Source: a virus
Lineage: Duplodnaviria; Caudoviricetes
IMG/VR virus record: IMGVR_UViG_3300044694_000082
Coordinates: 1 to 64,000 of that record
Strand: one strand, 5' to 3'
Length of the DNA stretch: 64,000 bases
In this document: positions 1-64,000 of the stretch, piece after piece
How the letters are laid out: each line of letters opens with the position of its first letter
Numbering within the stretch: position 1 is the first letter of the stretch
Program-made: the position numbers and the translations under genes
The notes under the pieces: generated by a model
Databases searched by the model: none
Told to the model about the DNA's origin: nothing
Seen by the model: the letters and a program-made list of their open reading frames with translations, nothing else

Positions 1-802
1 AGGCCCTCTTCTGCTTGGGCAGCATCGGCGTGTGCCGGATGGCCGTGGGCAGCTTGGGCGGGAGCTGGGGCAGCGCTGCTTCCTTGGGGATGCGGCGCAT
101 GAGCGGGTCGACGATGCGGAAGAACTCGTCGCTGGTGGCGGGCTTGATGCCGTGGACGTCGATGCCGCCGAAGTAGTTGACGGAGGTGTCGGCGAAGTGC
201 TCGACGTACTTGGTCTTGGCGGGCATCCAGGTGGGTTCGACGCCGTGCAGGAGTGCCCAGAGGTCGCCGATGTTCTGGGCGATGGGTGTGCCGGTGGCGA
301 GATACCGGAACTCGGCGCCGTGGAGGACGGCCCATGTAGCCCTGGTCTGGGCGGACTTGGGGTCCTTCATGCGGTGGGCCTCGTCGCATATGACGGTGCG
401 CAGGCCCATCTCGTTGAGTTCTTTGGGGGTGCGGTCCTTGTCCGTCATGCCGATGGTGCCGTAGGGGGCGAGGCGTGAGTGGAGGCGGACGGCTTCCCAG
501 TTGACTATGTAGACCTGGCTGTCGGTGGCCAGCTGCTTGCGTCGCTTGACGGCTCCCCCGTCGACCACCTGGACGGTCAGCTCGGGTGCCCACTTCGCGA
601 GTTCGACACTCCAGGTTGACGTTTTCAGGGAGTTCGGACAGACTACGAGAGCTGGGAAGGGGTTCTGCCCCATCTCGGCCAGGACCTGGACTGTCCGGAT
701 GAGTTGGGCGGTTTTCCCCAACCCGGGAGGATCGGCGAGGATCGCCCGCTTGTTCCGCACGAGAAACGCGACACCGGGGCGCTGGAAGTCAAGCAGCTTC
801 AC
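1..802 (-). CDS. SNF2-family (SF2) helicase, 3' end beyond window
   Basis: Not in the ORF track because it is open-ended. Manual translation from GTG 802 (GAGGGGAG RBS): LADPPGLGKT (motif I), VVCPNSL, IVNWE, ICDEAHRMKD (DEAH), LATGTP. Confidence 0.9.
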   Translation of the reverse strand, partial: MKLLDFQRPGVAFLVRNKRAILADPPGLGKTAQLIRTVQVLAEMGQNPFPALVVCPNSLKTSTWSVELAKWAPELTVQVVDGGAVKRRKQLATDSQVYIVNWEAVRLHSRLAPYGTIGMTDKDRTPKELNEMGLRTVICDEAHRMKDPKSAQTRATWAVLHGAEFRYLATGTPIAQNIGDLWALLHGVEPTWMPAKTKYVEHFADTSVNYFGGIDVHGIKPATSDEFFRIVDPLMRRIPKEAALPQLPPKLPTAIRHTPMLPKQKRA

Positions 803-1136
803 GTGTCTCCCCTCGCGTTTCGATGCGGTCGATGATCTGGGCTATGGGGTCGCTGGCAGGCAACTCCATAGCAGTGCGCAGGTCTGTGGCCGGTTTGATC
901 CGGCTGTTGTATTGCTCCCAGGACCAGTTCGTCAGCAGAGCGCCCGTGGAAAGGTCGCTGCCGAACAGGCCTCGGAGGATGATGCATGTGGCCCACGAGA
1001 GTGGTGCCGTCCAGTACCCGGCGTCCTTGTCGTAGCGGGCGCCGGGTACTTGCTGTACGAGATGCCGTTCGTGGTACTGCGTGTGGACGGCGATCCGCTG
1101 GTGAGGGAAGCCCTCTACGATCTCAGCGACCGGCAT
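789..1136 (-). CDS. Hypothetical protein resembling the N-terminal domain usually fused to phage SNF2 helicases
   Basis: VPGARYDKDAGYWTAP motif; overlaps the helicase start by 14 nt. Confidence 0.6.
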   Translation of the reverse strand: MPVAEIVEGFPHQRIAVHTQYHERHLVQQVPGARYDKDAGYWTAPLSWATCIILRGLFGSDLSTGALLTNWSWEQYNSRIKPATDLRTAMELPASDPIAQIIDRIETRGETREAA

Positions 1137-1198
1137 GCCAACTCCCGCATGTCTGCCGCCTCGAAAGTCTTTCCGAGTGCGGCGATCGTATCATCACG

Positions 1199-1660
1199 TC
1201 AGTAGCCCGGCGGTAGTCCCCGGCGGATCTTTTCCGGGACCGGCCGCATCTTGATGAGGTGTCTGAACAGGTGGCATGCCGCGTCGTTGGCGTGCTGCAT
1301 GCCCGGCTTGTACCAGCCCAGACGGCGCAGGAAGACGACCGTGCTCTTCACCATGCGCGCGGAGGACGGCTGGCCCTTGATCTGCGTGATGCCGTGCTTG
1401 TCGCAGACGTCCTTGATGAGCGAGATGGCCCGCTGCGAGTGCTCCGCCTTCGAGCCGGGCCGCGGTCGGGGCGTCTGGATGTACAGCTCCCAGCCGACGG
1501 CGAGGCGCTCGCCGTACTCCTGGCAGAAGCTGTCGAGGCGGCCTGGCAGGTCCGCGTAGCTGTCCTGCCAGGACCCGAAACGGCCGATCGCGATGTCATA
1601 GGCGGCCACGCCAGTCATCAGGCCCGGGTCGTACCAGACGATGACGTCGGGGTCTGTCAC
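1199..1660 (-). CDS. RuvC-like Holliday junction resolvase (RNase H fold)
   Basis: GTG start overlaps the upstream stop (GTGA). Motifs VWYDPGLMTGVA, VGWE and HANDAACH fit the RuvC acidic catalytic pattern. Confidence 0.7.
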   Translation of the reverse strand: MTDPDVIVWYDPGLMTGVAAYDIAIGRFGSWQDSYADLPGRLDSFCQEYGERLAVGWELYIQTPRPRPGSKAEHSQRAISLIKDVCDKHGITQIKGQPSSARMVKSTVVFLRRLGWYKPGMQHANDAACHLFRHLIKMRPVPEKIRRGLPPGY

Positions 1661-1980
1661 TCGTCGCCCCTCTTCTCGAAGATCTTGGGGCTTCGACGCC
1701 AGCCGCTCTGCCACAGCTCGGAGTACTTCGCCTTGTCCTCCTCGGCGTTGGCCTTGAGGAAGTCGGGGGCGGGTTCGTTGGCCATGATGCGCTTGACCTC
1801 GGACACCGGGAAACGGCGCATGCCGTGTGGTGTGCGGAAGAAGCCGATGATGCCACTGTTTGCCCACTTGGCCACGGTGCGCCCGTCCACGTTGAAGATC
1901 TTGCCGACTTCGGCCGGGCCGAGAGTCTCTTCGTGGATCCAGTTGTCCGGGATCTCGGGCATGCGGTTCTCCTTCGCCAA
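1657..1980 (-). CDS. BldC-like MerR/Xis-type HTH DNA-binding protein (start may be 1962)
   Basis: LGPAEVGKIFNVDGRTVAKWANSGII..RTPHGMRRFPVSEVKRIM aligns by eye with Streptomyces BldC (LTPAEVATMFRVDPKTVTRWAKAG..RTLGGHRRY.EAEVRALL). Confidence 0.8.
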   Translation of the reverse strand: MAKENRMPEIPDNWIHEETLGPAEVGKIFNVDGRTVAKWANSGIIGFFRTPHGMRRFPVSEVKRIMANEPAPDFLKANAEEDKAKYSELWQSGWRRSPKIFEKRGDE

Positions 1981-2000
1981 CGTCTCAAGGGGGCTGTTGC

Positions 2001-3391
2001 TTACGGGTGCTGGGCGGCGTTCGCGACGGCGCGTAGAACGTCACTCATGGTGCGGGTGAGGTCGTCGACCCGCTTGCGCTCGGCGTCGTAGTCGCGGCGC
2101 AGCGCGCGGGTGTCCTCGGATCCGCGGTAGTACTGGGTCAGCGCGTCCAAGAGCGCCCGGCCGCTGTCCCAGGGGAGTTCGAAGGTGGGGTCGACTGGGT
2201 CACGGATGGTGGCCATGTGCGGGTCGAGTTCGACCCAGCGCCAGTGGTCGCCATCCTTGGTCAGCAGACGCTTGAGAGCGCCCGGCTGATGGTCGACGAG
2301 GAAGACCTGGAGCGAGTCGCCGCCGAAGGGACCCTCGGAGATGTGTGCCTTGATCATCGGCCCAGCCTCGTCAGTAGTGGGTCGATGTAGTCGGCCGCGC
2401 CGGTCATGTGCTTGTACTCGGGGCTGTCCGGCTCGTAGCGGCAGCCGTCGCGCAGCGTGCGGATCTGGCTGGCCAGCTGGTGGGCGTAGAGGTCCAGGAG
2501 GTGGTTCAGCGTGCCGGGGTCGCCGGTCTCCGGGTAGTTGAGGAGGATCGTCTGGCGTGCGTCGTTCACCAGCTCACCACCTTCGGGGCGATGCCGTCGA
2601 TGCCGTCGTACTCGCGGTGCGTCCAGATGGTGATGTTGGTGAAGCCCTTGGACTTGAGTAGGGCGGCCAGTTCGTCGGGGTGGGCGTGGTTCCAGCCGAA
2701 CCAGATGCACGCGCTGCCCGCGACCTTGCCGCTCTGCAGGGTGTCCCAGTTCGGGTGCTGGAGGCTGATGACGGGGATCGGGACGGCCTCGTCATAGACG
2801 TAGTCGGCGATGACTTCGGCGACCTTCGGGGCGGTGTCCTCGGCGGCGGCGAACTCCGTGTCGCCGATGAGGACGAACATGTCGGTCACGTTGCTCATCA
2901 CCAGCACTCCAGGATCAAGCAGTTGTCCCAGTCGAGATCGGCGACGTGCTCGGTGCCGAGGGCCTCTTCGACGATGTCACGGGCGAAGGTCCGCGGGTCC
3001 TGTGTGTCGTCGGGGTGGTCGAAGGTGAACTCGCGTTCCTCGCCGTCGACCTCGATGGCGTGGCCGCAGCAGCCGGTGTCGCAGCCGAAGTTGCGGTGGT
3101 AGACGACGACCTTCATGACGCCACCTTCCAGGGGTCACACATGAGGTGCCAGACGAAGCCGCCGGGTGCGAGGGCGGTGCCTTCGTAGACCAGCTCGGCG
3201 TCCATCTCATGGCCGGTGCCGAAGACGCGGAGGCGGTGGTCCTCGACGTCGTCCTCTTCGTCATCCACGGGAACGGCCCAGAACTCGACGTAGGCGGGGT
3301 GGCGGCAGTCGACGTGCAGGATGGGACCGCAGCGGATGTGGTGCCACTGGTCGTCGACCGGCACTTCGTAGCGAAAGATCCTCTTTGTCAT
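2001..3391 (-). CDS. Run of five small hypothetical genes: 2001-2357, 2354-2569, 2566-2898, 2898-3116, 3113-3391
   Basis: Consecutive ATGA/GTGA/TGATG overlaps and GC3-rich codon use. Confidence 0.75.
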
Positions 3392-5175
3392 GCTTTCTGC
3401 CACCGTTCGGTGAGAATCTTGCCGCCTGCGGTGAGGGGGACGCGGTAGTGGGTGCGGTCGGTCATGCAGTCCTCGACGATCTTCATAATCTCGTCGGCCT
3501 GGTCGACGGGGGCTTCGAGGAGTACCTCGTCGTGGATCGGGAGGCGCAGCATATGGGTGAGGCCCGCGACGTCGAGATTGACCAGGCAGCGCTTCATGTA
3601 GATGGCGGCGGTGCCCTGGATCAGGTAGTTCAGGGAGGTGTACTCCTTGCCCTTGTCGCAGGGCAGGAAGCGGCCGTCTTCGAGCGTGACTCCCCCGCGT
3701 CCGCCGGGGCCGTTGCCGCGTTTGGCGTCCTGTTCGAGATGGGTCATGAGCCGCTTCATGCCGGGGAAGCGGGAGTTGAACATCTCCTCGAAGTACAGGA
3801 CGTGCTCGATGCTGGCGCCGGAGGTCATGGCGATCTTCTGGGTGCCTCCGCCGTAGGCCTTGGCGTAGACGGAGTTCTTCGTCAGCTGCCTGCGGGGGTC
3901 GCTCTTGACGAGGGTGCTTTCGTCGTAGAGGGCGCGGGCGATGACGGTGAAGAAGTCGGGGCCGACGGTGTCGGCTTCACGGAAGGCCTGCAACAGGCCG
4001 TCGTCGTTGGCGAGGTGGGCGAGCATGCGGGCTTCGACCTGGTCGAGGTCGCAGGAGATGAAGACGTGGCCGGGCCGTGGGATGAAGCTGCCACGGATCA
4101 TCTTGTCGTCGCGGGGCAGCTGCTGCAGGGCCGGTGTGTCGATGGACATCCGGTGGGTGCGGGCGCCGGTGATGTTGATGTTGCAGTGCAGGATGTCGTC
4201 GGCGTCGCGCAGGTCCAGGAACTTCGCGGCGTACCGGTCTCGGATGTCTTCGAGGTGGCGGACGGCGCGTATGTACTCGGCCAGCTGACGGACGGCGGTG
4301 TTCTCGCCATGTTTGGCGTAGAAGTCGAGGGCGTCACGGTCGAACTGGGGGGCGTTCTTGTCCGTATAGAAGAGCACCTTCTGGCCGCAGGCTTCCATGG
4401 CCTTGGCTATCTGGCCGCTGGACTTGGGGCTGGTGATCTTGTGGGCGCTGTCGAGCCAGCTGCGGATCTGGGTGGACTTGGTGCTGAACTGCTCGACGGA
4501 GTTCTCCACGTAGGGGACGTCGAGCTGCAGGCCGGTGCGCATCATGTGGGTGCAGATGCGGGTGGCGGCGCGCTCCAGGGAGTAGGCCTCGGGGCAGCTG
4601 GCGTTGATGCGTTCGGCGAGGATCGGGGTGATGTGGGCGCTTTCGACTGGGTCGAGGGCGCCGTAGAGCCAGTAGGGCGGGTAGTCGATGGGGACGTCGT
4701 GCCAGCCCCAGCCGTTGGCCTTCATGCCCTCTTCGAGTTCCTGCTGGCCGACGGCGGCGTTCTTGTCGACGTAGCGGCGGTTGAGGGGCTTGAGGCGGTT
4801 GTCGGCGGTGGGGTCGAGGAGGCGGGCCATGGTGAGCGTGTCGTCGAGGCGTTCCCAGGGGATTTCGTAGCCGGTGTGGTGGGCGACGAACTGCCAGTCG
4901 AAGGGGGCGTTGTGGGCGCTGTAGGTGCCCTCGTACTCGCGGAAGGCTTCCATGGCGACGCCGCCCCACCGGTCCCAAGGGATGAGCCAGCCGTGCTTCT
5001 TGTCGCCGAACTGGATGGTGCGGAGCTGGTCGCGGTAGGCGCTGAGACCTCCCGTTTCGGTATCGAATCCGAGGGGGCCGTCGTGGCGTTCGCCGAGCCA
5101 GCGCTTGAAGTCGACGGCGTCGGCGACGGACTCCACGAGGTGGAGTTCTACGTCTGCCAGTGGTGACGTCGTCAC
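3388..5175 (-). CDS. polA: Family A DNA polymerase (3'-5' exonuclease plus polymerase; no 5' nuclease domain)
   Basis: GFDTETGG (ExoI), HNAPFD (ExoII), SCDLDQVEARMLAH (motif A), RQLTKNSVYAKAYG (motif B), IHDE (motif C). GTG 5175 follows GAGGAGG. Confidence 0.95.
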   Translation of the reverse strand: MTTSPLADVELHLVESVADAVDFKRWLGERHDGPLGFDTETGGLSAYRDQLRTIQFGDKKHGWLIPWDRWGGVAMEAFREYEGTYSAHNAPFDWQFVAHHTGYEIPWERLDDTLTMARLLDPTADNRLKPLNRRYVDKNAAVGQQELEEGMKANGWGWHDVPIDYPPYWLYGALDPVESAHITPILAERINASCPEAYSLERAATRICTHMMRTGLQLDVPYVENSVEQFSTKSTQIRSWLDSAHKITSPKSSGQIAKAMEACGQKVLFYTDKNAPQFDRDALDFYAKHGENTAVRQLAEYIRAVRHLEDIRDRYAAKFLDLRDADDILHCNINITGARTHRMSIDTPALQQLPRDDKMIRGSFIPRPGHVFISCDLDQVEARMLAHLANDDGLLQAFREADTVGPDFFTVIARALYDESTLVKSDPRRQLTKNSVYAKAYGGGTQKIAMTSGASIEHVLYFEEMFNSRFPGMKRLMTHLEQDAKRGNGPGGRGGVTLEDGRFLPCDKGKEYTSLNYLIQGTAAIYMKRCLVNLDVAGLTHMLRLPIHDEVLLEAPVDQADEIMKIVEDCMTDRTHYRVPLTAGGKILTERWQKA

Positions 5176-5241
5176 GAAAGCGCCCTCCTCGTGTGGTTGC
5201 CGAGGAGGGCACAGTAAGCGGGTCAGGGTTGACGCCGCAAC

Positions 5242-5270
5242 ATTGTCGCAGAGGGGATTTCCTTTGTCAA
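5242..5270 (-). promoter_or_regulatory. Housekeeping-sigma (HrdB/sigma70-like) promoter for the DNA polymerase operon
   Basis: TTGACA (5270-5265), 17-nt spacer, GACAAT (5247-5242). Confidence 0.7.
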
Positions 5271-5288
5271 CCCGAGGGGGACAAAAGT

Positions 5289-5624
5289 TCAGGCGGCGAG
5301 ATCGTCGGCCTCCGCGGGGCCGGACTGTCCGATCCACTTCAGCCAGGTCCGCTTCTCGGCCTCGGTGTAGGAGGGATAACCCTCACTGAGACCGACGGCG
5401 CCGAGCAGCTCGCTCATCAGGTGCATGTCGCGCCGGTGGTTGGGGTCCGCACAGCTGCCGGTCGTGTGCGCCGTGCATGTGTGCTGGTGCTTGTCGACCA
5501 GGCGGCGCAGCTGCATGGCGGCCAGTCGCTGGTGTATGCCTTCGCCAACCTCGTCCGGCACACGCGTCGCGTGTCGCGGGCCGCGCCGAGTCTCTGCGGG
5601 AATGTCCTCTTCGTCGTAGCTCAT
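5289..5624 (-). CDS. Hypothetical protein
   Basis: AAGGAGA RBS; 111-aa ORF. Confidence 0.7.
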   Translation of the reverse strand: MSYDEEDIPAETRRGPRHATRVPDEVGEGIHQRLAAMQLRRLVDKHQHTCTAHTTGSCADPNHRRDMHLMSELLGAVGLSEGYPSYTEAEKRTWLKWIGQSGPAEADDLAA

Positions 5625-5637
5625 ACCATCTCCTTAC

Positions 5638-6288
5638 TCAAATCCGGCGTGATCCTGTAATTGCCCGTTCAATCTCGGGGTCGACGACTGCCGCTTCGCG
5701 TAGCAGCCGAGCGGCTAGCACGCTGATTTCGCTGCTGTGGTGGTACAACCGCTTCACGACGTCGGGCCCGTCGGTGCAGAGGTAGATCCGTTCGTCCGGA
5801 CGCTCTTCTGCAATTTCATCGGTGTCGTTCATGTCTTCGATGTCGAACGGCTTGCATCGGTTGCACGGGAACAGGTTGTTCCAGCGGCCGTCGCTCTTTT
5901 TCAGTTCCGCGATCGTGGTGATCTTATGCCTGGGTTTGACGCAAGCGCTGTCCCGGCGGTGATACACCCAGGAGCGAGCAGTTACTTCCAGTGCGTAACG
6001 GAAGACCTTTTCACGCCGGTCGGTTTCCACTGTGAAAGGCTTCTCGCACCGTCCACACAGGATGGGTGCGTCCTCGATCGTCTGCGGAAAGGTCTGCAGG
6101 ATCCGGGGTGGGCTGCACTGGCAGCGGGCTGTCACGCGCCAGGTGCGCAGCGTTTCAACAATCTGATATAGCGCAAGATCGGTCCAGCGAGGTTTGCGAT
6201 CGCTGCCGAAACGTTTGTCTGCCAGGAGCGTTCCCCGGACCACGACAGGACCCAGACGGTCGTGGACAGTGAATTCTTTGGTGTCCAT
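5638..6288 (-). CDS. Hypothetical Cys-motif protein (CxC, CxxC)
   Basis: GAGGA RBS before MDTKEF; visibly more AT-rich codons than its neighbours. Confidence 0.7.
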   Translation of the reverse strand: MDTKEFTVHDRLGPVVVRGTLLADKRFGSDRKPRWTDLALYQIVETLRTWRVTARCQCSPPRILQTFPQTIEDAPILCGRCEKPFTVETDRREKVFRYALEVTARSWVYHRRDSACVKPRHKITTIAELKKSDGRWNNLFPCNRCKPFDIEDMNDTDEIAEERPDERIYLCTDGPDVVKRLYHHSSEISVLAARLLREAAVVDPEIERAITGSRRI

Positions 6289-6877
6289 GTGCTGGTCCTC
6301 GCTGTCGTCTTGGTCTCCAGGTTTTCCGGTGGGCAGCGCAGCGTCCAGGCCCTGACTCAGGTTCAATGCAAGTCGCACTTGGTCAGGGTCCGACTGCCTT
6401 CTGCGTCCTGGCGCGAAGCGTAACAGAGCTGTGAAGAAAAAACCGCCCCGGTGTGGCGTGGATCATGCGTTCCACCAGGGCGGCTGTCTCCTTTTTGGTC
6501 AATCTCCGGTGGACGGGATCATGCGATGTGCGGGGCGTGAATACGCCGTAGCTGAGCGCATATATCCGTCCTCCTGAGCTACTTCCTCGGCGATGTTCGA
6601 TGGCCGTCCTTTTCCGCTCATGCATGCGGATGTGTGGTCACCGCATCCATCGCAGCAGGCGCCGCAGTCACACAGTGGATCGCGGCGCATATGCGCCTCG
6701 GTCATGCCGCGGAATCTGCGCGCAGCAGCGTGAGGACACGGCGCATGGTTGCCGAGTCGTTCTCGTACTCCTTGACGAGTAGCTCTTCGGTGCTATCGAA
6801 ATCCCGTTCGATTTGCTCGTTCTGGTGTTCGTCTGAAGCCATTGTAGGCCTTCCTTGTCGGTGGAACTTACCGCAGG

Positions 6878-7387
6878 TTACAGCTCGTCCGACTCTTCCT
6901 CATCCAGCCAGACGATCTCGGTGTTGCCGTTGTGGCCGCTGATCTGGATGAACGGATCGGGGCCCTTGTTGTCGTAGACCTCGTGCTTGGGCTGGTTCTG
7001 AGGCGGGCCGCCGAGCCAGCGGATGACGGTGAAGTTGTCCGAGAAGACACAGATCTCGGCGATGTGGCCGAGTCCCGAGATGCCGGTGACGTCGACCTTG
7101 CGGATGACATAGCCCCGCCGTGGCTGCCGTGTGGGAGCCGGGCGTACGGGCTGCGGAGGCGCGAACCGTATGTCGGCGTCGCCTGTGTCGGGTATCTGGG
7201 GCAACGAACCTCCCTGAAAGGGCTGCCGCAGGGCGTCCCGCAGTTTGACGTACAGGTTGCGGGTGGTCTGGCTGACGCTGTGGCCGAGAGGGAGGTCGGC
7301 GAGAAGCTCGTCGGCCTCCCCCACGGTAAAGGAGACGTCGACCAGGTGCTGTTCGGGCAGCACTCTGGCCGTGGGCGGATCGTTCAT
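6878..7387 (-). CDS. Hypothetical protein
   Basis: 169-aa ORF downstream of an AAAGGAG RBS. Confidence 0.7.
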   Translation of the reverse strand: MNDPPTARVLPEQHLVDVSFTVGEADELLADLPLGHSVSQTTRNLYVKLRDALRQPFQGGSLPQIPDTGDADIRFAPPQPVRPAPTRQPRRGYVIRKVDVTGISGLGHIAEICVFSDNFTVIRWLGGPPQNQPKHEVYDNKGPDPFIQISGHNGNTEIVWLDEEESDEL

Positions 7388-7408
7388 CGGGGTTCTGTGG
7401 GACTCCTT

Positions 7409-8038
7409 TCAGCTCTCGTCGACGCGGGGCAGCGAGCAGCCCCGGATGTGGTGCACCAGGCCGATCGCGGTGGTGAAGGCCAGATTGACCTCCATGCACT
7501 CCTTGTGGGCACGGCAGGCGTGACGCGGAAGACCGGTGATTTCGTCCTTGGGGAAGATGCCCTCAGGGTCCTCCCAGGCGATGTCCCAGATCTTCGCGTG
7601 ATCGTGGCTCATGTCGGCGTGGGAGTTGCGGTCGGCGTAGCCGATCGACTTGCCCTTCCCGCCTTCCGACCGGTGCGGCAGCGGGCACCACACACGCAGC
7701 CTGGACCTCTCGCTCGGTTGCTCCTCCTCGAACACGGGCAGCTCGTCCGCTGTGGCTACTGGCGCTGCGGGCAGCTCCTTGGGTTTGGCAGCCTTCTTCG
7801 TCCGTGCCTTCTTCACCGGCGCAGGCTCAGGCTCAGGCGGCGGCAGAACGTCCCGGGCGCCTTCCTTATAGATGCGCATGATGGCCTGGAAGAGGCGCTC
7901 GTCACGAGGACAGAGGTCGAACTCCCTGACGGGACCACCGTCGATGGAGATGGTGTGTGCGGCCACGGCCTGCACGTCTTCGTCACCATCCAGTTCGCAG
8001 GGGTCACAGCAGACGACCCACCGGACGTCCCGGGTCAT
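7409..8038 (-). CDS. Lsr2-like N-terminal dimerization domain, Pro/Lys linker and Cys/His C-terminal domain
   Basis: RWVVCCD...HTISIDGGPVREFDLCPRDERLFQAIMRIYKEGAR resembles the Lsr2 N-domain. No RGR AT-hook in the C-terminus. Confidence 0.6.
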   Translation of the reverse strand: MTRDVRWVVCCDPCELDGDEDVQAVAAHTISIDGGPVREFDLCPRDERLFQAIMRIYKEGARDVLPPPEPEPAPVKKARTKKAAKPKELPAAPVATADELPVFEEEQPSERSRLRVWCPLPHRSEGGKGKSIGYADRNSHADMSHDHAKIWDIAWEDPEGIFPKDEITGLPRHACRAHKECMEVNLAFTTAIGLVHHIRGCSLPRVDES

Positions 8039-8400
8039 CCGCGCTGAGCCTTGCGCCGGTACTCGGCTTCGGTGGCCCGTTGACGGAAGACAGCACGTCC
8101 CTCGCTGTCGAGGCGACCGGTGCCCTTGGGCATGAGGTAGTCCTCGGGGTACTCAGCCTTGGCACCCGCGATGTGGCCTCCCTGACTGATGACGTAGTGC
8201 CGCTTGTAGCCGCAGTTGGTGCACCGCTTGGTCCGCAGGAAGTTGCCGTTCTCGTCCATCGTCACGTTGAACGGGCGCATGTTGTGACCGTCGCTGCGGC
8301 AGACCACCCAGGACGGCTTGATACGGGCGGCGAACTCCTGCACGTCTCCGATGTCGGCGACCTGGGAGAGTCCGCCCCTCTTCTTGCGCTTAGCACTCAT
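8035..8400 (-). CDS. Hypothetical basic zinc-ribbon protein
   Basis: CRSDGH...CTNCG; ATGA coupling. Confidence 0.7.
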   Translation of the reverse strand: MSAKRKKRGGLSQVADIGDVQEFAARIKPSWVVCRSDGHNMRPFNVTMDENGNFLRTKRCTNCGYKRHYVISQGGHIAGAKAEYPEDYLMPKGTGRLDSEGRAVFRQRATEAEYRRKAQRG

Positions 8401-8472
8401 GGCAGTGTCCTTCGTTGTGTTTGTGCTGGGCTGGTGGTGTGCAGGTTACCCGCCCACCACCAGCCATTTCAG

Positions 8473-8730
8473 TCAGCGTCCGTATCTGAGTTCCTCGGCT
8501 TTGAGCTGCCCCTGCGAGTTGACGCGGTAGGTGCTCGCTGTGCCGGTTTCGTTGATGGTTTCGTCGAGGTAGCCGCCGCGGGCCAGGCGCTGGCAGACGG
8601 CGTAGGTCATGGCGCGGTTCTCGAACAAGGCCCGGTCGCCGTTGCTGACCCAGACGCCGTCCGAGTACGTGGGGTTGGTGAGCTTGAGCAGCACTTCGGC
8701 CATGGCTGTTCCGAAGGGCGGCTGACGCAT
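8473..8730 (-). CDS. Hypothetical protein (possible winged helix)
   Basis: TGATG coupling to the upstream gene; VCQRLARGGYL..YRVNSQG. Confidence 0.55.
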   Translation of the reverse strand: MRQPPFGTAMAEVLLKLTNPTYSDGVWVSNGDRALFENRAMTYAVCQRLARGGYLDETINETGTASTYRVNSQGQLKAEELRYGR

Positions 8731-9128
8731 CACCGGATCCTTGTCGTGTAGTTGATGGCGGAGCTGTAGCGGTCGCCGACACGCAGGGCGTAGTAGGCGC
8801 CCTTGTCGCAGAGGTCGAGTTCGCGGCCAGTGCGGTCGACGCGGATCTCGACCTCGTAGCACTCCTTCTTGATGGTGATGGTCTTGCGCCGGTATCCGGT
8901 GGTGACGTTCTTGCAGGTGGTTTTGGTCTTCTTCGTCAGCCGGTTCGTCTTGGTCTTGCAGGAGCGGCCTTTGACGGCGACCCGCTTGGTCTTCGTCTTG
9001 GCGGGTTCGTACTCCTTCTCGATGACGGTGCCGCGCACCGGGTGGCTGGTCGTGGTGTGCGTGCCACAGGCCGTCAACAGGAGGACGGGGGTGGCGATGA
9101 GGGCGCTGATGGCGAGGCTGGTTCTCAT
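8730..9128 (-). CDS. Putative lipoprotein, Lys/Thr-rich
   Basis: MRTSLAISALIATPVLLLTA-C lipobox; GACAAGGAAG leader. Confidence 0.75.
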   Translation of the reverse strand: MRTSLAISALIATPVLLLTACGTHTTTSHPVRGTVIEKEYEPAKTKTKRVAVKGRSCKTKTNRLTKKTKTTCKNVTTGYRRKTITIKKECYEVEIRVDRTGRELDLCDKGAYYALRVGDRYSSAINYTTRIR

Positions 9129-9189
9129 AGACGGTGTCGTCTTCCTTGTCGGGTGTGCCAAACGGCGGCCAGCTGGGCTGGCCGCCGTC

Positions 9190-10587
9190 TTAGTGTGGCT
9201 GTTCTTCCCGCCGGTTTCCAGGCAGTGGAAGCTCCGTGGTGATGGTGCTATGCGGGTCGTAGAGGGTGTGGACCGCGGGCTGCAGGGTTCGCAGCGGCAT
9301 GGTGTCCTCATGCCGTTGGGCCGGGATGGCTGGCAGTGGAGTGTTGTTGCCGTGTGCATTGCCGCGTGTGACCCAGCCCCGGTCGCGGAGTTGGAGAACG
9401 GCCACGTACTTCGCTGGGTAGATGACGAGCACCTTGACGATGATTTCCACCGGCGTCGCCCACAACCACATGATGACCTTCGCACTCCAGTGCATACCGG
9501 GGCGCCTGACCATGTACTGCGCGGTTTCGGCGTAGCGGATGCAGAGGTAGGAGGCAAAGGCGACGCCCACGTACAGCGGCTTGGTGTGGAAGAAGGCACC
9601 GCTGACGCTCATGACGAGCAGGACCGGCAACATGATCCACTGTGTGACAGCCAGCAGCGGGAAGGCCAGTTTGTGCCATTCCAGGTTGATGATGGCGAAG
9701 GGGAGCGCCTGCCAGGAGGACTTGCCCCAGCGCTTGCGCTGCTTGTACAGGCCGGAGAGAGTGTCCGGCATGGCCGAGTGGACGACGGCCTCGTTGACGA
9801 CGACCACGTCCCCGCGCAGCAGGGCGTACATGGTGAGCCTGCGGTCGTCGCCGTTGGTGCCGGACTTGACGTAGTCGTGCAGGTTGTCGAAGACGACGGG
9901 TGCGCGATAGAGGGCGAGTGCTCCGGAGGTGGTCTCGACGGCGCCGAGCATGGAGCGGGAGGAGCGGATCATCAGGCAGCTGGTACCGATGTTGATGTCG
10001 GAGATGCGGGTGATCCAGTTGTCCTTGTAATTGCGGGTCAGGATGAGGCCGGTTGCCGCCATCACACGGCGCTTGGACATGGCGCGCATCAGGTACTCCA
10101 GCGCGTCGTCTCCTGGCACGGAGTCGGAGTCGACGGTGAGAATGTAGTCCCAGTCCTCACGCTGCAGTTTCTTCAGTACGCCTGCCTGGGCTTCGCGTTT
10201 GCCGCCGTTGGGCTGGCGGTGCCAGACGATGCGGGGATGATCGAAGGGCTGCACGGGGTTGTTGACGGATCCGTCGTCCATGACGTGGATCTCGGTGATG
10301 GGGTAGGTCTGCCGAAGCAGTGCGTCGAGGGCTGCCTTGAGGAGGTGGGGTTCCTCTTCGTAGGCGGGCACGATGCAGACCACGCGGCCGGTGGCGACAC
10401 GACGCTGTGCCCAGTGGGAGTTCATCTCCAGGGAGGAGATGTAGAAGACGATGAGTGAGGCGTCGAAGAGGTAGACGCCGGTGAGGAAGTGTCTGTCGCT
10501 GTCGCCGATGGCGAGGTGGTAGGTGGCGGCCCAGGCTGCCACCCCCACCGCGCCAAGGACGCAGGCGGCGAGCCTGCTGAATCTCAT
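9190..10587 (-). CDS. Processive membrane GT2 glycosyltransferase (hyaluronan synthase/NodC/chitin synthase-like)
   Basis: PAYEE, DDGS, GKR, VDSD, GDDRRLT and QRKRW (QxxRW), with N- and C-terminal TM segments. Confidence 0.9.
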   Translation of the reverse strand: MRFSRLAACVLGAVGVAAWAATYHLAIGDSDRHFLTGVYLFDASLIVFYISSLEMNSHWAQRRVATGRVVCIVPAYEEEPHLLKAALDALLRQTYPITEIHVMDDGSVNNPVQPFDHPRIVWHRQPNGGKREAQAGVLKKLQREDWDYILTVDSDSVPGDDALEYLMRAMSKRRVMAATGLILTRNYKDNWITRISDINIGTSCLMIRSSRSMLGAVETTSGALALYRAPVVFDNLHDYVKSGTNGDDRRLTMYALLRGDVVVVNEAVVHSAMPDTLSGLYKQRKRWGKSSWQALPFAIINLEWHKLAFPLLAVTQWIMLPVLLVMSVSGAFFHTKPLYVGVAFASYLCIRYAETAQYMVRRPGMHWSAKVIMWLWATPVEIIVKVLVIYPAKYVAVLQLRDRGWVTRGNAHGNNTPLPAIPAQRHEDTMPLRTLQPAVHTLYDPHSTITTELPLPGNRREEQPH

Positions 10588-10757
10588 TAGCTGTTGTACC
10601 TCCGCTTACGGTTCGCAGCGCGGTACACCAGCGCGCCTATGAGGACGAGCCCGATGATCGTGGCGATCGTCCAGCTGAAGGCCGCGGTGCCCCCGAAGAG
10701 TGCGACGCCTGCGCCAGTCTTGGCGAGGGTTCCGCCCCCACCGCTGTATCCGGCCAT
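10587..10757 (-). CDS. 56-aa micro-protein that is almost entirely an LAXTG sortase-type sorting signal
   Basis: Not in the ORF track. Manual translation: MAGYSGGGGTLAKTGAGVALFGGTAAFSWTIATIIGLVLIGALVYRAANRKRRYNS*. Strong RBS; TAATG overlap with the GT2 start. Confidence 0.8.
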   Translation of the reverse strand: MAGYSGGGGTLAKTGAGVALFGGTAAFSWTIATIIGLVLIGALVYRAANRKRRYNS

Positions 10758-10781
10758 TACCTTCCTTCCTTGTCGGTGCGG

Positions 10782-12035
10782 CTAGAGCCGCTCGATGTTG
10801 GGGCTGTCGGGCATGACGCCCCTGGTGTCCAGCACGTAGCTCGCGTGGATCGCGATGTGCTGGAGATCGAATTCCGCGTGCGGTGTGAGCAGCACGACGG
10901 CGTCGTAGTCCTCCACGGCCCGGTCGGGGCCGGTGGGGATTTCCCTGAGCTGGTCGATGTCGTCCTCGGGGAAGTACGGGTCGACGGTGGTGACGCGGGC
11001 GCCGGTTTCGCGCAGCAGGTTGACGACCTCGACGGCCGGGGACTCGCGCATGTCGGCGGTGCCGGGCTTGTAGGCCTGGCCGAGGGCGAGGATCTCGGCG
11101 CCGTTGAGGGGGACGCCGAGGTGATTGAGGGCGTCCTGCAGTCGGCGGACGACGTAGCCGGGCTGGGAGTCGTTGATCTCCTGGGCCAGTTCGACGATGC
11201 GGAACCTCTGGCCGTACTCCGTCTGGAGGTGGTGGCTGAGGTAGACCGGGTCGCAGGGGATGCAGTGGCCGCCGACGCCGGGGCCGGGGGTGAACTTGGT
11301 GAAGCCGAAGGGCTTGGTGGCGCAGAGGTCGAGGACGTTGTGGACGTCCACGCCGAGGGTGTGGGCGTGGCGGCCGAGTTCGGTGACGAGTGCGATGTTG
11401 ACCTGGCGGTAGGTGTTCTCGAAGACCTTGGCCAGCTCGGCTTCTTCGAGGGTCTCGGCGACGACCACGTTCTCGGTGATGAGGGAGTAGAAGGTGGCGA
11501 CGACGTTGCGGCAGCGCGGAGTGAGGCCGGAGGTGATCTTCGGGGTGTTCTCGAAGGTCCAGGTCTTGTTGCCGGGGTCGATGCGCTCGGGGCTGAAGCC
11601 GACGTGGAAGTCCTCTCCGGCCTTCAGGTCGGAGGCGGTCTCCAGGATGGGTGCCACCACGCGGCGGGTGGTGCCGGGGAAGGTGGTGGACTCCAGGATG
11701 ACGGTGGCGCCGGGCTTGAGGTAGAGCGAGAGTGTGGTGGTGGCGGCCTCGACGTAGCTGAGGTCGGGGATGCCTTTCTTCAGCGGGGTGGGGACGGTGA
11801 TGACGGCGACGTCGAAGTCCTTGAGGTCTTCGTCGTCGGTGGTGGGCTTGTAGCCGCGGTTGAGGGCCCACAGGAGCGTGTTGTCGGTGACGTCCTCGAC
11901 GTACGAGGCGCCTTCCTGGAGCAGGGTGCAGCGGCGCTGGTCGGGTTCGTAGCCGACGACGTCGTGTCCGGCTTTGACGGCAGCCATGGCGAGGGGCAGG
12001 CCAACATAGCCCTGCCCCATGATGATGATCTTCAC
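10782..12035 (-). CDS. Nucleotide-sugar dehydrogenase (UDP-Glc/GDP-Man/UDP-GlcNAc dehydrogenase family)
   Basis: GQGYVGLP, VPTP, LESTTFPGTT, SPERIDPGN, AKVFEN, PGPGVGGHCIP, AYKPGTADMRESP. Confidence 0.95.
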   Translation of the reverse strand: MKIIIMGQGYVGLPLAMAAVKAGHDVVGYEPDQRRCTLLQEGASYVEDVTDNTLLWALNRGYKPTTDDEDLKDFDVAVITVPTPLKKGIPDLSYVEAATTTLSLYLKPGATVILESTTFPGTTRRVVAPILETASDLKAGEDFHVGFSPERIDPGNKTWTFENTPKITSGLTPRCRNVVATFYSLITENVVVAETLEEAELAKVFENTYRQVNIALVTELGRHAHTLGVDVHNVLDLCATKPFGFTKFTPGPGVGGHCIPCDPVYLSHHLQTEYGQRFRIVELAQEINDSQPGYVVRRLQDALNHLGVPLNGAEILALGQAYKPGTADMRESPAVEVVNLLRETGARVTTVDPYFPEDDIDQLREIPTGPDRAVEDYDAVVLLTPHAEFDLQHIAIHASYVLDTRGVMPDSPNIERL

Positions 12036-12116
12036 AGAGGTGGTGCCTTCCTTGTCGCGGTTCATCGTACTGGTGTGACGTTGGTGTGTTGATGCGTGTA
12101 ATGAATCTGGAATGTC

Positions 12117-12147
12117 AAAAGCCCGGGACGGTATGTCCCGGGCTTTT
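12117..12147. terminator. Bidirectional intrinsic terminator
   Basis: AAAAGCCCGGGAC-ggtat-GTCCCGGGCTTTT. Confidence 0.85.
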
Positions 12148-12161
12148 GTGGTGAGTTGGGG

Positions 12162-13282
12162 TCAGCTGGTGGGTTCTACGTGCCCACTACAGCTGTGCTT
12201 GCAGCCTTCGCATGCGCAGCGGCAGATGTTCGGGTCGGTCTCGTAGCCGGGGCAGCGACCTTCGGCGAGTCGGGCGGCTGCTTCGCCCCAGTAGCACAGG
12301 TCGTGCCAGTCGGGGCTTTCCATGGCCTGAGCGATGGTCATCTCGTGCTTGTCGTTGACCCGGTCGTAGATGCCACAGCAGACCAGTTCGGCCCGGATAC
12401 GGAACGCGACGTCAGACTGGAGTCGTTCCAGTTTGCAGGCGTGGCACCAGTCGGCGCACTGGGTGGCCTCTTCGACGGTGCCATCCGGGTTGCGAACGCC
12501 GAAGCGCATGTGGGTCTCGGGGATCTGTTCCAGCATGCGCTGCAGGACACCGTTCTGGGCGCGGAGTTCTTCGGTCTGCGAGAGGTGCTGGCCGTCGGCG
12601 TCGTCGAGTGCCTTCTGCAGTTCGGCGTTCTGCTGCTCGGCGTAGGCGAGTTCGACGCGGCGCAGCACCTGTTCGGCTTCCACTTCCCTGACGCCGAAGA
12701 AGGTCTGGTAACTGACTACGAAGTCGTCGCGGTCGCTCATGGGTGTCTCTTCCTTGTGATGGGGTGAGCTGCGGCATCGGCCACCGTGGCGTCCAGTCCG
12801 TCCCTAACGCCCTGCCGCAGCTCCTTACCGGCCGGTCAACCCCGTCCATCATGCTGCGCGGCGGGCCACTCGGCAGCCGTCGCAGGGGCAGTCTTCCTCG
12901 TGGTCCAGTGCTTCTCTGCGGCGGACGGCGGCAAGGCCTTTGATCTCGGTGATGAGATCCTTGAGGCTGGCGGGTCGCGGTCCGTCGCCGCGGGCGAAGG
13001 CGCTCGGGGCTTTCTTGGCCATCAGACCACCTCCGCGTGCAGGACGTGGTCCGGGGTGACGAGGCAAGTCGCCGGGTAGCTGTCCACGGCGTAGACGTAG
13101 ACACCGTCGGGGCCGATGGAGGTGACGCGGCCGTCGTAGGCCTCGCCGTCGCTGGTGGTGAACTCGATGTGGACGATGCCGCGGTCGCTCACGCCTCCGT
13201 ACACGGCTCCGTAGTGCATGGCCTGGAGCGTCTTCAGCGAATAGCGGGTGTCCTCTGTCTTTAGGAGTGCTGCCTGGTTCAT
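12162..13282 (-). CDS. Three hypothetical genes: 12162-12740 (Cys-rich), 12849-13022, 13022-13282
   Basis: RBS or TGATG coupling for each. Confidence 0.65.
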
Positions 13283-13375
13283 AGGGGTCTGAGCCCTTCC
13301 TTGTCGTTCCGGGAGTCGGCCCGGTTCCGTCAACTCTTGTTTGGACTGGTTCCAGTTATGGATCCAGTCCGGGTG

Positions 13376-13885
13376 TTACGCGCCTTTCAGGTCGTACACA
13401 GTAACGGAGATGTCGCGCTTTGTGAGGGTGTCGTGGATGATCGGTTCGATCTCATCCCAGGTTCCTCCGCCGAGGCCGCAGCCGATGCGGGGCATGTGGA
13501 CGGATGCATGCATGTCCTCGGCGATATCCGCCAGCTGGTGAAGGCAGATGCGCAGGGCGATGTAGTCCACTGCCCGGGGCAGCCCGGGATCGTGGCGTAC
13601 ACCATGCTGGGCGATCATGTTGGCGACCCAGAGGTGGGGGTCCGAGGGGATGTAGGGGGCGAGCTGCATCTGGCCGAGGGCGAAGGGACGGAGATGTCCC
13701 CGCTGCAGGAACTTGCCGTCCAGATGCCAGGCCCGGTACATGTCCTCAGGGATCCGGTCACGGTGGGACAAGGCGACGACGAAGCCCCTCCCCCACTTGC
13801 CTTCGTCATTGACGATATGGGCGATGATCTTCACACCGTCGCCCTGAGGATCGGTGGCGTCGCCGGTGACGTAGGTGATGGACAT
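13376..13885 (-). CDS. Macrodomain protein (TARG1/DarG-like ADP-ribosyl hydrolase)
   Basis: ITYVTGDAT, IIAHIVND.GKWGRGF, MPRIGCGLGGGTW. Confidence 0.9.
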   Translation of the reverse strand: MSITYVTGDATDPQGDGVKIIAHIVNDEGKWGRGFVVALSHRDRIPEDMYRAWHLDGKFLQRGHLRPFALGQMQLAPYIPSDPHLWVANMIAQHGVRHDPGLPRAVDYIALRICLHQLADIAEDMHASVHMPRIGCGLGGGTWDEIEPIIHDTLTKRDISVTVYDLKGA

Positions 13886-13886
13886 G

Positions 13887-16073
13887 TCAGCTCCTCGTGA
13901 GGGAGACGCCCGGCTTCTTCTCCCTGGCCGCCAGCGTCTGGACCGGCTGCACCGGCGGGAACTGGCCCGGGTTCTGGTTGAGCCGGTCACGCTCGGCGGC
14001 GGCGTCCGAGTAGCTGTCGTGGTGAGTGCACCAGGTGTAGTCGTCCATCTCGCCGAGGGCGACGTGAACCCATTCGCTGACGTGGACGACCATGTACTGG
14101 TCGGTCTCGTTGGTCGAGTGGTGCGGGAGGAGGACGACGTAGGGGTCTATGTAGCTCATGGAAGAACCTTCGAGAGGTGGGCGGCCCGCACCTCGTTGGC
14201 GCGGTAGAGGGCCTGGGGTCGGCCGGATTCAGGGTGGGGCCGGTCGCTGACGCGTTTGATGCCGTTGCGGGAGAGCCAGACACGGGCGCTGTTGGCGTCG
14301 GAGCGGCTGGTGTACTGGGCCACCTTTTCAGCGGTCCACAGTTCGGCTTCTTCGTGGGGTGTGGCGGTGTAGGTGTCGATCAGCGCCATGATCTGGTTGA
14401 CCTGGCTCGTGCACTTGGGGCAGTCGAAGTCCTTGGGGTGGGCTTCCAGGATGGTGCGGAGCTTGTCTTCCAGCTCTTCTCGGGTCATAGCCACGGTGGT
14501 CTCTCACTTCCATGGTGCGAGGTGTACGACTGCCCAGCCGACGGCCAGCCATATGAGGATGACGGCTGGGCAGCCGATGGTGAACTGGGTGAAGGCGTCG
14601 GGTCTTGGACGCTCGGGTGTGTTTGGTTGTCCGTCTTGATCCATTGCTCGATTTTCCGGGCGGCATGTCGCAGGTCGGCGATGATCCTGACAACGACGAC
14701 CAGCGGGATCAAGACACCCGCGGTGGCTGCGGGAGCGATGCCGAGGGTGGCGATCAGCCAGTCGTTGCGGGTGGAGTCCCACGGGAGCACGGCGATGCTG
14801 ATGACGCCGTACTCCATGATGGCGAGGGTGCCCAGAGCGGTGACCACGCATATGAATGGGCCTCGGCGGAGAGCGGCCATGGGCCGTCCTTCCTTGTCGG
14901 GTGGTGCAGGTGTTACTGGCCGATCTGGCGGACCTCGAAGTGGGAGATCCGCGGGGATACGACGCCAGTTGCCCGGGTGGCTTCGCGCAGGGTAGCGCGG
15001 ACGTCCTCTACGGCGGAATCCATCGTGTCGGCGGATGTCTGCCAGTAGAGATGGAGTTCGTTGCAGCAGGCCACGAAGTTGAGGACGGCGTCGTCGCCGA
15101 GGATGACGCCGATGGCCTGCTCTTCCTCGGCTCTGAGGTAGCCGACGTCGGCGATGACGGTCTCGGCGGAGTAGCGGTTCTGGGTGAGTTGGGTGGTGGT
15201 CATGTCCTTCCCTTTCGCAGGATGCGTTGCAGTAGGGGCCGGTCGCGGATCGACTTGGCCCAGGTGACGCCGGATTCGGTGAGGTGGAAGTACGTGCTGC
15301 GTGGCCGGTGGACGCCCTCGGGGAGCACTTCGATCTCGGCCTCGACGTATCCGGCCACTTCCAGGTCGCGGATGATCGCGAAGAAGTGGGGACCGGAGAT
15401 GCGTGCCCGTTTCATGATCTTTCGGCTGGCCATGCGGTAGGGCTTGCCGGTGACTTCGCGGGCGGCATGGACGGCCAGCAGGACTTCGAGCAGTCGCTCG
15501 ACTTTGCGGGTGACGCGCACGGTCATGTGCGTCACCCAGCCAGGAGGTGGGTGAGAAACCACCCGCCGAGGGCGATGATGACGACCAGCGCGATGAAGCG
15601 GGTCAGGCCGTGGCTGAGGTCATGGTGCCAGAGGTCGATCCAGGTGGTGTGTTCGCCCTGATCGCGATCGTCGTCGCGGTCGTAGTCCGTCATGGACTTC
15701 CTTGTCTGTGGAACTCTTTGCAGAAGGGGTCGATGTCGCACGCCCTTTCGTGAAGATAGCTCCCATGTACGCACCGTGGGCGGTTGTAGTCAGGATCGTG
15801 ATCTCGCTCGGGTGCGCGACGCGGCAGTCCGGCGCGCTTGTGCCAGAAGAGGGGCTCGTCCTGGGTGTCGGGGTCCCATGCGCCCAGAGCGGCGACGGCG
15901 TGGGGCAGCGTCTTGTAGCACCAGCCGTGTGCAGGGCCGAGGGATCCGTCACGGACGGCGTGGAGGCGGAAGTTGTAGAGCATCCGCTCCACCACGTAGT
16001 GCCATTCGCCGTCGGCGGCGTACTCCATGCCGCCCCAGTTCGGCCGTGGGATCGCCTCGTCATGAAGCTGCAT
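13887..16073 (-). CDS. Run of small hypothetical genes: 13887-14159, 14156-14494 (C-terminal HTH-like), 14485-14880 (membrane), 14913-15203, 15200-15535 (winged HTH), 15532-15693 (membrane), 15690-16073
   Basis: Overlapping stop/start codons and RBSs. 15200-15535 has IIRDLEVAGYVE..YFHLTESG, a PadR/MarR-like wing. Confidence 0.7.
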
Positions 16074-16641
16074 GCTGGTCCTCTTCGTCGGGGTCGGGGG
16101 TGTAGTCCATGTCGAACTCCTGCTGGTCGGTGTCGCTTTTGGCACCGTACTCACTGGGGTCCGGCTGGTTGAGGAAACGGGTGATCTCGTAGGTGGGCTG
16201 GTGCCGGTTGCGGGCGTAGAGGAACAGGCCGAAGGCGTGGCCGAGGTTCTTGGTGGCACGGAGAAAGGCCACGGACAGGGCGCCGTTCATGCAGTCGCTG
16301 TGCAGGTCCCAGATGGACGTCGGTCCGGACTCCCGCAGATCGCGGCCTTGTCCCCAGGCTCCAGCGCCGTCCCAGTAGGCGACGGGTGTGCCGTGGGGGT
16401 GGATGGTGACGCGGACGCGGGCTCGGTAGGCGAGGAACTTGAGTCGACCGCCGTCGCCCGCGGGTACTTCGGTCACTTCGAGATGCTGTTCGCTCCAGCC
16501 GAGAGGGCCGAAGATTTCACTGAGACGGGCCCGCACATAGTCGTGGAAGACGATGAGCTGCTCGTCGCTTTCCCTTGTCCCGACGAATTTCTCGTCGAGG
16601 CGTTCCAGGAGTGCTTTGATCTGGGCGTCGTTGAGTTGCAT
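16060..16641 (-). CDS. Rad52/Rad22-like (Sak-type) single-strand annealing protein
   Basis: VRARLSEIFGPLGWS, YRARVRVTI, AFLRATKNLGHAFGLFLY; acidic C-terminal tail. Confidence 0.85.
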   Translation of the reverse strand: MQLNDAQIKALLERLDEKFVGTRESDEQLIVFHDYVRARLSEIFGPLGWSEQHLEVTEVPAGDGGRLKFLAYRARVRVTIHPHGTPVAYWDGAGAWGQGRDLRESGPTSIWDLHSDCMNGALSVAFLRATKNLGHAFGLFLYARNRHQPTYEITRFLNQPDPSEYGAKSDTDQQEFDMDYTPDPDEEDQHAAS

Positions 16642-16680
16642 GCGTAATCCCTCTGGTGGGACTTCCTTGTCGGGTAATGC

Positions 16681-16709
16681 AAAACGGGACGGTGGTGAAC
16701 CGTCCCGTT
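16681..16709 (-). terminator. Intrinsic terminator-like hairpin
   Basis: AAAACGGGACGGT-ggtga-ACCGTCCCGTT; U-tract on the minus strand. Confidence 0.65.
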
Positions 16710-16720
16710 GATAGTAGCGG

Positions 16721-17023
16721 TTATGCGGATTTCTTGTAGCCTCTGTCCTCGGCTGCCTTGATCTGCAGCGCGGTGAGTCCTCTGGGCTTTGGCTGGTCAG
16801 GACACTTGTCCAGCAGAACAGCCTGATAACAGGTGATCTTGCGGCCCTTTTTACCGTCCCAGCGCTTCTCGTATTCCGTCACGGGACGGGGGCTGGCGTC
16901 CATGACGAATCGTTTGTTCAGGCCGAGATTGGTCAGCGCGAGGGCGTATTTGCGGATGGTTTCGACGGCGTCGTCATAGGAGAATGGGCCTATTGTGTAT
17001 TCGCTGGTCTCTGCGCCTGCCAT
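16721..17023 (-). CDS. Hypothetical protein
   Basis: 100-aa ORF with GACAAGGAA leader; more AT-rich. Confidence 0.65.
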   Translation of the reverse strand: MAGAETSEYTIGPFSYDDAVETIRKYALALTNLGLNKRFVMDASPRPVTEYEKRWDGKKGRKITCYQAVLLDKCPDQPKPRGLTALQIKAAEDRGYKKSA

Positions 17024-17092
17024 CGCGGTTCCCCATTCCTTGTCATGTCATACAAGGGTCATCATGCGCTAGTGAAAGCCGTTGTGCAAGGG

Positions 17093-18517
17093 TTATCGCC
17101 GGTAGTCGGCGATGACGGCGGCTTCCTTGGCCCGGGTGACGGCTGTGTAGGCCCAGCGGGGGTAGATGCCGCCGCCGGTGATGCCCTCGTCCATGACGAT
17201 GACCTTGTCGTACTCGCTGCCTTGGGCTTTGTGGGCGGTCAGGGCGTAGGCGTAGTCCCAGAGGCGGGAGTCGCGGGGGCGGCGGTCGTCGTTGCGCCAG
17301 AGGTCGGCCTCCTGGCCGAACTGGGCGCGGCAGACGCCGCCGACGAGGAGCTGGACGGGGTCGGTGGGGGTGGCGAGGTGATGGTCGTCGAGTTCGACGA
17401 CCATGTCGAAGGTGAGGCCGCCGCGGTCGTGGAGGTGACGGATGGTGCCGGTCATGCCGTTGTGGACGAGGAGGAAGTCCTTGGTGGCGCGGTAGCCGGT
17501 GCCGTCGCTTCGGACGCGGACGGCGTCGTAGGGCATGCCGCCGAGTGCGACGACGCGGTCTCCCACGTGGACGGGGCCGTCGCCGTGGAAGGTCTGGTTC
17601 ATCTCGGCGCGCAGGCGGTTGGAGTGGGTGATGATGACGCGGTCGGGGTCGGGTGTCCAGCGGTCGAAGACGCCGCCCATGCGGGGGTCGGACAGACGCA
17701 GGCGGACGGCGTCGCCGCGGCCGTAGGAGCTGCGGGTGAAGTGGCCGTGGGCGCGGACGTCGTGGGCGGCCTGGAGGATGCCGGAGTCGGCGCCCTGGCG
17801 GTGGATCTGGGTGAGGAGAACCTCGGGGTTCAGGGTCCAGGGGTTCATGTCGGCCTTGACCGGCGGGAGCTGGCCGTGGTCGCCGACGAGGATGACGGGG
17901 ACGCCGAAGGAGCGGACGTCCTCGACCTGTTCCTTCGAGAGCATGGACGCCTCGTCGATGACGACGGCGTCGCGGTGGCCGCCGAGGAACTTGCGGCGTT
18001 CCTGGCTGAGTTCCTCGCGGATCTTGCAGGTCTTGTGCGCCGCGGGGGTGGTGCAGGGGTCGAAACGGGCGGGGCACTGGCAGGCGTCGCTCTGGCCGCA
18101 GATGCAGTTGTCGACGACGCGGCGCACCCTTTTGCCGGAGATGTCACAGAAGTAGGTGGGTGCCATGTGGTAGATGAGCGAGTGGTAGGTGCGCACCCGG
18201 GCACTCTGGTCACCGTGGAGCTTCTTGCGCAGGACGCCCGCGGCCTTGTGGGTGGGCGTCCCGTAGACGACCTGGATGCCGAGGTGGGTTTCCAGGGCAC
18301 GCATGAGGGTGGTCTTGCCTGTTCCGGCGAGACCACCGAGGGAGATCACGGGGGCGGGCCCCGTGCCGGTGCCGTGGGTGTGGGGCAGGCTGGGGCAGGT
18401 GCCGAGTGCGGTCTTTCGTCCTCCGTTGCAGTGGATGATCTTGGTGGTGAGGGAGTCGTACCAGTCGGTGATGCGGTCGACGGCGTTGGCCTGGTCGGTG
18501 CTGAGTTTGGTGGTCAT
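17093..18517 (-). CDS. RecD/Dda-like SF1B helicase with Cys-rich insertions
   Basis: GLAGTGKTT, TPTHKAA, IDEASM, GDHGQLPPV, LTQIHRQ, YAYALTAHKAQGSEY, YTAVTRAK. Likely start MTTKLS at 18517. Confidence 0.92.
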   Translation of the reverse strand: MTTKLSTDQANAVDRITDWYDSLTTKIIHCNGGRKTALGTCPSLPHTHGTGTGPAPVISLGGLAGTGKTTLMRALETHLGIQVVYGTPTHKAAGVLRKKLHGDQSARVRTYHSLIYHMAPTYFCDISGKRVRRVVDNCICGQSDACQCPARFDPCTTPAAHKTCKIREELSQERRKFLGGHRDAVVIDEASMLSKEQVEDVRSFGVPVILVGDHGQLPPVKADMNPWTLNPEVLLTQIHRQGADSGILQAAHDVRAHGHFTRSSYGRGDAVRLRLSDPRMGGVFDRWTPDPDRVIITHSNRLRAEMNQTFHGDGPVHVGDRVVALGGMPYDAVRVRSDGTGYRATKDFLLVHNGMTGTIRHLHDRGGLTFDMVVELDDHHLATPTDPVQLLVGGVCRAQFGQEADLWRNDDRRPRDSRLWDYAYALTAHKAQGSEYDKVIVMDEGITGGGIYPRWAYTAVTRAKEAAVIADYRR

Positions 18518-18534
18518 GGTGTCGGCCTCATCGT

Positions 18535-21522
18535 CTACTGTCGGTCTTCCTCGGATCGGTAGGCGGTCGGGTTGATGGTGCGGTTTCTGCGGTGCAGTGC
18601 TGAGGCGTAGCTGTGGGTCTGGGTGCCGTTGCGTGCGGCGGGGATGTTCTCGACCGGCGGCACCTGGGGTGCGGAGCCGGGGAGTATTTCCTGGACGGGT
18701 CCGGGCTCGTCGGGGATCTCCTCGTCCTTGTCCTCTTCCTTGATCAGTTCCGGGTGGTCGATGCGCAGGGCGATGCCCCTGAAGATCGGGGTGAGTTTGC
18801 CGTTGATGCGCTTCTTCTGGTCCCGGGCCTGGATGGTGGGGACCATGCCGAGCAGTTTGGTCGTGAAGGATTCCCGGGTGTCGGCGACGGTGCGCCCGTG
18901 CTCCTGGTTCCACAGGACCCACATCTCACGGAGGCGCTCCTTGGACACCCACTTGTCGCCGCCGAGGACGCACACCTCCTCGACGAAGCCCTTCTGCGGG
19001 GCCGAGCGGTCCCGCTGGGCGCCGACGATCTCGGGGGTGGCGGCGTTGACGGTGAACTTGCCCTGCTTGACCAGCCGGTCGAGGCCGTCGAGCGCCCAAT
19101 TGAGGATGCCGGGCATCTCGGAGGCGAGCCGGTCGAAGAGGGTGGGGTCCTCGTTGCCGAGGTAGGACTTGACGGTGGTGGCGACGATGAAACGGGTGGG
19201 CAGGACGCCCGCGCTGTCCGCCCAGTTGGGGATCTCGTTGGACAGCAGCACGATCCGGGCGGGGATCTTCCCTTCCCAGGGGCGCTGCCACTTCCGGTCG
19301 ACGTTGATCGTGTCTTCGCCGGTGATCGACAGGAGCCGCTCGGTGATCACCTCGGTGCCCTTCTTGGGCAGGCGGGCGTCACCGATGACGGCGAGCATCT
19401 TGTCGGTCAGGGCCCACAGGCCGAACTGCTCGGTCAGCGAGTTCAGCGTCGGGCCGCAGGAGTTGGTGGGTCCGGCGAGTCTTTGGAGGATGCGGGCGAT
19501 GGTGCCCTTGCCGGAACGTTCAACTCCCTGCAGCAGGAGAGCCTTCTGCATGTCGGTGCGCCCGGAGACGACATAGCCGAACCATTCCTGGATCATGGCG
19601 ACCGTGTCGGGGTCGTGAGCGAAGGTGTCCGCCAGCCACTCTTCCCACTGCGGACACGTCGCGTTACGGTCGTAGGCGAACGGGACGCTGGAGAAGGTGA
19701 AGTAGGCCGGGTCGGCGGGGGCCAGCTCACGGCCGGTGACGCGCAGGAGACCGTTGGTGCAGGAGACGGCCAGGTCGTGGACGCCCTCACCGATCATGGT
19801 GTTCTGCTTGGTGTCGTCCCGGAGGTTGACGGCGGCACGCAGTGCCTTGTCGAGGTTGGTGATGTTGCTGTTGCCCGGGTTCCAGGGCGCCTCGGTCCAC
19901 TCCTTGGTCTCTTTGTCCTGAACCGCCATGTATGCGGCGTCCATGCGCTGGTACAGCCAGGCGGTGATGTCCGCGTCGGACATCACGTTCCACGAGGCGC
20001 CATCCCAGCGGACCCACATGTCCTGCCAGCGCATGAGCGTGGGCTTGCCGTTGTGCAGGAAGAACGCGTCGCGCAGGGCGACGGCCACGCTGTAGGGCTT
20101 CTTGTCGCTGGGGACGCGGAAGTCCTCAACGATCGCAGGAAGCCGTGAGTCGGACAGGGCGTCCTTCTCCCCCACCGGTTCGTCCTGCGGCGTCTGGGCG
20201 GCCGTCTGGACCGTCTGTGGGGGTGCCTGGACTCTCCCCTGAACGGCGGGTTCCGGTACGGGCCGCGGGGCCGGGGCGTCCTTCTCGACGACCTGGCCCG
20301 CGTCGTCCAGCTGCCCGGCCCACGGATCCTCCGGCGCCGCCTGGGGTACAGCCTGCGGGGCGCGGGTGAAATCCTTCCAGACGAAGGGCTGTTCGAGGCC
20401 CTTCTTCGCGCTGTTGACCGTGGCGCGGACCTCGGACTCCTCCAGCCCGCTGTCCAGCCCGGCCGACGTGAACTCGCGCTCCACGTCGGCCTCGTTCAGC
20501 TGTCCGGCACCGGCGTACTGGAACGACATGAAGGCCAGCCGGTTGAGCGTGTTGTTCCGCTCGAACGTGCAGGCCCGCATCTCGGCCAGGTGGTGCTCGA
20601 AGCGGGCGCGGGCGTCCTTGGCAGGCTCACCGGTCAGCTGGGGAGCGCGCCGCTCCGGCTTCGGGGGCGCCGGGCAGGCGGCCTCCAGCTCGGCCAGGGT
20701 GTACCGGGCGCCGGACGACATGAACGCCGTCGGGCGGCGGTTGTTCCAGTCCTTGGCGTTGACAGTGCCGGGAACGCGCAGGACACGGGCGAGGTCGTGG
20801 GCGCCGGTGCCGTAGTTGTAGCCCAGCTTCTCGGCCGCGGCCTTGACTTTGTGGTGCCAGCGGCGGGAGAGCGCGCTGATCCGCATCCGGGTCTCGGCGT
20901 CGGTGATGTCGAGGGGCTCGGCCAGCTTGACGATGTGGTACAGGCCACCGCCAGAGTGCACGGTGATGGACGCCTCGGGCAGGCCGGAGGCGTCGTAGAC
21001 CTTCTGCGCCTCTTCCGCGGTGGGCGGGAGGTTCTCGCCCTCGTGGCCGACGGTCCCGAAGTCGAGATCGGTCCACAGGCCGATGAAGCTCTGCGAGTCG
21101 ATCGCGTAGCCCCGCGAGTCCTTCTTCGCCGGGATCCCCTTCATGGTGGTGATCCGGGCGTAGATGCTCTGCTGGCCGCCGAGTTCGTAGCTCGCCTCGA
21201 TCGAGGTGACGGCCTGCTCGATCCCCTCCTCGTCGGTCGAGAAGAACTCGCCCGCGCCCTTGGCCGGATACGTCCACACCTGAAGAAGTCCGGGGACTTC
21301 TCCGTACATCTCCGTCAGGTAAGCACGTACGGTCTCGCGGTGAACCTTCGGCGCATATGCAGAACCGGTGGGGCGTCGGTCAACATTCGTCCCCCCCAGG
21401 TTGACAACGGGGGTCGCGTCCGCCAAAAATGGTTCTCGTCGCAAGTTGACACGAGACGTCGAGAGGTCAGATGCTGGCGGGTTTGCCCTGCTAACATCGC
21501 TCTCATCCGGAAAAGTCGTCAA
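18535..21522 (-). CDS. Primase-helicase: N-terminal RepB-like/AEP primase plus C-terminal D5/P4-alpha SF3 helicase (true start may be near 21343)
   Basis: LWTDLD, HSGGGLYH, DLARVLRVPGTVN; CPQWEEWL, QEWFGY, GVERSGKGT, ITGEDTINVDRK, LLSNEIP. Confidence 0.9.
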   Translation of the reverse strand: MTTFPDESDVSRANPPASDLSTSRVNLRREPFLADATPVVNLGGTNVDRRPTGSAYAPKVHRETVRAYLTEMYGEVPGLLQVWTYPAKGAGEFFSTDEEGIEQAVTSIEASYELGGQQSIYARITTMKGIPAKKDSRGYAIDSQSFIGLWTDLDFGTVGHEGENLPPTAEEAQKVYDASGLPEASITVHSGGGLYHIVKLAEPLDITDAETRMRISALSRRWHHKVKAAAEKLGYNYGTGAHDLARVLRVPGTVNAKDWNNRRPTAFMSSGARYTLAELEAACPAPPKPERRAPQLTGEPAKDARARFEHHLAEMRACTFERNNTLNRLAFMSFQYAGAGQLNEADVEREFTSAGLDSGLEESEVRATVNSAKKGLEQPFVWKDFTRAPQAVPQAAPEDPWAGQLDDAGQVVEKDAPAPRPVPEPAVQGRVQAPPQTVQTAAQTPQDEPVGEKDALSDSRLPAIVEDFRVPSDKKPYSVAVALRDAFFLHNGKPTLMRWQDMWVRWDGASWNVMSDADITAWLYQRMDAAYMAVQDKETKEWTEAPWNPGNSNITNLDKALRAAVNLRDDTKQNTMIGEGVHDLAVSCTNGLLRVTGRELAPADPAYFTFSSVPFAYDRNATCPQWEEWLADTFAHDPDTVAMIQEWFGYVVSGRTDMQKALLLQGVERSGKGTIARILQRLAGPTNSCGPTLNSLTEQFGLWALTDKMLAVIGDARLPKKGTEVITERLLSITGEDTINVDRKWQRPWEGKIPARIVLLSNEIPNWADSAGVLPTRFIVATTVKSYLGNEDPTLFDRLASEMPGILNWALDGLDRLVKQGKFTVNAATPEIVGAQRDRSAPQKGFVEEVCVLGGDKWVSKERLREMWVLWNQEHGRTVADTRESFTTKLLGMVPTIQARDQKKRINGKLTPIFRGIALRIDHPELIKEEDKDEEIPDEPGPVQEILPGSAPQVPPVENIPAARNGTQTHSYASALHRRNRTINPTAYRSEEDRQ

Positions 21523-21684
21523 CGCTCCGCCCCCGTCCTACGTACGGAGGGGCGGTGGGCCTAGAGAGGTGGTTGCTGGACCGGTAAATTGGACGCATGA
21601 GCGCGGGATTCCGTTCTCCCAGGTTGAGGCCCGGTGGTGAGACACCGGAGCACTCATCATAGACCTCAGGAGACCCGCGTGTTG

Positions 21685-21720
21685 AGGGGCGGTCAGGGAT
21701 TCTTCCCTAGACCGCCCCTA
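21685..21720. terminator. GC-rich stem-loop
   Basis: AGGGGCGGTC-AGGGA ttct TCCCT-a-GACCGCCCCT. Confidence 0.5.
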
Positions 21721-21779
21721 ACGTTTGTCCCCTGTCAAGAGGTGTGGGCGGTGTTGTTTTGTCGACTTGTCGTCATACG

Positions 21780-22079
21780 TCAGTCGACGACCCGAAGTTC
21801 ACGCTGCCGGGGAATCCCGCTCAGCAACTCGTCGGCATAGCTGGCGCCAACGGATACGGGCAACACCTCGACCTGCCGGGCCCGCTCACGCAGCGGCCGG
21901 AAGTCCCCGGTGATGATGGCCTTCATGGACTGTGATGCCTGCCACAGTCCGGTGTTCAGCTCGGAAAACCGGTAGTCCGCCACGTTGGCGTGCTGGTCCT
22001 CCCACTGCTGCAGCGTGGCCAGCATCCGCTCGACCACGAACCTCATCGCACGCAGGCGAACGATCGGCATCTTGCTCAT
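21780..22079 (-). CDS. Hypothetical protein
   Basis: GACAAGGAAGG leader; ORF starts MSKMPIVRL. Confidence 0.65.
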   Translation of the reverse strand: MSKMPIVRLRAMRFVVERMLATLQQWEDQHANVADYRFSELNTGLWQASQSMKAIITGDFRPLRERARQVEVLPVSVGASYADELLSGIPRQRELRVVD

Positions 22080-22140
22080 CGGTGGTTCCCCCACCTTCCT
22101 TGTCGTTGAGTGCATCACACACCGCGATCCGACAATGCGT

Positions 22141-22167
22141 CAAGCCGCCGTCAAGGACGGCGGCTTG
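22141..22167. terminator. Stem-loop closing the parS-array transcription unit
   Basis: CAAGCCGCCGTC-aag-GACGGCGGCTTG. Confidence 0.6.
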
Positions 22168-22334
22168 GGCGTGTGACCTTGTCTTTTTGTCGATGTTTCA
22201 CGTGGAACATCGACGGCGTCAGTTACGCATCCACAGCCACGCCACGAAGCCGATGAGGCCCATGGCGGCGAGATCGAAGATCAGCTCGTAGGCGTTGTGG
22301 GGCACCGGCAGTCCGTCTGCCAGCATCTGGTGTA

Positions 22335-22852
22335 TCAAGGTGCTCCTCTTTCAGGTGGCGTTTCACGTGGAACATCGCGCGGGACATGCGCCTTGGGTAC
22401 CTCGATCACCGAGGGTCCCGTCATCAGCCGGTCATACACGCCGTATGCCTTGGTCCAGAGCAGCCCGAGCCACGAACCGGCCCACAACGTGAACCGGTTG
22501 CGGCACATCAGACGGTCCCAGAACGTGAACTCGAAGTCGTCCTCATCGTTCACGTCGACTCCTCGGTGATGGTGACCCGATGGGTTCGTTTCACGCCGTC
22601 ATAGGTATCGGTGACCAGCAGGTCGTTGGTGTCGTGGTCGATCACCACCTCGGGGACGGGCATCTCACTGACCAGCCCCAGGATGATGCGGTGGCGCAGC
22701 TCGATGAACGCGCTCTGCTTCATCAGCAGCCGCTTGTAAGTCGACCCCGATGTTTCACGTGGAACATCCGGCGGGACGACGAGCTTCGGCAGCACGATGG
22801 CAGCCTGCGGCTTGATGAGCTGCCGGAGCCAATGTTTCACGTGGAACATCAT
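22335..22852 (-). CDS. Two hypothetical genes (22335-22553, 22550-22852), each with an in-frame parS
   Basis: GTGA/ATGA overlaps; both contain DVPRET. Confidence 0.6.
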
Positions 22853-23646
22853 GCGCCGCGGGTGGCCAGCTCGCGGGCGGCCTCCTGGTAGGCGAGCGCC
22901 GCATTGTTGGACGGCTCGTACTCGATGAGCGTCTGGCCATAGCTGGGCGCCTCGGCCGCGCGGACGGACCGGGGGATCTTGGTCTTCAGCGTCTGCTCAG
23001 GGAAGTGTGCGCGGACCTCCTCCTCGACCTGACTGGCCAGCCGAGTCGCGGCGTTGTACATGGTGAGCAGCACGGTGGAGATGCGCAGCTCCGGGTTGTA
23101 GTACTCCTGGATACCGTTGATGGTCTTCGACAGCTGACCCACGCCTTCGAGCGCGTAGTACTCGCACTGGATCGGAACCAGGATCTCGCGGCCGACGACG
23201 AGCGCGTTGACCGTGAGCAGGCCCAGGCTGGGCGGGCAGTCGAGGAAGATGTAGTCGAAGCCCATCTTGCTGTCCTCGATGGCCCGCTTCAGCCGCTGCT
23301 CACGGGCGTGCATGTTGACCATCTCGACCTCCGCACCGGCGAGGTCGAGGGAGGCCGGGACGCAGTACAGGTTCTCCGAGAACTTCGTCTCCTGAACGAC
23401 GTCGTCGAGCAGCTTGCCGTCGGTGAGCACGTCGTAGATCGAGAGCATGTCCTCGTTGTGGTGGTCGATGCCCAGGGCCGTGGACGCGTTGCCCTGGGGG
23501 TCGAGGTCGACGACCAGGACCCTACTCCCGAGCTGCGCAAGGCAGGCAGCGAGGTTCACGGTTGAGGTGGTCTTGGCGACGCCGCCCTTCTGGTTGGCGA
23601 CGACGATGATCCGCGTCTCTTCGGGAAGCGGAAGGAAGCTGGTCAT
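22849..23646 (-). CDS. parA: ParA/Soj ATPase, chromosomal (Streptomyces-like) type
   Basis: ANQKGGVAKTT, VDLDPQGNASTALG, LDLAGAE, DCPPSLGLLTVNAL, PIQCEYYALEG, IPRSVRAAEAPSYG. ATG 23646 follows AAAAGGA; flanked by parS on both sides. Confidence 0.95.
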   Translation of the reverse strand: MTSFLPLPEETRIIVVANQKGGVAKTTSTVNLAACLAQLGSRVLVVDLDPQGNASTALGIDHHNEDMLSIYDVLTDGKLLDDVVQETKFSENLYCVPASLDLAGAEVEMVNMHAREQRLKRAIEDSKMGFDYIFLDCPPSLGLLTVNALVVGREILVPIQCEYYALEGVGQLSKTINGIQEYYNPELRISTVLLTMYNAATRLASQVEEEVRAHFPEQTLKTKIPRSVRAAEAPSYGQTLIEYEPSNNAALAYQEAARELATRGA

Positions 23647-23689
23647 GCTGGTGTCCTTTTGTCGATGTGGCGATGTTTCACGTGGAACA

Positions 23690-26179
23690 TCAAGCGGGGT
23701 AGAGCGCGGCCGTCTGCTTGTCGACCGGCTCAATGCGAATGCCCTCTGGCCAGTTGGGAGGGATCGGGACGCCGGGACTGCCGTGGGCGACGTCCCTGGC
23801 CAGGTTCTCACCGAACAGATATGGTCCGTCCGTCCAGACCAGGTGCCAACAGTCGTCCTGCTCAACGGCGACCGGCCTGCCGAAGCCCCGGTGCTCCTTG
23901 TAGCCGTGGAACATCAGCTTGACCTGCTCGACGCAGGACTCGGCCTGTTCGCGGGTGATGCGATTGGTCATGTCTCTCCTCTATGTTTCACGTGGAACAT
24001 CACTCTTCGGGTTCCTTCTCTTCGGCGGGATCCTGGCCGAGGTTCTCCAGCTCCTCCAGCGCGATGGCGATGTTGCCCGCCTGGTCAGCGGCCTCGTACC
24101 ACATGGTGTCGCGGTCCTCGGCGGTGTAGCTGCGATCCTCCATGCTGTCGTCGAGATCCTGAAGGCGGTCCCTGGCCGCCTCATAAAACTCGGACAGGTG
24201 CGTCAGGTTGTCCGTGGAAGTAGGGATGAGCCCGAGGACCACGTCGATAGCGTCCAGGAGCTTGCCCTGCACGCCTTCAGGAAGGACATCCTCGGCCAGC
24301 TCTGCCGTCCTGTCGCCGAAGGAGTCGAGCAGTCCACCCAGTTCTGCGCCCTTCTCCAGCCACGGCTTCAGCAGCTCGTTCGTTTCTTCGAGATCGTCCA
24401 GGAGCACCGAGAGCTTGGTCATGTTTGCACGGCTGCGGTGGGCTTCGGCCAGCTTCCTCAGCTGATCGATTGGATAGGTCATGGCTCCAGTCCTTGACGG
24501 TGATGTTTCACGTGGAACATCAGTTGTCTTCCAGCTCGACGGTCAGACTGTTCCCGGCCAACATGTGCAAGATCAGGACGTTGTCGCCCTGGATGCGCAC
24601 CTGTCCATTGCGCTCGTGGCAGACCGTGATGTGGCCCCACTTGTTGGCGAACTTCACCATGGAGTTCTTCGGCAGCGGGGTGTCACCCAGGCGGGACGGC
24701 TGCAGGATGCGAACATTGCTGTCCCCCTCGACCTCACCCTTGAGGATGGCGACAGCTTCCTCCAGCTCCTTAATGGTGCTGCGCATGCTGGCCAGGGATA
24801 CCTGCGCCCACTGCGGGAGCTTGCTCTCCCGCGGGTCGGCGGTCTCATGGTTGGTCATGGTGCTACTCCTCTCTATGTTTCACGTGGAACATCACTCGTC
24901 GGGCTCGCACTGGTGCATGTACACCAGCTCCCGTGCGGACTTCTCACCGAACGGTTCGCTGCCGTGCAGGTTGTAGGGGAATCCTGTCTCGAACCCGCAC
25001 GGCTTGTGCTTGAGATAGGCGAGGTGCGGGAAGTAGCCGCCGCTGCTGCGCGCTTCCCAGTCAGGAGGCAGATGCATCGTCGTCTCCCGATGTTTCACGT
25101 GGAACATCACCCTCGATCCGGGAGACCGAGACCGGCGTCCAGCTCTTGACGTAGCGCACCTTGGGTGCCGCTTCGATGGCGGCCCGATGAGCACTCACGT
25201 AGTCGACGGCGTCTACCTCGACCGATGTCGTGGCGTGTCCTTGGAGATACACCTTGTATTTCATGCGTCGTCCTCCCGCGATGTTTCACGTGGAACATCG
25301 ACCGTCTCGCTGGCAAGGATCCGCTTGAGCAGTTCACTCTTGTCGATCTGACCGACCTCGTGCGCCAGCCCCTGGGCATCCTTCTCCAGAAGCCGGGCCA
25401 TGGCATCGTCGCTGGGCGATGTTTCACGTGGAACATCCGTGACCACCGAACCGCCGTCCGGCACGATGCCGCCACTGAAGTTGCCGAAGGTCAACCTGTC
25501 GTTGGGCATCGCAGCCCGGAGTTTGTCCTCGACCTGGGCCCGCGCGTCGGACCAGTTCTCGGCCTCGACCGTGCGCTGAGCAGTACGGGCCGCACCGCCG
25601 TTGACGCGGTAGACGACGTCGACCTGGAAGAGCGATGTTTCACGTGGAACATCCGTCATCCCGCTGCCCACGAGGTGGTTCCAAAACTGTTCGGGGTTGT
25701 CGTGGTCGCCGCCGTACGACGCCCACGCCTCCCTGATCGTCTCCTGCAGCATGGCGACCTGCGAGAGCGGCATGTCGTCGGGCGTCTTGATGGAGAAGAG
25801 GCCGCGGTGGTCCGGCCAGAGTTGCTGGGTCATCGGTCCTCCTGTCGATGTTTCACGTGGAACGTCGGTGGCTGTCGAACTTCCGCTCGGCAGCCAGCTC
25901 CTGTTCGTACTTGGTCAGCGCACGGGCGTAGGAATCCAGGCGCTGGGCGGCCATGCGATTGGTGAGCTGACTGCGCCCCTTCCACACGCCGTCGGGGCGG
26001 CAGAAGGCGTCCTTCGGTGCGCCCTCCTCGTGGAACTCGGCGCAGGCCTTGATGATGTAGTCCGCCCGCATGCCGCCATCCACCAGGTAGGCAACGAGGT
26101 AGCGGTAGCCGAAGTTGTGCGCCGGGCTGGGCACGTGCTGATCGGGGGTTCCGTAGGGCGGGTTGAACTTGGCCATCAC
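23690..26179 (-). CDS. parS-separated small hypothetical genes: 23690-23971, 24000-24482, 24520-24858, 24892-25077, 25061-25264, 25261-25833, 25853-26179
   Basis: Each has its own RBS just after a parS site and ends at or in the next one. Confidence 0.75.
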
Positions 26180-26904
26180 TCCTCCGTCGATGTTTCACGT
26201 GGAACATAGAAGGTGGCCCGCACGGTCTGCAGCCAATCCTCGACCTTCTCGGTGTCGGGCTTCTCGGGCAGCACACACGGGGCGTTGTCGAAGACGTACT
26301 CATACTTGCCGAGGAGTTCCTTGGCATGGGCGATGTTCCCCATGGCGACCATGGAGCCGAACGACATCACGATGTCCGGGTGCTGGAGCCGGATCGACAG
26401 TCTGCCAGTCCTCCACAGTTCGAGGCCCTGGATCAGCAGCCGGTTCATGTGGCGAGCATGCTTGGCCGTCCGCTTGGCGAGGTCCGGCCCGAAGGTGCCG
26501 TCGGCTCGCGACTCCAGCTTCTTGAACTGCTGGGTGGCGTAGCCGAGGTAGGCGTTGCGGACGTAAGCCGCCGACAGGAATGCCTCCCTGATGCCGATCA
26601 GTGCTTCACCGAGCGGCGTGGTGGTCTCGTACTCGTCGAGCCAGAGCAGCTCCATGACGGTCGGATTGCACTTGAGGGCCAGCTGGCAGTACTTGCGGGC
26701 CTCATGCATGGTGATGTCGGGGTTGGTCTCGACGATCGACTCTTGTGGATTGGCCAACCCGAGGAAGGCTTCCGTGCGGGCGGCGAACACGCCGAGCCGG
26801 TCGATGTCGGAACCCGGGCGTGCGAGTCCGTACGCGGTGGATCCCACCACGCCGGACAGGAGGATCTTCACTGTGCTGTCTGATGTTTCACGTGGAACAT
26901 TCAC
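26176..26904 (-). CDS. YcgL-like nucleotidyltransferase (DNA pol beta superfamily)
   Basis: VVGSTAYGLARPGSDIDRLGVF (GS..DxD), KCNPTVMELLW, AYLGYA, KHARHMNRLL. Confidence 0.88.
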   Translation of the reverse strand: MNVPRETSDSTVKILLSGVVGSTAYGLARPGSDIDRLGVFAARTEAFLGLANPQESIVETNPDITMHEARKYCQLALKCNPTVMELLWLDEYETTTPLGEALIGIREAFLSAAYVRNAYLGYATQQFKKLESRADGTFGPDLAKRTAKHARHMNRLLIQGLELWRTGRLSIRLQHPDIVMSFGSMVAMGNIAHAKELLGKYEYVFDNAPCVLPEKPDTEKVEDWLQTVRATFYVPRETSTEE

Positions 26905-29024
26905 TGTCCGGCCTCGACGAGTTCGACCTCGGTGGCCCGCGGGAAGCAGACCTCAGTCTCGTTCCGGCAGGGGCTGCCGTCCATCCAGTCGAGCTGAAGC
27001 CGTCCGTCACCCGCCCAGGACCACTCACGGATAACGGCCTCACGGCCCTTGAAGGAGCCATCCTCCAAGATGCGGATGCGATCGCCGGGCACCAGGCCGC
27101 GGTGCATACGCAACTGCTCGAACTGGGACACGTCCGCGTTGTAGCTGGCTGCAGCCCTGGTGATTTCACTCTGGTGCGCCTCGACGGCCTGCGCTTCGAG
27201 CAGCGTGTCGTAGGCTTCGGCAGTCAGGCGGGCCGCCTGCACGAGGCGGTCCTTCTGGACGGCGCTCAGTGGAGTCTTCACTTCTCTCCTTGATCGGTGG
27301 ATGTTTCACGTGGAACATCGGGCAGGCCGCGCCGCAAGATGTCGAGGAATAGGGAGATGCCCTCCGTGCTGTACAGGTTGATGGTGGCGTTGAGGCCGTC
27401 CTCGTCGTTCCAGACGCGGGATCGCACGCTGACCTCGTTGTCCTTGTTCAGATCCCTGAGGCGGCGCAGCAGTTCCTCGGCATCCGGGGCGACCTTGTTC
27501 AGAGCCTCACTCATCCGCCGCTTTTCGGTTTTACGCTTCTCTGCCTTGGCCGCGTCTTCCTTGCGCTTGGCGTCGAGCAAATCCATGACCAACTCGCCGT
27601 AACGGTCACGCGTGGTGTACAGGTAGCGCACCCCGCTACGCCAGACGTTGTCATGGCCCTTCGAGCGGACATGCGTGACGTAGCCGTAGTTCTCCCTCGC
27701 GTATTCGTAGGGCCGGTGGTACTGGAAGTACACGGAGAACAGGGAGGTCTGGAACTCCTTGATAGGGAGGTGGACGTAGCCGTTCGCGCTGACCTCGACC
27801 CTGGCCAGACGCTCGTCTTCGAGGAGCTTTTCCATCCGGGACCGAACGGCATTCGACGTGCTCTTGAAGCTGCGGAAGCCCTGCGTGAGGAGATACTCCC
27901 ACTCGAAGACGGGATGGCGGTTGTCATCGGTGACCTTCTCGGCGATCAGTTCGTCGAGGAAGGCGTAGAGACGTTCCGGTGTGGGTGCAGGCATATCAGT
28001 TCTCCTTGGTTTCACGTGGAACATCGGCCGGATGGAAGAACTCGTCCCACATCCGGCGTTCCTCGTCGGTCATCTCGGTGTTGGGCCTCCGCTGCAGGAA
28101 CACCAGGTGGCCGCAGACTCCGCCCGTGACGCTGTAGGTGTAGCCCGGCACGCACTCCATGATCATGACGTCCTCGGTCTCATCGCAGTCGTCGGCCGGG
28201 CACTTCGGCCACGGCTTCCAGGCATCGATCGAATCACTCATCGCTCGGCTCCGATGTTTCACGTGGAACATTGAGCGCCTCGCGTGCGGCGGCCACGTTG
28301 TACGCATCGATGAACGGCTGCGCTTTGGACGTCATGTGCGTGTCAGTGAAGCGCTGAAAGGCGACGCCGTCCGTGCCAACCCAGTACAGGACACCGTCGT
28401 ACACGCCAGGCTCCTCGACGCCGTAAGCGATCTCGCGGTCAGCCATCGCCCGGCTCCAATGTTTCACGTGGAACATCACGGAGCCCCGCCTGCTGCTCAT
28501 CGAAGAGGCGCTGGGCAATGGCGCTCTCCCGCGTGAAGGTACGCCAGGCCGTCGTGTCGGCCGGTGTCTTGTACTCCCGCATGCGGGTCTCGAAGTATCT
28601 GAGCGCCAGCGCGATGTCCTCCTCGGACAGGCGCACCTTCCACCTGTTGCCCTTCTGGCGCTCGGCCTTGTGGAGGGCGGCGACCAGGGAGCAGATCTCG
28701 GGGCTGTATCGGTCGGGCTGGTCGGTGGATCGGAGCAGTCTCTGGAACTGCCCATCGGTCAGGAAAAGCTCTTCATCCATGGGTCTCCTTGGTGGGGATG
28801 TTTCACGTGGAACCCTCACTGCGTCCGCAGCGAGGGCAGGGGAGTTTTACGAGGTCGAGGCAGACAACGCAGTTGACCTGCGGATCGCCTTCGCCTTCCT
28901 CTACGTCGGTCAGGTCGGCGCCGCAAACGGCGGTGTCCGGGATGCAGCACCAGTAGTGCCCCAGCTCGTCACCGTCATCGGTGCTGGTTTCCTGGGGCGC
29001 AGGGGCGGGTGCCAAGGTGGTCAT
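26901..29024 (-). CDS. parS-separated hypothetical genes: 26901-27281, 27278-27994, 27996-28241, 28234-28446, 28439-28780, 28803-29024
   Basis: RBS and overlaps; several end in VPRET tails. Confidence 0.72.
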
Positions 29025-29126
29025 TGGCCGCTCCTTCCTTGTCAATGTTTCACGTGGAACATCGGGCTGGTCGTCGGTCGAGGGGAGCCCACCCCCGCGG
29101 GGATGGGCTCGGGTCACGACCGGCGG

Positions 29127-29456
29127 TCAGCTCCTCTTGCGCCGCACGATCGTGCCGGTGGTGTCGCCCTCGCGGATCATCGTGCGCAGCCGGGTCGCCG
29201 CGCGGAAGCGGATCCCGCGCACGGGTGCCACGTCGATCAGCTCGCCAGTCTGGAGGTTCCGGCCCTTCTTGGCGCCGCGCATGCTGGTCTCGAAGATGCC
29301 GAAGTTGGGGACGGTGAGCGCGCCTTCCGCAGCGAGCAGCTTGGCTAGCTCGTCGAAGGCGGCGGTCAGGATCTCCTGACTGGTGTTGACGTCGGTGTTG
29401 GTCCTGACAGCCACGGTCTTCGCGAGGTCGTTGAGGGTGGTCTTGTCCTGAGCCAT
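29127..29456 (-). CDS. hup: HU/IHF-family histone-like DNA-binding protein
   Basis: LTVPNFGIFETSMRGAKKGRNLQTGELIDVAPVRGIRFRAA. Confidence 0.9.
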   Translation of the reverse strand: MAQDKTTLNDLAKTVAVRTNTDVNTSQEILTAAFDELAKLLAAEGALTVPNFGIFETSMRGAKKGRNLQTGELIDVAPVRGIRFRAATRLRTMIREGDTTGTIVRRKRS

Positions 29457-29678
29457 GTGGCTTCCTTGTCTATGAGTGTCGATGTTTCACGTGGAACATT
29501 GGTGTAGCACCCGGCTACGACAATGCCGTCAGGGCGCCGAGGATGATCGCCGCAACTACCACAGCGGCGGCCACGATCAGCACTGCTATGTCGACGGCGA
29601 CGGACCGGGTGGTCTTGATCTTGGGTCGGAGATGCGGGTCGTAGGGCATCGTGGCCCTTCCTTGTCGGGTACTGCAGG

Positions 29679-30418
29679 TCAGTGCTTGCGTTTCCTTCGG
29701 GCACGGCGCTTGCGGGCCGTGACCTCGACGATGCGCCGGGTCCGGTGGCAGGTCTGCCTCCAGTCGATGATCCGCCGGAACTCGGCGTAGACGTCGTCGA
29801 CCATCGGCTGGGTGCGGCGGACGTACTCGCCGGGGGTCATCCAGTCGCCGGTCACGTGTCCGTCTTCTCCGGGTTTCGCAGGTGGGGCGGGAGCGGTTCG
29901 TAGTGGTGCCAGGCGCCCCACCATGCCTGGCGGAGGAACATCCAGAGCCGCTTCATGAGGAGGGTTCCGTCTGTTCTACGATCCGCAGCTCGCTCGGGCC
30001 GACGCGGAAATCGTCGAAGTTGGTGGGCCTGCCGACCCAGACCCACGCGAGGCGGTCGCCCTTGCGGCGGGGTAGGTAACGCACCTCTTGATCGAAGTGG
30101 ATCATGTAGATCTTCGCGCCCCGCTTCTGTGCCTGCAGCAACTCACGTGTCGTTGGCATGAGGGAGGCTCCTTTCTCGCTTGGTCTCACCCCAGGCAATG
30201 AACGCCCGGCCGATCTCGATGGCCTTGGCAGGGGTGAACACCTGTTCTTTCTTGCCAGGGTCCACGGTGATCGCGTGCCTGCCGAACGAGAGGATGGTCC
30301 CCGCATGACTGGTCGTGAACTCGACCTCGACCGTCTCGCCCTCTTCGATCAGCTCGACGATCTCATCGGCGGTGAGGCGTCCGTTGCGGTCGGGCATCAG
30401 AGGTTCTCCTTCCTTCAT
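29679..30418 (-). CDS. Small hypothetical genes (about 29679-29840, 29953-30159, 30143-30418)
   Basis: Short coupled ORFs; starts uncertain. Confidence 0.5.
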
Positions 30419-30729
30419 ACGTGGTTGCCTTCCCAGGCTTCCTGGCGGGCGACGGCCATGCCGTCGGAGGTGAGCTGGAAGTACCGGCGCATGGGCCGCC
30501 GCTTGCGCAGCTCAACCGGGTCTTCGTAGCGGTCGGCGAGCCATCCGGCACGCGTGAGGCGGTCGAGGATGGGGCCGACGGTGCCGGGCGGGAGGCCGGT
30601 TCTGATGCCGACCTCCCGCAGGTACATCTCGCCGTCGCCCTCGCGTTCTTCCTTCAAGAACAAGCCCAGCACAAGGCGGACTTGCAGCGTCATCTTGGGC
30701 ACTGGCTGCATGCGTGGATCGTACTCCAT
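30415..30729 (-). CDS. PadR-family winged-helix regulator
   Basis: MYLREVGIRTGLPPGTVGPILDRLTRAGWL...RRYFQLTSDG. Confidence 0.85.
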   Translation of the reverse strand: MEYDPRMQPVPKMTLQVRLVLGLFLKEEREGDGEMYLREVGIRTGLPPGTVGPILDRLTRAGWLADRYEDPVELRKRRPMRRYFQLTSDGMAVARQEAWEGNHV

Positions 30730-30751
30730 GCCGTCCGAGTTCGGACAACGT

Positions 30752-31189
30752 TCAGCGACGGTGACGGCGCTTGGACCACTTCCGGTGGCGGGGCAGGCGG
30801 CGCATGTTCAGCGGGGAGGGCGTGGTCTTCTCGACGACGGCGGCCAGTGCCCGCTCCTTGAGGGCCTTGTACTCCTCCTTCCGCGGCCGGGTCTGGGCGA
30901 GGATCGTGGCGGCCTGGTCGAGGGTGTAGCGGTAGACACGGCCTGGCTTGCGTGGCCGGACCCGCATGGTCCTCTTCTCGCCGCTGGTCTTGTCGACCAG
31001 AGAGATGACGCGGTGACGGCCGTGCACAGTGGTGCGGGTGCGGAGCTTGACCGCGGGCTGGATGCCGAGGCGCTTGCGGGTGGAGTCGACGGAGGAATCC
31101 ACGAACATCCGCACCAGCTTGGCGTCGGCACCCGTGAGGTGGACGAGGTGGGAGACCAGGGAGCGGGGGCGATTCAGAACGGCGGTCAT
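30752..31189 (-). CDS. Very basic (Arg/Lys-rich) hypothetical protein
   Basis: GACAAGGAAGG leader; 145 aa. Confidence 0.7.
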   Translation of the reverse strand: MTAVLNRPRSLVSHLVHLTGADAKLVRMFVDSSVDSTRKRLGIQPAVKLRTRTTVHGRHRVISLVDKTSGEKRTMRVRPRKPGRVYRYTLDQAATILAQTRPRKEEYKALKERALAAVVEKTTPSPLNMRRLPRHRKWSKRRHRR

Positions 31190-31261
31190 GAGACCTTCCT
31201 TGTCTGGCGCGCTAACCGTGTTAGGCTGGCGCCGGTGTCACTTTCTTTGTCGAGTAATGCG

Positions 31262-31295
31262 AAAGCCCCCGGGGTCCATGACCTCGGGGGCTTTT
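31262..31295. terminator. Bidirectional intrinsic terminator
   Basis: AAAGCCCCCGGGGTC-cat-GACCTCGGGGGCTTTT. Confidence 0.8.
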
Positions 31296-31312
31296 GTCTG
31301 CGCGGGCGGGTG

Positions 31313-31582
31313 TCAGTCGTCCGGCAGCACGTTCTTGATGTAGGGGCGGGCGTGCTCGGACACGACGTACCTGTGGCTCAGACCCTTCCTGCGGGGACGG
31401 CTCGGGTCCGACTTCTCGACCCAGCCGTGCAGTTCGAGTGCGCGCAGGTTCGTCGCCACAGCGTCGTAGGAGACTTGGGCGCCTTGCTCGATGTCCTTGT
31501 ACGAGGCGGGCTTCGGGTGCCCGAGCAGGTATCTGAGGATGGCGATCTTGTTGGCATTCAGATGGAGACGTGGCGCTGCCAT
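31313..31582 (-). CDS. Small winged-HTH (ArsR/MarR-like) protein
   Basis: SYKDIEQGAQVSYDAVATNLRALELHGWVEK. Confidence 0.75.
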   Translation of the reverse strand: MAAPRLHLNANKIAILRYLLGHPKPASYKDIEQGAQVSYDAVATNLRALELHGWVEKSDPSRPRRKGLSHRYVVSEHARPYIKNVLPDD

Positions 31583-31624
31583 GTCACCCTTCCTTGTCGG
31601 CGGTGCGATGTTTCACGTGGAACG

Positions 31625-32392
31625 TCAGGGCCAGAGGGTGGGCAGCCGAGGGATGACGGTGGACAGCCAGCCGTCCGGCTCGGCGACGAAGTGCGGTGCG
31701 TCGTAGACCTGCCAGTTAGCGAGGGCCGCCTCGTCGAGGTTGGACAGGCCGGTCGGGTCCTTCGGCCACTGGCCCGGGTACGCGACGACCCGGCCGCGCT
31801 TGAGTCCGGGGTCGAGGTCGTTCCAGTTGATGCCGTGGTTGTCGAAGAGCATCTCCTGGATCTGGTCGGTGGTCTTCCTGTGGAGCTGGGCCTGGGTGAA
31901 GTAGTGCTGGCCGAGCATCTGGATGGAGTTGCGGACGGCGTCACGCTGGCGCCAGACGAAGTAGTTCGCCACTTCCACTGGGTCGGTCATGGACCACACC
32001 CGGCAGTCGAACTGCGGTTGCAGGTTGGGGTCCATGCGCAGCCGGTCCAGCACCACCGAGGCGTAGGCCGCGGAGATCGAGGTGATCTTGTCGATCCGGC
32101 CGCCGAACCACAGCTCGGAGCTGAGGGTGTCGAAGTCGGTGAGGAGCAGAGAGATCTCGTCGGACTGGGTGTAGGCGAACCGTGCACCCTGGATCTCGCG
32201 GCACAGGGCCTCGGCGACGACGTCCATCTGCCTGACGAAGCCTCGATCGAAGGGCTTCTCAGTGTCCTTGAGGTAGGTGTGGAAGGCCCGGCCGTCCAGA
32301 CGCAGCAGCGTGTAGGAACGGCGGGGAACCTTGCGCTCGTAGGTCCGCTCATAGACCTTCATCCGGTTGCCGAGCGGGGTGTTGTCGCTCAT
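31625..32392 (-). CDS. tRNA(His) guanylyltransferase Thg1-like protein (3'-5' nucleotidyltransferase)
   Basis: RMKVYE, LRLDGRAFHTY, YTQSDEISL, FDCRV, YFVWRQRDAVRNS, GINWN. Confidence 0.93.
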   Translation of the reverse strand: MSDNTPLGNRMKVYERTYERKVPRRSYTLLRLDGRAFHTYLKDTEKPFDRGFVRQMDVVAEALCREIQGARFAYTQSDEISLLLTDFDTLSSELWFGGRIDKITSISAAYASVVLDRLRMDPNLQPQFDCRVWSMTDPVEVANYFVWRQRDAVRNSIQMLGQHYFTQAQLHRKTTDQIQEMLFDNHGINWNDLDPGLKRGRVVAYPGQWPKDPTGLSNLDEAALANWQVYDAPHFVAEPDGWLSTVIPRLPTLWP

Positions 32393-34220
32393 GGTCTCCT
32401 CTCTGTGTTTCACGTGGAACATCGCGGCCGATGTGTCGGCGGACAGCTTCGACGGCGGCCACCGCTTCTTCGTGCATCCACTTCTCGTAGGCCTCGCGCT
32501 CCATCACGACGGCGGGCTTGCCGCAGGACTTGACGTTGCGCCCGGCGGCGTGCTTCCACGTGCCCTTGGCGCCCCAGAGGTGGACGGCGCAGCCGCACCG
32601 CTGGCAGACGTAGTGACTCTGGCTGGTGGCCATGGTGTCTCCTTCACTCGTTGTCGACGATGCGATGCCAGCGCTCGATCAGCCGGTCGTTGTGTGGACC
32701 CGTGTCGGGATGCGTAGCCGACAGACGGCCCTCGATCTTGCCCATGGACAGGATCACGTCGAGCTTGCCACGGATCTCCGTCTCGCCGATGCGATCGATG
32801 GTGTGCTCAGGAATCAGCACGAGGATCGCGTCGTACAGTTCGGCGGTCCTCAGGACTCGTTGCACCTGGTTGCTGTAGTCCCCGTTCATGGCTTCCTCTC
32901 GTAGCCATCGCCACGGAGATCGGCCTTGGCGATCTTCTCGCTGGCGATGTCGATGGCGGGCATCAGGGTGTCGGCGCAGAGGTCGCCGTAGAAGTGCGGG
33001 TTGACGTCGCGTCCCAGGTACAGGCACCAGCCCGCGTCCAGGATCTTCACCAGCCGGTAGGTGAGGCCGAAGATCTCGGTCTCCCATACGCCGGAGCGGA
33101 CGGACATGGGCACGTACCCGCGCCGGAAGGTCCAGCCGAATCCGTTGTCGGCTTCGATGTACCGCTCTCCCATGTGCGTCTTGCGCTGGGCCATCACTTC
33201 TCCTTGGCCGTTGTTTCACGTGGAACATCGAGCGTGAGGGCGAGGGCGACGGCCTCCCTCTTGCTGGGCCGTGTCCTCCACGGTTCATTCGGGCTGTTGT
33301 AGGGGCGGGCGCCCCAGCGCCGGTAGTAGCTATTGTTGGGTAGATGCTTCACGGTAGCGGTGTACGTGGTGCTGCCGGTGGGCTTGATGTGGTAGGTGGC
33401 CTCTTCGGTTTCGTCGGGGTCGATCGTGTAGTCATCTCTCTTCGGCAACCGGTACATGGCAGCCTTCCTTGTCGGGTGTTTCACGTGGAACATCGGGTGG
33501 ATCATCTCGGTCAAGGGGGATGCCCCTGCCGCACCGCCACAGGGGCAGGGGCATCCGGCTTGAGGTGACGATCAGGACGGCGGGTCCTCCTCGTCGCGGC
33601 CCATCAGCCACGAGTGGAACAGCAGCCCGAGCAGCATCATGACCGCGGCGAACATCCACGCGTGATCGAGGAGACCGAGGATGACGTCCTCGGCCGTGGG
33701 CTTGACGGTGAAGGTGAACTCGCCGGACATGTCACGTCTGGCCCGGCTTGTTGAAGACCCACACGTCGTCGCTGACGTTGACGTCGCCGACGACCCAGAT
33801 CTTGGAGCCGTCCATGACGGACTGCTCGACCTGCTTCTTGCCGTGCTCGTTCAGCCAGTGCCAGCCGACCGGTCCGCAGTTCTCGTCGAGGTACTCCTCC
33901 AGCGGTTCAAGGGAGCTGGGGTAGTAGATCTCGAACTTCGCGGCCATGTCCTTGACCTGGCGGGGCGTGAGGAACGTGCCGCCGTGGAACTGCTGGGCGG
34001 CCTTCAGCGTGGCCAGGACGCCATCCTCGGCGTCGGCCCTCGACCAGGTCTCGGCCTGCCGGTAGACGTGGCGCAGGGCGTTGGCTGCGGCCCTGGCCTC
34101 CTGGTTCTTCTTGTAGACCGCGTCGTCGATGTCCTCCTCCTCCCACGGCGAGCCGCTCAGGGCGCGAAAGAGGACCAGCCAGACGGCGGGGACGGAGAAG
34201 CGGATGTCGTCGGTGCTCAT
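32349..34220 (-). CDS. Hypothetical genes: 32349-32633, 32644-32889, 32886-33197, 33194-33457, 33732-34220
   Basis: RBS/overlap pattern; parS at several junctions. Confidence 0.65.
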
Positions 34221-34264
34221 GAAGCTACCTTCCTTGTCAGCGGGGATTGTTTCACGTGGAACGC

Positions 34265-34714
34265 TCAGACATCGGCGTTCGGGAAGTACGTCTGGCCGGT
34301 CTCATAGGCGATGATCAGGTTGTCGACGCCGCCGTAGCGAGGAGTGGGCAGTGCGTCGATCGGGAACCATTGCCAGCCGCCGCACTTGTCCGGCTCCATG
34401 AGTTCCGGCGTACCGTTCCTGTAGCGGCTGATCACGCCGATGTCGATGTAGTGCTTGGGCAGGTAGTTCCTGAGGTTGGTGAAACACAGGACGCGGGGGC
34501 GTGTGGTGCGGAAGTACGGGCCGCACTCCTCGGCCAGTTCGCGCAGCGCGCCCTCCTCGGGGCTCTCGCCGTTTTCCATGTGGCCGCCGGGTGTGCCCCA
34601 CTCGCCGGGGCCGAGGGATCCACGGCGCATACCGAGGAGAACTCTGATGTCGTCACCAGACTCGTCGATGATCAGGTGGCTGATGCCCACCATGGGACGG
34701 GGGTTGTCGGTCAT
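34265..34714 (-). CDS. NUDIX hydrolase (MutT/NUDT15-like)
   Basis: PGGHMENGESPEEGALRELAEECG Nudix box; MEPDKCGGWQWF. Confidence 0.92.
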   Translation of the reverse strand: MTDNPRPMVGISHLIIDESGDDIRVLLGMRRGSLGPGEWGTPGGHMENGESPEEGALRELAEECGPYFRTTRPRVLCFTNLRNYLPKHYIDIGVISRYRNGTPELMEPDKCGGWQWFPIDALPTPRYGGVDNLIIAYETGQTYFPNADV

Positions 34715-34723
34715 GATGTCCTT

Positions 34724-37700
34724 TCAGAAGGGCGGGCAGCACAGGTGGTTGCTGCAGAAGTGCTGCTTGACCAGGCTGACCGGCGGTGGCGGGGCAGGCG
34801 GGTAGTCCGAGGCGGGCTCGGGGTCGTCGTAGAGGTAGGAGGCGTCGCTGCCGTAGTCCGGGCAGACCGGCCCGCTGTACGGGGGGAGCGTGCCGTTGCG
34901 CTCGTGGAAGGCGTACTCCGCGGAGAAGCAGGCGGGGACGCCGAGTTCCTCGGCTTCGGTCATGGTGATCGGTTGCTGGGTCATGGTCAGTCCAGGTAGG
35001 GGTGTCGGAGGCTGGGGTGGACGGCGATGGCGTCGGCCAGAGTGACGACGTTGAGTTCCGTCTCGGCACCTTCGATCAGGGCGATCAACTCCGCCCTGGG
35101 CATGCCTCGCTCTTCGAGCTGCTCGATGGTGAACTTCACGATCCAGGCATGCACCTCGGGGGTGAACTCCTCCTTGTCGAGGGACGCGCCAAGCAGGAAG
35201 ATCAGGTGCAGGCGCTCGACGTCATCCAGCTTCGACCCTGCCGGATTGGGGCCGGAGAGGCGGCGCAGCCTGTCGAGGAGGTGGCCGGGGGCGGATGATG
35301 TGATCACGAAGCCTCCCATGCGGCGATCTCCTCGGGGGTGGCGGGGATCGGCTGGTCACCCTCGTACGGCTCCCACGCCAGTTGGAACATGTAGGGCATC
35401 GTCTCGCGGCGGTACGCGGCTAGCCCGAGGGCGTTGCCCGGGGCGAACTTCGGCAGCTGGCCGTAGTTGTCCTCCCGCTCCTCACGGTCGTGGACCTCGC
35501 ACAGCGGGCTGCCAGGCTTCTTGAACTCACCGCAGTAGATCGACCACGGCAGCCCATAGGCGGTCTGGTAGCCACAGATCTGGCCGCCGCGCCACGGTTC
35601 ACGGGGCAGTGTCTTCATGATGCTTCCTATCTAGTGTCGGTGGCCGGTGTTCCGTGGCCTTCGTGATGATGGTCCGTGAAGCACAGGCCGCAGTACGGAC
35701 GGTGGCAGACACGGCAGAACTGGTCGCTGGACTTCTCACAGCCGAAGCAGGCGTCGGACAACTCGGCCACGTAGCTGGCCTTGGTGCGCCAGCGCAGGCG
35801 GCACATGTCGAACGAACAGCGGACCTCGGAGTAGTGAGAGGGCGTCCGGCGGTAGCCGTTGAACGCTGACGCGTTGTAGTTGCGCATGGTCACCACCCAG
35901 AAGGGGCGGTGACTCTGGTTGCGACAGGCGATGCCACTCATGCGTCACCGGTCCGAGGGTGGGAAGCCGCCGGTCTTCAGGTACGTCTCCGCCCACGGGA
36001 TCAGCTGCTCCATCCGCTTGATCGTCACCTTCACGTGGGTCCGGTCGGTGATCTGTCCGGCGACGACCTGGGCCGCTGCACTCAACGCGGCCTGCCGGAC
36101 CCACTGGGGGTAGGCGTCGTGGTTGCGAGACGGGATGTCGCTCACGTCGTTGCTCCTCGTTGGCAGAGACAGGCCTTGTGGATCTCAGCCAGCGCCGCCT
36201 TCCGCTCGTCGTCGGCTTTGACCGGGTCGATGTTGAAGTACTGATTCAGCGCGTTGCCGGTGGACAGGTAACCCCTCTCGGGGTGCCAGAGGGCGTACCC
36301 CTGATCAGCCGCCCAGTCGAGGAACTCGCCGATGACCTGGCCGTCTTCGCTGTGCTCGGCGATCTTGTCGAGTTCGGGAGTCTCCACGTCACCCCTCCTT
36401 CGGGCGTGCGGCGTGAAGTTCGGAGTTCTGCTTCCGGTTGTGTTCGGCGGCCTCGCGGTTGTAGGCCACCTCGTCGAGGTCGGCGAACAGGTCAGCGTCG
36501 TCGAGGGTGTTGAAGGCCTGCGCTGCGTCGCCCAGCCCCGTGATGCTGGTGTTGTCGTGGAAGCGGAGGGCGAAGCTGCGCAGGGTGGCGAGAGCCTTGA
36601 CTTGCTCTTCGAGGGTGGGCTTGGACATGTCAGTTTCCTCCTGGGTTGAGGGGCTCGGCGTGTTCCAGATAGGCCAGCAGGGAGTCCAGCTCAGCCACGG
36701 TCGGCGTGAAGAACGTGGTCTTGTGGATCGTCCGGGCTCGCCGGAATGCGTCTGTGAGGGTGAACCGCCTGCGCTTGTAGTCCGCGGGGAGTGCCGGTTG
36801 GCCGTTGCGTACGGTCAGTGTGGCGGCGTCGGTGTTGCTCATGATGAAGGGGTAGCGGGTGCTGACCTTGAAGTCGTTGAAGAAGGGCGTGGCCTCCTGC
36901 CCCTCTTGGAGGCTGGCCAGCTTAGCCGCGTCCTCGGCCGACACGACGTGGAACCACACCAGGTGCGTCGTCCCCTTCTCACGGCGAGCCGAGACGACAC
37001 GCGAGGTGTCCAGCACGCTGCGGTAGGTGACAAAGCCCGAACCGGCCGGGAGGTCTGCTGCGTAGCGGCTCAGAACCTCCCATCTCTTGATCAACTCGGG
37101 GTCCTTCAGCCGCAGGAACTTGTAGATGTACGGCCAGGCGAGCCGGGCCATGTCACTTCTCCTTCTTCGGGTCGACATAGAGGGTCGCCGTCGAGCGCTC
37201 GACGGGGTATACCATACTGGTGAGGAGCTGCTCGTACTGGTCGAGCATCTCGTTGCGTTCCGCCTCCTGCTCGGCCTTGTCCAAGACCTCGTCACCGCAG
37301 CGGTAGCCGACCCTGACGAGGTGCAGATCCTTGTCCCAGCTGCATCGGTGACCCCCGAACGCGATGTCCTTGCGGGAGACCCACGGCTTGAACCCCGCAG
37401 TGGTCAGTGTCCGGCCGATGGTAGTGGCGGGGGTGAAGGTGCCGTGCGGCCTGGTCGGGCGGTCGCTGGGCATGTCACTTCTCCTGTTCAACGGTGATGA
37501 CGTAGCCACTGGGGACGGTGCGCCACTCGCCGACGGTGCGCCATCCGGCGTCCGCCAGTAGCTCTCCAGCCTGCTTGACAGCGTCATCGTGATCGCCGGT
37601 GCGTACGTCCACGGTGGTGGTGGCGTAGAAGTACTCCCACTCGTCAGCGTTGGTGGCGTTGGTGTCGAGGACGACGACGTCGCACACATCGGTGGCAACG

Positions 37701-38280
37701 GATCCACTGTCGGTGGTGAGCCATGCATTGAAGCTCACGTCAGCTCCCCTCACTGAAGGGCGGCTCGATGAACATGACGGTCTGGTCGTCGGTGTACCAG
37801 GTGTTGGTGAGCAGGGTGCCATCGGTGCTGGCCACCCTCAGCGTGCGGTCGATCCGGAAGTAGTCCCGGAACTGGGCTGCCGCCTTCTCGGGGGTGTCGG
37901 CGACGACGGGGACGGTGAATCCGACCAGGTACCTGGGCATGTCAGCCCCTCTTGTCGAAGGTGGCGAGGTAGGCCACCGGGCTGGTGTCCGCGTCCGGCA
38001 GCCACTGAACCAGCGTGGTTGCCCAGCGCAGGTAGCGGGCCCGCCAGTTGCCGACGATGGCCCACTCGTGGTCCGGCCAGTCCATCTCGATCCCGCGCAT
38101 GAGGCCCATGGCGAAGGTCCAGGGGTCCTCGTCGTGGTCGCCCTCGGTGATGGGGGTGTGCATCTGCTCGGGGTCTTCGAGTTCGTCGACCAACTTGATT
38201 GACATCAGCTGGACGCGGCCCTTGACGGTGCCGTCGATGTCGGCCAGGCGCGGCCGTGCGTGTCCTGTCTTGGTGAGCAT
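34724..38280 (-). CDS. Run of small hypothetical genes: 34724-34984, 34987-35319, 35304-35618, 35627-35941, 35945-36145, 36142-36387, 36389-36628, 36630-37151, 37153-37473, 37475-about 37738, 37740-37940, 37942-38280
   Basis: Head-to-tail ORFs with 0-10 nt gaps and purine-rich RBSs. Confidence 0.7.
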
Positions 38281-38506
38281 GGGTGTCACTCCTCGTTGCT
38301 GTCGGCCATCTCGTCGAGCTGCATGATCAGCTCGGCAAGCTGGGCGTTGGTGATCTTGCGGGTGTACTGCACGTGGTCGCGGTCGTCGGTCCAGTAGTCG
38401 AGGGTGACGTCGATCAGGTCGTCCATGGTGGGGCGTCCTTTCAGGTCGGGATATGGGAGGACGCGCCCGCGCGGCGAGAAGCGCGGACGCGTCCGGTCTT
38501 ATGGTG

Positions 38507-38764
38507 TCAGGTCGTACTGACAGTGGGTGCTGCTTCGTCCTCGGGCAGCAGCTCCCTGACGTGCTTCCACGTCTCCCGCTGGATGACGGCTCGGCAGGTG
38601 CTGTACTCGATGCCGTACTCAAGGCCGAGATTGAGGATGCTGATCCTCTCGGTCTTGTACCGAAATCGAATCTCCCGCACCTTCTCCTCGGTCAGTTTCG
38701 CCCGGCCGTGTTTCTCGCCCTGGTTGTACGACCGGCGCTTGCGCTTCTCCACCAGTGAGTCCAT
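38507..38764 (-). CDS. Stand-alone HTH of the type found at the C-terminus of phage HNH endonucleases
   Basis: NQGEKHGRAKLTEEKVREIR...LGLEYGIEYSTCRAVIQRETWKHV. Confidence 0.7.
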   Translation of the reverse strand: MDSLVEKRKRRSYNQGEKHGRAKLTEEKVREIRFRYKTERISILNLGLEYGIEYSTCRAVIQRETWKHVRELLPEDEAAPTVSTT

Positions 38765-39192
38765 GACTCTTCCTTGTCTGTCGTGCGTGGAAGCAGTCTG
38801 CTCACTCCATCGTCATGGCGTCCAGCCACTGGGCGGCTGGCATCCCGTCGAGGTACCAGTCGCCATCGCCGGTACCGGTGAAGTCCTCCAGTTCCAGGTC
38901 GAGTTCGTGCTTGGCAGCCTCGGCGATGAACTGCTCGCGGGTGGTGAGGTGGGCGTAGGGGCGCTTCGGACAGCCCTGCATCCGCGCGAAGGCCCCGTAG
39001 GTGTTGGTCGCTCCACAGTCGGTGCATCTCCAGAGGGTGAGGGCCATGCCCCGCTGCCCCTCCTTCATGCCGGTGTCCTCGCAGCGGTGGCCGCAAATGT
39101 TGGTAGTCATGGTGTCCTTTCCTCGTGACTCCGGAGGGGCCACCGTGCGAGACGGTGACCCGTGCTGGCGCCACGATGTTTCACGTGGAACA

Positions 39193-39633
39193 TCAGCGGC
39201 AGGCGACGCGCTTCCACGTCAGCTGCGTGCCACCGGGTCGGCCGTCGGCGTCGACCAGGGAGATGACCCACTGGCCGCCCGCGGTGCCGCACTGCTGGCC
39301 GATGGCGTCCACGCTGACCGGCACCGCGGTGACGTTGAGCTGGTAGCTCTTCGCCTCGGCGACCAGGGCGTCATGCATCTGCCGCTGGGTGTATCCCGAG
39401 TGCGTGATCTGGTGGACGAGGGTCTTGCCGCTGGGCTCGGTCCAGGCCCCCTCGCGGTGGCCGTCGAAGGTGCGGCCGTAGGAGTGCTGGAGCTGGACCT
39501 TACGGCACAGGGTGCGGTCGGCGGAGGCGACGCGGTTGCAGTCGTTGTTGCTGCTGGCGCCGACGGCGACCGGAACAGCCACGCCGATGAGCAGAGCTGC
39601 GGCGGCGATGGCGGTCAGGGGACGGTTGATCAC
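39193..39633 (-). CDS. Putative secreted protein with four Cys
   Basis: Signal peptide VINRPLTAIAAAALLIGVAVPVAVGA; flanked by parS on both sides. Confidence 0.7.
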   Translation of the reverse strand: MINRPLTAIAAAALLIGVAVPVAVGASSNNDCNRVASADRTLCRKVQLQHSYGRTFDGHREGAWTEPSGKTLVHQITHSGYTQRQMHDALVAEAKSYQLNVTAVPVSVDAIGQQCGTAGGQWVISLVDADGRPGGTQLTWKRVACR

Positions 39634-39672
39634 AGGTAATTCTCCTTGTCGTTGTTTCACGTGGAACATGGG

Positions 39673-42600
39673 TTACAGCTCGGTCCACTTGCCGTTGATC
39701 CAGTACCAGATCTCGCTGGCACCGGCGTTCGGCTTGCCGAAGTCGTCGAGCGGGGCGAAGTCCTTGACGCCCTGCTCGTCCTCGGGGCGGGTGATGATGC
39801 GGCCGGTGTAGTACAGCTCGCCGTCATCGTCCCGCATCTGGAACGGGCGCCCCTCACCGGCCTTGAGCCGGGCCTCGATGGCGGGGCTGATGTTGTGCGG
39901 GCCCGTCACCCCCTTGGCGTTGGCGTTGCTGCCCTCGGGGGCGCTGGTGTCTGGTGCGTGGTCGGTGGTGATGATCCAGCCGTACGACGCGTGCTTCATC
40001 ATGGGTGCTCCTACTGGGGTGGGTACAGGCCGAGGACCTGGCCGTTGCCAGGCTCGGCGAAAGCGATCTCGCGGGGCACGACGCCGTCATGGCTGGCGTC
40101 GATGGCCCAGTTGAGTGGCCCGTCATGCCAGACCACGGCCCACGGCATGACCGGCTCGATCGAGTCGTAGGTCTTCTCCCAGTCCTCGACCAGGGTGGGC
40201 GTGCCGAACGAGTCGCCGAGCAGCTTGTAGTGCCGGGTGATGTAGCCGAAGGCGGCTGCCGCCTGGCCGGGGGTCAACTTGCTCATGTGGTGCGCCTCCG
40301 TGCGAGAAGTTCGGTGTAGTGAGGACAGTCGTCGTTGTGGTAGTCCTGCCAGTACGGACACTCACACCGTGGCAGGGGCTCATCAGTTACTGCATCGGAG
40401 CCGAGACGGATGATGCCGTCCGCATCGGCCTTGGGGTAGCGATCGTTGAGATCGATGCCACGCAGGCCAGCCATCAGGCGGGCGTACGCCTCCTCGTCGA
40501 CACAGGAGCCGTCACAGAAGTCCGGCTCATCCTCGGTGCCTGGGCCGTGACCCGGGCACTCGGGCTTGTCATCGGGCGACTGGTGCTTGTCATTGTTCGG
40601 GTTGGCGCCGCAGAACGTCTCGCCGGTGATCAGGTCGCGGCCGTCCTCGTCCAGTGGATCCGAGCAGTGCACGCACAGCGGGGTGTCGTAGTCCTGGCTC
40701 ACCAGGGCCTCTCCCTCTGCTCGCCGCAGGGGCAGGTCTGGATCACGGGCGGCCTGGGCAACTCTCCTCCTGACGGTGGGCTTTCGAAAACATGGACGTG
40801 CCCGGCGCCCGTCTGGTGCGCCGGGCACCGGTGCTCCTGGGTCGCCGTGTCGTACGCCCAGCCCGCTTGCCGCGCCGACGTGAACGCGGCCACGTGTGTG
40901 CGGTACGTGGTGATCACACCGAGGCACTTGAGCGGGCGGCCGGGATCGAGCCAGCCGCCGCCCACGCAGCGGACCATGTACTGGGCGTGGATGCTCACCG
41001 CATGCTCTCCTCGATCGCTTCGGCTTCGGCGTCCTCGGCGGCGAGGCACCGCTCGCACTGGTTCTCGCCCTCGTCGCAGTTCTCCTGGTCGGCGCCGTTG
41101 ACACAGCGTTCAACCTGGCTCTCGGGGATGAACTTGGCGTCGTCCATGGAGTACCAGGTCTCGGGACCGCCGGGCCGGAGCCAGTGGACCCGCAGCCGTG
41201 TACGCCCGTTCTTCTCCTCGACGGCGATGACGTAGCCCTGCTGGCCGCCCTTGCCCTGGATGTAGACGCGCGGCGCCGTCGGCCGTTCGTAGCGCTCGAA
41301 CCAATCGGCGAACTTGGCCGCAGGCCAGGTCTCGTAACGATAGTCCTTCGGCATGTCCTCACCACGGTCGAACTCAATCAGCAGCTCATCCTTGTTGCCG
41401 CGCGTGCGTCGCAGGACCGTGACGAACTCACCCGCACCGCCCGTGTTCGGCTTGCGCATGCGCCAGGTCGATCCGACGGCGAACTGACCGGCGGGGATGG
41501 GCTTGGGCGGGCACTCGGGGCCGTCGGGGTGGACCTCGACGCGGTTGTCAGCGAAGGCGTACGAGTCGTAGTCGGCGTAGCTCCCGTGCGGGTACTCGCG
41601 CCGCCACATGTACTTCGAACGACCAGCGGTGTACCCGCTGATCATGCCAGGCTCAGGGTTTCGGTAGACCATCTTGCGACGGTCGTCGTCCCATTCGACA
41701 TCGGAGACCAGCACCCGCGTACCCACGGGCAGCAGCTTGTGCTTCGGCTCCGGGGGCGGGTCGGCGTAGTCGCAGTCCTCGGTGTGGCGCTCCTTGCACT
41801 GGGGGCGACGGTTCTCCTTGGACCTGCACTCCTTGAGGGGCGGCAACGGGATGACCTCACGCCACGCCTCGACCTCGTAGGGTGGGTAGTCGCTGTGGTT
41901 CTCTGCCAGCATCACGAGGGCTGCGATGTGGGCCCGCTGTGCCTCGACCTGCGCGGAGAGGAGGGCAGCGATCCGCTCCAGCATGTCGTCAATCGCGAAC
42001 GCGTCGTTGATCTCTGCGTTGATCGCCTTGAAGTACTCGGGGCCGGTCTTGTTGTCGGTCATGATCAGTCCTTCCGTCCGTCGAGGAGCTTGCCGAACAT
42101 CTTGGAGGCGGCGGTCAGGTCGGGCTGAGGCTCGGCCTTGACGATGGCGACGACGGCGGCGCCGTTGTCCCGCTGCTGGCGGGTGAGGCAGGCCTCGGCG
42201 CCTTTGTAGGTACCGGACCACTTCACACCGACGGCGATCCGGCCGTCCGACCAGCGCACGACGGCGGCGTAGTTGTAGGTGTTGGCGGAGGTGCGTTCGG
42301 CGTGGTGGAGCTGGCCGTCCTCGTCGCGGTAGACGGCCACGTACTTGGTCTTCTTGGTGGGCATGTCAGGGCTCCTCGGTGTGGGCGGTGTTGGCGGGGA
42401 GGCACTGCGGGGTGGTGCGGTGCCAGGTGTAGCAGCCGTCGCACAGGCAGTCGTCCTCACCGGCGAACATGGCGTCTTCCGGCGTGACCAGACGGCCACA
42501 GCACGGGCACGAGTTCGGCGGGGTGTCGGCGGGGTCGATGCGGAAAGACCAGCCGGACGGCTCATGCAGCTTCGCAACGGCGGTCCCCAGTTGTGCGAGG

Positions 42601-45600
42601 TCATTACCGAACCGGCGGGCGGCCATGACCGGGACGTCCATGCGGATCAGGATGTCTCCGGCTGCGTCGCCCGCGTGCTGGATCTCGGTGACCTCTTCGC
42701 GCAGGACCACGGCCTTGCCGTAGGCGGCCGGGGCGATGGGCGGGTGGATGACGGACAGGACGTAGCTCATCGCAGCTCCTCGATGTCGTCGGGGTGTTGG
42801 TACTGCTGGATCTCCATGGCCTTCCTGTAGTTGCGAGCCGCGGCCAGCGAGAAGCCAGCCGACGCGATGGACATGACCAGGGACAGGAGAGAGATGATCA
42901 GGGCGACGGTGTCGTTCATCGGGTGGCCTCCAGCTCGGCGAGGCGGGCGGTGATGAGCCGCTTCCAGGCGTCGGTGAGGGGGGCGAATACCTCCGTACGC
43001 TCGGCGTCGTTCAGTCGGTGCGCGAAGACGCCGATCTCCTTGGTTCCGAGGGTGAATCCGTGGGCCATCCTGTCGTCGTCCACGTCCAGGCCGAGTTGGT
43101 CCATGGCGCCCATGTAGGCGCCGTCACCGTCCGAGTGGCAGACGATCTGAGCGGCGACGCAGAACTGGGTGTCGGAAACGTCGAGGGCGCGGAGGTCGAC
43201 GTCCAGCTCCCAGCCGGGGTAGCGGGCGTCGAGGATGCGGGCGCCCTTCAGGACGCGGGCGTCGAGTTCGGTGTCGGTGGGGAACATGGTGTCTTCCTTG
43301 TCGTAGTTGGTCCCGTAAGCCGAAGGGGCCGGACACAGTGTGCCCAGCCTGTTCGGTCGGCGGGTCAGTCTTTGGTGGGCCAGAGGCAGGCCACGATCAC
43401 CACGATGGCGGTGATCACGGCGATGGCTGCGACGCCCAGGAGTACGGCACCGATCCCGAGACCGATGCCGCATCCTTCTGGGTCGTACTTCCGCATGTCC
43501 GAGGGGCACCAGAAGTTCCAGTACCAGTCGGGGATGCTCACGTGATCTCCGCGATCGTGACCCGATAGCGGCGGGTGTCGTTGCTGCCGTACGGGTCAGC
43601 CGTGACCACATCGATGGCCAGCGGCTCACCCGGGACCGGCGGGACCAGGTCGAAGTGCTTGACCAGCCGGGTCTCCAGGTCACCGTTGAGCAGACCGGTC
43701 ATGGCCGTGTAGATCGCGTAGCGCAGCTCGGCGTCGTTCATCCGGGGTACTCCCCGAGCCTCGTGTCCCAGGCGTCGCCGGGCAGACGGGCCAGCCACTT
43801 GGCGATGACCATCTGGGCGAACTCGTGCGGGATGCCTTCGGCATCGGTGCCCTCGGTCTTCTCCGTCCAGAACTCCAGCAGGGTTCCGGCCTCTTGAAGG
43901 AGGCGTTCGGCGACCTGTCGGCGCATCTGGGCGGCACTGACGCGTGCCGAGGGGGTGGGCGTGTCCATGGTGTCCTTTCGGTCGGCGGGGCTTACGCGCC
44001 CGTGAACTTCAGGTCGATGCTGGCGTCGACCTCACCGTTGCCGAAGACCCCGCCCCGGGCGTTCCCGGCGATGTAGGTCTTGGCGTCGTTCTTGATGTTC
44101 TCGCGGCCTTCGACGCCGAAGGCGGTCGTCCACTGGGACGGGTTGTGCAGGGTGACGGTCAGCTGGACGGTGAAGCTCATCGGGCGGTTGGGATCGCGGG
44201 CCATCGGGGTGGCTCCTTTCAGTCGGCGGCGAGTGCGGCCTTGGCGGTGCGGTGGGTGACCAGCTCGATGACCCACGCCTCGTAGAGGTTGGCGTAGTTG
44301 CCGTCGTGGTCGTCGTTTTCCTCGGCGAGGGTGACCGCGAAACCGTACTCGGCGGAGACGTCGTCGTTCGGGGGAATACCGAGCCGTTGCTGGCCCCGGC
44401 TGTACGAGCCACCACCGATGGCCTGTGCCGACGCGCAACGGGTGGTGCTGTACAGGTCGAGGGTGTCGAGGTCGATCCGGTCGGTGGCGCCCTGCTCGTA
44501 CTCCTCGATCTTGGTGATGCCCTTGCGGACGCGGGGGCGGAACTCTTCGATGGTCGTCGGCATGGTGAACCTTCCTTGTCGGGTGGTGCAGGTGTCAGGC
44601 GGTCTTGGCGGGGCAGGTGTCGGGGCATTCGGTGTGATCGCCGCTGTCATGCAGCCTGATCGCCTTCTCGAACCAGGCCAGCTGGCGCTGTTGTTCGAGC
44701 ATGCGCGGACCGGGACGCCCGATCAGGACCACGGCGCAGTCACGGTCGAATCGCGGTTCATACAGGCGCCCGTCGGCGGCAGGAGTGGCCCGAGTCTTGG
44801 AGACCACATCAACCCCGATCACCGGGTAGCCGGTGGGGCCGTTGACGCCGTCGGTGCGGATCTCGACATAACCGATCCTGCGCGGCAGCTTGATCTTGAT
44901 GACCGCCTCGTCGTCGTGCATGAGCACCGTGCGGTGCTCGCTGGGGTTGAGTTCGGTCATGGGGTGCTCTCCTTGTCGAGGTGGTCGGCAAGCGCACGCA
45001 GGGCGTACTGAATGCCGGGACGGGTGCCCAGGCGGATGATCTCGGAGGGTGAGCCGTCCTTGTTCCGGACGGCGAAGCCGTTGGCGGGCAGACCCATCGC
45101 GCCACCGATCATCATGCCGCTGTCGCGAAGCTCGATCAGGTGGTCTTCAACGGCCAGGTGTACGGCCTGCATGAGGTCGGGGTCGTCGGCGATCTGACGC
45201 AGGAGGGCGGCGGCGTTGTCGGGCAGCTTGGGCGTGGTCATCAGATGCCCTCCCTGATCGTGTGGTCGGTGAGGGTGGCGTCGAGGCGGGCGATGAACTG
45301 ACCCGGCACCGGAAAGACGGTGGCGACCAGATCACCGATCACGGTTCCTTCGGGCTTGCTGTAGAAGCGGGTGATGCCGTCATCGCTGAGGACCATGTAG
45401 TCGGCGGCGATGTAGGCGACCGGGTCGTCCGCGTAGCGCTCGATGCGGAAGACGTGGGCGGGCTCGTGGTTGTCGCTCACAGCTTGGGCTCCTTCGTGGC
45501 GAGGCGTTCGCCGTTGAACTTCTTGTACGGCTGGTCGTCGCCGTCGCAGTGGATGTAGTACCAGCCGTCGAAGTACTGGCCGCCGGGTGCCATGATCCCT

Positions 45601-47516
45601 TCGTCCATGAACTGTGTCGGTTCAACGACGCCCCACCTGCGGTCGTAGTCCAGCACCCGCAGGCTGGGGGTGATGAGGGCGCGGTCGGAGGTATGGTGGG
45701 CCTCCAGGATGCGGAAGTCGTAGCCGGAGGGGTGGCCCCAGACCGTGCCGACGGGGCGGCGGCCGAGGGCGTCACCGAACAGGCGGGCGTTCCTCGACCC
45801 AGCCACACCGGACCCGATCAGGGAGCCTTTGGCGGCCAGGGCGGCGTGTTCGACGCTGGAGTAGGCGGTGTCTCCGTAGGCGGTGATCTTGCCCAGCGGG
45901 CTGCGACGGATAAGCAGGAGCCCTGGCATGATCACGCCTCCTCGGTGCGGACGGGGACGAACCAGGCCGGGGAGGGCTGCCCGGCGTTCGGGAACCCCGG
46001 GTCGTAGACGGCGGCGTCCTCGACGCGGATCACGCCGTTGGATTCCAGCGCGACGACGGAACCGCGAGCTACGGCCTTCTCGATTTCGTAGGCGACCCCG
46101 GCGGCGTTGTCTTGGCAGATGCGCCGGGACCAGCCGAGGCCGTAGCCGCCCGCCCACTTGGTGTACCAGACGCCGGGGACGGGGGTGGGGATGGATGCGG
46201 TGGTCATGGTGTCGACCTTCCTTGTCGGTGTAGCGTGGTGGCGTCTACGTATCAAAGCCCGGCACGGCGGCAACCGTGCCGGGTTTCGTGTTTCACGTGG
46301 AACATCGGGCCTACTCGGGGGCCGACTCCCGCTGCTGCTCCAGCTGGTAGGCAGCCTCGCGCTCGATGGCCTCGCGGTCCGGCTCCGGCTCGCTGCGGCA
46401 GTCGTGCTCGTTCATGAGCGTGATCAGCGTGCCGATGTTGTCGTCGGGCTCGATGCGGGTGATGACCGTGCCGCAGTGCTCGTGTACCAGGTCGTGATCG
46501 GTCTGCATGTCGTCGTCGCTACGGCGGACGACGAAGCCGTACGGGTCGTTGATCTCCATCAGCTCTCCTCCCTGGTGCCAGTCAGGAAGACGACGCCCGG
46601 ATGGTGTGGCTGGCCGTCCTCGACGGTGTACGAGTAGCCGTCGGCGGCCGGGTCCTGGTAGGTGATGTCAGACATCACGTCGACACGTACGCGTGGGGCT
46701 CCGTCCTCGCGACGGGATTCGGTGTCGATCTCCACGACGCCGATGCCGTCGGGGAGGATGACGCGGAGGCTGCCGCGTCTCATGCGGTACTGGCGATAGT
46801 CGTTGGTCATCAGGCGACCTCGGCCTTGGCGTACTCGTCGTACGCGTCCATGAGCAGGTGGCGGAGCTGGGCGTGCGCGTCGCGGGCGGCGTTGTAGGCG
46901 GCCTCGGTCTCGTCGTAGTCCAGCTTGCCGCTGACCTCGAACCTTTCGGTGATCCACTCCCGCAGGGTGGGCATCTCCTCATACCGGGCGGCGTTCATGA
47001 GGAGTTCGCCGAGGACGCCGGACAACTCAGGGTTCACGTGACGGCCCCCGTTGCTCCGGCGGGACTCGGCCACGGCTCCACCGATGCCCCGGAAGTAGGC
47101 GGTGCGGCGGGTGCTGCCGTCCGTCACCCACTTCTGCGGCTCCTCGGTGGAGCGGATCAAGACCAGGTCCCACACCTCGTACTCGCTGTACGGGCCGGTC
47201 GAGACTTCGTGCGTCCAGAACCAGCGGGCGCGGATGCCGTCGCGGTTGATCAGGTCGGTAAGGGTGGTCATGGTGGTGTCCTTTCGGTGTCGGGCGGCGG
47301 AGTCAGCGGTCCAGCTTCTTGGAGCGCACGCGGTGCCGTGCATCCGGGGATGCGATGGTGTACTCCCTGCACAACCAGTACGCGTAGTCGCGGCCGGTCA
47401 GGGAGTCGTCCGGGCCACCCGTGTCGGTGGGTTCGACCTCGTCCAGCTCCTCCCACTCCGAGCCGGGGCCGGTGGTGTACTTGCCTTCGATGACCCAACC
47501 GTTGACGGTGCTCATG
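39673..47516 (-). CDS. Run of hypothetical genes including 39673-40002, 40011-40286, 40995-42062, 42065-42364, 42366-42770, 42916-43287, 43738-43968, 44219-44563, 44595-44960, 44957-45241, 45241-45480, 45477-45929, 46311-46559, 46559-46810, 46810-47271
   Basis: Coupled ORFs with RBSs; several mutually similar pairs (see findings). Confidence 0.65.
46255..46286. terminator. Intrinsic terminator-like hairpin next to a parS site
   Basis: AAAGCCCGGCACGG-cggcaa-CCGTGCCGGGTTT. Confidence 0.7.
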
Positions 47517-47548
47517 ATGGTGTCCTCTCGATGTTTCACGTGGAACAT

Positions 47549-47896
47549 TCAGCGGGCGGGCGGTGTGTAATCGGGGTCGCGGCGGATCTTGTTGTTGACG
47601 ATCCGGGAGACCGTCCCCTTGTCCAGTCCGAACTCCTCCGCGATGGCGGCCAGCGAGACACGGCCGGTCGCGTACTGCGCGCGGATGACCCGGGCCTCCT
47701 TCAGCAGTTGAGCACGCGTGGGTGCGGGCGGGAGATAGTCCGGGTCCGGCCAGGTCTGGCCACGGATGATCGCCGAGATGGTGGCGTGGTGGACGCCGTA
47801 CGTCTCGGCGAGCTGCGGCATGGTCGTGCGGCCTGCCGCGTACAGGGCGCGGATGGTGCGCACCTGCACCCAGGTCAGTACAGGGGCGCCGGGCAT
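47549..47896 (-). CDS. Tandem double-HTH DNA-binding protein
   Basis: Two repeats: TMPQLAETYGVHHATISAIIRG and SLAAIAEEFGLDKGTVSRIVNN. Flanked by parS on both sides. Confidence 0.8.
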   Translation of the reverse strand: MPGAPVLTWVQVRTIRALYAAGRTTMPQLAETYGVHHATISAIIRGQTWPDPDYLPPAPTRAQLLKEARVIRAQYATGRVSLAAIAEEFGLDKGTVSRIVNNKIRRDPDYTPPAR

Positions 47897-47930
47897 GGGG
47901 TCTCCTTGTCGGATGTTTCACGTGGAACGG

Positions 47931-50900
47931 TCAGGGGCGGTTGAGGCCGCGCGTGTCCTCGAAGATGTCGGTCACGGCGCCGGTCTGGTGGTGGGTCGTC
48001 CACCACACCTCCAGCCACCGGTTGGACGGGGTGCCGTCCGCTGCCTGGGCGTAGAAGCCACGGTGGTGGAGCGCCGATCGCCTGCCGAGGCAGCTGTAGG
48101 CGCTCATGTGCTGCTCGTCCACCTCGAAGGCGTGGGCGAACCCGTCCTCAGAGGAACGCTGGGTGATGCCGGTGTGCTTGGCCATGATGATTACTCCTTG
48201 TAATGAGGGGCCGTCTCGGTCAAGGGCACGCCCCGCCGCGGATGGTCGGCGAGGCGTGCGGCTTGAGGTGACGGACAGGTCAGTCAAACAGATCGGTCAC
48301 CAGGGCGCGGGCTGCATCGAGGCACCGCCCGCAGCTCGGGCCCCGGAAAACCCGCAGCCGTCGGCAGTACCGGCAGCGGATGTGCCAGTGGCGCCACCAG
48401 GTGCAGCGGTTACGGGCGCATGGCTTGCAGAAGCCGTAGCCCATCAGTCGTGCTGGCCGATGATGAGGCGCTCGGACAGGGTCAGCGTGACGTTCTCCCC
48501 ATACGCGCGTTCGATGCGGCGCCGGTGCTCGTCGCACAGGGGCGACGGCCCGTCGCTGGGCTCCCCGCTGACATAGGCAACGTGCACGTAGTGCGTGGCG
48601 TAGGAGTGGCACCAGTCGCCCTCCGCGCAGGCGACGCGGGTGAAGTACTCGGTGTGGAAGAGGTGACGGACCGCGCCGTCTTCCTTCACGATCATGGTGA
48701 AGGCACACCGCTGGCCGTCCGGGTTGACGTCGCGCCAGGTGTAGACCTTGTACCCGAAAAAGGCGGCGTTGCTGACATCGGTCTCACGCTGCAACGGGGT
48801 GCGCACACCCTTGTCAGGGGCGCGGTGGCCCATGTGGGCGTAGTCGACCACGGTCTCGGAGTTGTCGCGGACCTCGGTGGGGATCTCAACGGTGATGGTG
48901 TCGGTCATGGTGGTGTCCTCTCGTTGCCGTAAACCGAAGTGGGCAGACACATCGTGCCTGCCCTGCCACGGTCGGCGGCGGCTACTCGTAATGGTCGGGG
49001 CGATCGGCGTGGTTGTTATAGGGGATGGGGTCGCCGGGGGCGTGAATGTACATGCTGTACGCCACGTCACCGCCCCGGCCGAAGTTCACGGAGTGCAGGG
49101 GGCGGCCACGGTCGGCGTACTCGCCCGCCTCCAGCTCAAGGGCCAGCGCCGTTGCGGCGGCGTCCGTGTCGGCGGTGGCCACGGCGACCAGCTCACGGAA
49201 CGTGAACCACCGGCCGCCTTCCTCCGGGCCGAGGTACTCCATTCCCAACCTGTAGACGGCGACCGTCCAGCTGTCGGCGGTGCAGTGATCATCCTTGGGT
49301 GCGTCGAACTTGATCAACGGCATGGTGTCTTCCTTGTCGGGTGGGCCCGTGGTGGCCCGGGGTGGTGCCCTGCTCTTCCACGGGCCGGGACTAGCGGGGA
49401 GGGTTGACGGCGGTCAGTATCACGGCGGTCACGACCACACCCCACGCGAGGTAGGTCATGAGCCATCGGGCGTCGGATCTCCAAGGGCGGTGGCGCATGC
49501 TCTTCCTTGTCGGGTGGGGCGGGCGTTCACGGGGTGTCTCCCGGCATCCAGCTTTCAAGCGCGTGCACTTCGGTGATCGAGTCCAGGAAATGGTGCTGCA
49601 TGACCACCGTCAAGGTGGCGTACAGGCAGACCAGGTCTCCGATCTTCTGACTCACCACCCAGCGCTCACGCTTGTCCTCCACCCAGCGAAGCCGGTGCCA
49701 GCCGCGCGGGAGCGGCCCGGTGGGTCCGGGCACGGGGTTGGTCATGACTGTTTGTCCTCCAGGAAGGCGGCGAACTGCTCACGGGCTTCGGTCTCGGCGT
49801 AGTCGTAGCCGATCAGCCCCCAGCACGAGCCGTCGTTAACCTCGACCCAACTGGTGTGCTCGTCGGGAAGGGTGACGTCGTCGCCGGGGTCGACGGGCTG
49901 CCAGGTCACGGCTTTTTCGATCACGTAGCCGTAGACCTCACCCCGTGCCCAGGCCATGTACTCGTCGATCTCGCCCCGGATGGCGGCCACGGGGTCGGGG
50001 ACCTGTGCGATGCCGTCGGGCATCAGGTACCAGAGGGCTTCGGCGCCGTCGTGCGGGGCGTGGTATTCGACCACGGCACCGTGGAAGATGCGCGCCCAGC
50101 GGGTGAAGATCTCGACGGCGTCCGGGTGCCCCATGATCCGCTCCCAGCCGTCCTCCAGCGGGCCGCCATCCCGGTCCACGTCGATGTACTGGTGAGTGGG
50201 CAGCGTGATCACGTGGGTCAGTTGATCGAACTCCGTGCGCGGGTTGGACGGTTCCGGGTCCGGCATGAGGCGGACGCGGTAACGCCCGTCGTCGCTGGTC
50301 TCGATGGTGTCGGTCATGGCGATGTCTCCCGTGTCAGTCGGTGATCAGGTGTAGGTTCCGATGATCTGGAACCGGCCGCCCGCTTGTGTCACTTCGGTGC
50401 GGCGCGCTTCAACGCACGCCGCACACAGGGGTTTGATCACCCCTTGGTGTGCTCGACGGGGACCTTGCCGCCACCCCATCTGTACGCGGGCCACTGCGGG
50501 CGGCGGGTCGCTGTAGTGCGCAGAGTCGGCCAGCCAGCCGCACGGCGGGGGGTTCTCGGAAGGGGGCATGGTGATGTCCTTTCACGATGCGGGGCACGGA
50601 CGGCCACCGGGATGAGCGGTGGGCGCCCGTGACGGCACCGGGTCAGTGGCCGCGAGGCGGGTGGAAGCGATAGGTCTTGGACAGGCGCGGGATGCCCGGG
50701 GTGCTGCGGCTGGTGATGGCCGTGCCGACGCGGTACAGGTGCACGGTGTCACCCTCGGTCACCATCTCGTCGGACCAGGTCAGCCGGACGGTGGGGAAGC
50801 GGCGCCCCTGTGAGGCCAGCGGCTGGAGAGGCTTGATCACGATGCCGGTGTCCGTGACCTCGGTGACGCGGGAGCCGTCGCGGCTGTCGCTGATGTAGTC

Positions 50901-52066
50901 GTGATCGGTGATGTCGACCGTCCAGCCCACGGCCACGCGGGCACGCAGTTCGGCCAGGTCGGCGATGCGTTCTTCCCGGGTGATGATCCACCGGTACGCC
51001 TTGTCCGCCTCGGACTCGTGCGGGTACTTCCACAGCTCGGTGTCCGTCTTAGTGTCGTAGTCGTGCTGGGCCACCCGCCACCAGGTGTTGGGGCCGATGT
51101 CGGCGTACTGGAGTTGGGCGCCGGTCCATGGGTGGCTGACGTAGGTGGACCACTCGACGGTGGACCAGTCGAAGGGGGTGGTGGTCATGATCAGTCCTCC
51201 GTGTGGGGCTCGTCGGGGTGGTGGAAGTCGGCGCAGCCGGTGCAGAACGGAATTCCCTCAATCTCACAGGCTGTGACGATCTCCCGTACGTGCGCGGGGT
51301 CGTAGTGGGGACGGGCGTCCAGGAACGCGGCGACAGGATCCACGATCAGCTCTCCCTGGCGGCGTCGAGGCGGGCAATCTCGGCGCGGATGGGGTCGGTA
51401 CCGGTATCGGCCTGCTCGGCGGTGATCACATACCAGCGGTCGCGGTGGGGGCCGCTGCCGTAGCGGAACACCAGCGAACCGATGCGTACGTCTTCGTTGT
51501 GGGGCACCGGAATCTGAGTGGGACCGAACCAGTGCTCGTTACTGTCGAGGGCTTCGATGATCCTGCTGGCCATGGCGCTCCGGACCTGACAGGCGCCGCA
51601 GTCAATGTGATCTTCGGTGTGCATGTCAGTTGTCCTCGGTGATCTCGCGGTGCGCGACGATCCAACCGGCGCTCTCCGACTCGCCGTTGCCGTCGTCGTA
51701 CTCGGGGTCGTCTTCCTTCGGGTGGATCTCGACGGAGAGTGCCACCCAGTACCCGGGGGTCTCGCGGATGTGATCGGCCAGGGCGCCGCCGATGTACTCC
51801 GAGGGGTGCATGATCGGGCCGCTGTACCTGTCCTGGCCGGACCAGCCATCGGCGACGTGCCAACCCTGATCGGCCAGGTACTTGACCATGTCCCGGTCGT
51901 GTTCCTTGGTGATGGATGCCTCGGCGAACGGGCCGTCGTAGTCGCAGTACACCTCCGGGGCGTAGACGCCCAGCGGCTTGCCGTCGGGGGTCTTGTCGGT
52001 GACGGTGCCGTCCGGGAGTACCCGCACGACGTGGTCGATGCTCATCAGGTTGTCGAGATCCATCAC
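47931..52066 (-). CDS. Run of hypothetical genes including 47931-48186, 48444-48908, 48982-49323, 49527-49745, 49742-50317, 50345-50569, 50643-51188, 51346-51624, 51626-52066
   Basis: RBS-preceded ORFs, many starting MT(D/T). Confidence 0.65.
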
Positions 52067-52185
52067 GGTGTCCTTTGCCGTCTCGTTATTTTGCCGTTCC
52101 GTGACTTTGCCATCCCGTTACATCCGGGGAGGCGCGGAGCGGAAGGTCAAATCCGGGTAAAGTTGCTGGTCAGCGTGTCAGGGTT

Positions 52186-52256
52186 AGTCCCGGGACTGGC
52201 GTTGGGCAGTCCCGGGACTGAGCCGCAGTCTCTCAAGAGGCCAGGTAGTCCCGGAC
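52186..52256. promoter_or_regulatory. Repeated palindromic operator-like sites AGTCCCGGGACT
   Basis: Perfect copies at 52186-52197 and 52208-52219 (22-bp spacing); partial copy at 52247. Confidence 0.5.
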
Positions 52257-52363
52257 GGATCGCCGGAAACTCTGACGGTCGGCGCGCTTGAGCTGACGTC
52301 GGCGCACGGTGAGGTCACGTCGGCGCAGGGATATGCGGTCGCGGCGGGTGGCTCGGCGGGTCA

Positions 52364-52822
52364 TCAGTCCTCCGTGGTCTCGTACAGGGCAACGGTCTGC
52401 CCCAGGTCGGTCATGATGCGGGTCAGGGTGACGCGCTCACCCGCGAGGTTCGTGTCGTCCCAGCGCCAGACCATCCAGCCCCGGGCCAGGGCCCATGCGG
52501 TCCCCGCGTTGATGTGCTCGGTGCTGCGGTAGGTGGTGCTGCGCCAGCGCTGAGCCGGAACCGAGCCCAGCAGGCGAAGGCCAGCGGTGTCGGCGAGTTC
52601 CACGCGGAAGCGCAGGCCGGTGGCCACGTGGTGGTAGGTGATCCCCTTTGTGGCGCGAGCCACGGCCATGCCCACCTTCACGGCCTCCCGTTCCGTGGTG
52701 CCCGGGACTGTCTCCTTCACTGCGGAGGCCACGGCCACGACGACCTGAGGGCCGTACAGCAGTTCCGGGGTGGTGGTGCGCGTGCCGTCGGGGCGGGTGA
52801 TGTGCAGAACGAAAGCGAACAT
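52364..52822 (-). CDS. Hypothetical protein
   Basis: CACCACCCGACAAGGAAGG leader; 152 aa. Confidence 0.7.
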   Translation of the reverse strand: MFAFVLHITRPDGTRTTTPELLYGPQVVVAVASAVKETVPGTTEREAVKVGMAVARATKGITYHHVATGLRFRVELADTAGLRLLGSVPAQRWRSTTYRSTEHINAGTAWALARGWMVWRWDDTNLAGERVTLTRIMTDLGQTVALYETTED

Positions 52823-52849
52823 GACGGGCCTTCCTTGTCGGGTGGTGCG

Positions 52850-53308
52850 TGTTCCGACCTGTTCCGACCCCCGGAACAGGCCACGGCCAGCGAAGGTAAC
52901 GAACCGATAACGCGTTACCGTTTCGTGATGTTCAAGGTCACGGTTAGGTCACGGCCAGGGAGCGGGGCTCGACCTGGCAGGGAGCGGTGAGGGGGTGGTG
53001 TTCCGAGGGTGTTCCGACCCTGTTCCGGGTCTGTTCCGAGGGGGTCGGAACAGTGTTTTCCCAGGTCAGTGGTGCTTTGTTCCGAGTGTTCCGAGTGTTC
53101 CGAGTAGGAATACAAGTCTTCTAACGCGAGAGGGGTATGTAACGGATGTATATAGGTCACAGATACGTAACGCACACGTACGTATATAAGGGAACCTTCG
53201 AAATACCCGGAACACTCGGAAACCTCGGAACACTTGCGGTCTGACCTGCGAGGATGCTGTTCCGACCCCTCAGAACACGGGTCGGAACACCCCGGAACAC
53301 TCGGAACA
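52850..53308. repeat. Iteron-like TGTTCCGA octamer cluster in dyad arrangement around an AT-rich core; putative replication origin
   Basis: About 19 exact or near-exact octamers. Forward at 52850, 52860, 52999, 53010, 53021, 53032, 53078, 53087, 53096, 53258. Reverse at 52871, 53045, 53207, 53216, 53225, 53270, 53282, 53292, 53301. AT-richer core at about 53105-53205. Confidence 0.75.
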
Positions 53309-53357
53309 GCGGGCCGGAAGCTGGCCGCGTCAACCCGGGTTGTCCTACCGTCCGGAC

Positions 53358-53873
53358 ATGAGCACGATCATGGGACGGGCCGACATAGAGCGGCTGTGCT
53401 GGACGTTGTCCGGCTGGAAGGTCGATCAGCGGAGTGTCGATGAGTTGCTGGCCGCGATCGACGGCTATGTGACGGGCGCGGGGGCGCCCTGGCCTGAGGG
53501 GGGCGCGGGGGGCGCTGTACGGCCCGCAGACGGTGCGGAGCATGCTCCGGCGACCATTGACCCGGTCGAGGGCGTTTCAGGCCCGCAGGTGGCCGCTCAG
53601 CCGCTTCGGATCGTGGTTGAGGTCACCGGGACTGTGACGACGGTCCCGGCACCTGCCACCCGCCCCAGCCGACCGGTGAAACCACGTGCCTCGCGCGCCG
53701 CGACGGTAGTCCCGGCCGATCCGAAGCACTGCACACGATGCAAGCGGCACCGACCCCTGACGGAGTTCTCCAGGGATTCCAAGGCACTCGACGGCTACCG
53801 CTACGCGTGCAAACAATGCGAGAGCGAGCGACGGCGCGCGAGTGAGGCCGCATGCAGGGAACGGACAGCCTGA
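53358..53873 (+). CDS. Hypothetical protein with C-terminal zinc finger
   Basis: KHCTRCKRHRPLTEF..DGYRYACKQC; one of two convincing plus-strand genes. Confidence 0.75.
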   Translation: MSTIMGRADIERLCWTLSGWKVDQRSVDELLAAIDGYVTGAGAPWPEGGAGGAVRPADGAEHAPATIDPVEGVSGPQVAAQPLRIVVEVTGTVTTVPAPATRPSRPVKPRASRAATVVPADPKHCTRCKRHRPLTEFSRDSKALDGYRYACKQCESERRRASEAACRERTA

Positions 53874-54175
53874 TGGCGATGATCAAGCGGTACGGGGAAC
53901 TCCCCGCCGTGTTCGTCCCTGACGAGGGGGAAGTGGTCATCGCCTCCCGCTCACCAGCCGGGCCGTTCCTGCGGGCCGCCATCACCAAAGTGCGGCGCGC
54001 CCGTGACGGCTTCATACGGGTCGACTTCGTGTGGCTGGAAGCTGCGCCGTATCAGCACAACGGCAAGCCGATCAGTCCCGGCGACAAGGGACACGTCTAC
54101 GTGCGCCGGGATGACCGTGTGCCGCTGATCCGGCGCGTACCGGCCGAACCTGCCGACCGGCCTAAAGCTGTGTGA
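53873..54175 (+). CDS. Hypothetical protein
   Basis: TGATG coupling to 53358-53873. Confidence 0.7.
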   Translation: MAMIKRYGELPAVFVPDEGEVVIASRSPAGPFLRAAITKVRRARDGFIRVDFVWLEAAPYQHNGKPISPGDKGHVYVRRDDRVPLIRRVPAEPADRPKAV

Positions 54176-55103
54176 CGTTCAGGTGGTACGTCACCGTGGG
54201 GCCGAATGGCTGTCCCACGGGGAAGGACTTCAGCCCGATGTTGCGCAGCTTGGGATGGAACGTGGCTGTATACATCAGACGGGTCGTCGATTTGTCGTCG
54301 ATGATCCAGAGTGCCTTGCTGCCGTAGGGGAACACGTCCAGTCCCCGGAGCACTTCCATCTCGACCCCGACGAACCCGTCATCGGACGGCGGCCAGAGAA
54401 TCTCCTCCAGCATGACCACGTCTTGTCTGCGTGCTGGGGTGTGGTTGTCCAGTTCCACATAGGCGCGGTAGTTCGCGGTCACCGTGGCGCCCGTCGGGTA
54501 GACGTAACCGACCGGCCGCATCTCGCGTACCTCACTCATGATCATGTCCTCTCGCTGAGTCCTGTGCAGACAACAGGGCGCACGTTCCCGTCAGGGATCA
54601 TGCGCCCGATGCGTGCACGGCTCAGACGTTCTTACGCGCGGCCTCCTGTGCGGCCAGCTCATCCGGGGTGATCACCCGGACGCTCGGCCACGCGTTGATC
54701 GTCGGCGACGTGGACGTGTCCATGTGCCAGTCCATGAACGTGACCTTGCTGCCCTTGGGCACCTCCGCCTCGACGGCGCGGATAACGGCCCGCCTCACTG
54801 CGGCCCGATCGTCGCTGTTGACGTTCCACCAGGCGCGTGCCTTGTGAATCCAGCCCGGTCCCGCAGAACGGTCGGCCGGTCCGGCGTACTCAACGATCAT
54901 GACTGCGTCTCCTCACTGCCCGCGCACCCTGCGCGCTGGCATGTCACCGTGATCTTGCGCCCCGACTGGTAGTGCTCGATCGAGAACGGGCCCTTGATCC
55001 CGCACCCGGTCCGCGCGTTGCTGATATTCGAGTAGGCCCAGCCGTCACGGATCTTGTGCGTGGCGCCCTTGCCGGTCACCCGGGCAACGTACTGCGCTTC
55101 CAT
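54162..55103 (-). CDS. Hypothetical genes 54162-54545, 54622-54900, 54897-55103
   Basis: RBSs (GAGAGGA, AGGAGAGG) and an ATGA overlap. Confidence 0.65.
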
Positions 55104-55314
55104 GATCAGTCCCTCTCCTGGGGTGCATTCTTTCGAGCCTGACACGTCATGTCACCCTGTGTGACGACATGGGGTGTCGCGACGGGGTCGCGATCAACCT
55201 AAAGGGTGTTTGTTTCACGGATGAACAAACGATCAACCCTCAACCTCAGGTTGAGACTTTGAGGCCGGGCCGGGGCGCAGTGCACGCCCCGGTCCGCCGT
55301 GCGTGTGTAGGGGT

Positions 55315-55857
55315 TCAGCCCTTGCACAGAACCTCGGTGTTGATCTTGCTGCCCAGGTAGTAGACCTCCACCCAGCATCCATGCTTGTGGGGCAGGGTGC
55401 GCAGGTTCACGGAGGCCAGACCGGATACGGGGTCGTTGTAGCCCATGCGCAGGCAGTCGCCCTGTGCCGTGTCTGCCACCCAGGCGTTCATGGCCTTGTT
55501 GTTGCGGTACGTGTCGTATGTCATGTCCGTGACCAGTTCGGTTGCCCAGGCGCGGACGCCGCCGTGGCGGGGGGCGTTGGCGCAGATGCTGCGGCGGGTG
55601 TTCATGTCGTCGTGGGTGCGGCGACTGCCCTCGGGGGTGGAGTACCACAGAGCGGCGGCCTGGGCGCGGGTCCCGGTGGTGAGGCAGGCGCGGTCGTAGG
55701 CGGGATCGCCCCGGTGGCCGTGGTGGGCGCAGTCGTAGGCCACGTGGGCGGGGGCGGGGGGTGTCGATGCGTCGGCGGGGGTGGTGGTGGCGAAGGCCAG
55801 GGTGAGCAGTCCCGCGCCGATGCCCGCGAACGCGCGCCGAATGACGTTGAGGTTCAT
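55315..55857 (-). CDS. Putative secreted Cys-containing protein
   Basis: Signal peptide MNLNVIRRAFAGIGAGLLTLAFATTTPADA with A-x-A cleavage site; GACAAGGAAG leader. Confidence 0.75.
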   Translation of the reverse strand: MNLNVIRRAFAGIGAGLLTLAFATTTPADASTPPAPAHVAYDCAHHGHRGDPAYDRACLTTGTRAQAAALWYSTPEGSRRTHDDMNTRRSICANAPRHGGVRAWATELVTDMTYDTYRNNKAMNAWVADTAQGDCLRMGYNDPVSGLASVNLRTLPHKHGCWVEVYYLGSKINTEVLCKG

Positions 55858-55984
55858 GTCACTTCCTTGTCTGGTGGTGCAGGGTTACCGCCCAGGTGTT
55901 GAGCCGGTACCGGGCGCGCACGGCTATTGACACGAGTCACCCCGTGCCGGGCCGTGCACCCCGGAGATCGGATCACCCCCTAGG

Positions 55985-58098
55985 TCAGGTGGTGGCGCAG
56001 TCCGCGCACCATTTGTCACCACTCGTGTGTCGCGCGCATGCGTAGCAGTGTGTGTCCGCCACGCATCCCTCCACCGTGCACGGACCGTCATCGGGTGTGC
56101 TGGCCTGGTCGTCTGCTTCGGCCGCGATGGTGTCGCAGTCGCATCCCTCCCCGTTCAGGTGGCCGCACGGCAGGTTGAGAGACCAGGCCGCGCCGATACA
56201 GGGAATGGAGTACATGACATCTCCGGGCGGAGGTGCCAGCTCGGCCAACCGCACACGCACGGTGTGCGTGGTCGCGCACTCGGCGTCATCGGGGTCATCC
56301 ATGAACTCGACCAAGTACGCCCCGCAGCACCGCCACACGAGACGTACGCGCCCGTACAGGCCGGTTTCGGGAACGTGGACCGGACGGCCAGGGTCGGCCC
56401 ACGCAGGACCGTCCAGCGCACCGAGGGGCGCGCCATCGGTGTCACACTGATGAATGCTGTAACTGCCCATGTGTGTCTCCCTTACTGAGTAGGCCAGGAC
56501 CGGGCGGCCTGACGCAACGCACGTGCCCGCAGGGGGCCGTGCGCTGCGACCACTGCCCGGGGGCCGGGTCACTTGCTGGCCTTGCCGTTGCCCTGACGGG
56601 CCAGACGCGCGGCCATCCGACGCTGAGCCGTGGCACAGGCCCGGTAGCGACGCTGAGCAGCCTTGGTGCGCTTGGCAGGCTCACGCTGCACAGCCTCATG
56701 GTCGAAACGCTCCCGACCCAGGTTCCCGGACATCGTGTTGGAAACCGGCTTGTCGCCCTTGCGTTCACGCGGTCCGGTGATCTTGGTAGCGTCCATGGCG
56801 CGGCCACGGACCAGGACCGGACCCCGACCGTGACCGGTCGTCACCACCGGGTCGGCAACGCCACCCATGGGCAGCGGCTCTTGCCCAGCGCGGATCTTGG
56901 CACCCATGATCTCTCGGCGGAGCATGGCGTCACGGGGGTCACCGACGCGGGCCCCCTCGTCCGTGAGCGGAACCTGAGGGCCCTCCCCCAGGTCAATCGG
57001 CACCTTGTGCGCGGCCACGAAACCCTTGCCAGTCAGCTTGACCTTGGGTGCGCGGCACTCCGGGCACGACCCGTCAGGGTTCGGCTTGCGCTTCAGCTTG
57101 CCAGTGATCTTGCAGTTCATGTTCATGATCGTTTCTCCCTCATTTTCCATTGACGGGTCGGGGCGGGGGTTGACGCACTCCGGCCGAAACCGGGGGTTGA
57201 CACACTCCGCCCCGACGCACTGTCTTGCGACCCGTTCGCTAAGCGTCCGGGCCTTGCCCCAGGGAACGGCTTGCTAGGCCGCACCCCGGAGAAACGTTGG
57301 CGTATCCCTGGACACACTCCCGCGTAGCATGCGCACGACTCCCGTCGCTGAACGCTTAGCCCTCACGCATCTCACAGGTACCGACGCACTCCGAAAAACC
57401 GGGGGTCGGGCCGCTCGACCGTGGGCAGGGGGTCCCGAGCACAGGACGCACCTGTGCTTACAAGGGATCTTGACTCACTGTTCAGTTAACAATGGGCACG
57501 ACGTGCCCGCGCATGTCCCGACCAAGGGACGTTCTGTCGACGCACTCACCCTCCGGGGAGGGCGGGGTCAACCGCCGTCGGTAAAGCTGGGGGTGACACG
57601 TGGTCACCATGGGAACCGGTACAGGACCGGCACCCGTGGCAACCCCGGTAACCGGGGCGCCCCGTAGGGCTAGGCAGAGACGCTCTCCCTGTGCGCCCGT
57701 TCCATGGTCATCAGGGTCATGGCCAGGTCACGGAGGGACTGGAGGCCCAAGGCTCCGGCATCGGCCAGCATGCTGGCCAGGGTGTCGGGGGTGGACTCCG
57801 ACAGGCGCACCATGGCGTCGAGTGCCAGCCTGCGCTGGCGTCCCGTCATGCCCTCCGCCCCACCCTGGCCCTTGTCGATCATGGACCAGGCTTGCAGGTA
57901 GGCGCCCGACTCGGCCAGGGTGGGGACCGGGTACGGGTCACGCCCCACGCTGGCCACAGCGTCGATCACACGACCCAGCTTGGTGAAGTGATCATCCTCG
58001 GACTCGCCCGGGGTGGGGATCATCGACGGAGCCTCATTGATCACCATCTTGGGGCGCCTGGCGATCTTGCGCAGCACGGAGCTAGGGCTGGCCTTCAT
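55985..58098 (-). CDS. Hypothetical genes 55985-56470 (Cys-rich), 56569-about 57126 (basic, CxxC), 57670-58098
   Basis: RBS-preceded ORFs separated by long intergenic stretches. Confidence 0.6.
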
Positions 58099-59033
58099 GA
58101 TCTTGATCCTCTCGGTCGGTCCTGCGGTGGTGGTGCCCGGGGCCGGTGGCCCCTTCTCTCTTGCTCTGCCCCTAGTCTACACCCTGACGGCCCGATTGGG
58201 GCACGGAAAGGGCACGAGGAGGTCACGGTTAGGTCACGACTGGATGAGCGGGGTGGTGCTCAGATGAGCGCTCACATGATCGATGAGCCGCTCACCTGAG
58301 CGGAGGGGATTAAAGATGCAAATCGGACATCTCTGACAATTACCTCAAAAGCGTACAAATCGGGCGGGTCGGTACCGTGAGAAATATATGGGTCAGTACA
58401 ACCTATAGCGATCCCGACAAATGCCACATATCACCCCGGCCCCCTCCGGTGCTTCCCGCCCACCTCGATCACCACGTGCGGACACCCCGGACACGAGTAC
58501 AGCCGCTGCGTGCCGATCCACCGCCAGCCCAGCCACCACAGCTCCTTGTAGCCCCCAGGACCGGGCTCGGGCAGCAGGACACCACACCGTCTGCAGTGAG
58601 GCCCCTCAGGGCCGCTGTGGCCGCTCATGGCCGCCAGGGTAGAGGATGCCGTCCGGGTCCCGCCGTCGGACGGCCGCTCCAGGGTCACCGGCGCCCGACC
58701 CTCCAACAGATCCACCGACACCGGTACATGGCGAGAGCTACGTGAGGCGCGTGCTGCGCAGTCACGCACGGGACGCCTCTGTCCAGCAGGTTACCGCGAG
58801 CATCGTCTGCACACCGTAGAATTCCTGCCCGCGGCGGCTACCGGAACAGCCGCCGTCCCGCCTTCCGCCCGGCTCCGTGCTCTGGTCGCCGGGCGGTCGT
58901 GCGTTTGCGGCCGGGCAACCCCCACGCTTACGGCGGTCCAGCGGCCGTCATGCCTGCCGGGCCCCACGCTTACGGCGGCGCGAGCCCGTCGCATACGGCG
59001 GCTCCTACGGTATTGACGGATCGGGTTATCGCC

Positions 59034-59266
59034 TCATGCCGCTGCGGGCTCCTCGCCCCACAGCCGCTCCATCAGCACCGAGCCGATGTGGCCGTGTTCG
59101 GCAAGGTACTCCAGCGCGTCGCCGTGGATGAAGGTGACGCCTTCTGGGCGGTTGCGTGCGGGGATGGGGCGGATGTCGACGCCGGTGACGTCGAACCCGC
59201 CAGCTGGTAGCCGTACCCGGCACCGTACTGGCCGCAGAACAGGTCCAGCAGGCGTGGCCGTGACAT
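59034..59266 (-). pseudogene. Remnant of a phage C5 DNA methyltransferase (frameshifted, internally deleted)
   Basis: MSRPRLLDLFCGQYGAGYGYQLAG in one frame continues as GFDVTGVDIRP...FIHGDALEYLAEHGH in another, then jumps to a C-terminal-like IGSVLMERL. No PC catalytic motif. Confidence 0.75.
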
Positions 59267-59348
59267 GAGAACACCCCCTGCGATCTTTGATTCGATCGTA
59301 GGGGGTGCAATGTGTCTTGTAATCCAAGACGCCAGGGCGCGGAGGTGG

Positions 59349-61885
59349 TTAAGAATCCACGGCCTCGGGCTCGATGTTCAGTACTGCGGCGCTGGGCGAG
59401 TGGACGATCAGCCCCTCGGGGTAGCGCACGAGGAACCAGCCCGGCGGCAGCGCGACCGGATCGCCCTCGGCGTTGTGCACGGTCAGGCGGTCGCCGTGGA
59501 CGGTGATGAGGTCCTGGCCGATCCACTCACGAAGCTCCGGGGTGATGCTGCCCGGCCAGACGCGGACGTCCACGAGCTTGCGGGTGGTCCAGTGCAGGCC
59601 GTCGGGGATGTGGGTGGTGGTCGTCATGATGTCGTTCCTTGTCATCGAAGACGCCGCTCGGGCGCCCTGTTACGAATCAGAGGTGCGGGGTGGGGTGTGG
59701 CCTGTCTTTGCGGCGTCCACGGGGATGAACAGGCAGCCGTACATGTCGGGGTGATTCTCCCGCAGGTGCGCCTGCTTCTGCGCCTGGCCGCCGGTGACGA
59801 CCGGCTCGGTACAACCGGCGGCCCCGCACATGAAGGTACCTGTCTCCTCGGTCATGGCTGTCTCCTCGGTGCGCAGGGTCAGTTCCTCCAGGCGTGCGGC
59901 GAGGTCGCCCTCCCACCGGCTGGGCCACCGGGCCTGGATCATCGCCGCGGTGGCCCGCAGCTCCTGGCTCACCACGGCTTGCCCTCCGGGTACGGCAGGG
60001 CGTGCCAGGTGCCGTCCTCGGCGCGCTGGCGCTGGGTGTAGCGCTGGCCGTCGTCGTCCCAGCGCAGGAAGCCGCGCCCGTGGTCGCCGTCGTGTCCGGC
60101 CCGGATCGCACAGGTCACCGTCTCGATGCCATCCGAGATCGAGGATGTGCAGACTGGTGTCCAGCCAGGCGCTCCGAACCGCTTGGTGCACGGCTCGCAG
60201 AGGCACAGGCCGTCGTGCCCGTCGTCGAGGGTGCACCAGCAGTCCCCGGTCTTCCACACGGTGCCGTCGGGGGCGGTGATCTGCGGAGGGGGTTCGGAGG
60301 CGCACTCCTCGACGGCTGCGATTCCGCAATACACCTCGGGGGTGACGAGAGGTTCCCCGGTCACGGCGTGATCCTGATCGCGGCCAGCTCGACGTCGCGG
60401 TGTATCTGGTCGTACAGCTCCTGCAGGCGCTGCATGGCCTTCATGTCGGTGCGCTTCAGGGCGTTGCGGGCGGACAGCGGCAGCTCGCTCCAGCACTCGT
60501 AACACAGGTACATGTTCTTGCCCTTGACCGCTGTCTCGCAGGCAGGGCACATCGTGCTCACCATCGGTCGCATCCTTTCGAACAGGCGCCGCAGTAGGTC
60601 CGGCAGGTACGGCATGGGCAGCCGCACTTGGAACGGGTGAAGTGTTTGCGCAGCCAGCGCACCGCCCGCTTGCGCCAGGTCGGCCGCTGGACGAGGTGGC
60701 GGATGTCGACGGGCCCGTACGACATCCTGCTCACGACATGCCGGGCGGTTCGTTTTTCGGGAGGCTCTTGCTCTTCCATTTCTGCACCTGCTGGGTGTCG
60801 GCTGGTTCTAGGCTGTTCACGTTGTTGCCGATCGAGTCACCGGGAGAGTCTTGTGGTCATCCAGTCCGTGCCGCGCCGTCGGCCGTCCGTCATCGCCGCT
60901 GTTGCCACGCCGCTGACGGCTGCTCACACCGTGGAGCGTCAGCCTGCTGTGCAGCGGGTCCTGGACGGCAAGGAGTCGCCCGGCCGGGAGCCGCGGCGGC
61001 CGGTCACTTTCGACTCGGCGATCTGACGCGGCCGGACGTCACTCCCAGACCTCGTAGAACCAGGTGTCGGGGGTGACGTCCACGCCGTGGTTCTTCTTGG
61101 CCATGTCGCTCAGGTGGGTCCGCATGACGTCCAGCAGGGTCTTCACCTCGGTGTCGTCGAGGGAGAGCCACCACTCGCGCGGCACCGGCCAGCGGTCTTC
61201 CAGGCGCCAGCCCGGGTAGTCGCTGTTGCGCCAGCGGAAGCCGAGCATCTCGTGCTCGGCCAGGTCCCGACGCCACTCTTTGAATCCGGTGAGCCAGCCC
61301 AGCTGGCGGTGCACGGTGCGCATCATCCAGCGGCGGGCGGCCTGGTGGTAGGCGGTGGTGTGCAGCAGCCAGTCGGAGCCGCCCCACTGCCGTCGCAGGC
61401 CGCATTCCTCGCAGACGTCATTCACGTGTCGTATCCCCGGGGTCCGGTCCATTCGGTGAAGCGGTTCAGCGGCAGGATCCGGACGTTGCGCTGGCCGGTC
61501 CACCGCCACAGGCCGCGGTGGGTGAATCCGTCGCCCGCCCAGTACCAGTTGCGTCCCAGGCGGTACATGGGGCTGCTCACTCTTCCTCGCATTCGTGGTC
61601 GTCGATGCTGATGATGTCGCCGTCCTCGGTCATGAGCGTGGGTCCGTCTTCCTTGGTCCACCAGGCGTCGCCGGATGCCCCGCAGCTTCCGCACTCCCAG
61701 CGTCCGGCGATGGAGATGCCGCCGTAGCCGCCCGGGGTGTCGCCGCGCAGGTGACGGCGTTCGCACTCGTTCTCCTCGGGAACGGTCATGTGCGGGAGTT
61801 CGCAGATCTCGACGGGAGTGCTCCTGGTCATCATGTGGTCGATGTCCTCTTCGGTGAGGTCGGTGTCATCGGGTTCAGTGCTCAT
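59349..61885 (-). CDS. Run of small hypothetical genes: 59349-59645, 59670-59855, 59969-60364, 60361-60627, 60558-60779, 61039-61425, 61577-61885
   Basis: Coupled short ORFs, several with CxxC motifs; starts approximate. Confidence 0.55.
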
Positions 61886-62081
61886 ACGGTGATGTGGTGC
61901 CATCCGTCGCACAGCTCGCAGGGTTCCTCGGGGACGTGGGTCATGGGCCTGTTGACGGCGCCGGGGCGGGCGATGGCGTTGAACGCGAGAGCGCGGCTGG
62001 CGAAGCGGTACCCCTTGGAGCACGTCTGCCGCTGGCCGAGGGTGCGGGCCGGGTAGCGCAGGGCGGGGCGGGGCCGTCGGC

Positions 62082-62591
62082 TCACAGGAGGATCCTCTCG
62101 ACGTGGATGCCCAGGTTCTCCGCCAGGCGCATACAGCCGCGGGTGCCGTAGGAGGCGCCGTAGGGTGCGGCGATCAGGGCCTTCGGCGTGGGGGGCTTGG
62201 TGAGCATGCGCCGGTTGCGGCGCGGTCCGGCTCCGGGGCAGTAGTCCCTCGCCAGTCCCGGGTGGGCGGTGTCGCCGGGCTTCTTGCGGCGCCGGTGTGT
62301 GGGCGTGACGGGACACTCGGGTGCGCATTGGTCCCAGTCGGCGGGCATGGGGTCTGCGATGATGTTCATGGGCAGGCCGTACGTGGTGATCCAGTCATGT
62401 ACGGCCTGGTCGGCGGAGTACTCACCCGGGCAGGCGCCGTGGCGGATGATCACGGGGCCGGTGATGTTGAGGATGATGTACTCGGCGAGGTGAGCGATGA
62501 CGAGGCCGGTGTTCGGGTGGTCGCGGGAGCCGGTGAACGCCAGCACGGTGGCGTTCACGTAAGGCCCCGCCGTTTCGCGCAGCACTGACAT
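62082..62591 (-). CDS. SLOG-family (YspA/DUF2493-like) protein
   Basis: VLAFTGSRD, IRHGAC, ADWD, AGPRRNRRML, SYGTRGCMRLA. Confidence 0.82.
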   Translation of the reverse strand: MSVLRETAGPYVNATVLAFTGSRDHPNTGLVIAHLAEYIILNITGPVIIRHGACPGEYSADQAVHDWITTYGLPMNIIADPMPADWDQCAPECPVTPTHRRRKKPGDTAHPGLARDYCPGAGPRRNRRMLTKPPTPKALIAAPYGASYGTRGCMRLAENLGIHVERILL

Positions 62592-62836
62592 AGCGCAACG
62601 TCCCAGTCGGTGTCGGTGTCGTACAGGCCGAGGCCCTCGTTGAAGAAGGTCAGGCGGCAGTCGTCGCACTGGTCCAGATCGGACGGGCACGACCTGCCGT
62701 TGCGGCGGGGCAGCCACACGTGCTCCAGACTGTCGCAGCCCCAGTTGTGGATGCGGATCAGGTCGCGCTGGTTGGTGAAGTGGTCCCCGCCTTCAGGGAG
62801 TTCCAGCCAGCGCTGCGCGTACGTGGACAGGGTCAC
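62555..62836 (-). CDS. Hypothetical CxxC protein
   Basis: GTGA coupling; 93 aa. Confidence 0.6.
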   Translation of the reverse strand: MTLSTYAQRWLELPEGGDHFTNQRDLIRIHNWGCDSLEHVWLPRRNGRSCPSDLDQCDDCRLTFFNEGLGLYDTDTDWDVALCQCCAKRRGLT

Positions 62837-63072
62837 GCGGCGTCCCTCATCTCCGGCACGCTGATCTCGTGGATGCCGATGTCCCCGATGGCGATGGCGA
62901 TGGAGGCGGCATGGGTGATGTTTTCGGCGCCGTACTGGCGGATGATGATGGCGATCATCGATTCGGCCGTGTTCTTGGTGATGCCCATCTTCTGGGCGGC
63001 CTGGGCGTTGGTGTAGCCGTTGGCCTTGAGGACCATCAGCTCTCGCCGACGCGCAGAGAGTTCCTCGATCAC
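62833..63072 (-). CDS. Stand-alone LuxR-type HTH regulator
   Basis: LSARRRELMVLKANGYTNAQAAQKMGITKNTA. Confidence 0.8.
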   Translation of the reverse strand: MIEELSARRRELMVLKANGYTNAQAAQKMGITKNTAESMIAIIIRQYGAENITHAASIAIAIGDIGIHEISVPEMRDAA

Positions 63073-63797
63073 GGCGCCACCCGCCCGTTCTTGTTGAAGG
63101 CCTCGTACGTCAGCGGCATGAGCTTCGCCCACTGGGCCTCCATCTTCTCGCCCACCATCTCGATCTCCCGCTGCGGGAAGGACGGCACCTTCGCGTCTGG
63201 GTGTGTCGTGCGCAGGCCCAGGAAGTGCATCAGCGAACGGGCGTTGCAGGTGGCGTACATGGAGGAGTAGATGTTCACCGGCAGGCACATGCGGGCGACC
63301 TCACGCGCCACACCGATGTCGAGGAGGCCGCGGTAGCTGTCGTAGGCGGCTGTGGAGAGCACCTTGAGGTTCATGTCGACGGCCACGGTCTGGGAGACGT
63401 TGCCGTCCTCGAACCGGTAGGAGCCCGGTTTGCCGACCTGGACGAGCTTGCGGCCGGGGCCCGGTATATAGAACACCGGTTCCATCTCCTTGTAGCGGCC
63501 GGACTCCTCGTTGTAGCTGAATCCGACCCGGTGGCGGTGGAACTCGCGGAAGACGAAGATCGGCGCCTGCACGAAGAAGGTCATCGAGTTGTGCTCGAAG
63601 GGCGAGCCGTGCCGGTCCCGCATCAGGTAGTTGATCAGGCCCTTGGCGCGGTCGCCGCCAGGATCGCCGTGCAGATCGTCGAGAGAGCCGCCGCCGAGCG
63701 TGGAGACCCGGGCGGCGGCGGTGACGTCGAGATCGGACGCGGTGTGCTTGACCAGTTCGACAGTGACGTCCGATCGAAAGGTCACGTGATGGCTCAT
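63069..63797 (-). CDS. thyX: FAD-dependent thymidylate synthase
   Basis: RHGSPFEH, REFHRHR..SYNEESGRY, REVARMCLP, NARSLMHFLGLR. Confidence 0.96.
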   Translation of the reverse strand: MSHHVTFRSDVTVELVKHTASDLDVTAAARVSTLGGGSLDDLHGDPGGDRAKGLINYLMRDRHGSPFEHNSMTFFVQAPIFVFREFHRHRVGFSYNEESGRYKEMEPVFYIPGPGRKLVQVGKPGSYRFEDGNVSQTVAVDMNLKVLSTAAYDSYRGLLDIGVAREVARMCLPVNIYSSMYATCNARSLMHFLGLRTTHPDAKVPSFPQREIEMVGEKMEAQWAKLMPLTYEAFNKNGRVAP

Positions 63798-64000
63798 GCT
63801 GCACGCTCCAGCTCTGCCAGGTTGATAACGCCCTTGGGCCAGCGCATCGTGATGACCCTGGTGGTGTTGTAGTAGATCTTCCGGCAGCCGTCGCACGGTT
63901 CCTCGGTGACGAACAGCCGGGCGCCGGGCAGACGACGGCGGTCATCGACGTCCAGAAGCGCGTTCAGTTCGGCGTGGGTACTGATGCATGCCCCGGGCCC
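63794..64000 (-). CDS. dCMP deaminase, C-terminal part (5' end beyond window)
   Basis: Manual translation: GPGACISTHAELNALL...LFVTEEPCDGCRK (HAE + PCxxC); ATGA overlap with thyX. Confidence 0.88.
   Translation of the reverse strand, partial: GPGACISTHAELNALLDVDDRRRLPGARLFVTEEPCDGCRKIYYNTTRVITMRWPKGVINLAELERAA

Follow-up and report, generated by a model that had tools for sequence, protein, structure and literature searches.

The genome of an uncultured tailed phage carries 32 copies of a short repeat that, to judge from its sequence, belongs to the chromosomal parS repertoire of bacteria. A gene for a Soj-type ParA ATPase lies within the densest part of this array, and profile and tblastn searches of the phage revealed no ParB. 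We consider it probable, at roughly 0.6, that ParB supplied by the host acts on the phage parS sites and that, together with the phage ParA, it constitutes a hybrid system for positioning or maintaining the phage DNA.

The parS array and its placement in the phage genome

An exact-match scan of the window (the whole 64,000-nt stretch of DNA that was analyzed) located GTTTCACGTGGAAC 32 times, always on the + strand and from 22195 to 47928, versus an expected count of 0.00 in shuffled sequence. Allowing up to two mismatches revealed no further sites, the extra matches being the known 32 read in reverse; the phage is therefore without degenerate copies of parS. The complete virus record of 104,344 bp has the same 32 sites and none in its remaining 56 kb. 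An asymmetric pair, with T at position 4 and G at position 11 of the + strand, is constant in 32/32 sites. Read on the coding strand, the site is (T)GTTCCACGTGAAAC(A), in agreement with the 16-bp consensus of chromosomal parS, TGTTNCACGTGAAACA (PMC7022226). All of the sites match the 14-bp core of this consensus, and 25/32 match all 16 of its bases, reading TGTTCCACGTGAAACA in full on the minus (coding) strand. By consensus match, the phage sites thus fall among the chromosomal-type parS sites, and their flanks are palindromic (GAT...ATC). The preliminary description of this DNA had reported 32 invariant, co-oriented copies with none elsewhere in the window, a dense group of 22 copies in 7.3 kb, the same asymmetric T/G pair throughout, and a match to the bacterial centromere consensus, and all of these observations were reproduced; extending the scan to the whole replicon, as it had proposed, left every site within the window.

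For comparison, we used 80 bacterial loci found with ParA, in which ParB was directly downstream in 7/7 of those checked. These loci hold 124 parS sites, of which 58 have the TT form, 37 have the CC form, and 29 are asymmetric in either orientation. All four T/C variants, including that of the phage, occur beside chromosomal parAB operons, and the mixture of forms among bacterial sites indicates that the T/C position is subject to natural variation. Phage and bacterial sites also have a flank preference in common (T at -1, A at -2, and a purine at -3), although it is weaker in the bacteria.

CheckV classifies the record as a complete tailed-phage genome, and the genes recognized include those for terminase, portal, family A DNA polymerase, primase-helicase, and endolysin. 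The element is therefore a phage, as had been proposed from the window, and not an oriC-proximal fragment of a chromosome, which is ruled out by the completeness of the phage genome. Its DNA was obtained from a soil or rhizosphere metagenome; the sequencing runs listed for it are DNA runs of soil and rhizosphere, which may be the source sample, and include no RNA run. In a megablast comparison, the array had no match among cultured phages, and the closest cultured terminases, which are those of Arthrobacter phages, are ~42% identical. Most of the small phage proteins lack families recognizable by Pfam or PHROG.

The array region consists of small early genes and is adjoined by the replication module. 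The usual layout around a site is a stop codon, parS, a ribosome-binding site, and then a start codon 13 to 28 nt downstream, and a minus-strand start codon is found at that distance for 25/32 sites. Noncoding DNA makes up only 6.7% of the region, yet 17 of the 32 sites lie wholly within it (binomial P = 2.6e-12). This excess and the proximity to start codons indicate that the placement of parS is not random. That the sites are placed after a stop codon and before the following ribosome-binding site is probably explained by the near absence of other noncoding DNA.

The dense part of the array (22195 to 29497) contains 22/32 sites, which are described here in relation to the minus strand. Transcription reaches site 1 (22195..22208) last, and directly downstream of it is a terminator-like hairpin with a perfect 12-bp stem and a 3-nt loop (22141..22167, minus strand), which may be where the transcription unit of the array ends. 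A 39-aa ORF starts 21 nt downstream of site 2 (22360..22373), and site 3 (22752..22765) is within the ORF downstream of parA, where it is read as VPRET. Sites 4 (22834..22847) and 5 (23675..23688) are located 1 nt past the parA stop codon and 28 nt upstream of the parA start codon, respectively. The 17 further sites of the dense part (23985..29497) amount to about one per small gene and start at 23985, 24505, 24877, 25092, 25283, 25421, 25637, 25850, 26192, 26885, 27303, 28009, 28256, 28461, 28800, 29047, and 29484. Beyond these, also read on the minus strand, are five sites in 31610..34262 (starts at 31610, 32407, 33213, 33478, and 34249), two in 39178..39667 (starts at 39178 and 39654), and three in 46290..47928 (starts at 46290, 47533, and 47915).

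Two genes for potential DNA-binding proteins are associated with these sites, both on the minus strand. One, inside the array at 29127..29456, encodes an HU-like DNA-binding protein (Pfam Bac_DNA_binding, E = 3e-17). The other, at 47549..47896, has parS on both sides and encodes a 115-aa protein with two HTH repeats; it is not conserved across the clade described below, and its product is a possible candidate for a phage-encoded binder of the sites. Sigma-70-type promoters and terminators at the parS sites did not exceed the shuffled-sequence level on the coding strand. A search for a T7-type RNA polymerase gave no match, with the control search being equally silent, and the phage has no unexplained ORF large enough for such a single-subunit enzyme.

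ParA and the search for ParB

The orphan Soj-type ParA ATPase (265 aa) is encoded at 22849..23646 on the minus strand, inside the dense parS cluster. Its motifs are intact, namely, Walker A (KGGVAKT), DLDPQ, DCPP, and an Arg motif for DNA binding (IPRSVR), and it matches both Pfam AAA_31 (E = 1.3e-60) and ParA/Soj structures in the PDB (8ray, E = 1e-67; 1wcv, E = 1e-60). Identity to the chromosomal ParA of actinobacteria is 50 to 60%, and in a phylogenetic tree the phage protein groups with chromosomal ParAs of the class Actinomycetes. For the host group, this tree points to the class and no further, whereas the transport to hyphal tips or spores envisaged in the preliminary description would presuppose a Streptomyces-like host. 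The array clade comprises the studied phage (G000) and its relatives G001, G005, and G006, and ParA is found in 3/4 of these genomes, being kept in G001 and G006 at 67 to 71% identity. G005 has the array and lacks ParA, which indicates that ParA is not needed for what the sites do.

With respect to the components of a type I ParABS system, the phage has the Walker-type ParA ATPase and has no recognizable cognate ParB or other centromere-binding protein beside it. The parB search of the replicon that had been suggested in the preliminary description, conducted with the ParB_N and HTH_ParB profiles and with tblastn using seven chromosomal ParBs, gave no match in the phage. Among the relatives G001, G005, and G006, the ParB_N profile and the same tblastn search gave nothing convincing; a weak ParB_N match in G001 (E = 0.018) falls in a vWA-domain protein and is not ParB. 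No Pfam or PHROG family could be assigned to the genes neighboring parA. A basic 99-aa protein of no known family (21780..22079, minus strand) is encoded solely in the three ParA-bearing phages, and its gene yielded no useful Atlas lead. These three phages also share a tyrosine recombinase (302 aa; genome positions 72211-73119), which is of Xer/Cre size and could possibly serve a maintenance function.

Relatives and an unrelated array phage

The relatives are well diverged from the studied phage, with shared genes about 70 to 77% identical in DNA, and yet each retains 15 to 24 parS-type sites (exact sites number 23 in G001 and 20 in G006). The scan of relatives that had been recommended at the outset thus shows the array to be conserved, whereas the array genes themselves differ almost completely between relatives. 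Taken together, G000, G001, and G006 have 75 sites of the asymmetric variant in one orientation, with 0 reversed and 1 symmetric. G005 has 10 canonical, 3 reversed, and 2 perfectly palindromic sites, all of which are upstream of genes, and its reversed copies are at odds with a directional promoter-type signal. The proteins common to the four array phages have no assigned family. When G000 is compared with G006 or G001, blocks of similarity end 0 to 3 nt from the edge of the site at several sites, and the order of the blocks around the sites is shuffled among the three genomes. The parS sites mark the borders of shuffled gene cassettes.

A further array is present in G002, an SPO1/CP-51-like phage with a GC content of 36% that shares almost no proteins with the studied phage; the proteins common to the two are generic HU and HTH fragments alone. 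G002 has 12 parS sites among small genes, with all four variants and both orientations represented, and neither ParA nor ParB was found in it. The cultured SPO1-like phages CP-51, SPO1L1, and Goe9 have no parS sites, which indicates that the array of G002 is not general in that family. Sequence comparison thus suggests that this array arose independently, in an unrelated phage with a host of another phylum. One would not expect regulators specific to a phage to converge on one 16-mer in hosts from two phyla. Furthermore, the reversed and symmetric copies in G005 and the presence of the array without ParB in G002 point to host ParB as the binder.

Possible roles of the array

We infer that host ParB would load on the phage parS sites as CTP-dependent sliding clamps. 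The phage would contribute these sites and, in 3/4 of the clade members, the nucleoid-binding Soj-type ParA, and the host would contribute ParB; the resulting hybrid unit, located beside the replication module, would, during a carrier, plasmid-prophage, or delayed-lysis state, position or segregate the phage genomes on the nucleoid of the host. Each small early gene would move with its own copy of parS, the repeats would act as crossover points that shuffle gene cassettes between phages, and dense loading of ParB over the early operon would probably lower its expression. Two considerations weigh against this interpretation, namely, that a few sites would suffice for partition and that a copy for each gene is more suggestive of regulation. 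In a related scheme, which is tentative and in our estimation somewhat unlikely, host ParB would be a silencer and roadblock. The parS copy before almost every early gene would allow ParB clamps to block the early operon, a hybrid ParA-ParB complex would carry the quiet genome through host division, and the repeats would at the same time drive the exchange of early genes as modules. Such an arrangement would combine stoperator-type immunity and partition, with a host segregation protein as the "repressor."

Recognition by host ParB does not account for every property of the array. The preliminary reading of the sites as host-type parS stands, but it left their strict co-orientation and their position near start codons unexplained. 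A symmetric ParB dimer does not explain an asymmetry maintained in one orientation, which means that an additional factor, either a constraint specific to the strand or an asymmetric partner, must be at work, and the apparent selection for the asymmetric form in three phages is a real argument for an extra constraint of the former kind. On the mRNA strand, the 22-mer folds at -5.8 kcal/mol in the chosen orientation and at -9.8 to -12.7 kcal/mol in the other forms, making the chosen orientation the weakest hairpin among the forms folded. Avoidance of a strong hairpin explains the orientation only in part, since the GAT...ATC flanks lengthen the stem and the orientations in G002 are mixed. Maintenance of co-orientation by recombination was rejected; the two orientations differ at 2/14 bases, which recombination could hardly distinguish.

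A regulator encoded by the phage could instead bind the motif gene by gene, as at stoperators or KorB operators, with the likeness to parS reflecting mimicry or coincidence. The set distance between 25/32 sites and a start codon is in keeping with this idea, and the one orientation of the 75 asymmetric sites with respect to transcription would suit an asymmetric or monomeric binder. Besides the site-flanked tandem-HTH protein, the phage has a one-HTH paralog and a Cro/CI-type HTH protein, and its many small proteins without a known family leave room for a novel binder. However, the four array phages have no DNA-binding protein in common, the tandem-HTH protein is absent from G001 and G005, G002, an unrelated phage of low GC content, has an array of the same 16-mer, and reversed and symmetric copies are tolerated in G005. 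The flank preferences agree with those of chromosomal parS, and an exact match to the 16-bp host consensus is very unlikely by chance; overall, we regard a phage regulator as unlikely. In cluster A mycobacteriophages, the phage encodes a monomeric repressor that binds stoperators, which are asymmetric 13-mers. The array resembles them in having dozens of co-oriented short sites in intergenic gaps, but its site is near-palindromic and identical to that of the host, no matching phage repressor was found, and an asymmetric site conserved together with its own immunity repressor is not seen in the four array phages. KorB, a ParB-family clamp with dispersed palindromic sites on the IncP plasmid RK2 (PMC7022226), is comparable in that it regulates genes over an entire replicon. 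It is a plasmid product with a dedicated site, OB, whereas the ParB acting on the studied phage would be that of the host.

The same binding of ParB could serve to take over the host. Replicating phage DNA would soak up ParB from oriC, phage ParA would add mislocalization, and the outcome would be derailed chromosome segregation, division, or sporulation or diverted loading of SMC. Actinobacterial chromosomes have up to roughly two dozen parS sites according to the preliminary description, a figure that is at least equaled by the 32 sites of a single phage genome. The sites are in the early region, and the arrays of the ParA-less phages G005 and G002 mean that partition by phage ParA cannot be their sole use. 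A sponge, however, needs no sites at gene starts, no single orientation, and no dedicated ParA; the benefit for a host-killing phage is not obvious, and the Xer-sized recombinase and ParA of three phages point to maintenance over sabotage, which together make a takeover distinctly unlikely. We find it highly improbable that the repeat is an RNA-level element, in which a weak hairpin governs processing, stability, or translation per cistron, or purely a border for recombination. The fold of the 22-mer on the mRNA strand, the orientation constant relative to transcription, and the shuffled similarity blocks that stop at the site edges would all be consistent with such a role. In contrast, the 14 core bases, including the loop, are invariant among phages about 70 to 77% identical, with 0 compensatory changes, which argues for recognition of sequence and not of structure; in G005 and G002, the reversed and symmetric copies would fold very differently as RNA; and no Rfam family or tRNA was matched. 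Recombination alone accounts for neither the parS identity nor the adjoining ParA, and the shuffling is better seen as a consequence. In cluster K mycobacteriophages, the ribosome-binding site is part of the start-associated sequence; in T4-type phages, a PeSL cassette combines a promoter with a stem-loop. Like these elements, the motif is upstream of many small early genes and its repeats are at mosaic borders, but it is located 13 to 28 nt upstream of the start, lacks a sigma-70-type promoter, and equals parS.

Use of the host's ParB by the phage has a precedent. To our knowledge, Bacillus phage phi29 is the sole tested case of a phage that uses host parS. Its five host parS sites are used with Spo0J (PMC2731898), which bears out the precedent named in the preliminary description. 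The two phages are alike in carrying the parS consensus of the host chromosome without a ParB of their own. The genome of phi29 has 19 kb, five sites, and no ParA, and its sites function in spore entrapment with Spo0J, whereas the studied phage has 104 kb, 32 invariant sites in a single orientation and close to start codons, a high-GC host, and an orphan Soj-type ParA. Its array may thus represent an extreme new version of phi29-type use of host parS. With chromosomal ParABS systems (Soj-Spo0J and the actinobacterial oriC clusters), the phage shares the 16-bp site, its flanks, and the location of many sites by the replication module; it differs in that its parA has no adjoining parB and its sites are uniform, in contrast to the mixed sites of bacterial loci. 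As a rule, the partition systems of plasmids and phages have a ParB and a parS of their own, distinct from those of the chromosome, as in SCP1 (PMC13245405). If the hybrid of host ParB and phage ParA is real, a clade that combines 15 to 32 optimized host parS sites with an orphan chromosomal-type ParA and lacks ParB would represent a natural split partition system and would show how a mobile element plugs into the ParB, and possibly the SMC, machinery of its host. It would also account in a simple way for the start-associated repeats of large phages and for the shuffling of gene cassettes that such repeats promote.

parS array and its genome setting

The window covers the opening 64 kb of an IMG/VR virus record of 104,344 bp, rated complete by CheckV, in which gene calling from codon bias and ribosome-binding sites gave 211 genes. 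The stretch between about 0.8 and 70 kb is encoded entirely on the minus strand, with a replication module at the left end (family A DNA polymerase, SF1 helicase, and D5-type primase-helicase), and the plus strand past 75 kb holds structural genes: a terminase, a portal, a tape-measure-sized ORF, and an endolysin carrying a peptidoglycan-binding domain. The element, called phage-like in the preliminary description, is a tailed phage; the structural genes and phage replication module in a complete virus record rule out an oriC-proximal chromosome fragment.

Exact searching found 32 copies of GTTTCACGTGGAAC in the window, all on the plus strand and spanning 22195-47928 (expected in shuffled sequence, 0.00), of which 22 lie within 22195-29497. 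Allowing up to two mismatches revealed no degenerate copies, the extra matches being the opposite-strand reading of the same 32 places, and the remainder of the record beyond the first 64 kb contains no further copy. The coding-strand (minus) form of the motif is GTTCCACGTGAAAC, which the flanks extend to the consensus (c)(g/a)AT-GTTCCACGTGAAAC-ATCG, and 25 of the 32 copies agree at all 16 bases with the chromosomal centromere consensus TGTTNCACGTGAAACA quoted in PMC7022226. The invariant, co-oriented set, its 22-site cluster, and its match to the bacterial consensus thus stand as first described.

The sites are closely tied to gene starts. At 25 of 32, a minus-strand start codon lies 13 to 28 nt downstream of the site end, with a GGAGG-type ribosome-binding site between. 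About 13 sites begin 1 to 2 nt past the previous gene's stop codon, about nine more sit inside or overlap the final few dozen bases of an upstream gene that continues across the site, and four are truly ORF internal, read in different frames. Noncoding DNA makes up just 6.7% of this region, yet 17 of the 32 sites lie wholly within such DNA (P = 2.6e-12). Neither a sigma-70-type promoter at the sites nor an Rfam match was found. A noncoding stretch of about 500 bp (window 21280-21780), upstream of the primase-helicase gene, contains several TTGAC-like boxes, a sigma-70-like promoter (21685-21656), and short inverted repeats, and could serve as an origin or promoter region adjoining the parS cluster.

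Also encoded on the minus strand inside the array are an HU-like DNA-binding protein (29127-29456), an RlaP-type nucleotidyltransferase of the RNA repair pathway (26176-26871), and a Thg1-like tRNA-His guanylyltransferase (31625-32392); the latter two suggest RNA or tRNA repair roles among the early genes. Genes for ThyX, a dCMP deaminase, a vWA-domain protein of the kind often seen in Actinomycetota, and a TerD-domain protein are found at window 63069-64000 and genome 64318-65451 and 102907-103563.

ParA and the search for ParB

A full-length Soj-type ParA is encoded on the minus strand at 22849-23646 (Pfam AAA_31, E = 1.3e-60). It aligns with solved ParA/Soj structures (E = 1e-67 and 1e-60), has intact Walker A, DLDPQ, DCPP, and IPRSVR motifs, and is 50 to 60% identical to Actinomycetota chromosomal ParAs among the matches listed. 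In a quick tree, it groups with the ParAs of two related phages (support, 97), and this group is nested, among the bacterial matches listed, within a well-supported ParA group of the class Actinomycetes. ParB, with its usual N-terminal GLGRGL peptide, directly follows ParA in all seven Actinomycetota loci checked. In the phage, searched in six frames, the ParB_N and HTH_ParB profiles had no match (both matched control genomes), and tblastn with seven chromosomal ParBs reached only E = 0.25, in keeping with the dependence on host ParB proposed in the preliminary description. The small genes adjoining parA gave no Pfam or PHROG family.

Conservation and orientation in related phages

Searching by terminase identified a clade of phages with genomes of about 100 to 117 kb, in which parS arrays recur. 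G001 (116.7 kb; terminase identity, 84%) has a ParA that is 71% identical and 23 exact, co-oriented sites, plus one perfect palindrome and two one-mismatch variants; G006 (111.6 kb; 84%) has a ParA that is 67% identical and 20 exact, co-oriented sites. G005 (102.4 kb; 76%) has no ParA and carries 10 canonical sites, three reversed sites, and two perfect palindromes, every one upstream of genes. In none of the three did ParB_N match convincingly or tblastn detect a ParB, and both parS sites and ParA are absent from more distant relatives of 42 to 60 kb.

The 14-mer is identical across the clade despite a DNA identity of only about 70 to 77% in shared genes, which argues that the core is under strong purifying selection. 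The genes inside the array mostly differ between phages, and their order is changed too. Blocks of inter-genome similarity often end 0 to 3 nt from a site edge and are shuffled in position, so that the repeats coincide with cassette borders and are probably crossover points for cassettes. Among the replication genes, a UDP-glucose/GDP-mannose dehydrogenase and a family 2 glycosyltransferase (window 9190-12065, minus strand) look like a surface-glycan cassette, which is present in G006 and absent from G001.

The asymmetric variant of the T/C pair occurs in a single orientation at 75 sites in the three ParA-bearing phages, with none reversed and one symmetric. Neutral T/C flips would be expected at such divergence, which argues that the asymmetry is itself selected. 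One explanation is RNA structure: the computed mRNA hairpin is weakest in the chosen orientation (-5.8 kcal/mol, with a C-A mismatch in the stem), compared with -9.8 for the reversed, -10.3 for the TT, and -12.7 kcal/mol for the CC form, and the three reversed copies in G005 lie farther from the start codon (40 to 55 nt). However, the palindromic flanks (GAT...ATC) strengthen the stem, and the orientation is mostly opposite in G002, an unrelated phage. As these two observations fit RNA structure poorly, an asymmetric partner acting at the sites is possible, with ParA itself or a conserved basic protein of 99 amino acids (21780-22079) as candidates from the three ParA-bearing phages.

Host ParB as the probable binder, and possible functions

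Four results favor host ParB over a phage protein as the binder. Among the bacterial loci listed as found with ParA, all four T/C variants occur (58 TT, 37 CC, and 29 asymmetric in both orientations), and their flanks prefer T at -1, A at -2, and a purine at -3, as the phage sites do, but more weakly; the phage sites look like optimized parS. Reversed and symmetric copies are tolerated in G005, as expected if a symmetric dimer binds them. No DNA-binding protein common to all four array phages was found: a 115-amino-acid tandem-HTH protein (two HTH repeats of about 55 amino acids; window 47549-47896, minus strand), which has parS on both sides, and its one-repeat, 85-amino-acid paralog (38507-38764, minus strand) are conserved only in G006, the tandem-HTH protein being absent from G001 and G005.

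The fourth result comes from G002 (IMGVR_UViG_3300038443_000757; loci L345 and L346), a 169-kb SPO1/CP-51-like phage with 36% GC. It has a CP-51/SPO1-like helicase, and its pectate-lyase-like ORFs may encode tail spikes. It has almost no proteins in common with the phage under study and encodes an HU fragment; neither ParA nor ParB was found in it. Its 12 parS sites (168793-169219 and 1-18168) include all four variants in both orientations and occupy gaps between small genes; the cultured SPO1-like phages CP-51, SPO1L1, and Goe9 have none. A conserved host factor predicts such recurrence of the same 16-mer on phages of two host phyla, and a private phage regulator would not. Overall, both sequence and comparative evidence give good support to identifying the sites as host-type parS. 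Furthermore, the parS 18-mer ATGTTTCACGTGGAACAT occurs in at least 119 viral stretches (IMG/VR loci L009-L127), 14 of those listed having three or more parS-family sites and none having a ParB gene in the flanking sequence retrieved; host-type parS may be common on viral contigs.

We favor a hybrid positioning or partition system in which the phage ParA and a putative host ParB partner would act on phage parS. The dense cluster lies around parA, next to the replication module and the promoter-like noncoding region, an arrangement similar to that of chromosomal parS near oriC. A tyrosine recombinase of 302 amino acids (Xer/Cre sized; genome 72211-73119, L128:8211-9119, minus strand) is restricted to the three phages that encode ParA. 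A Cro/CI-type HTH gene (genome 69413-69718) is located close to where the minus-strand gene run starts. Both genes point tentatively to a temperate or plasmid-prophage lifestyle and, together with the cluster, suggest a maintained, nonlytic state. One site per gene and the arrays in ParA-less phages suggest that ParB loading may also alter expression or that ParB titration matters. The array would represent a new, extreme variant of the phi29 strategy, to which it adds an orphan ParA, a start-associated cassette layout, and an apparently selected asymmetry.

Follow-up and report, generated by a model that had tools for sequence, protein, structure and literature searches.

The window analysed here is the left 64 kb of the complete 104-kb genome (104,344 bp) of an uncultured, actinobacterial phage from IMG/VR, hereafter G000. 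It contains a block at 22.2–47.9 kb made up exclusively of leftward genes, all on the minus strand and arranged in one or more long operons. A 265 aa orphan ParA ATPase is encoded in this block (22849..23646, minus strand); it is 64–67% identical to the chromosomal ParA of Streptomycetaceae, from which it differs by lacking the N-terminal extension, and its domain matches are AAA_31 (1e-60) and CbiA (5e-27). A Rad52-like annealase had been proposed nearby in the initial annotation, and a single-strand annealing protein of the Rad52/Rad22 family is indeed encoded at 16060..16641 on the minus strand (24 bits, cut-off 20.3). The sole tyrosine recombinase of the phage, encoded at genome positions 72211–73119, is a generic PF00589 member (32 bits) with weak Xer-like NCBIfam matches and no match to an integron-integrase model.

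The block is punctuated by 32 exact copies of a 14-mer, found on the plus strand between 22195 and 47928 in a single orientation and treated here as minus-strand features, in line with the genes. No copy was found on the other strand of the 104,344-bp genome, nor any variant with one or two mismatches in the whole genome, for which the chance expectation is 0.35 (up to two mismatches). Twenty-two of the 32 copies are packed into the 7.3 kb adjoining parA, mostly one gene start separates consecutive copies (22–34 kb), and the rightward structural genes carry none. The sole related phage used for comparison of the sites, G001, shows about 70–76% nucleotide identity to G000 in the best-conserved genes and carries 23 exact copies of the 14-mer.

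The repeat matches chromosomal parS

The whole repeat extends over 18–20 bp, is palindromic but for one base pair and is flanked by sequence that displays no conservation. When the 16 central bases of the coding strand were compared with the universal chromosomal parS consensus TGTTNCACGTGAAACA (taken from PMC7022226), 27 of the 32 copies agreed at 16/16 positions, and the central 14 bases are unchanged in all of them. The word is exactly the Bacillus subtilis spo0J parS employed in ParB binding studies, and the identical variant occurs in the parS clusters of sampled actinomycete chromosomes. Judged by this consensus match, the repeat is a genuine parS of the chromosomal type. The phage copies are stricter than two of the sampled actinomycete clusters, in which the variant is mixed with perfect palindromes, while 14/14 bases are invariant over the 55 copies in the two phages (32 in G000 and 23 in G001). 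Such invariance, together with the lack of a known function for most genes of the block, could also suit docking sites of a phage-encoded dimeric DNA-binding protein, the likeness to parS being due to convergence or mimicry. We consider this quite unlikely, given the 16/16 match to a universal consensus, the lack of a conserved gene partner beside parA across both phages and the lack of a detectable ParB-type HTH.

Most sites stand shortly ahead of a start codon

The initial annotation described the sites as gene boundary marks placed between a stop codon and the next ribosome-binding site. It covered 15 of the 32 copies (those at 22195, 22360 and 22752 fall outside its range), and its assignments were borne out with gene calls based on codon bias. 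Seven TGA stops abut the palindrome, with their GA starting it, in genes that end at 22849, 23690, 24000, 24520, 24892, 31625 and 39193. The corresponding sites are 22834..22847, which abuts the parA stop; 23675..23688, with the parA start 28 nt on; 23985..23998 and 24505..24518, followed by a start after 13 and 22 nt, respectively; 24877..24890, 18 nt ahead of a DUF7239 gene; 31610..31623, which abuts the stop of a Thg1-like gene and has the next start 27 nt on; and 39178..39191, after which come a conserved stem-loop and, 67 nt on, the next start. Six further stops, in genes ending at 26901, 34265, 39673, 46311, 47549 and 47931, lie 2–7 nt ahead of the 14-mer. A TGA precedes by 2 nt the sites 26885..26898 (GTG start 13 nt on), 34249..34262 (NUDIX gene upstream; start 28 nt on, a distance equal at the G001 ortholog), 47533..47546 (start 17 nt on) and 47915..47928, the first site in transcription order (start 18 nt on); a TAA stands 5 nt before 39654..39667 (GTG start 20 nt on) and a TAG 7 nt before 46290..46303, which is followed by a terminator-like hairpin and a start 82 nt on. 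Finally, the TGA inside the site serves as the stop of two genes, 25853–26176 at site 25850..25863 and 28803–29024 at site 28800..28813, with the next starts 16 and 19 nt on.

Of the remaining 17 sites, 13 fall in the final codons of the preceding ORF and are translated there in a constant frame (DVPRET), here called frame c, whereas read-through in the second open frame was seen in 0 of 19–20 cases. Sites in frame c with a start 14 nt on are 25092..25105 (end of the upstream ORF), 28009..28022, 28256..28269, 28461..28474 and 32407..32420, the last of which lies in ORF 32349–32633 ahead of the Thg1-like gene. In the same frame, 26192..26205 closes an RlaP-type nucleotidyltransferase gene (start 15 nt on), 33213..33226 has its start 18 nt on, 27303..27316 has it 21 nt on, and 22360..22373 forms the 3' end of its upstream ORF with a TTG start 21 nt on; 22752..22765, downstream of parA, is within or ahead of an ORF of 57–100 aa. 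Three modules of a single 190 aa ORF (25261..25833, minus strand) are linked by in-frame sites, with 25637..25650 joining modules 1 and 2 (not followed by a start codon), 25421..25434 joining modules 2 and 3, and 25283..25296 as a third linker in frame c, 18 nt ahead of the next start. Elsewhere, 29047..29060 lies in a 102-nt gap, 66 nt past a stop and 22 nt before a start; 29484..29497 is preceded by a TAG at 17 nt and followed by a start at 27 nt; 33478..33491 comes after a conserved spacer of 80 nt, with a start 20 nt on; and 22195..22208, the last copy in transcription order, has the stop of a 39 aa ORF 10 nt upstream and no start within 30 nt.

A stronger rule than the junction with the stop codon is the order of site, Shine-Dalgarno and start. 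The start codon follows at 13–28 nt for 26 of the 32 sites, a condition true of 4.6% of positions by chance (P ~1e-29), and in G001 it follows at 12–33 nt for 17 of the 23 sites (P ~5e-17). The Shine-Dalgarno is separate from the repeated word and located between it and the start codon.

Orientation disfavours the stable mRNA hairpin

The orientation is the same for all exact copies in both phages, 55:0 (32/32 in G000 and 23/23 in G001). As had been pointed out previously, avoidance of stop codons does not account for it, since the chosen coding-strand orientation holds a TGA in one frame while the reverse is stop-free in all frames. ParB binds parS symmetrically, so the bias calls for an additional argument at the RNA level. 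The mean minimum free energy of the hairpin is −3.5 kcal/mol in the sense orientation and −7.7 kcal/mol in the opposite one in G000, and −2.7 versus −8.0 kcal/mol in G001. The shared orientation would set the single asymmetric pair as a C.A mismatch in the mRNA, not as G.U, and may thereby make the hairpin expected just upstream of each ribosome-binding site half as stable. Co-oriented clusters of sites are also present in non-coding bacterial centromeres, so that the shared orientation could merely reflect copying history.

These values bear directly on the earlier proposal of a functional RNA hairpin, which they disfavour. In its broader form, the word would act in the mRNA 5' of the Shine-Dalgarno, as a hairpin or as a protein- or RNA-binding motif, in processing, exonuclease protection or translational control, in the manner of REP elements or of Cluster K start-associated sequences. 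The fixed spacing to the start codon (13–28 nt), the strict strand polarity and the REP-like position next to stops would all agree with such a role. The weaker hairpin is nonetheless the one in the sense strand, pairing between flanking positions is no more frequent than expected from base frequencies taken independently, so that the flanks display no covariation, two mid-ORF sites have no start codon after them, and the match to a DNA-protein consensus next to parA would have to be a coincidence. An RNA element thus appears very unlikely.

Homology blocks between the two phages end at the sites

Six nucleotide homology blocks shared by G000 and G001 include a site, and all of them terminate 1–7 nt past it, four on the upstream and two on the downstream side of the site, and identity rises from background to about 90% right at the site. 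For instance, the block at 28256..28269 stops 7 nt past the site, and at 33478..33491 the homology to G001 stops 1 nt off the downstream edge. Modules 1 and 2 of the 190 aa ORF and a module A are joined via in-frame sites in combinations that differ between the two phages, modules 1 and 2 being found in other arrangements in G001. Recombination at the sites is plausible for this pair on the aligned sequences. The copies plus the common ribosome-binding motif amount to identical direct repeats at gene borders, which may therefore also serve for crossover during recombination between related phages, a by-product that would explain the cassette-like gene content.

Whether the sites exist for this purpose, i.e. 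as selected linkers that make single genes or protein modules exchangeable, is a different matter. The Rad52-like annealase would promote crossover at identical junction words of 18–30 bp; a less likely agent is the tyrosine recombinase of the phage, whose substrate would be short inverted arms that flank an asymmetric centre. In addition to the block ends and the module swaps, such linkers would be in agreement with the presence of both enzymes, with intervals that mostly hold one gene, and with the constant read-through frame, by which any site-to-site crossover would keep the frame. On the other hand, the joints of phage mosaics fall at gene borders anyway, which is where the sites lie, and a perfect 20-mer tends to be drawn into local alignments. 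Among genes common to both phages, an indel of three genes lies at a site-free location, the parA junctions bear sites in G000 and none in G001, tandem paralogs as expected from unequal exchange were not found, and the recombinase is a generic PF00589 member that matched no integron-integrase model; besides, an exact host parS beside a host-like parA would be left without explanation. Selection as linkers therefore seems unlikely. Of the recombination handles suggested in the initial annotation, crossover as an occurrence is partly supported, while the site-free indels and the absence of tandem paralogs speak against a selected function.

The sites as a candidate loading array for host ParB

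A consensus word and a Walker-type ParA were both found in G000, but a cognate ParB on the same replicon was not: six-frame translation of the whole genome gave no ParB_N (PF02195), HTH_ParB (PF17762) or KorB (PF08535) domain, and ParB_N had no significant match in G001 either. Because the phage ParA has been kept while no ParB was found, host ParB dimers are the most likely loading partner. Based on ParA similarity alone, the likely host clade would be Streptomycetaceae, in which ParAB is used chiefly in sporulation. Streptomyces also has ParB-like proteins without a CTPase domain (ParT, PMC12260392), and a very divergent phage-encoded parS binder would be a further possibility in the light of such proteins.

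The reading that we favour, with a confidence no better than even, is that the 32 sites are a loading array for host ParB, similar to that of phi29 but six times larger. Host ParB dimers would load at the phage parS copies, and the loaded clamps, together with the phage ParA, may position or segregate the phage DNA, which might be carried into spores, as that of phi29 is, or maintained in the manner of a plasmid; titration of host ParB is a possible side effect. The array would be threaded through the tightly packed small genes of the early block and its long operons, each copy occupying the sole slot that tolerates a fixed word of 18–20 bp, between the end of an ORF and the next Shine-Dalgarno; the grammar of stop, site and ribosome-binding site would follow from these few tolerated slots. 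Space may be saved in two ways, either by overlap of the upstream stop codon with the left arm or use of the TGA inside the site, or by reading of the upstream ORF through the site, which adds the hydrophilic tail DVPRET and ends in the next ribosome-binding region. The slots explain the absence of second-frame read-through only loosely. The fallback of the initial annotation was that junction placement may only reflect tolerated insertion positions; taken as positions for a DNA-binding array, this is the best fit when a constraint from RNA structure on the orientation is included.

Other systems achieve partition with one to five sites, so partition alone does not account for the count of 32 and the spacing of one per gene; a 40-kb phage, G002, has five sites in 220 bp. 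The tyrosine recombinase indicates that the phage may integrate, which makes a role in partition less obvious. It likewise suggests a temperate lifestyle, and host ParB or a phage protein could spread from the 32 sites in order to repress or block transcription of the early block in a prophage or carrier state, comparable to the stoperators of Cluster A or to the regulon of KorB-OB. ParB-family proteins such as KorB and the ParB of Pseudomonas aeruginosa are capable of gene silencing (reviewed in PMC7022226), and the sites are co-oriented with transcription at short junctions along one long leftward operon. However, a near-palindrome bound by a dimer offers no basis for the polarity of a roadblock, the rightward structural genes are site-free, and neither the scanned phage proteins nor the six-frame search for ParB domains yielded a phage repressor or ParB-family protein, which makes a silencing array improbable.

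Comparison with known systems

In the KorB-OB system of the IncP plasmid RK2, the IncC ParA works alongside a clamp of the ParB family whose sites, at least a dozen, are dispersed, and the system combines partition with gene control. G000 shares the pairing of a ParA with many dispersed sites, but KorB is plasmid-encoded, whereas G000 has no ParB-family gene and its sites lie off recognisable promoters. Arrays of integron attC sites and REP elements resemble those of G000 in that co-oriented imperfect palindromes directly follow stops with single genes between them, as is mostly seen from one start per interval at 22–34 kb. An attC site is an imperfect palindrome of greater length that has paired core sites, while the palindrome of G000 is 18–20 bp long and identical in all copies, without attC architecture or an IntI-type integrase; unlike REP elements, it is not accompanied by a RAYT.

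Among phages, Cluster A stoperators are similar in comprising two to three dozen identical short junction sites oriented with transcription. They are asymmetric, bound by a monomeric phage repressor (L5 gp71-type) and present in both genome arms (PMC9283540), while the G000 site is a host parS that is nearly palindromic, the scanned proteins yielded no repressor, and placement in both arms following local transcription gives way to a single 26-kb block. Cluster O phages carry more than 30 invariant 17-bp dyad repeats to which no function has been assigned; many of these lie at junctions, and they have neither an orientation rule nor a link to starts and are contrasted with the start-associated sequences of Cluster K (PMC4351075); they have been proposed as docking sites of a DNA-binding protein, in parallel to the phage-encoded binder considered above. 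That Cluster O paper describes the Cluster K sequences (see also PMC3203893) as closely linked to translation initiation sites. The word of G000 mostly stands 13–28 nt before the start, upstream of a separate Shine-Dalgarno, and equals a host centromere sequence.

The closest likeness is to the phi29 family, which, like G000, has no parB and several parS copies of the host chromosomal consensus. According to PMC2731898, which cites Meijer et al. 2005, phi29 has five host parS sites that are used by Spo0J (ParB) for prespore entrapment. G000 differs from it in having 32 sites, a host-derived ParA (phi29 has none), strict co-orientation and a fixed position before the ribosome-binding site; the parallel is one of sequence, with spore trapping in G000 a prediction and its host deduced from ParA. 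If correct, the phage would exploit a host segregation protein by means of a host centromere word repeated at its gene junctions.

A parS array in G000 and its likely binder

The phage genome G000 carries 32 copies of an identical 14-mer between 22195 and 47928, all on the plus strand, and we observed no reverse copy, no perfect-palindrome copy and no variant with one or two mismatches in the whole genome (0.35 expected by chance). Read on the coding (minus) strand, conservation covers a near-palindrome of 18-20 bp; outside it, only the ribosome-binding region is conserved. The 16 central bases of the near-palindrome agree throughout with the universal chromosomal parS consensus (PMC7022226), with the single asymmetric base of the word falling at the variable position of the consensus, and the identical 16-mer has served in many ParB binding studies as the Bacillus subtilis spo0J parS. 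The same variant was found in the parS clusters of two sampled actinomycete chromosomes, mixed there with perfect palindromes. In 61 sampled Actinomycetes genomes we counted 0-5 copies of the 14-mer per whole genome, with one copy each in three unpublished genomes (G011, G019 and G028) and the maximum of five in a public genome; G000 has six times the copy number of the richest. The parS pattern is real and far beyond chance.

G000 is a single-contig IMG/VR virus record of 104,344 bp, rated complete, with a GC content of 65% (the window is its first 64 kb). A codon-bias gene model gives about 170 minus-strand genes from 0.8 to 73 kb, and the structural genes occupy the plus strand from 75 kb onward. 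The minus-strand genes encode a family A DNA polymerase (3388-5175), a Rad52/22 annealase (16060-16641), an SF1 helicase (17093-18517), a D5-type primase (18535-21426) and ParA (22849-23646); RlaP-type nucleotidyltransferase, Thg1-like and NUDIX genes (26176-26871, 31625-32392 and 34265-34714, minus strand) are interleaved with parS copies. Beyond the window, at the border of the leftward and rightward gene blocks, the minus strand encodes a divergent tyrosine recombinase (G000 72211-73119, positions 1471-2379 of the extracted stretch L434; PF00589, 32 bits, with weak Xer-like NCBIfam matches); G000 may be temperate, or may use this enzyme for dimer resolution. Megablast with 12 kb returned no close relative among GenBank phages or plasmids. 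A primase profile search identified a single match, the 116.6-kb IMG/VR phage G001, which is about 70-76% identical to G000 at the nucleotide level in helicase, primase and parA and has little else in common with it.

The phage ParA is 64-67% identical to the chromosomal ParA of Streptomycetaceae and is devoid of their N-terminal extension. Its closest phage-type homologs are P0004 (on a 61-kb contig), P0007, P0012 and P0013; phage-type ParAs encoded on metagenomic contigs reach 66-73% identity to it. ParA-based scans of IMG/VR and metagenomes recovered only distant or generic ParAs. Six-frame searches of G000 detected no ParB N-terminal, ParB HTH or KorB domain. Absence of the N-domain alone is insufficient to exclude a ParB, since Streptomyces ParT is a ParB-like protein lacking the CTPase domain (PMC12260392). 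Because none of the three domains was detected and no gene neighbouring parA is kept in both G000 and G001, the parS copies are most likely bound by the host ParB.

The sites are placed ahead of translation starts

The initial annotation had described the sites as marking gene boundaries, and gene calls confirmed all 15 junctions that it listed: seven genes end in a TGA whose GA opens the palindrome, six more have their stop 2-7 nt ahead of the 14-mer, and two genes terminate at the TGA inside the site. This list accounts for only 15 of the 32 sites. Thirteen further sites are translated by the upstream ORF, always in the same one of two open frames, which yields the peptide DVPRET, and the read-through ORFs end 3-20 codons past the site, within or just beyond the ribosome-binding region of the next gene; the second open frame is never read through in G000 or G001 (0 of 19-20). 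The spacing to the next start is a stronger rule than the stop-codon junctions: in 26 of the 32 cases the next called start codon follows the site end by 13-28 nt with a Shine-Dalgarno sequence in between, an arrangement found by chance at 4.6% of positions (P ~1e-29). In the dense block adjoining parA (22 sites per 7.3 kb), neighbouring sites are mostly separated by exactly one gene start. Twelve junctions with a spacer of at least 25 nt carry no adjacent site, and sites are missing altogether from runs of tightly overlapping genes (e.g. 34.7-38.4 kb).

The grammar in G001 is the same, with 23 exact copies in one orientation throughout, 17 of them 12-33 nt ahead of a start (P ~5e-17), stops that overlap the palindrome arm or sit just upstream, and read-through restricted to the DVPRET frame. 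Three further copies in G001 carry one mismatch, and one of these is the perfect palindrome. Two one-mismatch copies (1844-1857 and 4640-4653 of the extracted stretch L147, i.e. G001 101844 and 104640) fall in a 10-kb stretch between the G001 site blocks that has no other site, and look like decaying sites; on our reading of the map, one of them stands 12 nt before a start, the canonical distance.

Several other elements were seen around these junctions. An extended ribosome-binding motif, CCGACAAGGAAGG, occurs with its close variants about 28 times ahead of genes on the coding strand genome-wide, both within and outside the parS block (e.g. window 6849, 10764, 14888, 29656, 33463, 44570, 46216 and 52829), and the parS word lies immediately 5' of it. 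A terminator-like GC-rich hairpin (46245-46289) directly follows site 46290 and is plausibly one of the block's few internal transcript ends. The interval from site 39178 to the start of gene 38802-39110 contains a GC-rich stem of 9 bp with a loop of 7 nt (39120-39177, minus strand; L147 ~8645-8702); the ~78-nt block concerned is 90% identical between G000 and G001, the downstream proteins being only 26% identical, and as we read the alignment, three positions of the stem have changed between the two genomes with pairing kept.

RNA folding and the single orientation

The proposal that the repeats form a functional RNA hairpin is disfavoured. In the observed orientation the mRNA contains a C.A mismatch and folds at a mean of -3.5 kcal/mol in G000 and -2.7 in G001, whereas the opposite orientation would have a G.U pair and a 9-bp stem (-7.7 and -8.0 kcal/mol, respectively) and a perfect palindrome folds at about -10 kcal/mol. 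A selected hairpin is unlikely because the fold is weak in the orientation used and the flanks pair no more than independent base frequencies predict. The earlier argument that stop avoidance cannot explain the orientation holds by direct reading of the word. If anything, the 55:0 orientation bias would reflect avoidance of stable structure ahead of each ribosome-binding site. Copying history is an alternative source of this bias, as bacterial parS clusters are often co-oriented too: among the matches listed, the word forms tight, non-coding, often co-oriented arrays in bacterial genomes of many phyla, which are ordinary centromere clusters. Relative to genes, 52 chromosomal copies are sense and 91 antisense by crude ORF calls, most copies being intergenic. 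A two-site pattern search of genome contigs likewise gave ordinary chromosomal centromere clusters and no host or prophage relative among the matches listed.

Co-orientation with transcription would also fit stoperator-like sites that act as polar transcription blocks; however, the site is a dimer-type palindrome, no phage repressor turned up among the proteins scanned, and no ParB-family protein was found in G000. The rightward genes, which could probe the orientation rule against transcription direction, have no sites. Simple sigma-70 promoter and terminator scans revealed nothing tied to the sites. Separately, we rejected a promoter of a phage RNA polymerase, for which a palindromic word is unfit and no polymerase gene was present in the part of the proteome scanned, and a CRISPR-like array or MITE, given the unconserved flanks.

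Possible recombination at the sites

The initial annotation had also suggested that the repeats are recombination handles; exchange at the sites found partial support, and a selected role is less likely. Alignment with G001, the one relative found, showed genes between the sites that mostly differ and are rearranged. Six nucleotide homology blocks contain a site, and in both genomes every one of them stops 1-7 nt past it, four upstream and two downstream; in one alignment identity climbs from background to ~90% exactly at the site. Moreover, small modular proteins are joined by the translated site (DVPRETS; window 25261-25833 and 22550-22852; 9602-10093 and 7514-7675 of the extracted stretch L146). 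ORF 25261-25833 consists of three modules linked by in-frame sites; the first is a separate 53-aa gene in G001, where the second is fused via an in-frame site to the module that forms the C-terminal part of ORF 22550-22852 in G000. The fusions are probably real, since in G000 no start codon follows the site preceding module 2. Against a selected role, mosaic joints fall at junctions regardless, alignments are attracted by a perfect 20-mer, a three-gene indel has no sites, parA junctions carry sites in G000 and none in G001, tandem paralogs are absent, including between neighbouring cassettes, and the recombinase is generic.

We consider it rather improbable that the sites double as host-ParB loading sites and lineage-standardised in-frame recombination linkers, shuffling genes and modules among related phages with the Rad52-like annealase as the driver. 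Under such dual use, any two copies could cross over and still leave a working junction, be it an arm-overlapping stop, the TGA within the site or a DVPRET linker that stays open. If true, modular phage evolution by 'linkers', an old model, would here have an explicit case defined by sequence.

Discussion

The best description of the array is host-type parS copies set into the junctions where translation initiates along a packed early operon. Most likely, host ParB would load at these copies and, with the phage's own, host-derived ParA, position or carry the phage DNA. Coding economy would then set the placement of the sites and mRNA folding their orientation, with recombination at the repeats a by-product that may shape the cassette-like gene content. 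If host ParB does load here, this would be the largest known phage hijack of a chromosomal centromere system. The host clade presumably uses ParAB mainly for filling spores, in which case the spore-entrapment idea from phi29 would extend to actinomycetes. The array also offers natural experiments on how a tightly packed operon accommodates a fixed DNA word (by stop overlap, a read-through tail and an orientation set by RNA folding), on how ParB clamps coexist with transcription, and on whether dispersed identical junction words steer phage mosaicism.

In the complete 40-kb phage G002 (IMGVR_UViG_3300044846_004757), the same parS variant stands five times in one orientation within 220 bp (6778-6996), an ordinary centromere cluster. 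Searches of G002 found neither a match to the window's ParA nor a ParB N-domain, and it is a candidate for another user of host ParAB. Among GenBank phages, 325 of 50,697 records have a parS-like match, at 567 places in total; none of the best 40 of these records, which include phi29 relatives, exceeds four places. No phage with host parS sites placed by the dozen at gene junctions turned up in the literature searched. According to PMC2731898, phi29 carries five host-type parS sites through which host Spo0J takes the phage genome into the prespore. The G000 array is related in kind both to this hijack and to the repeats scattered over gene junctions in actinophages (Cluster A, K and O), and is a variant of the two.
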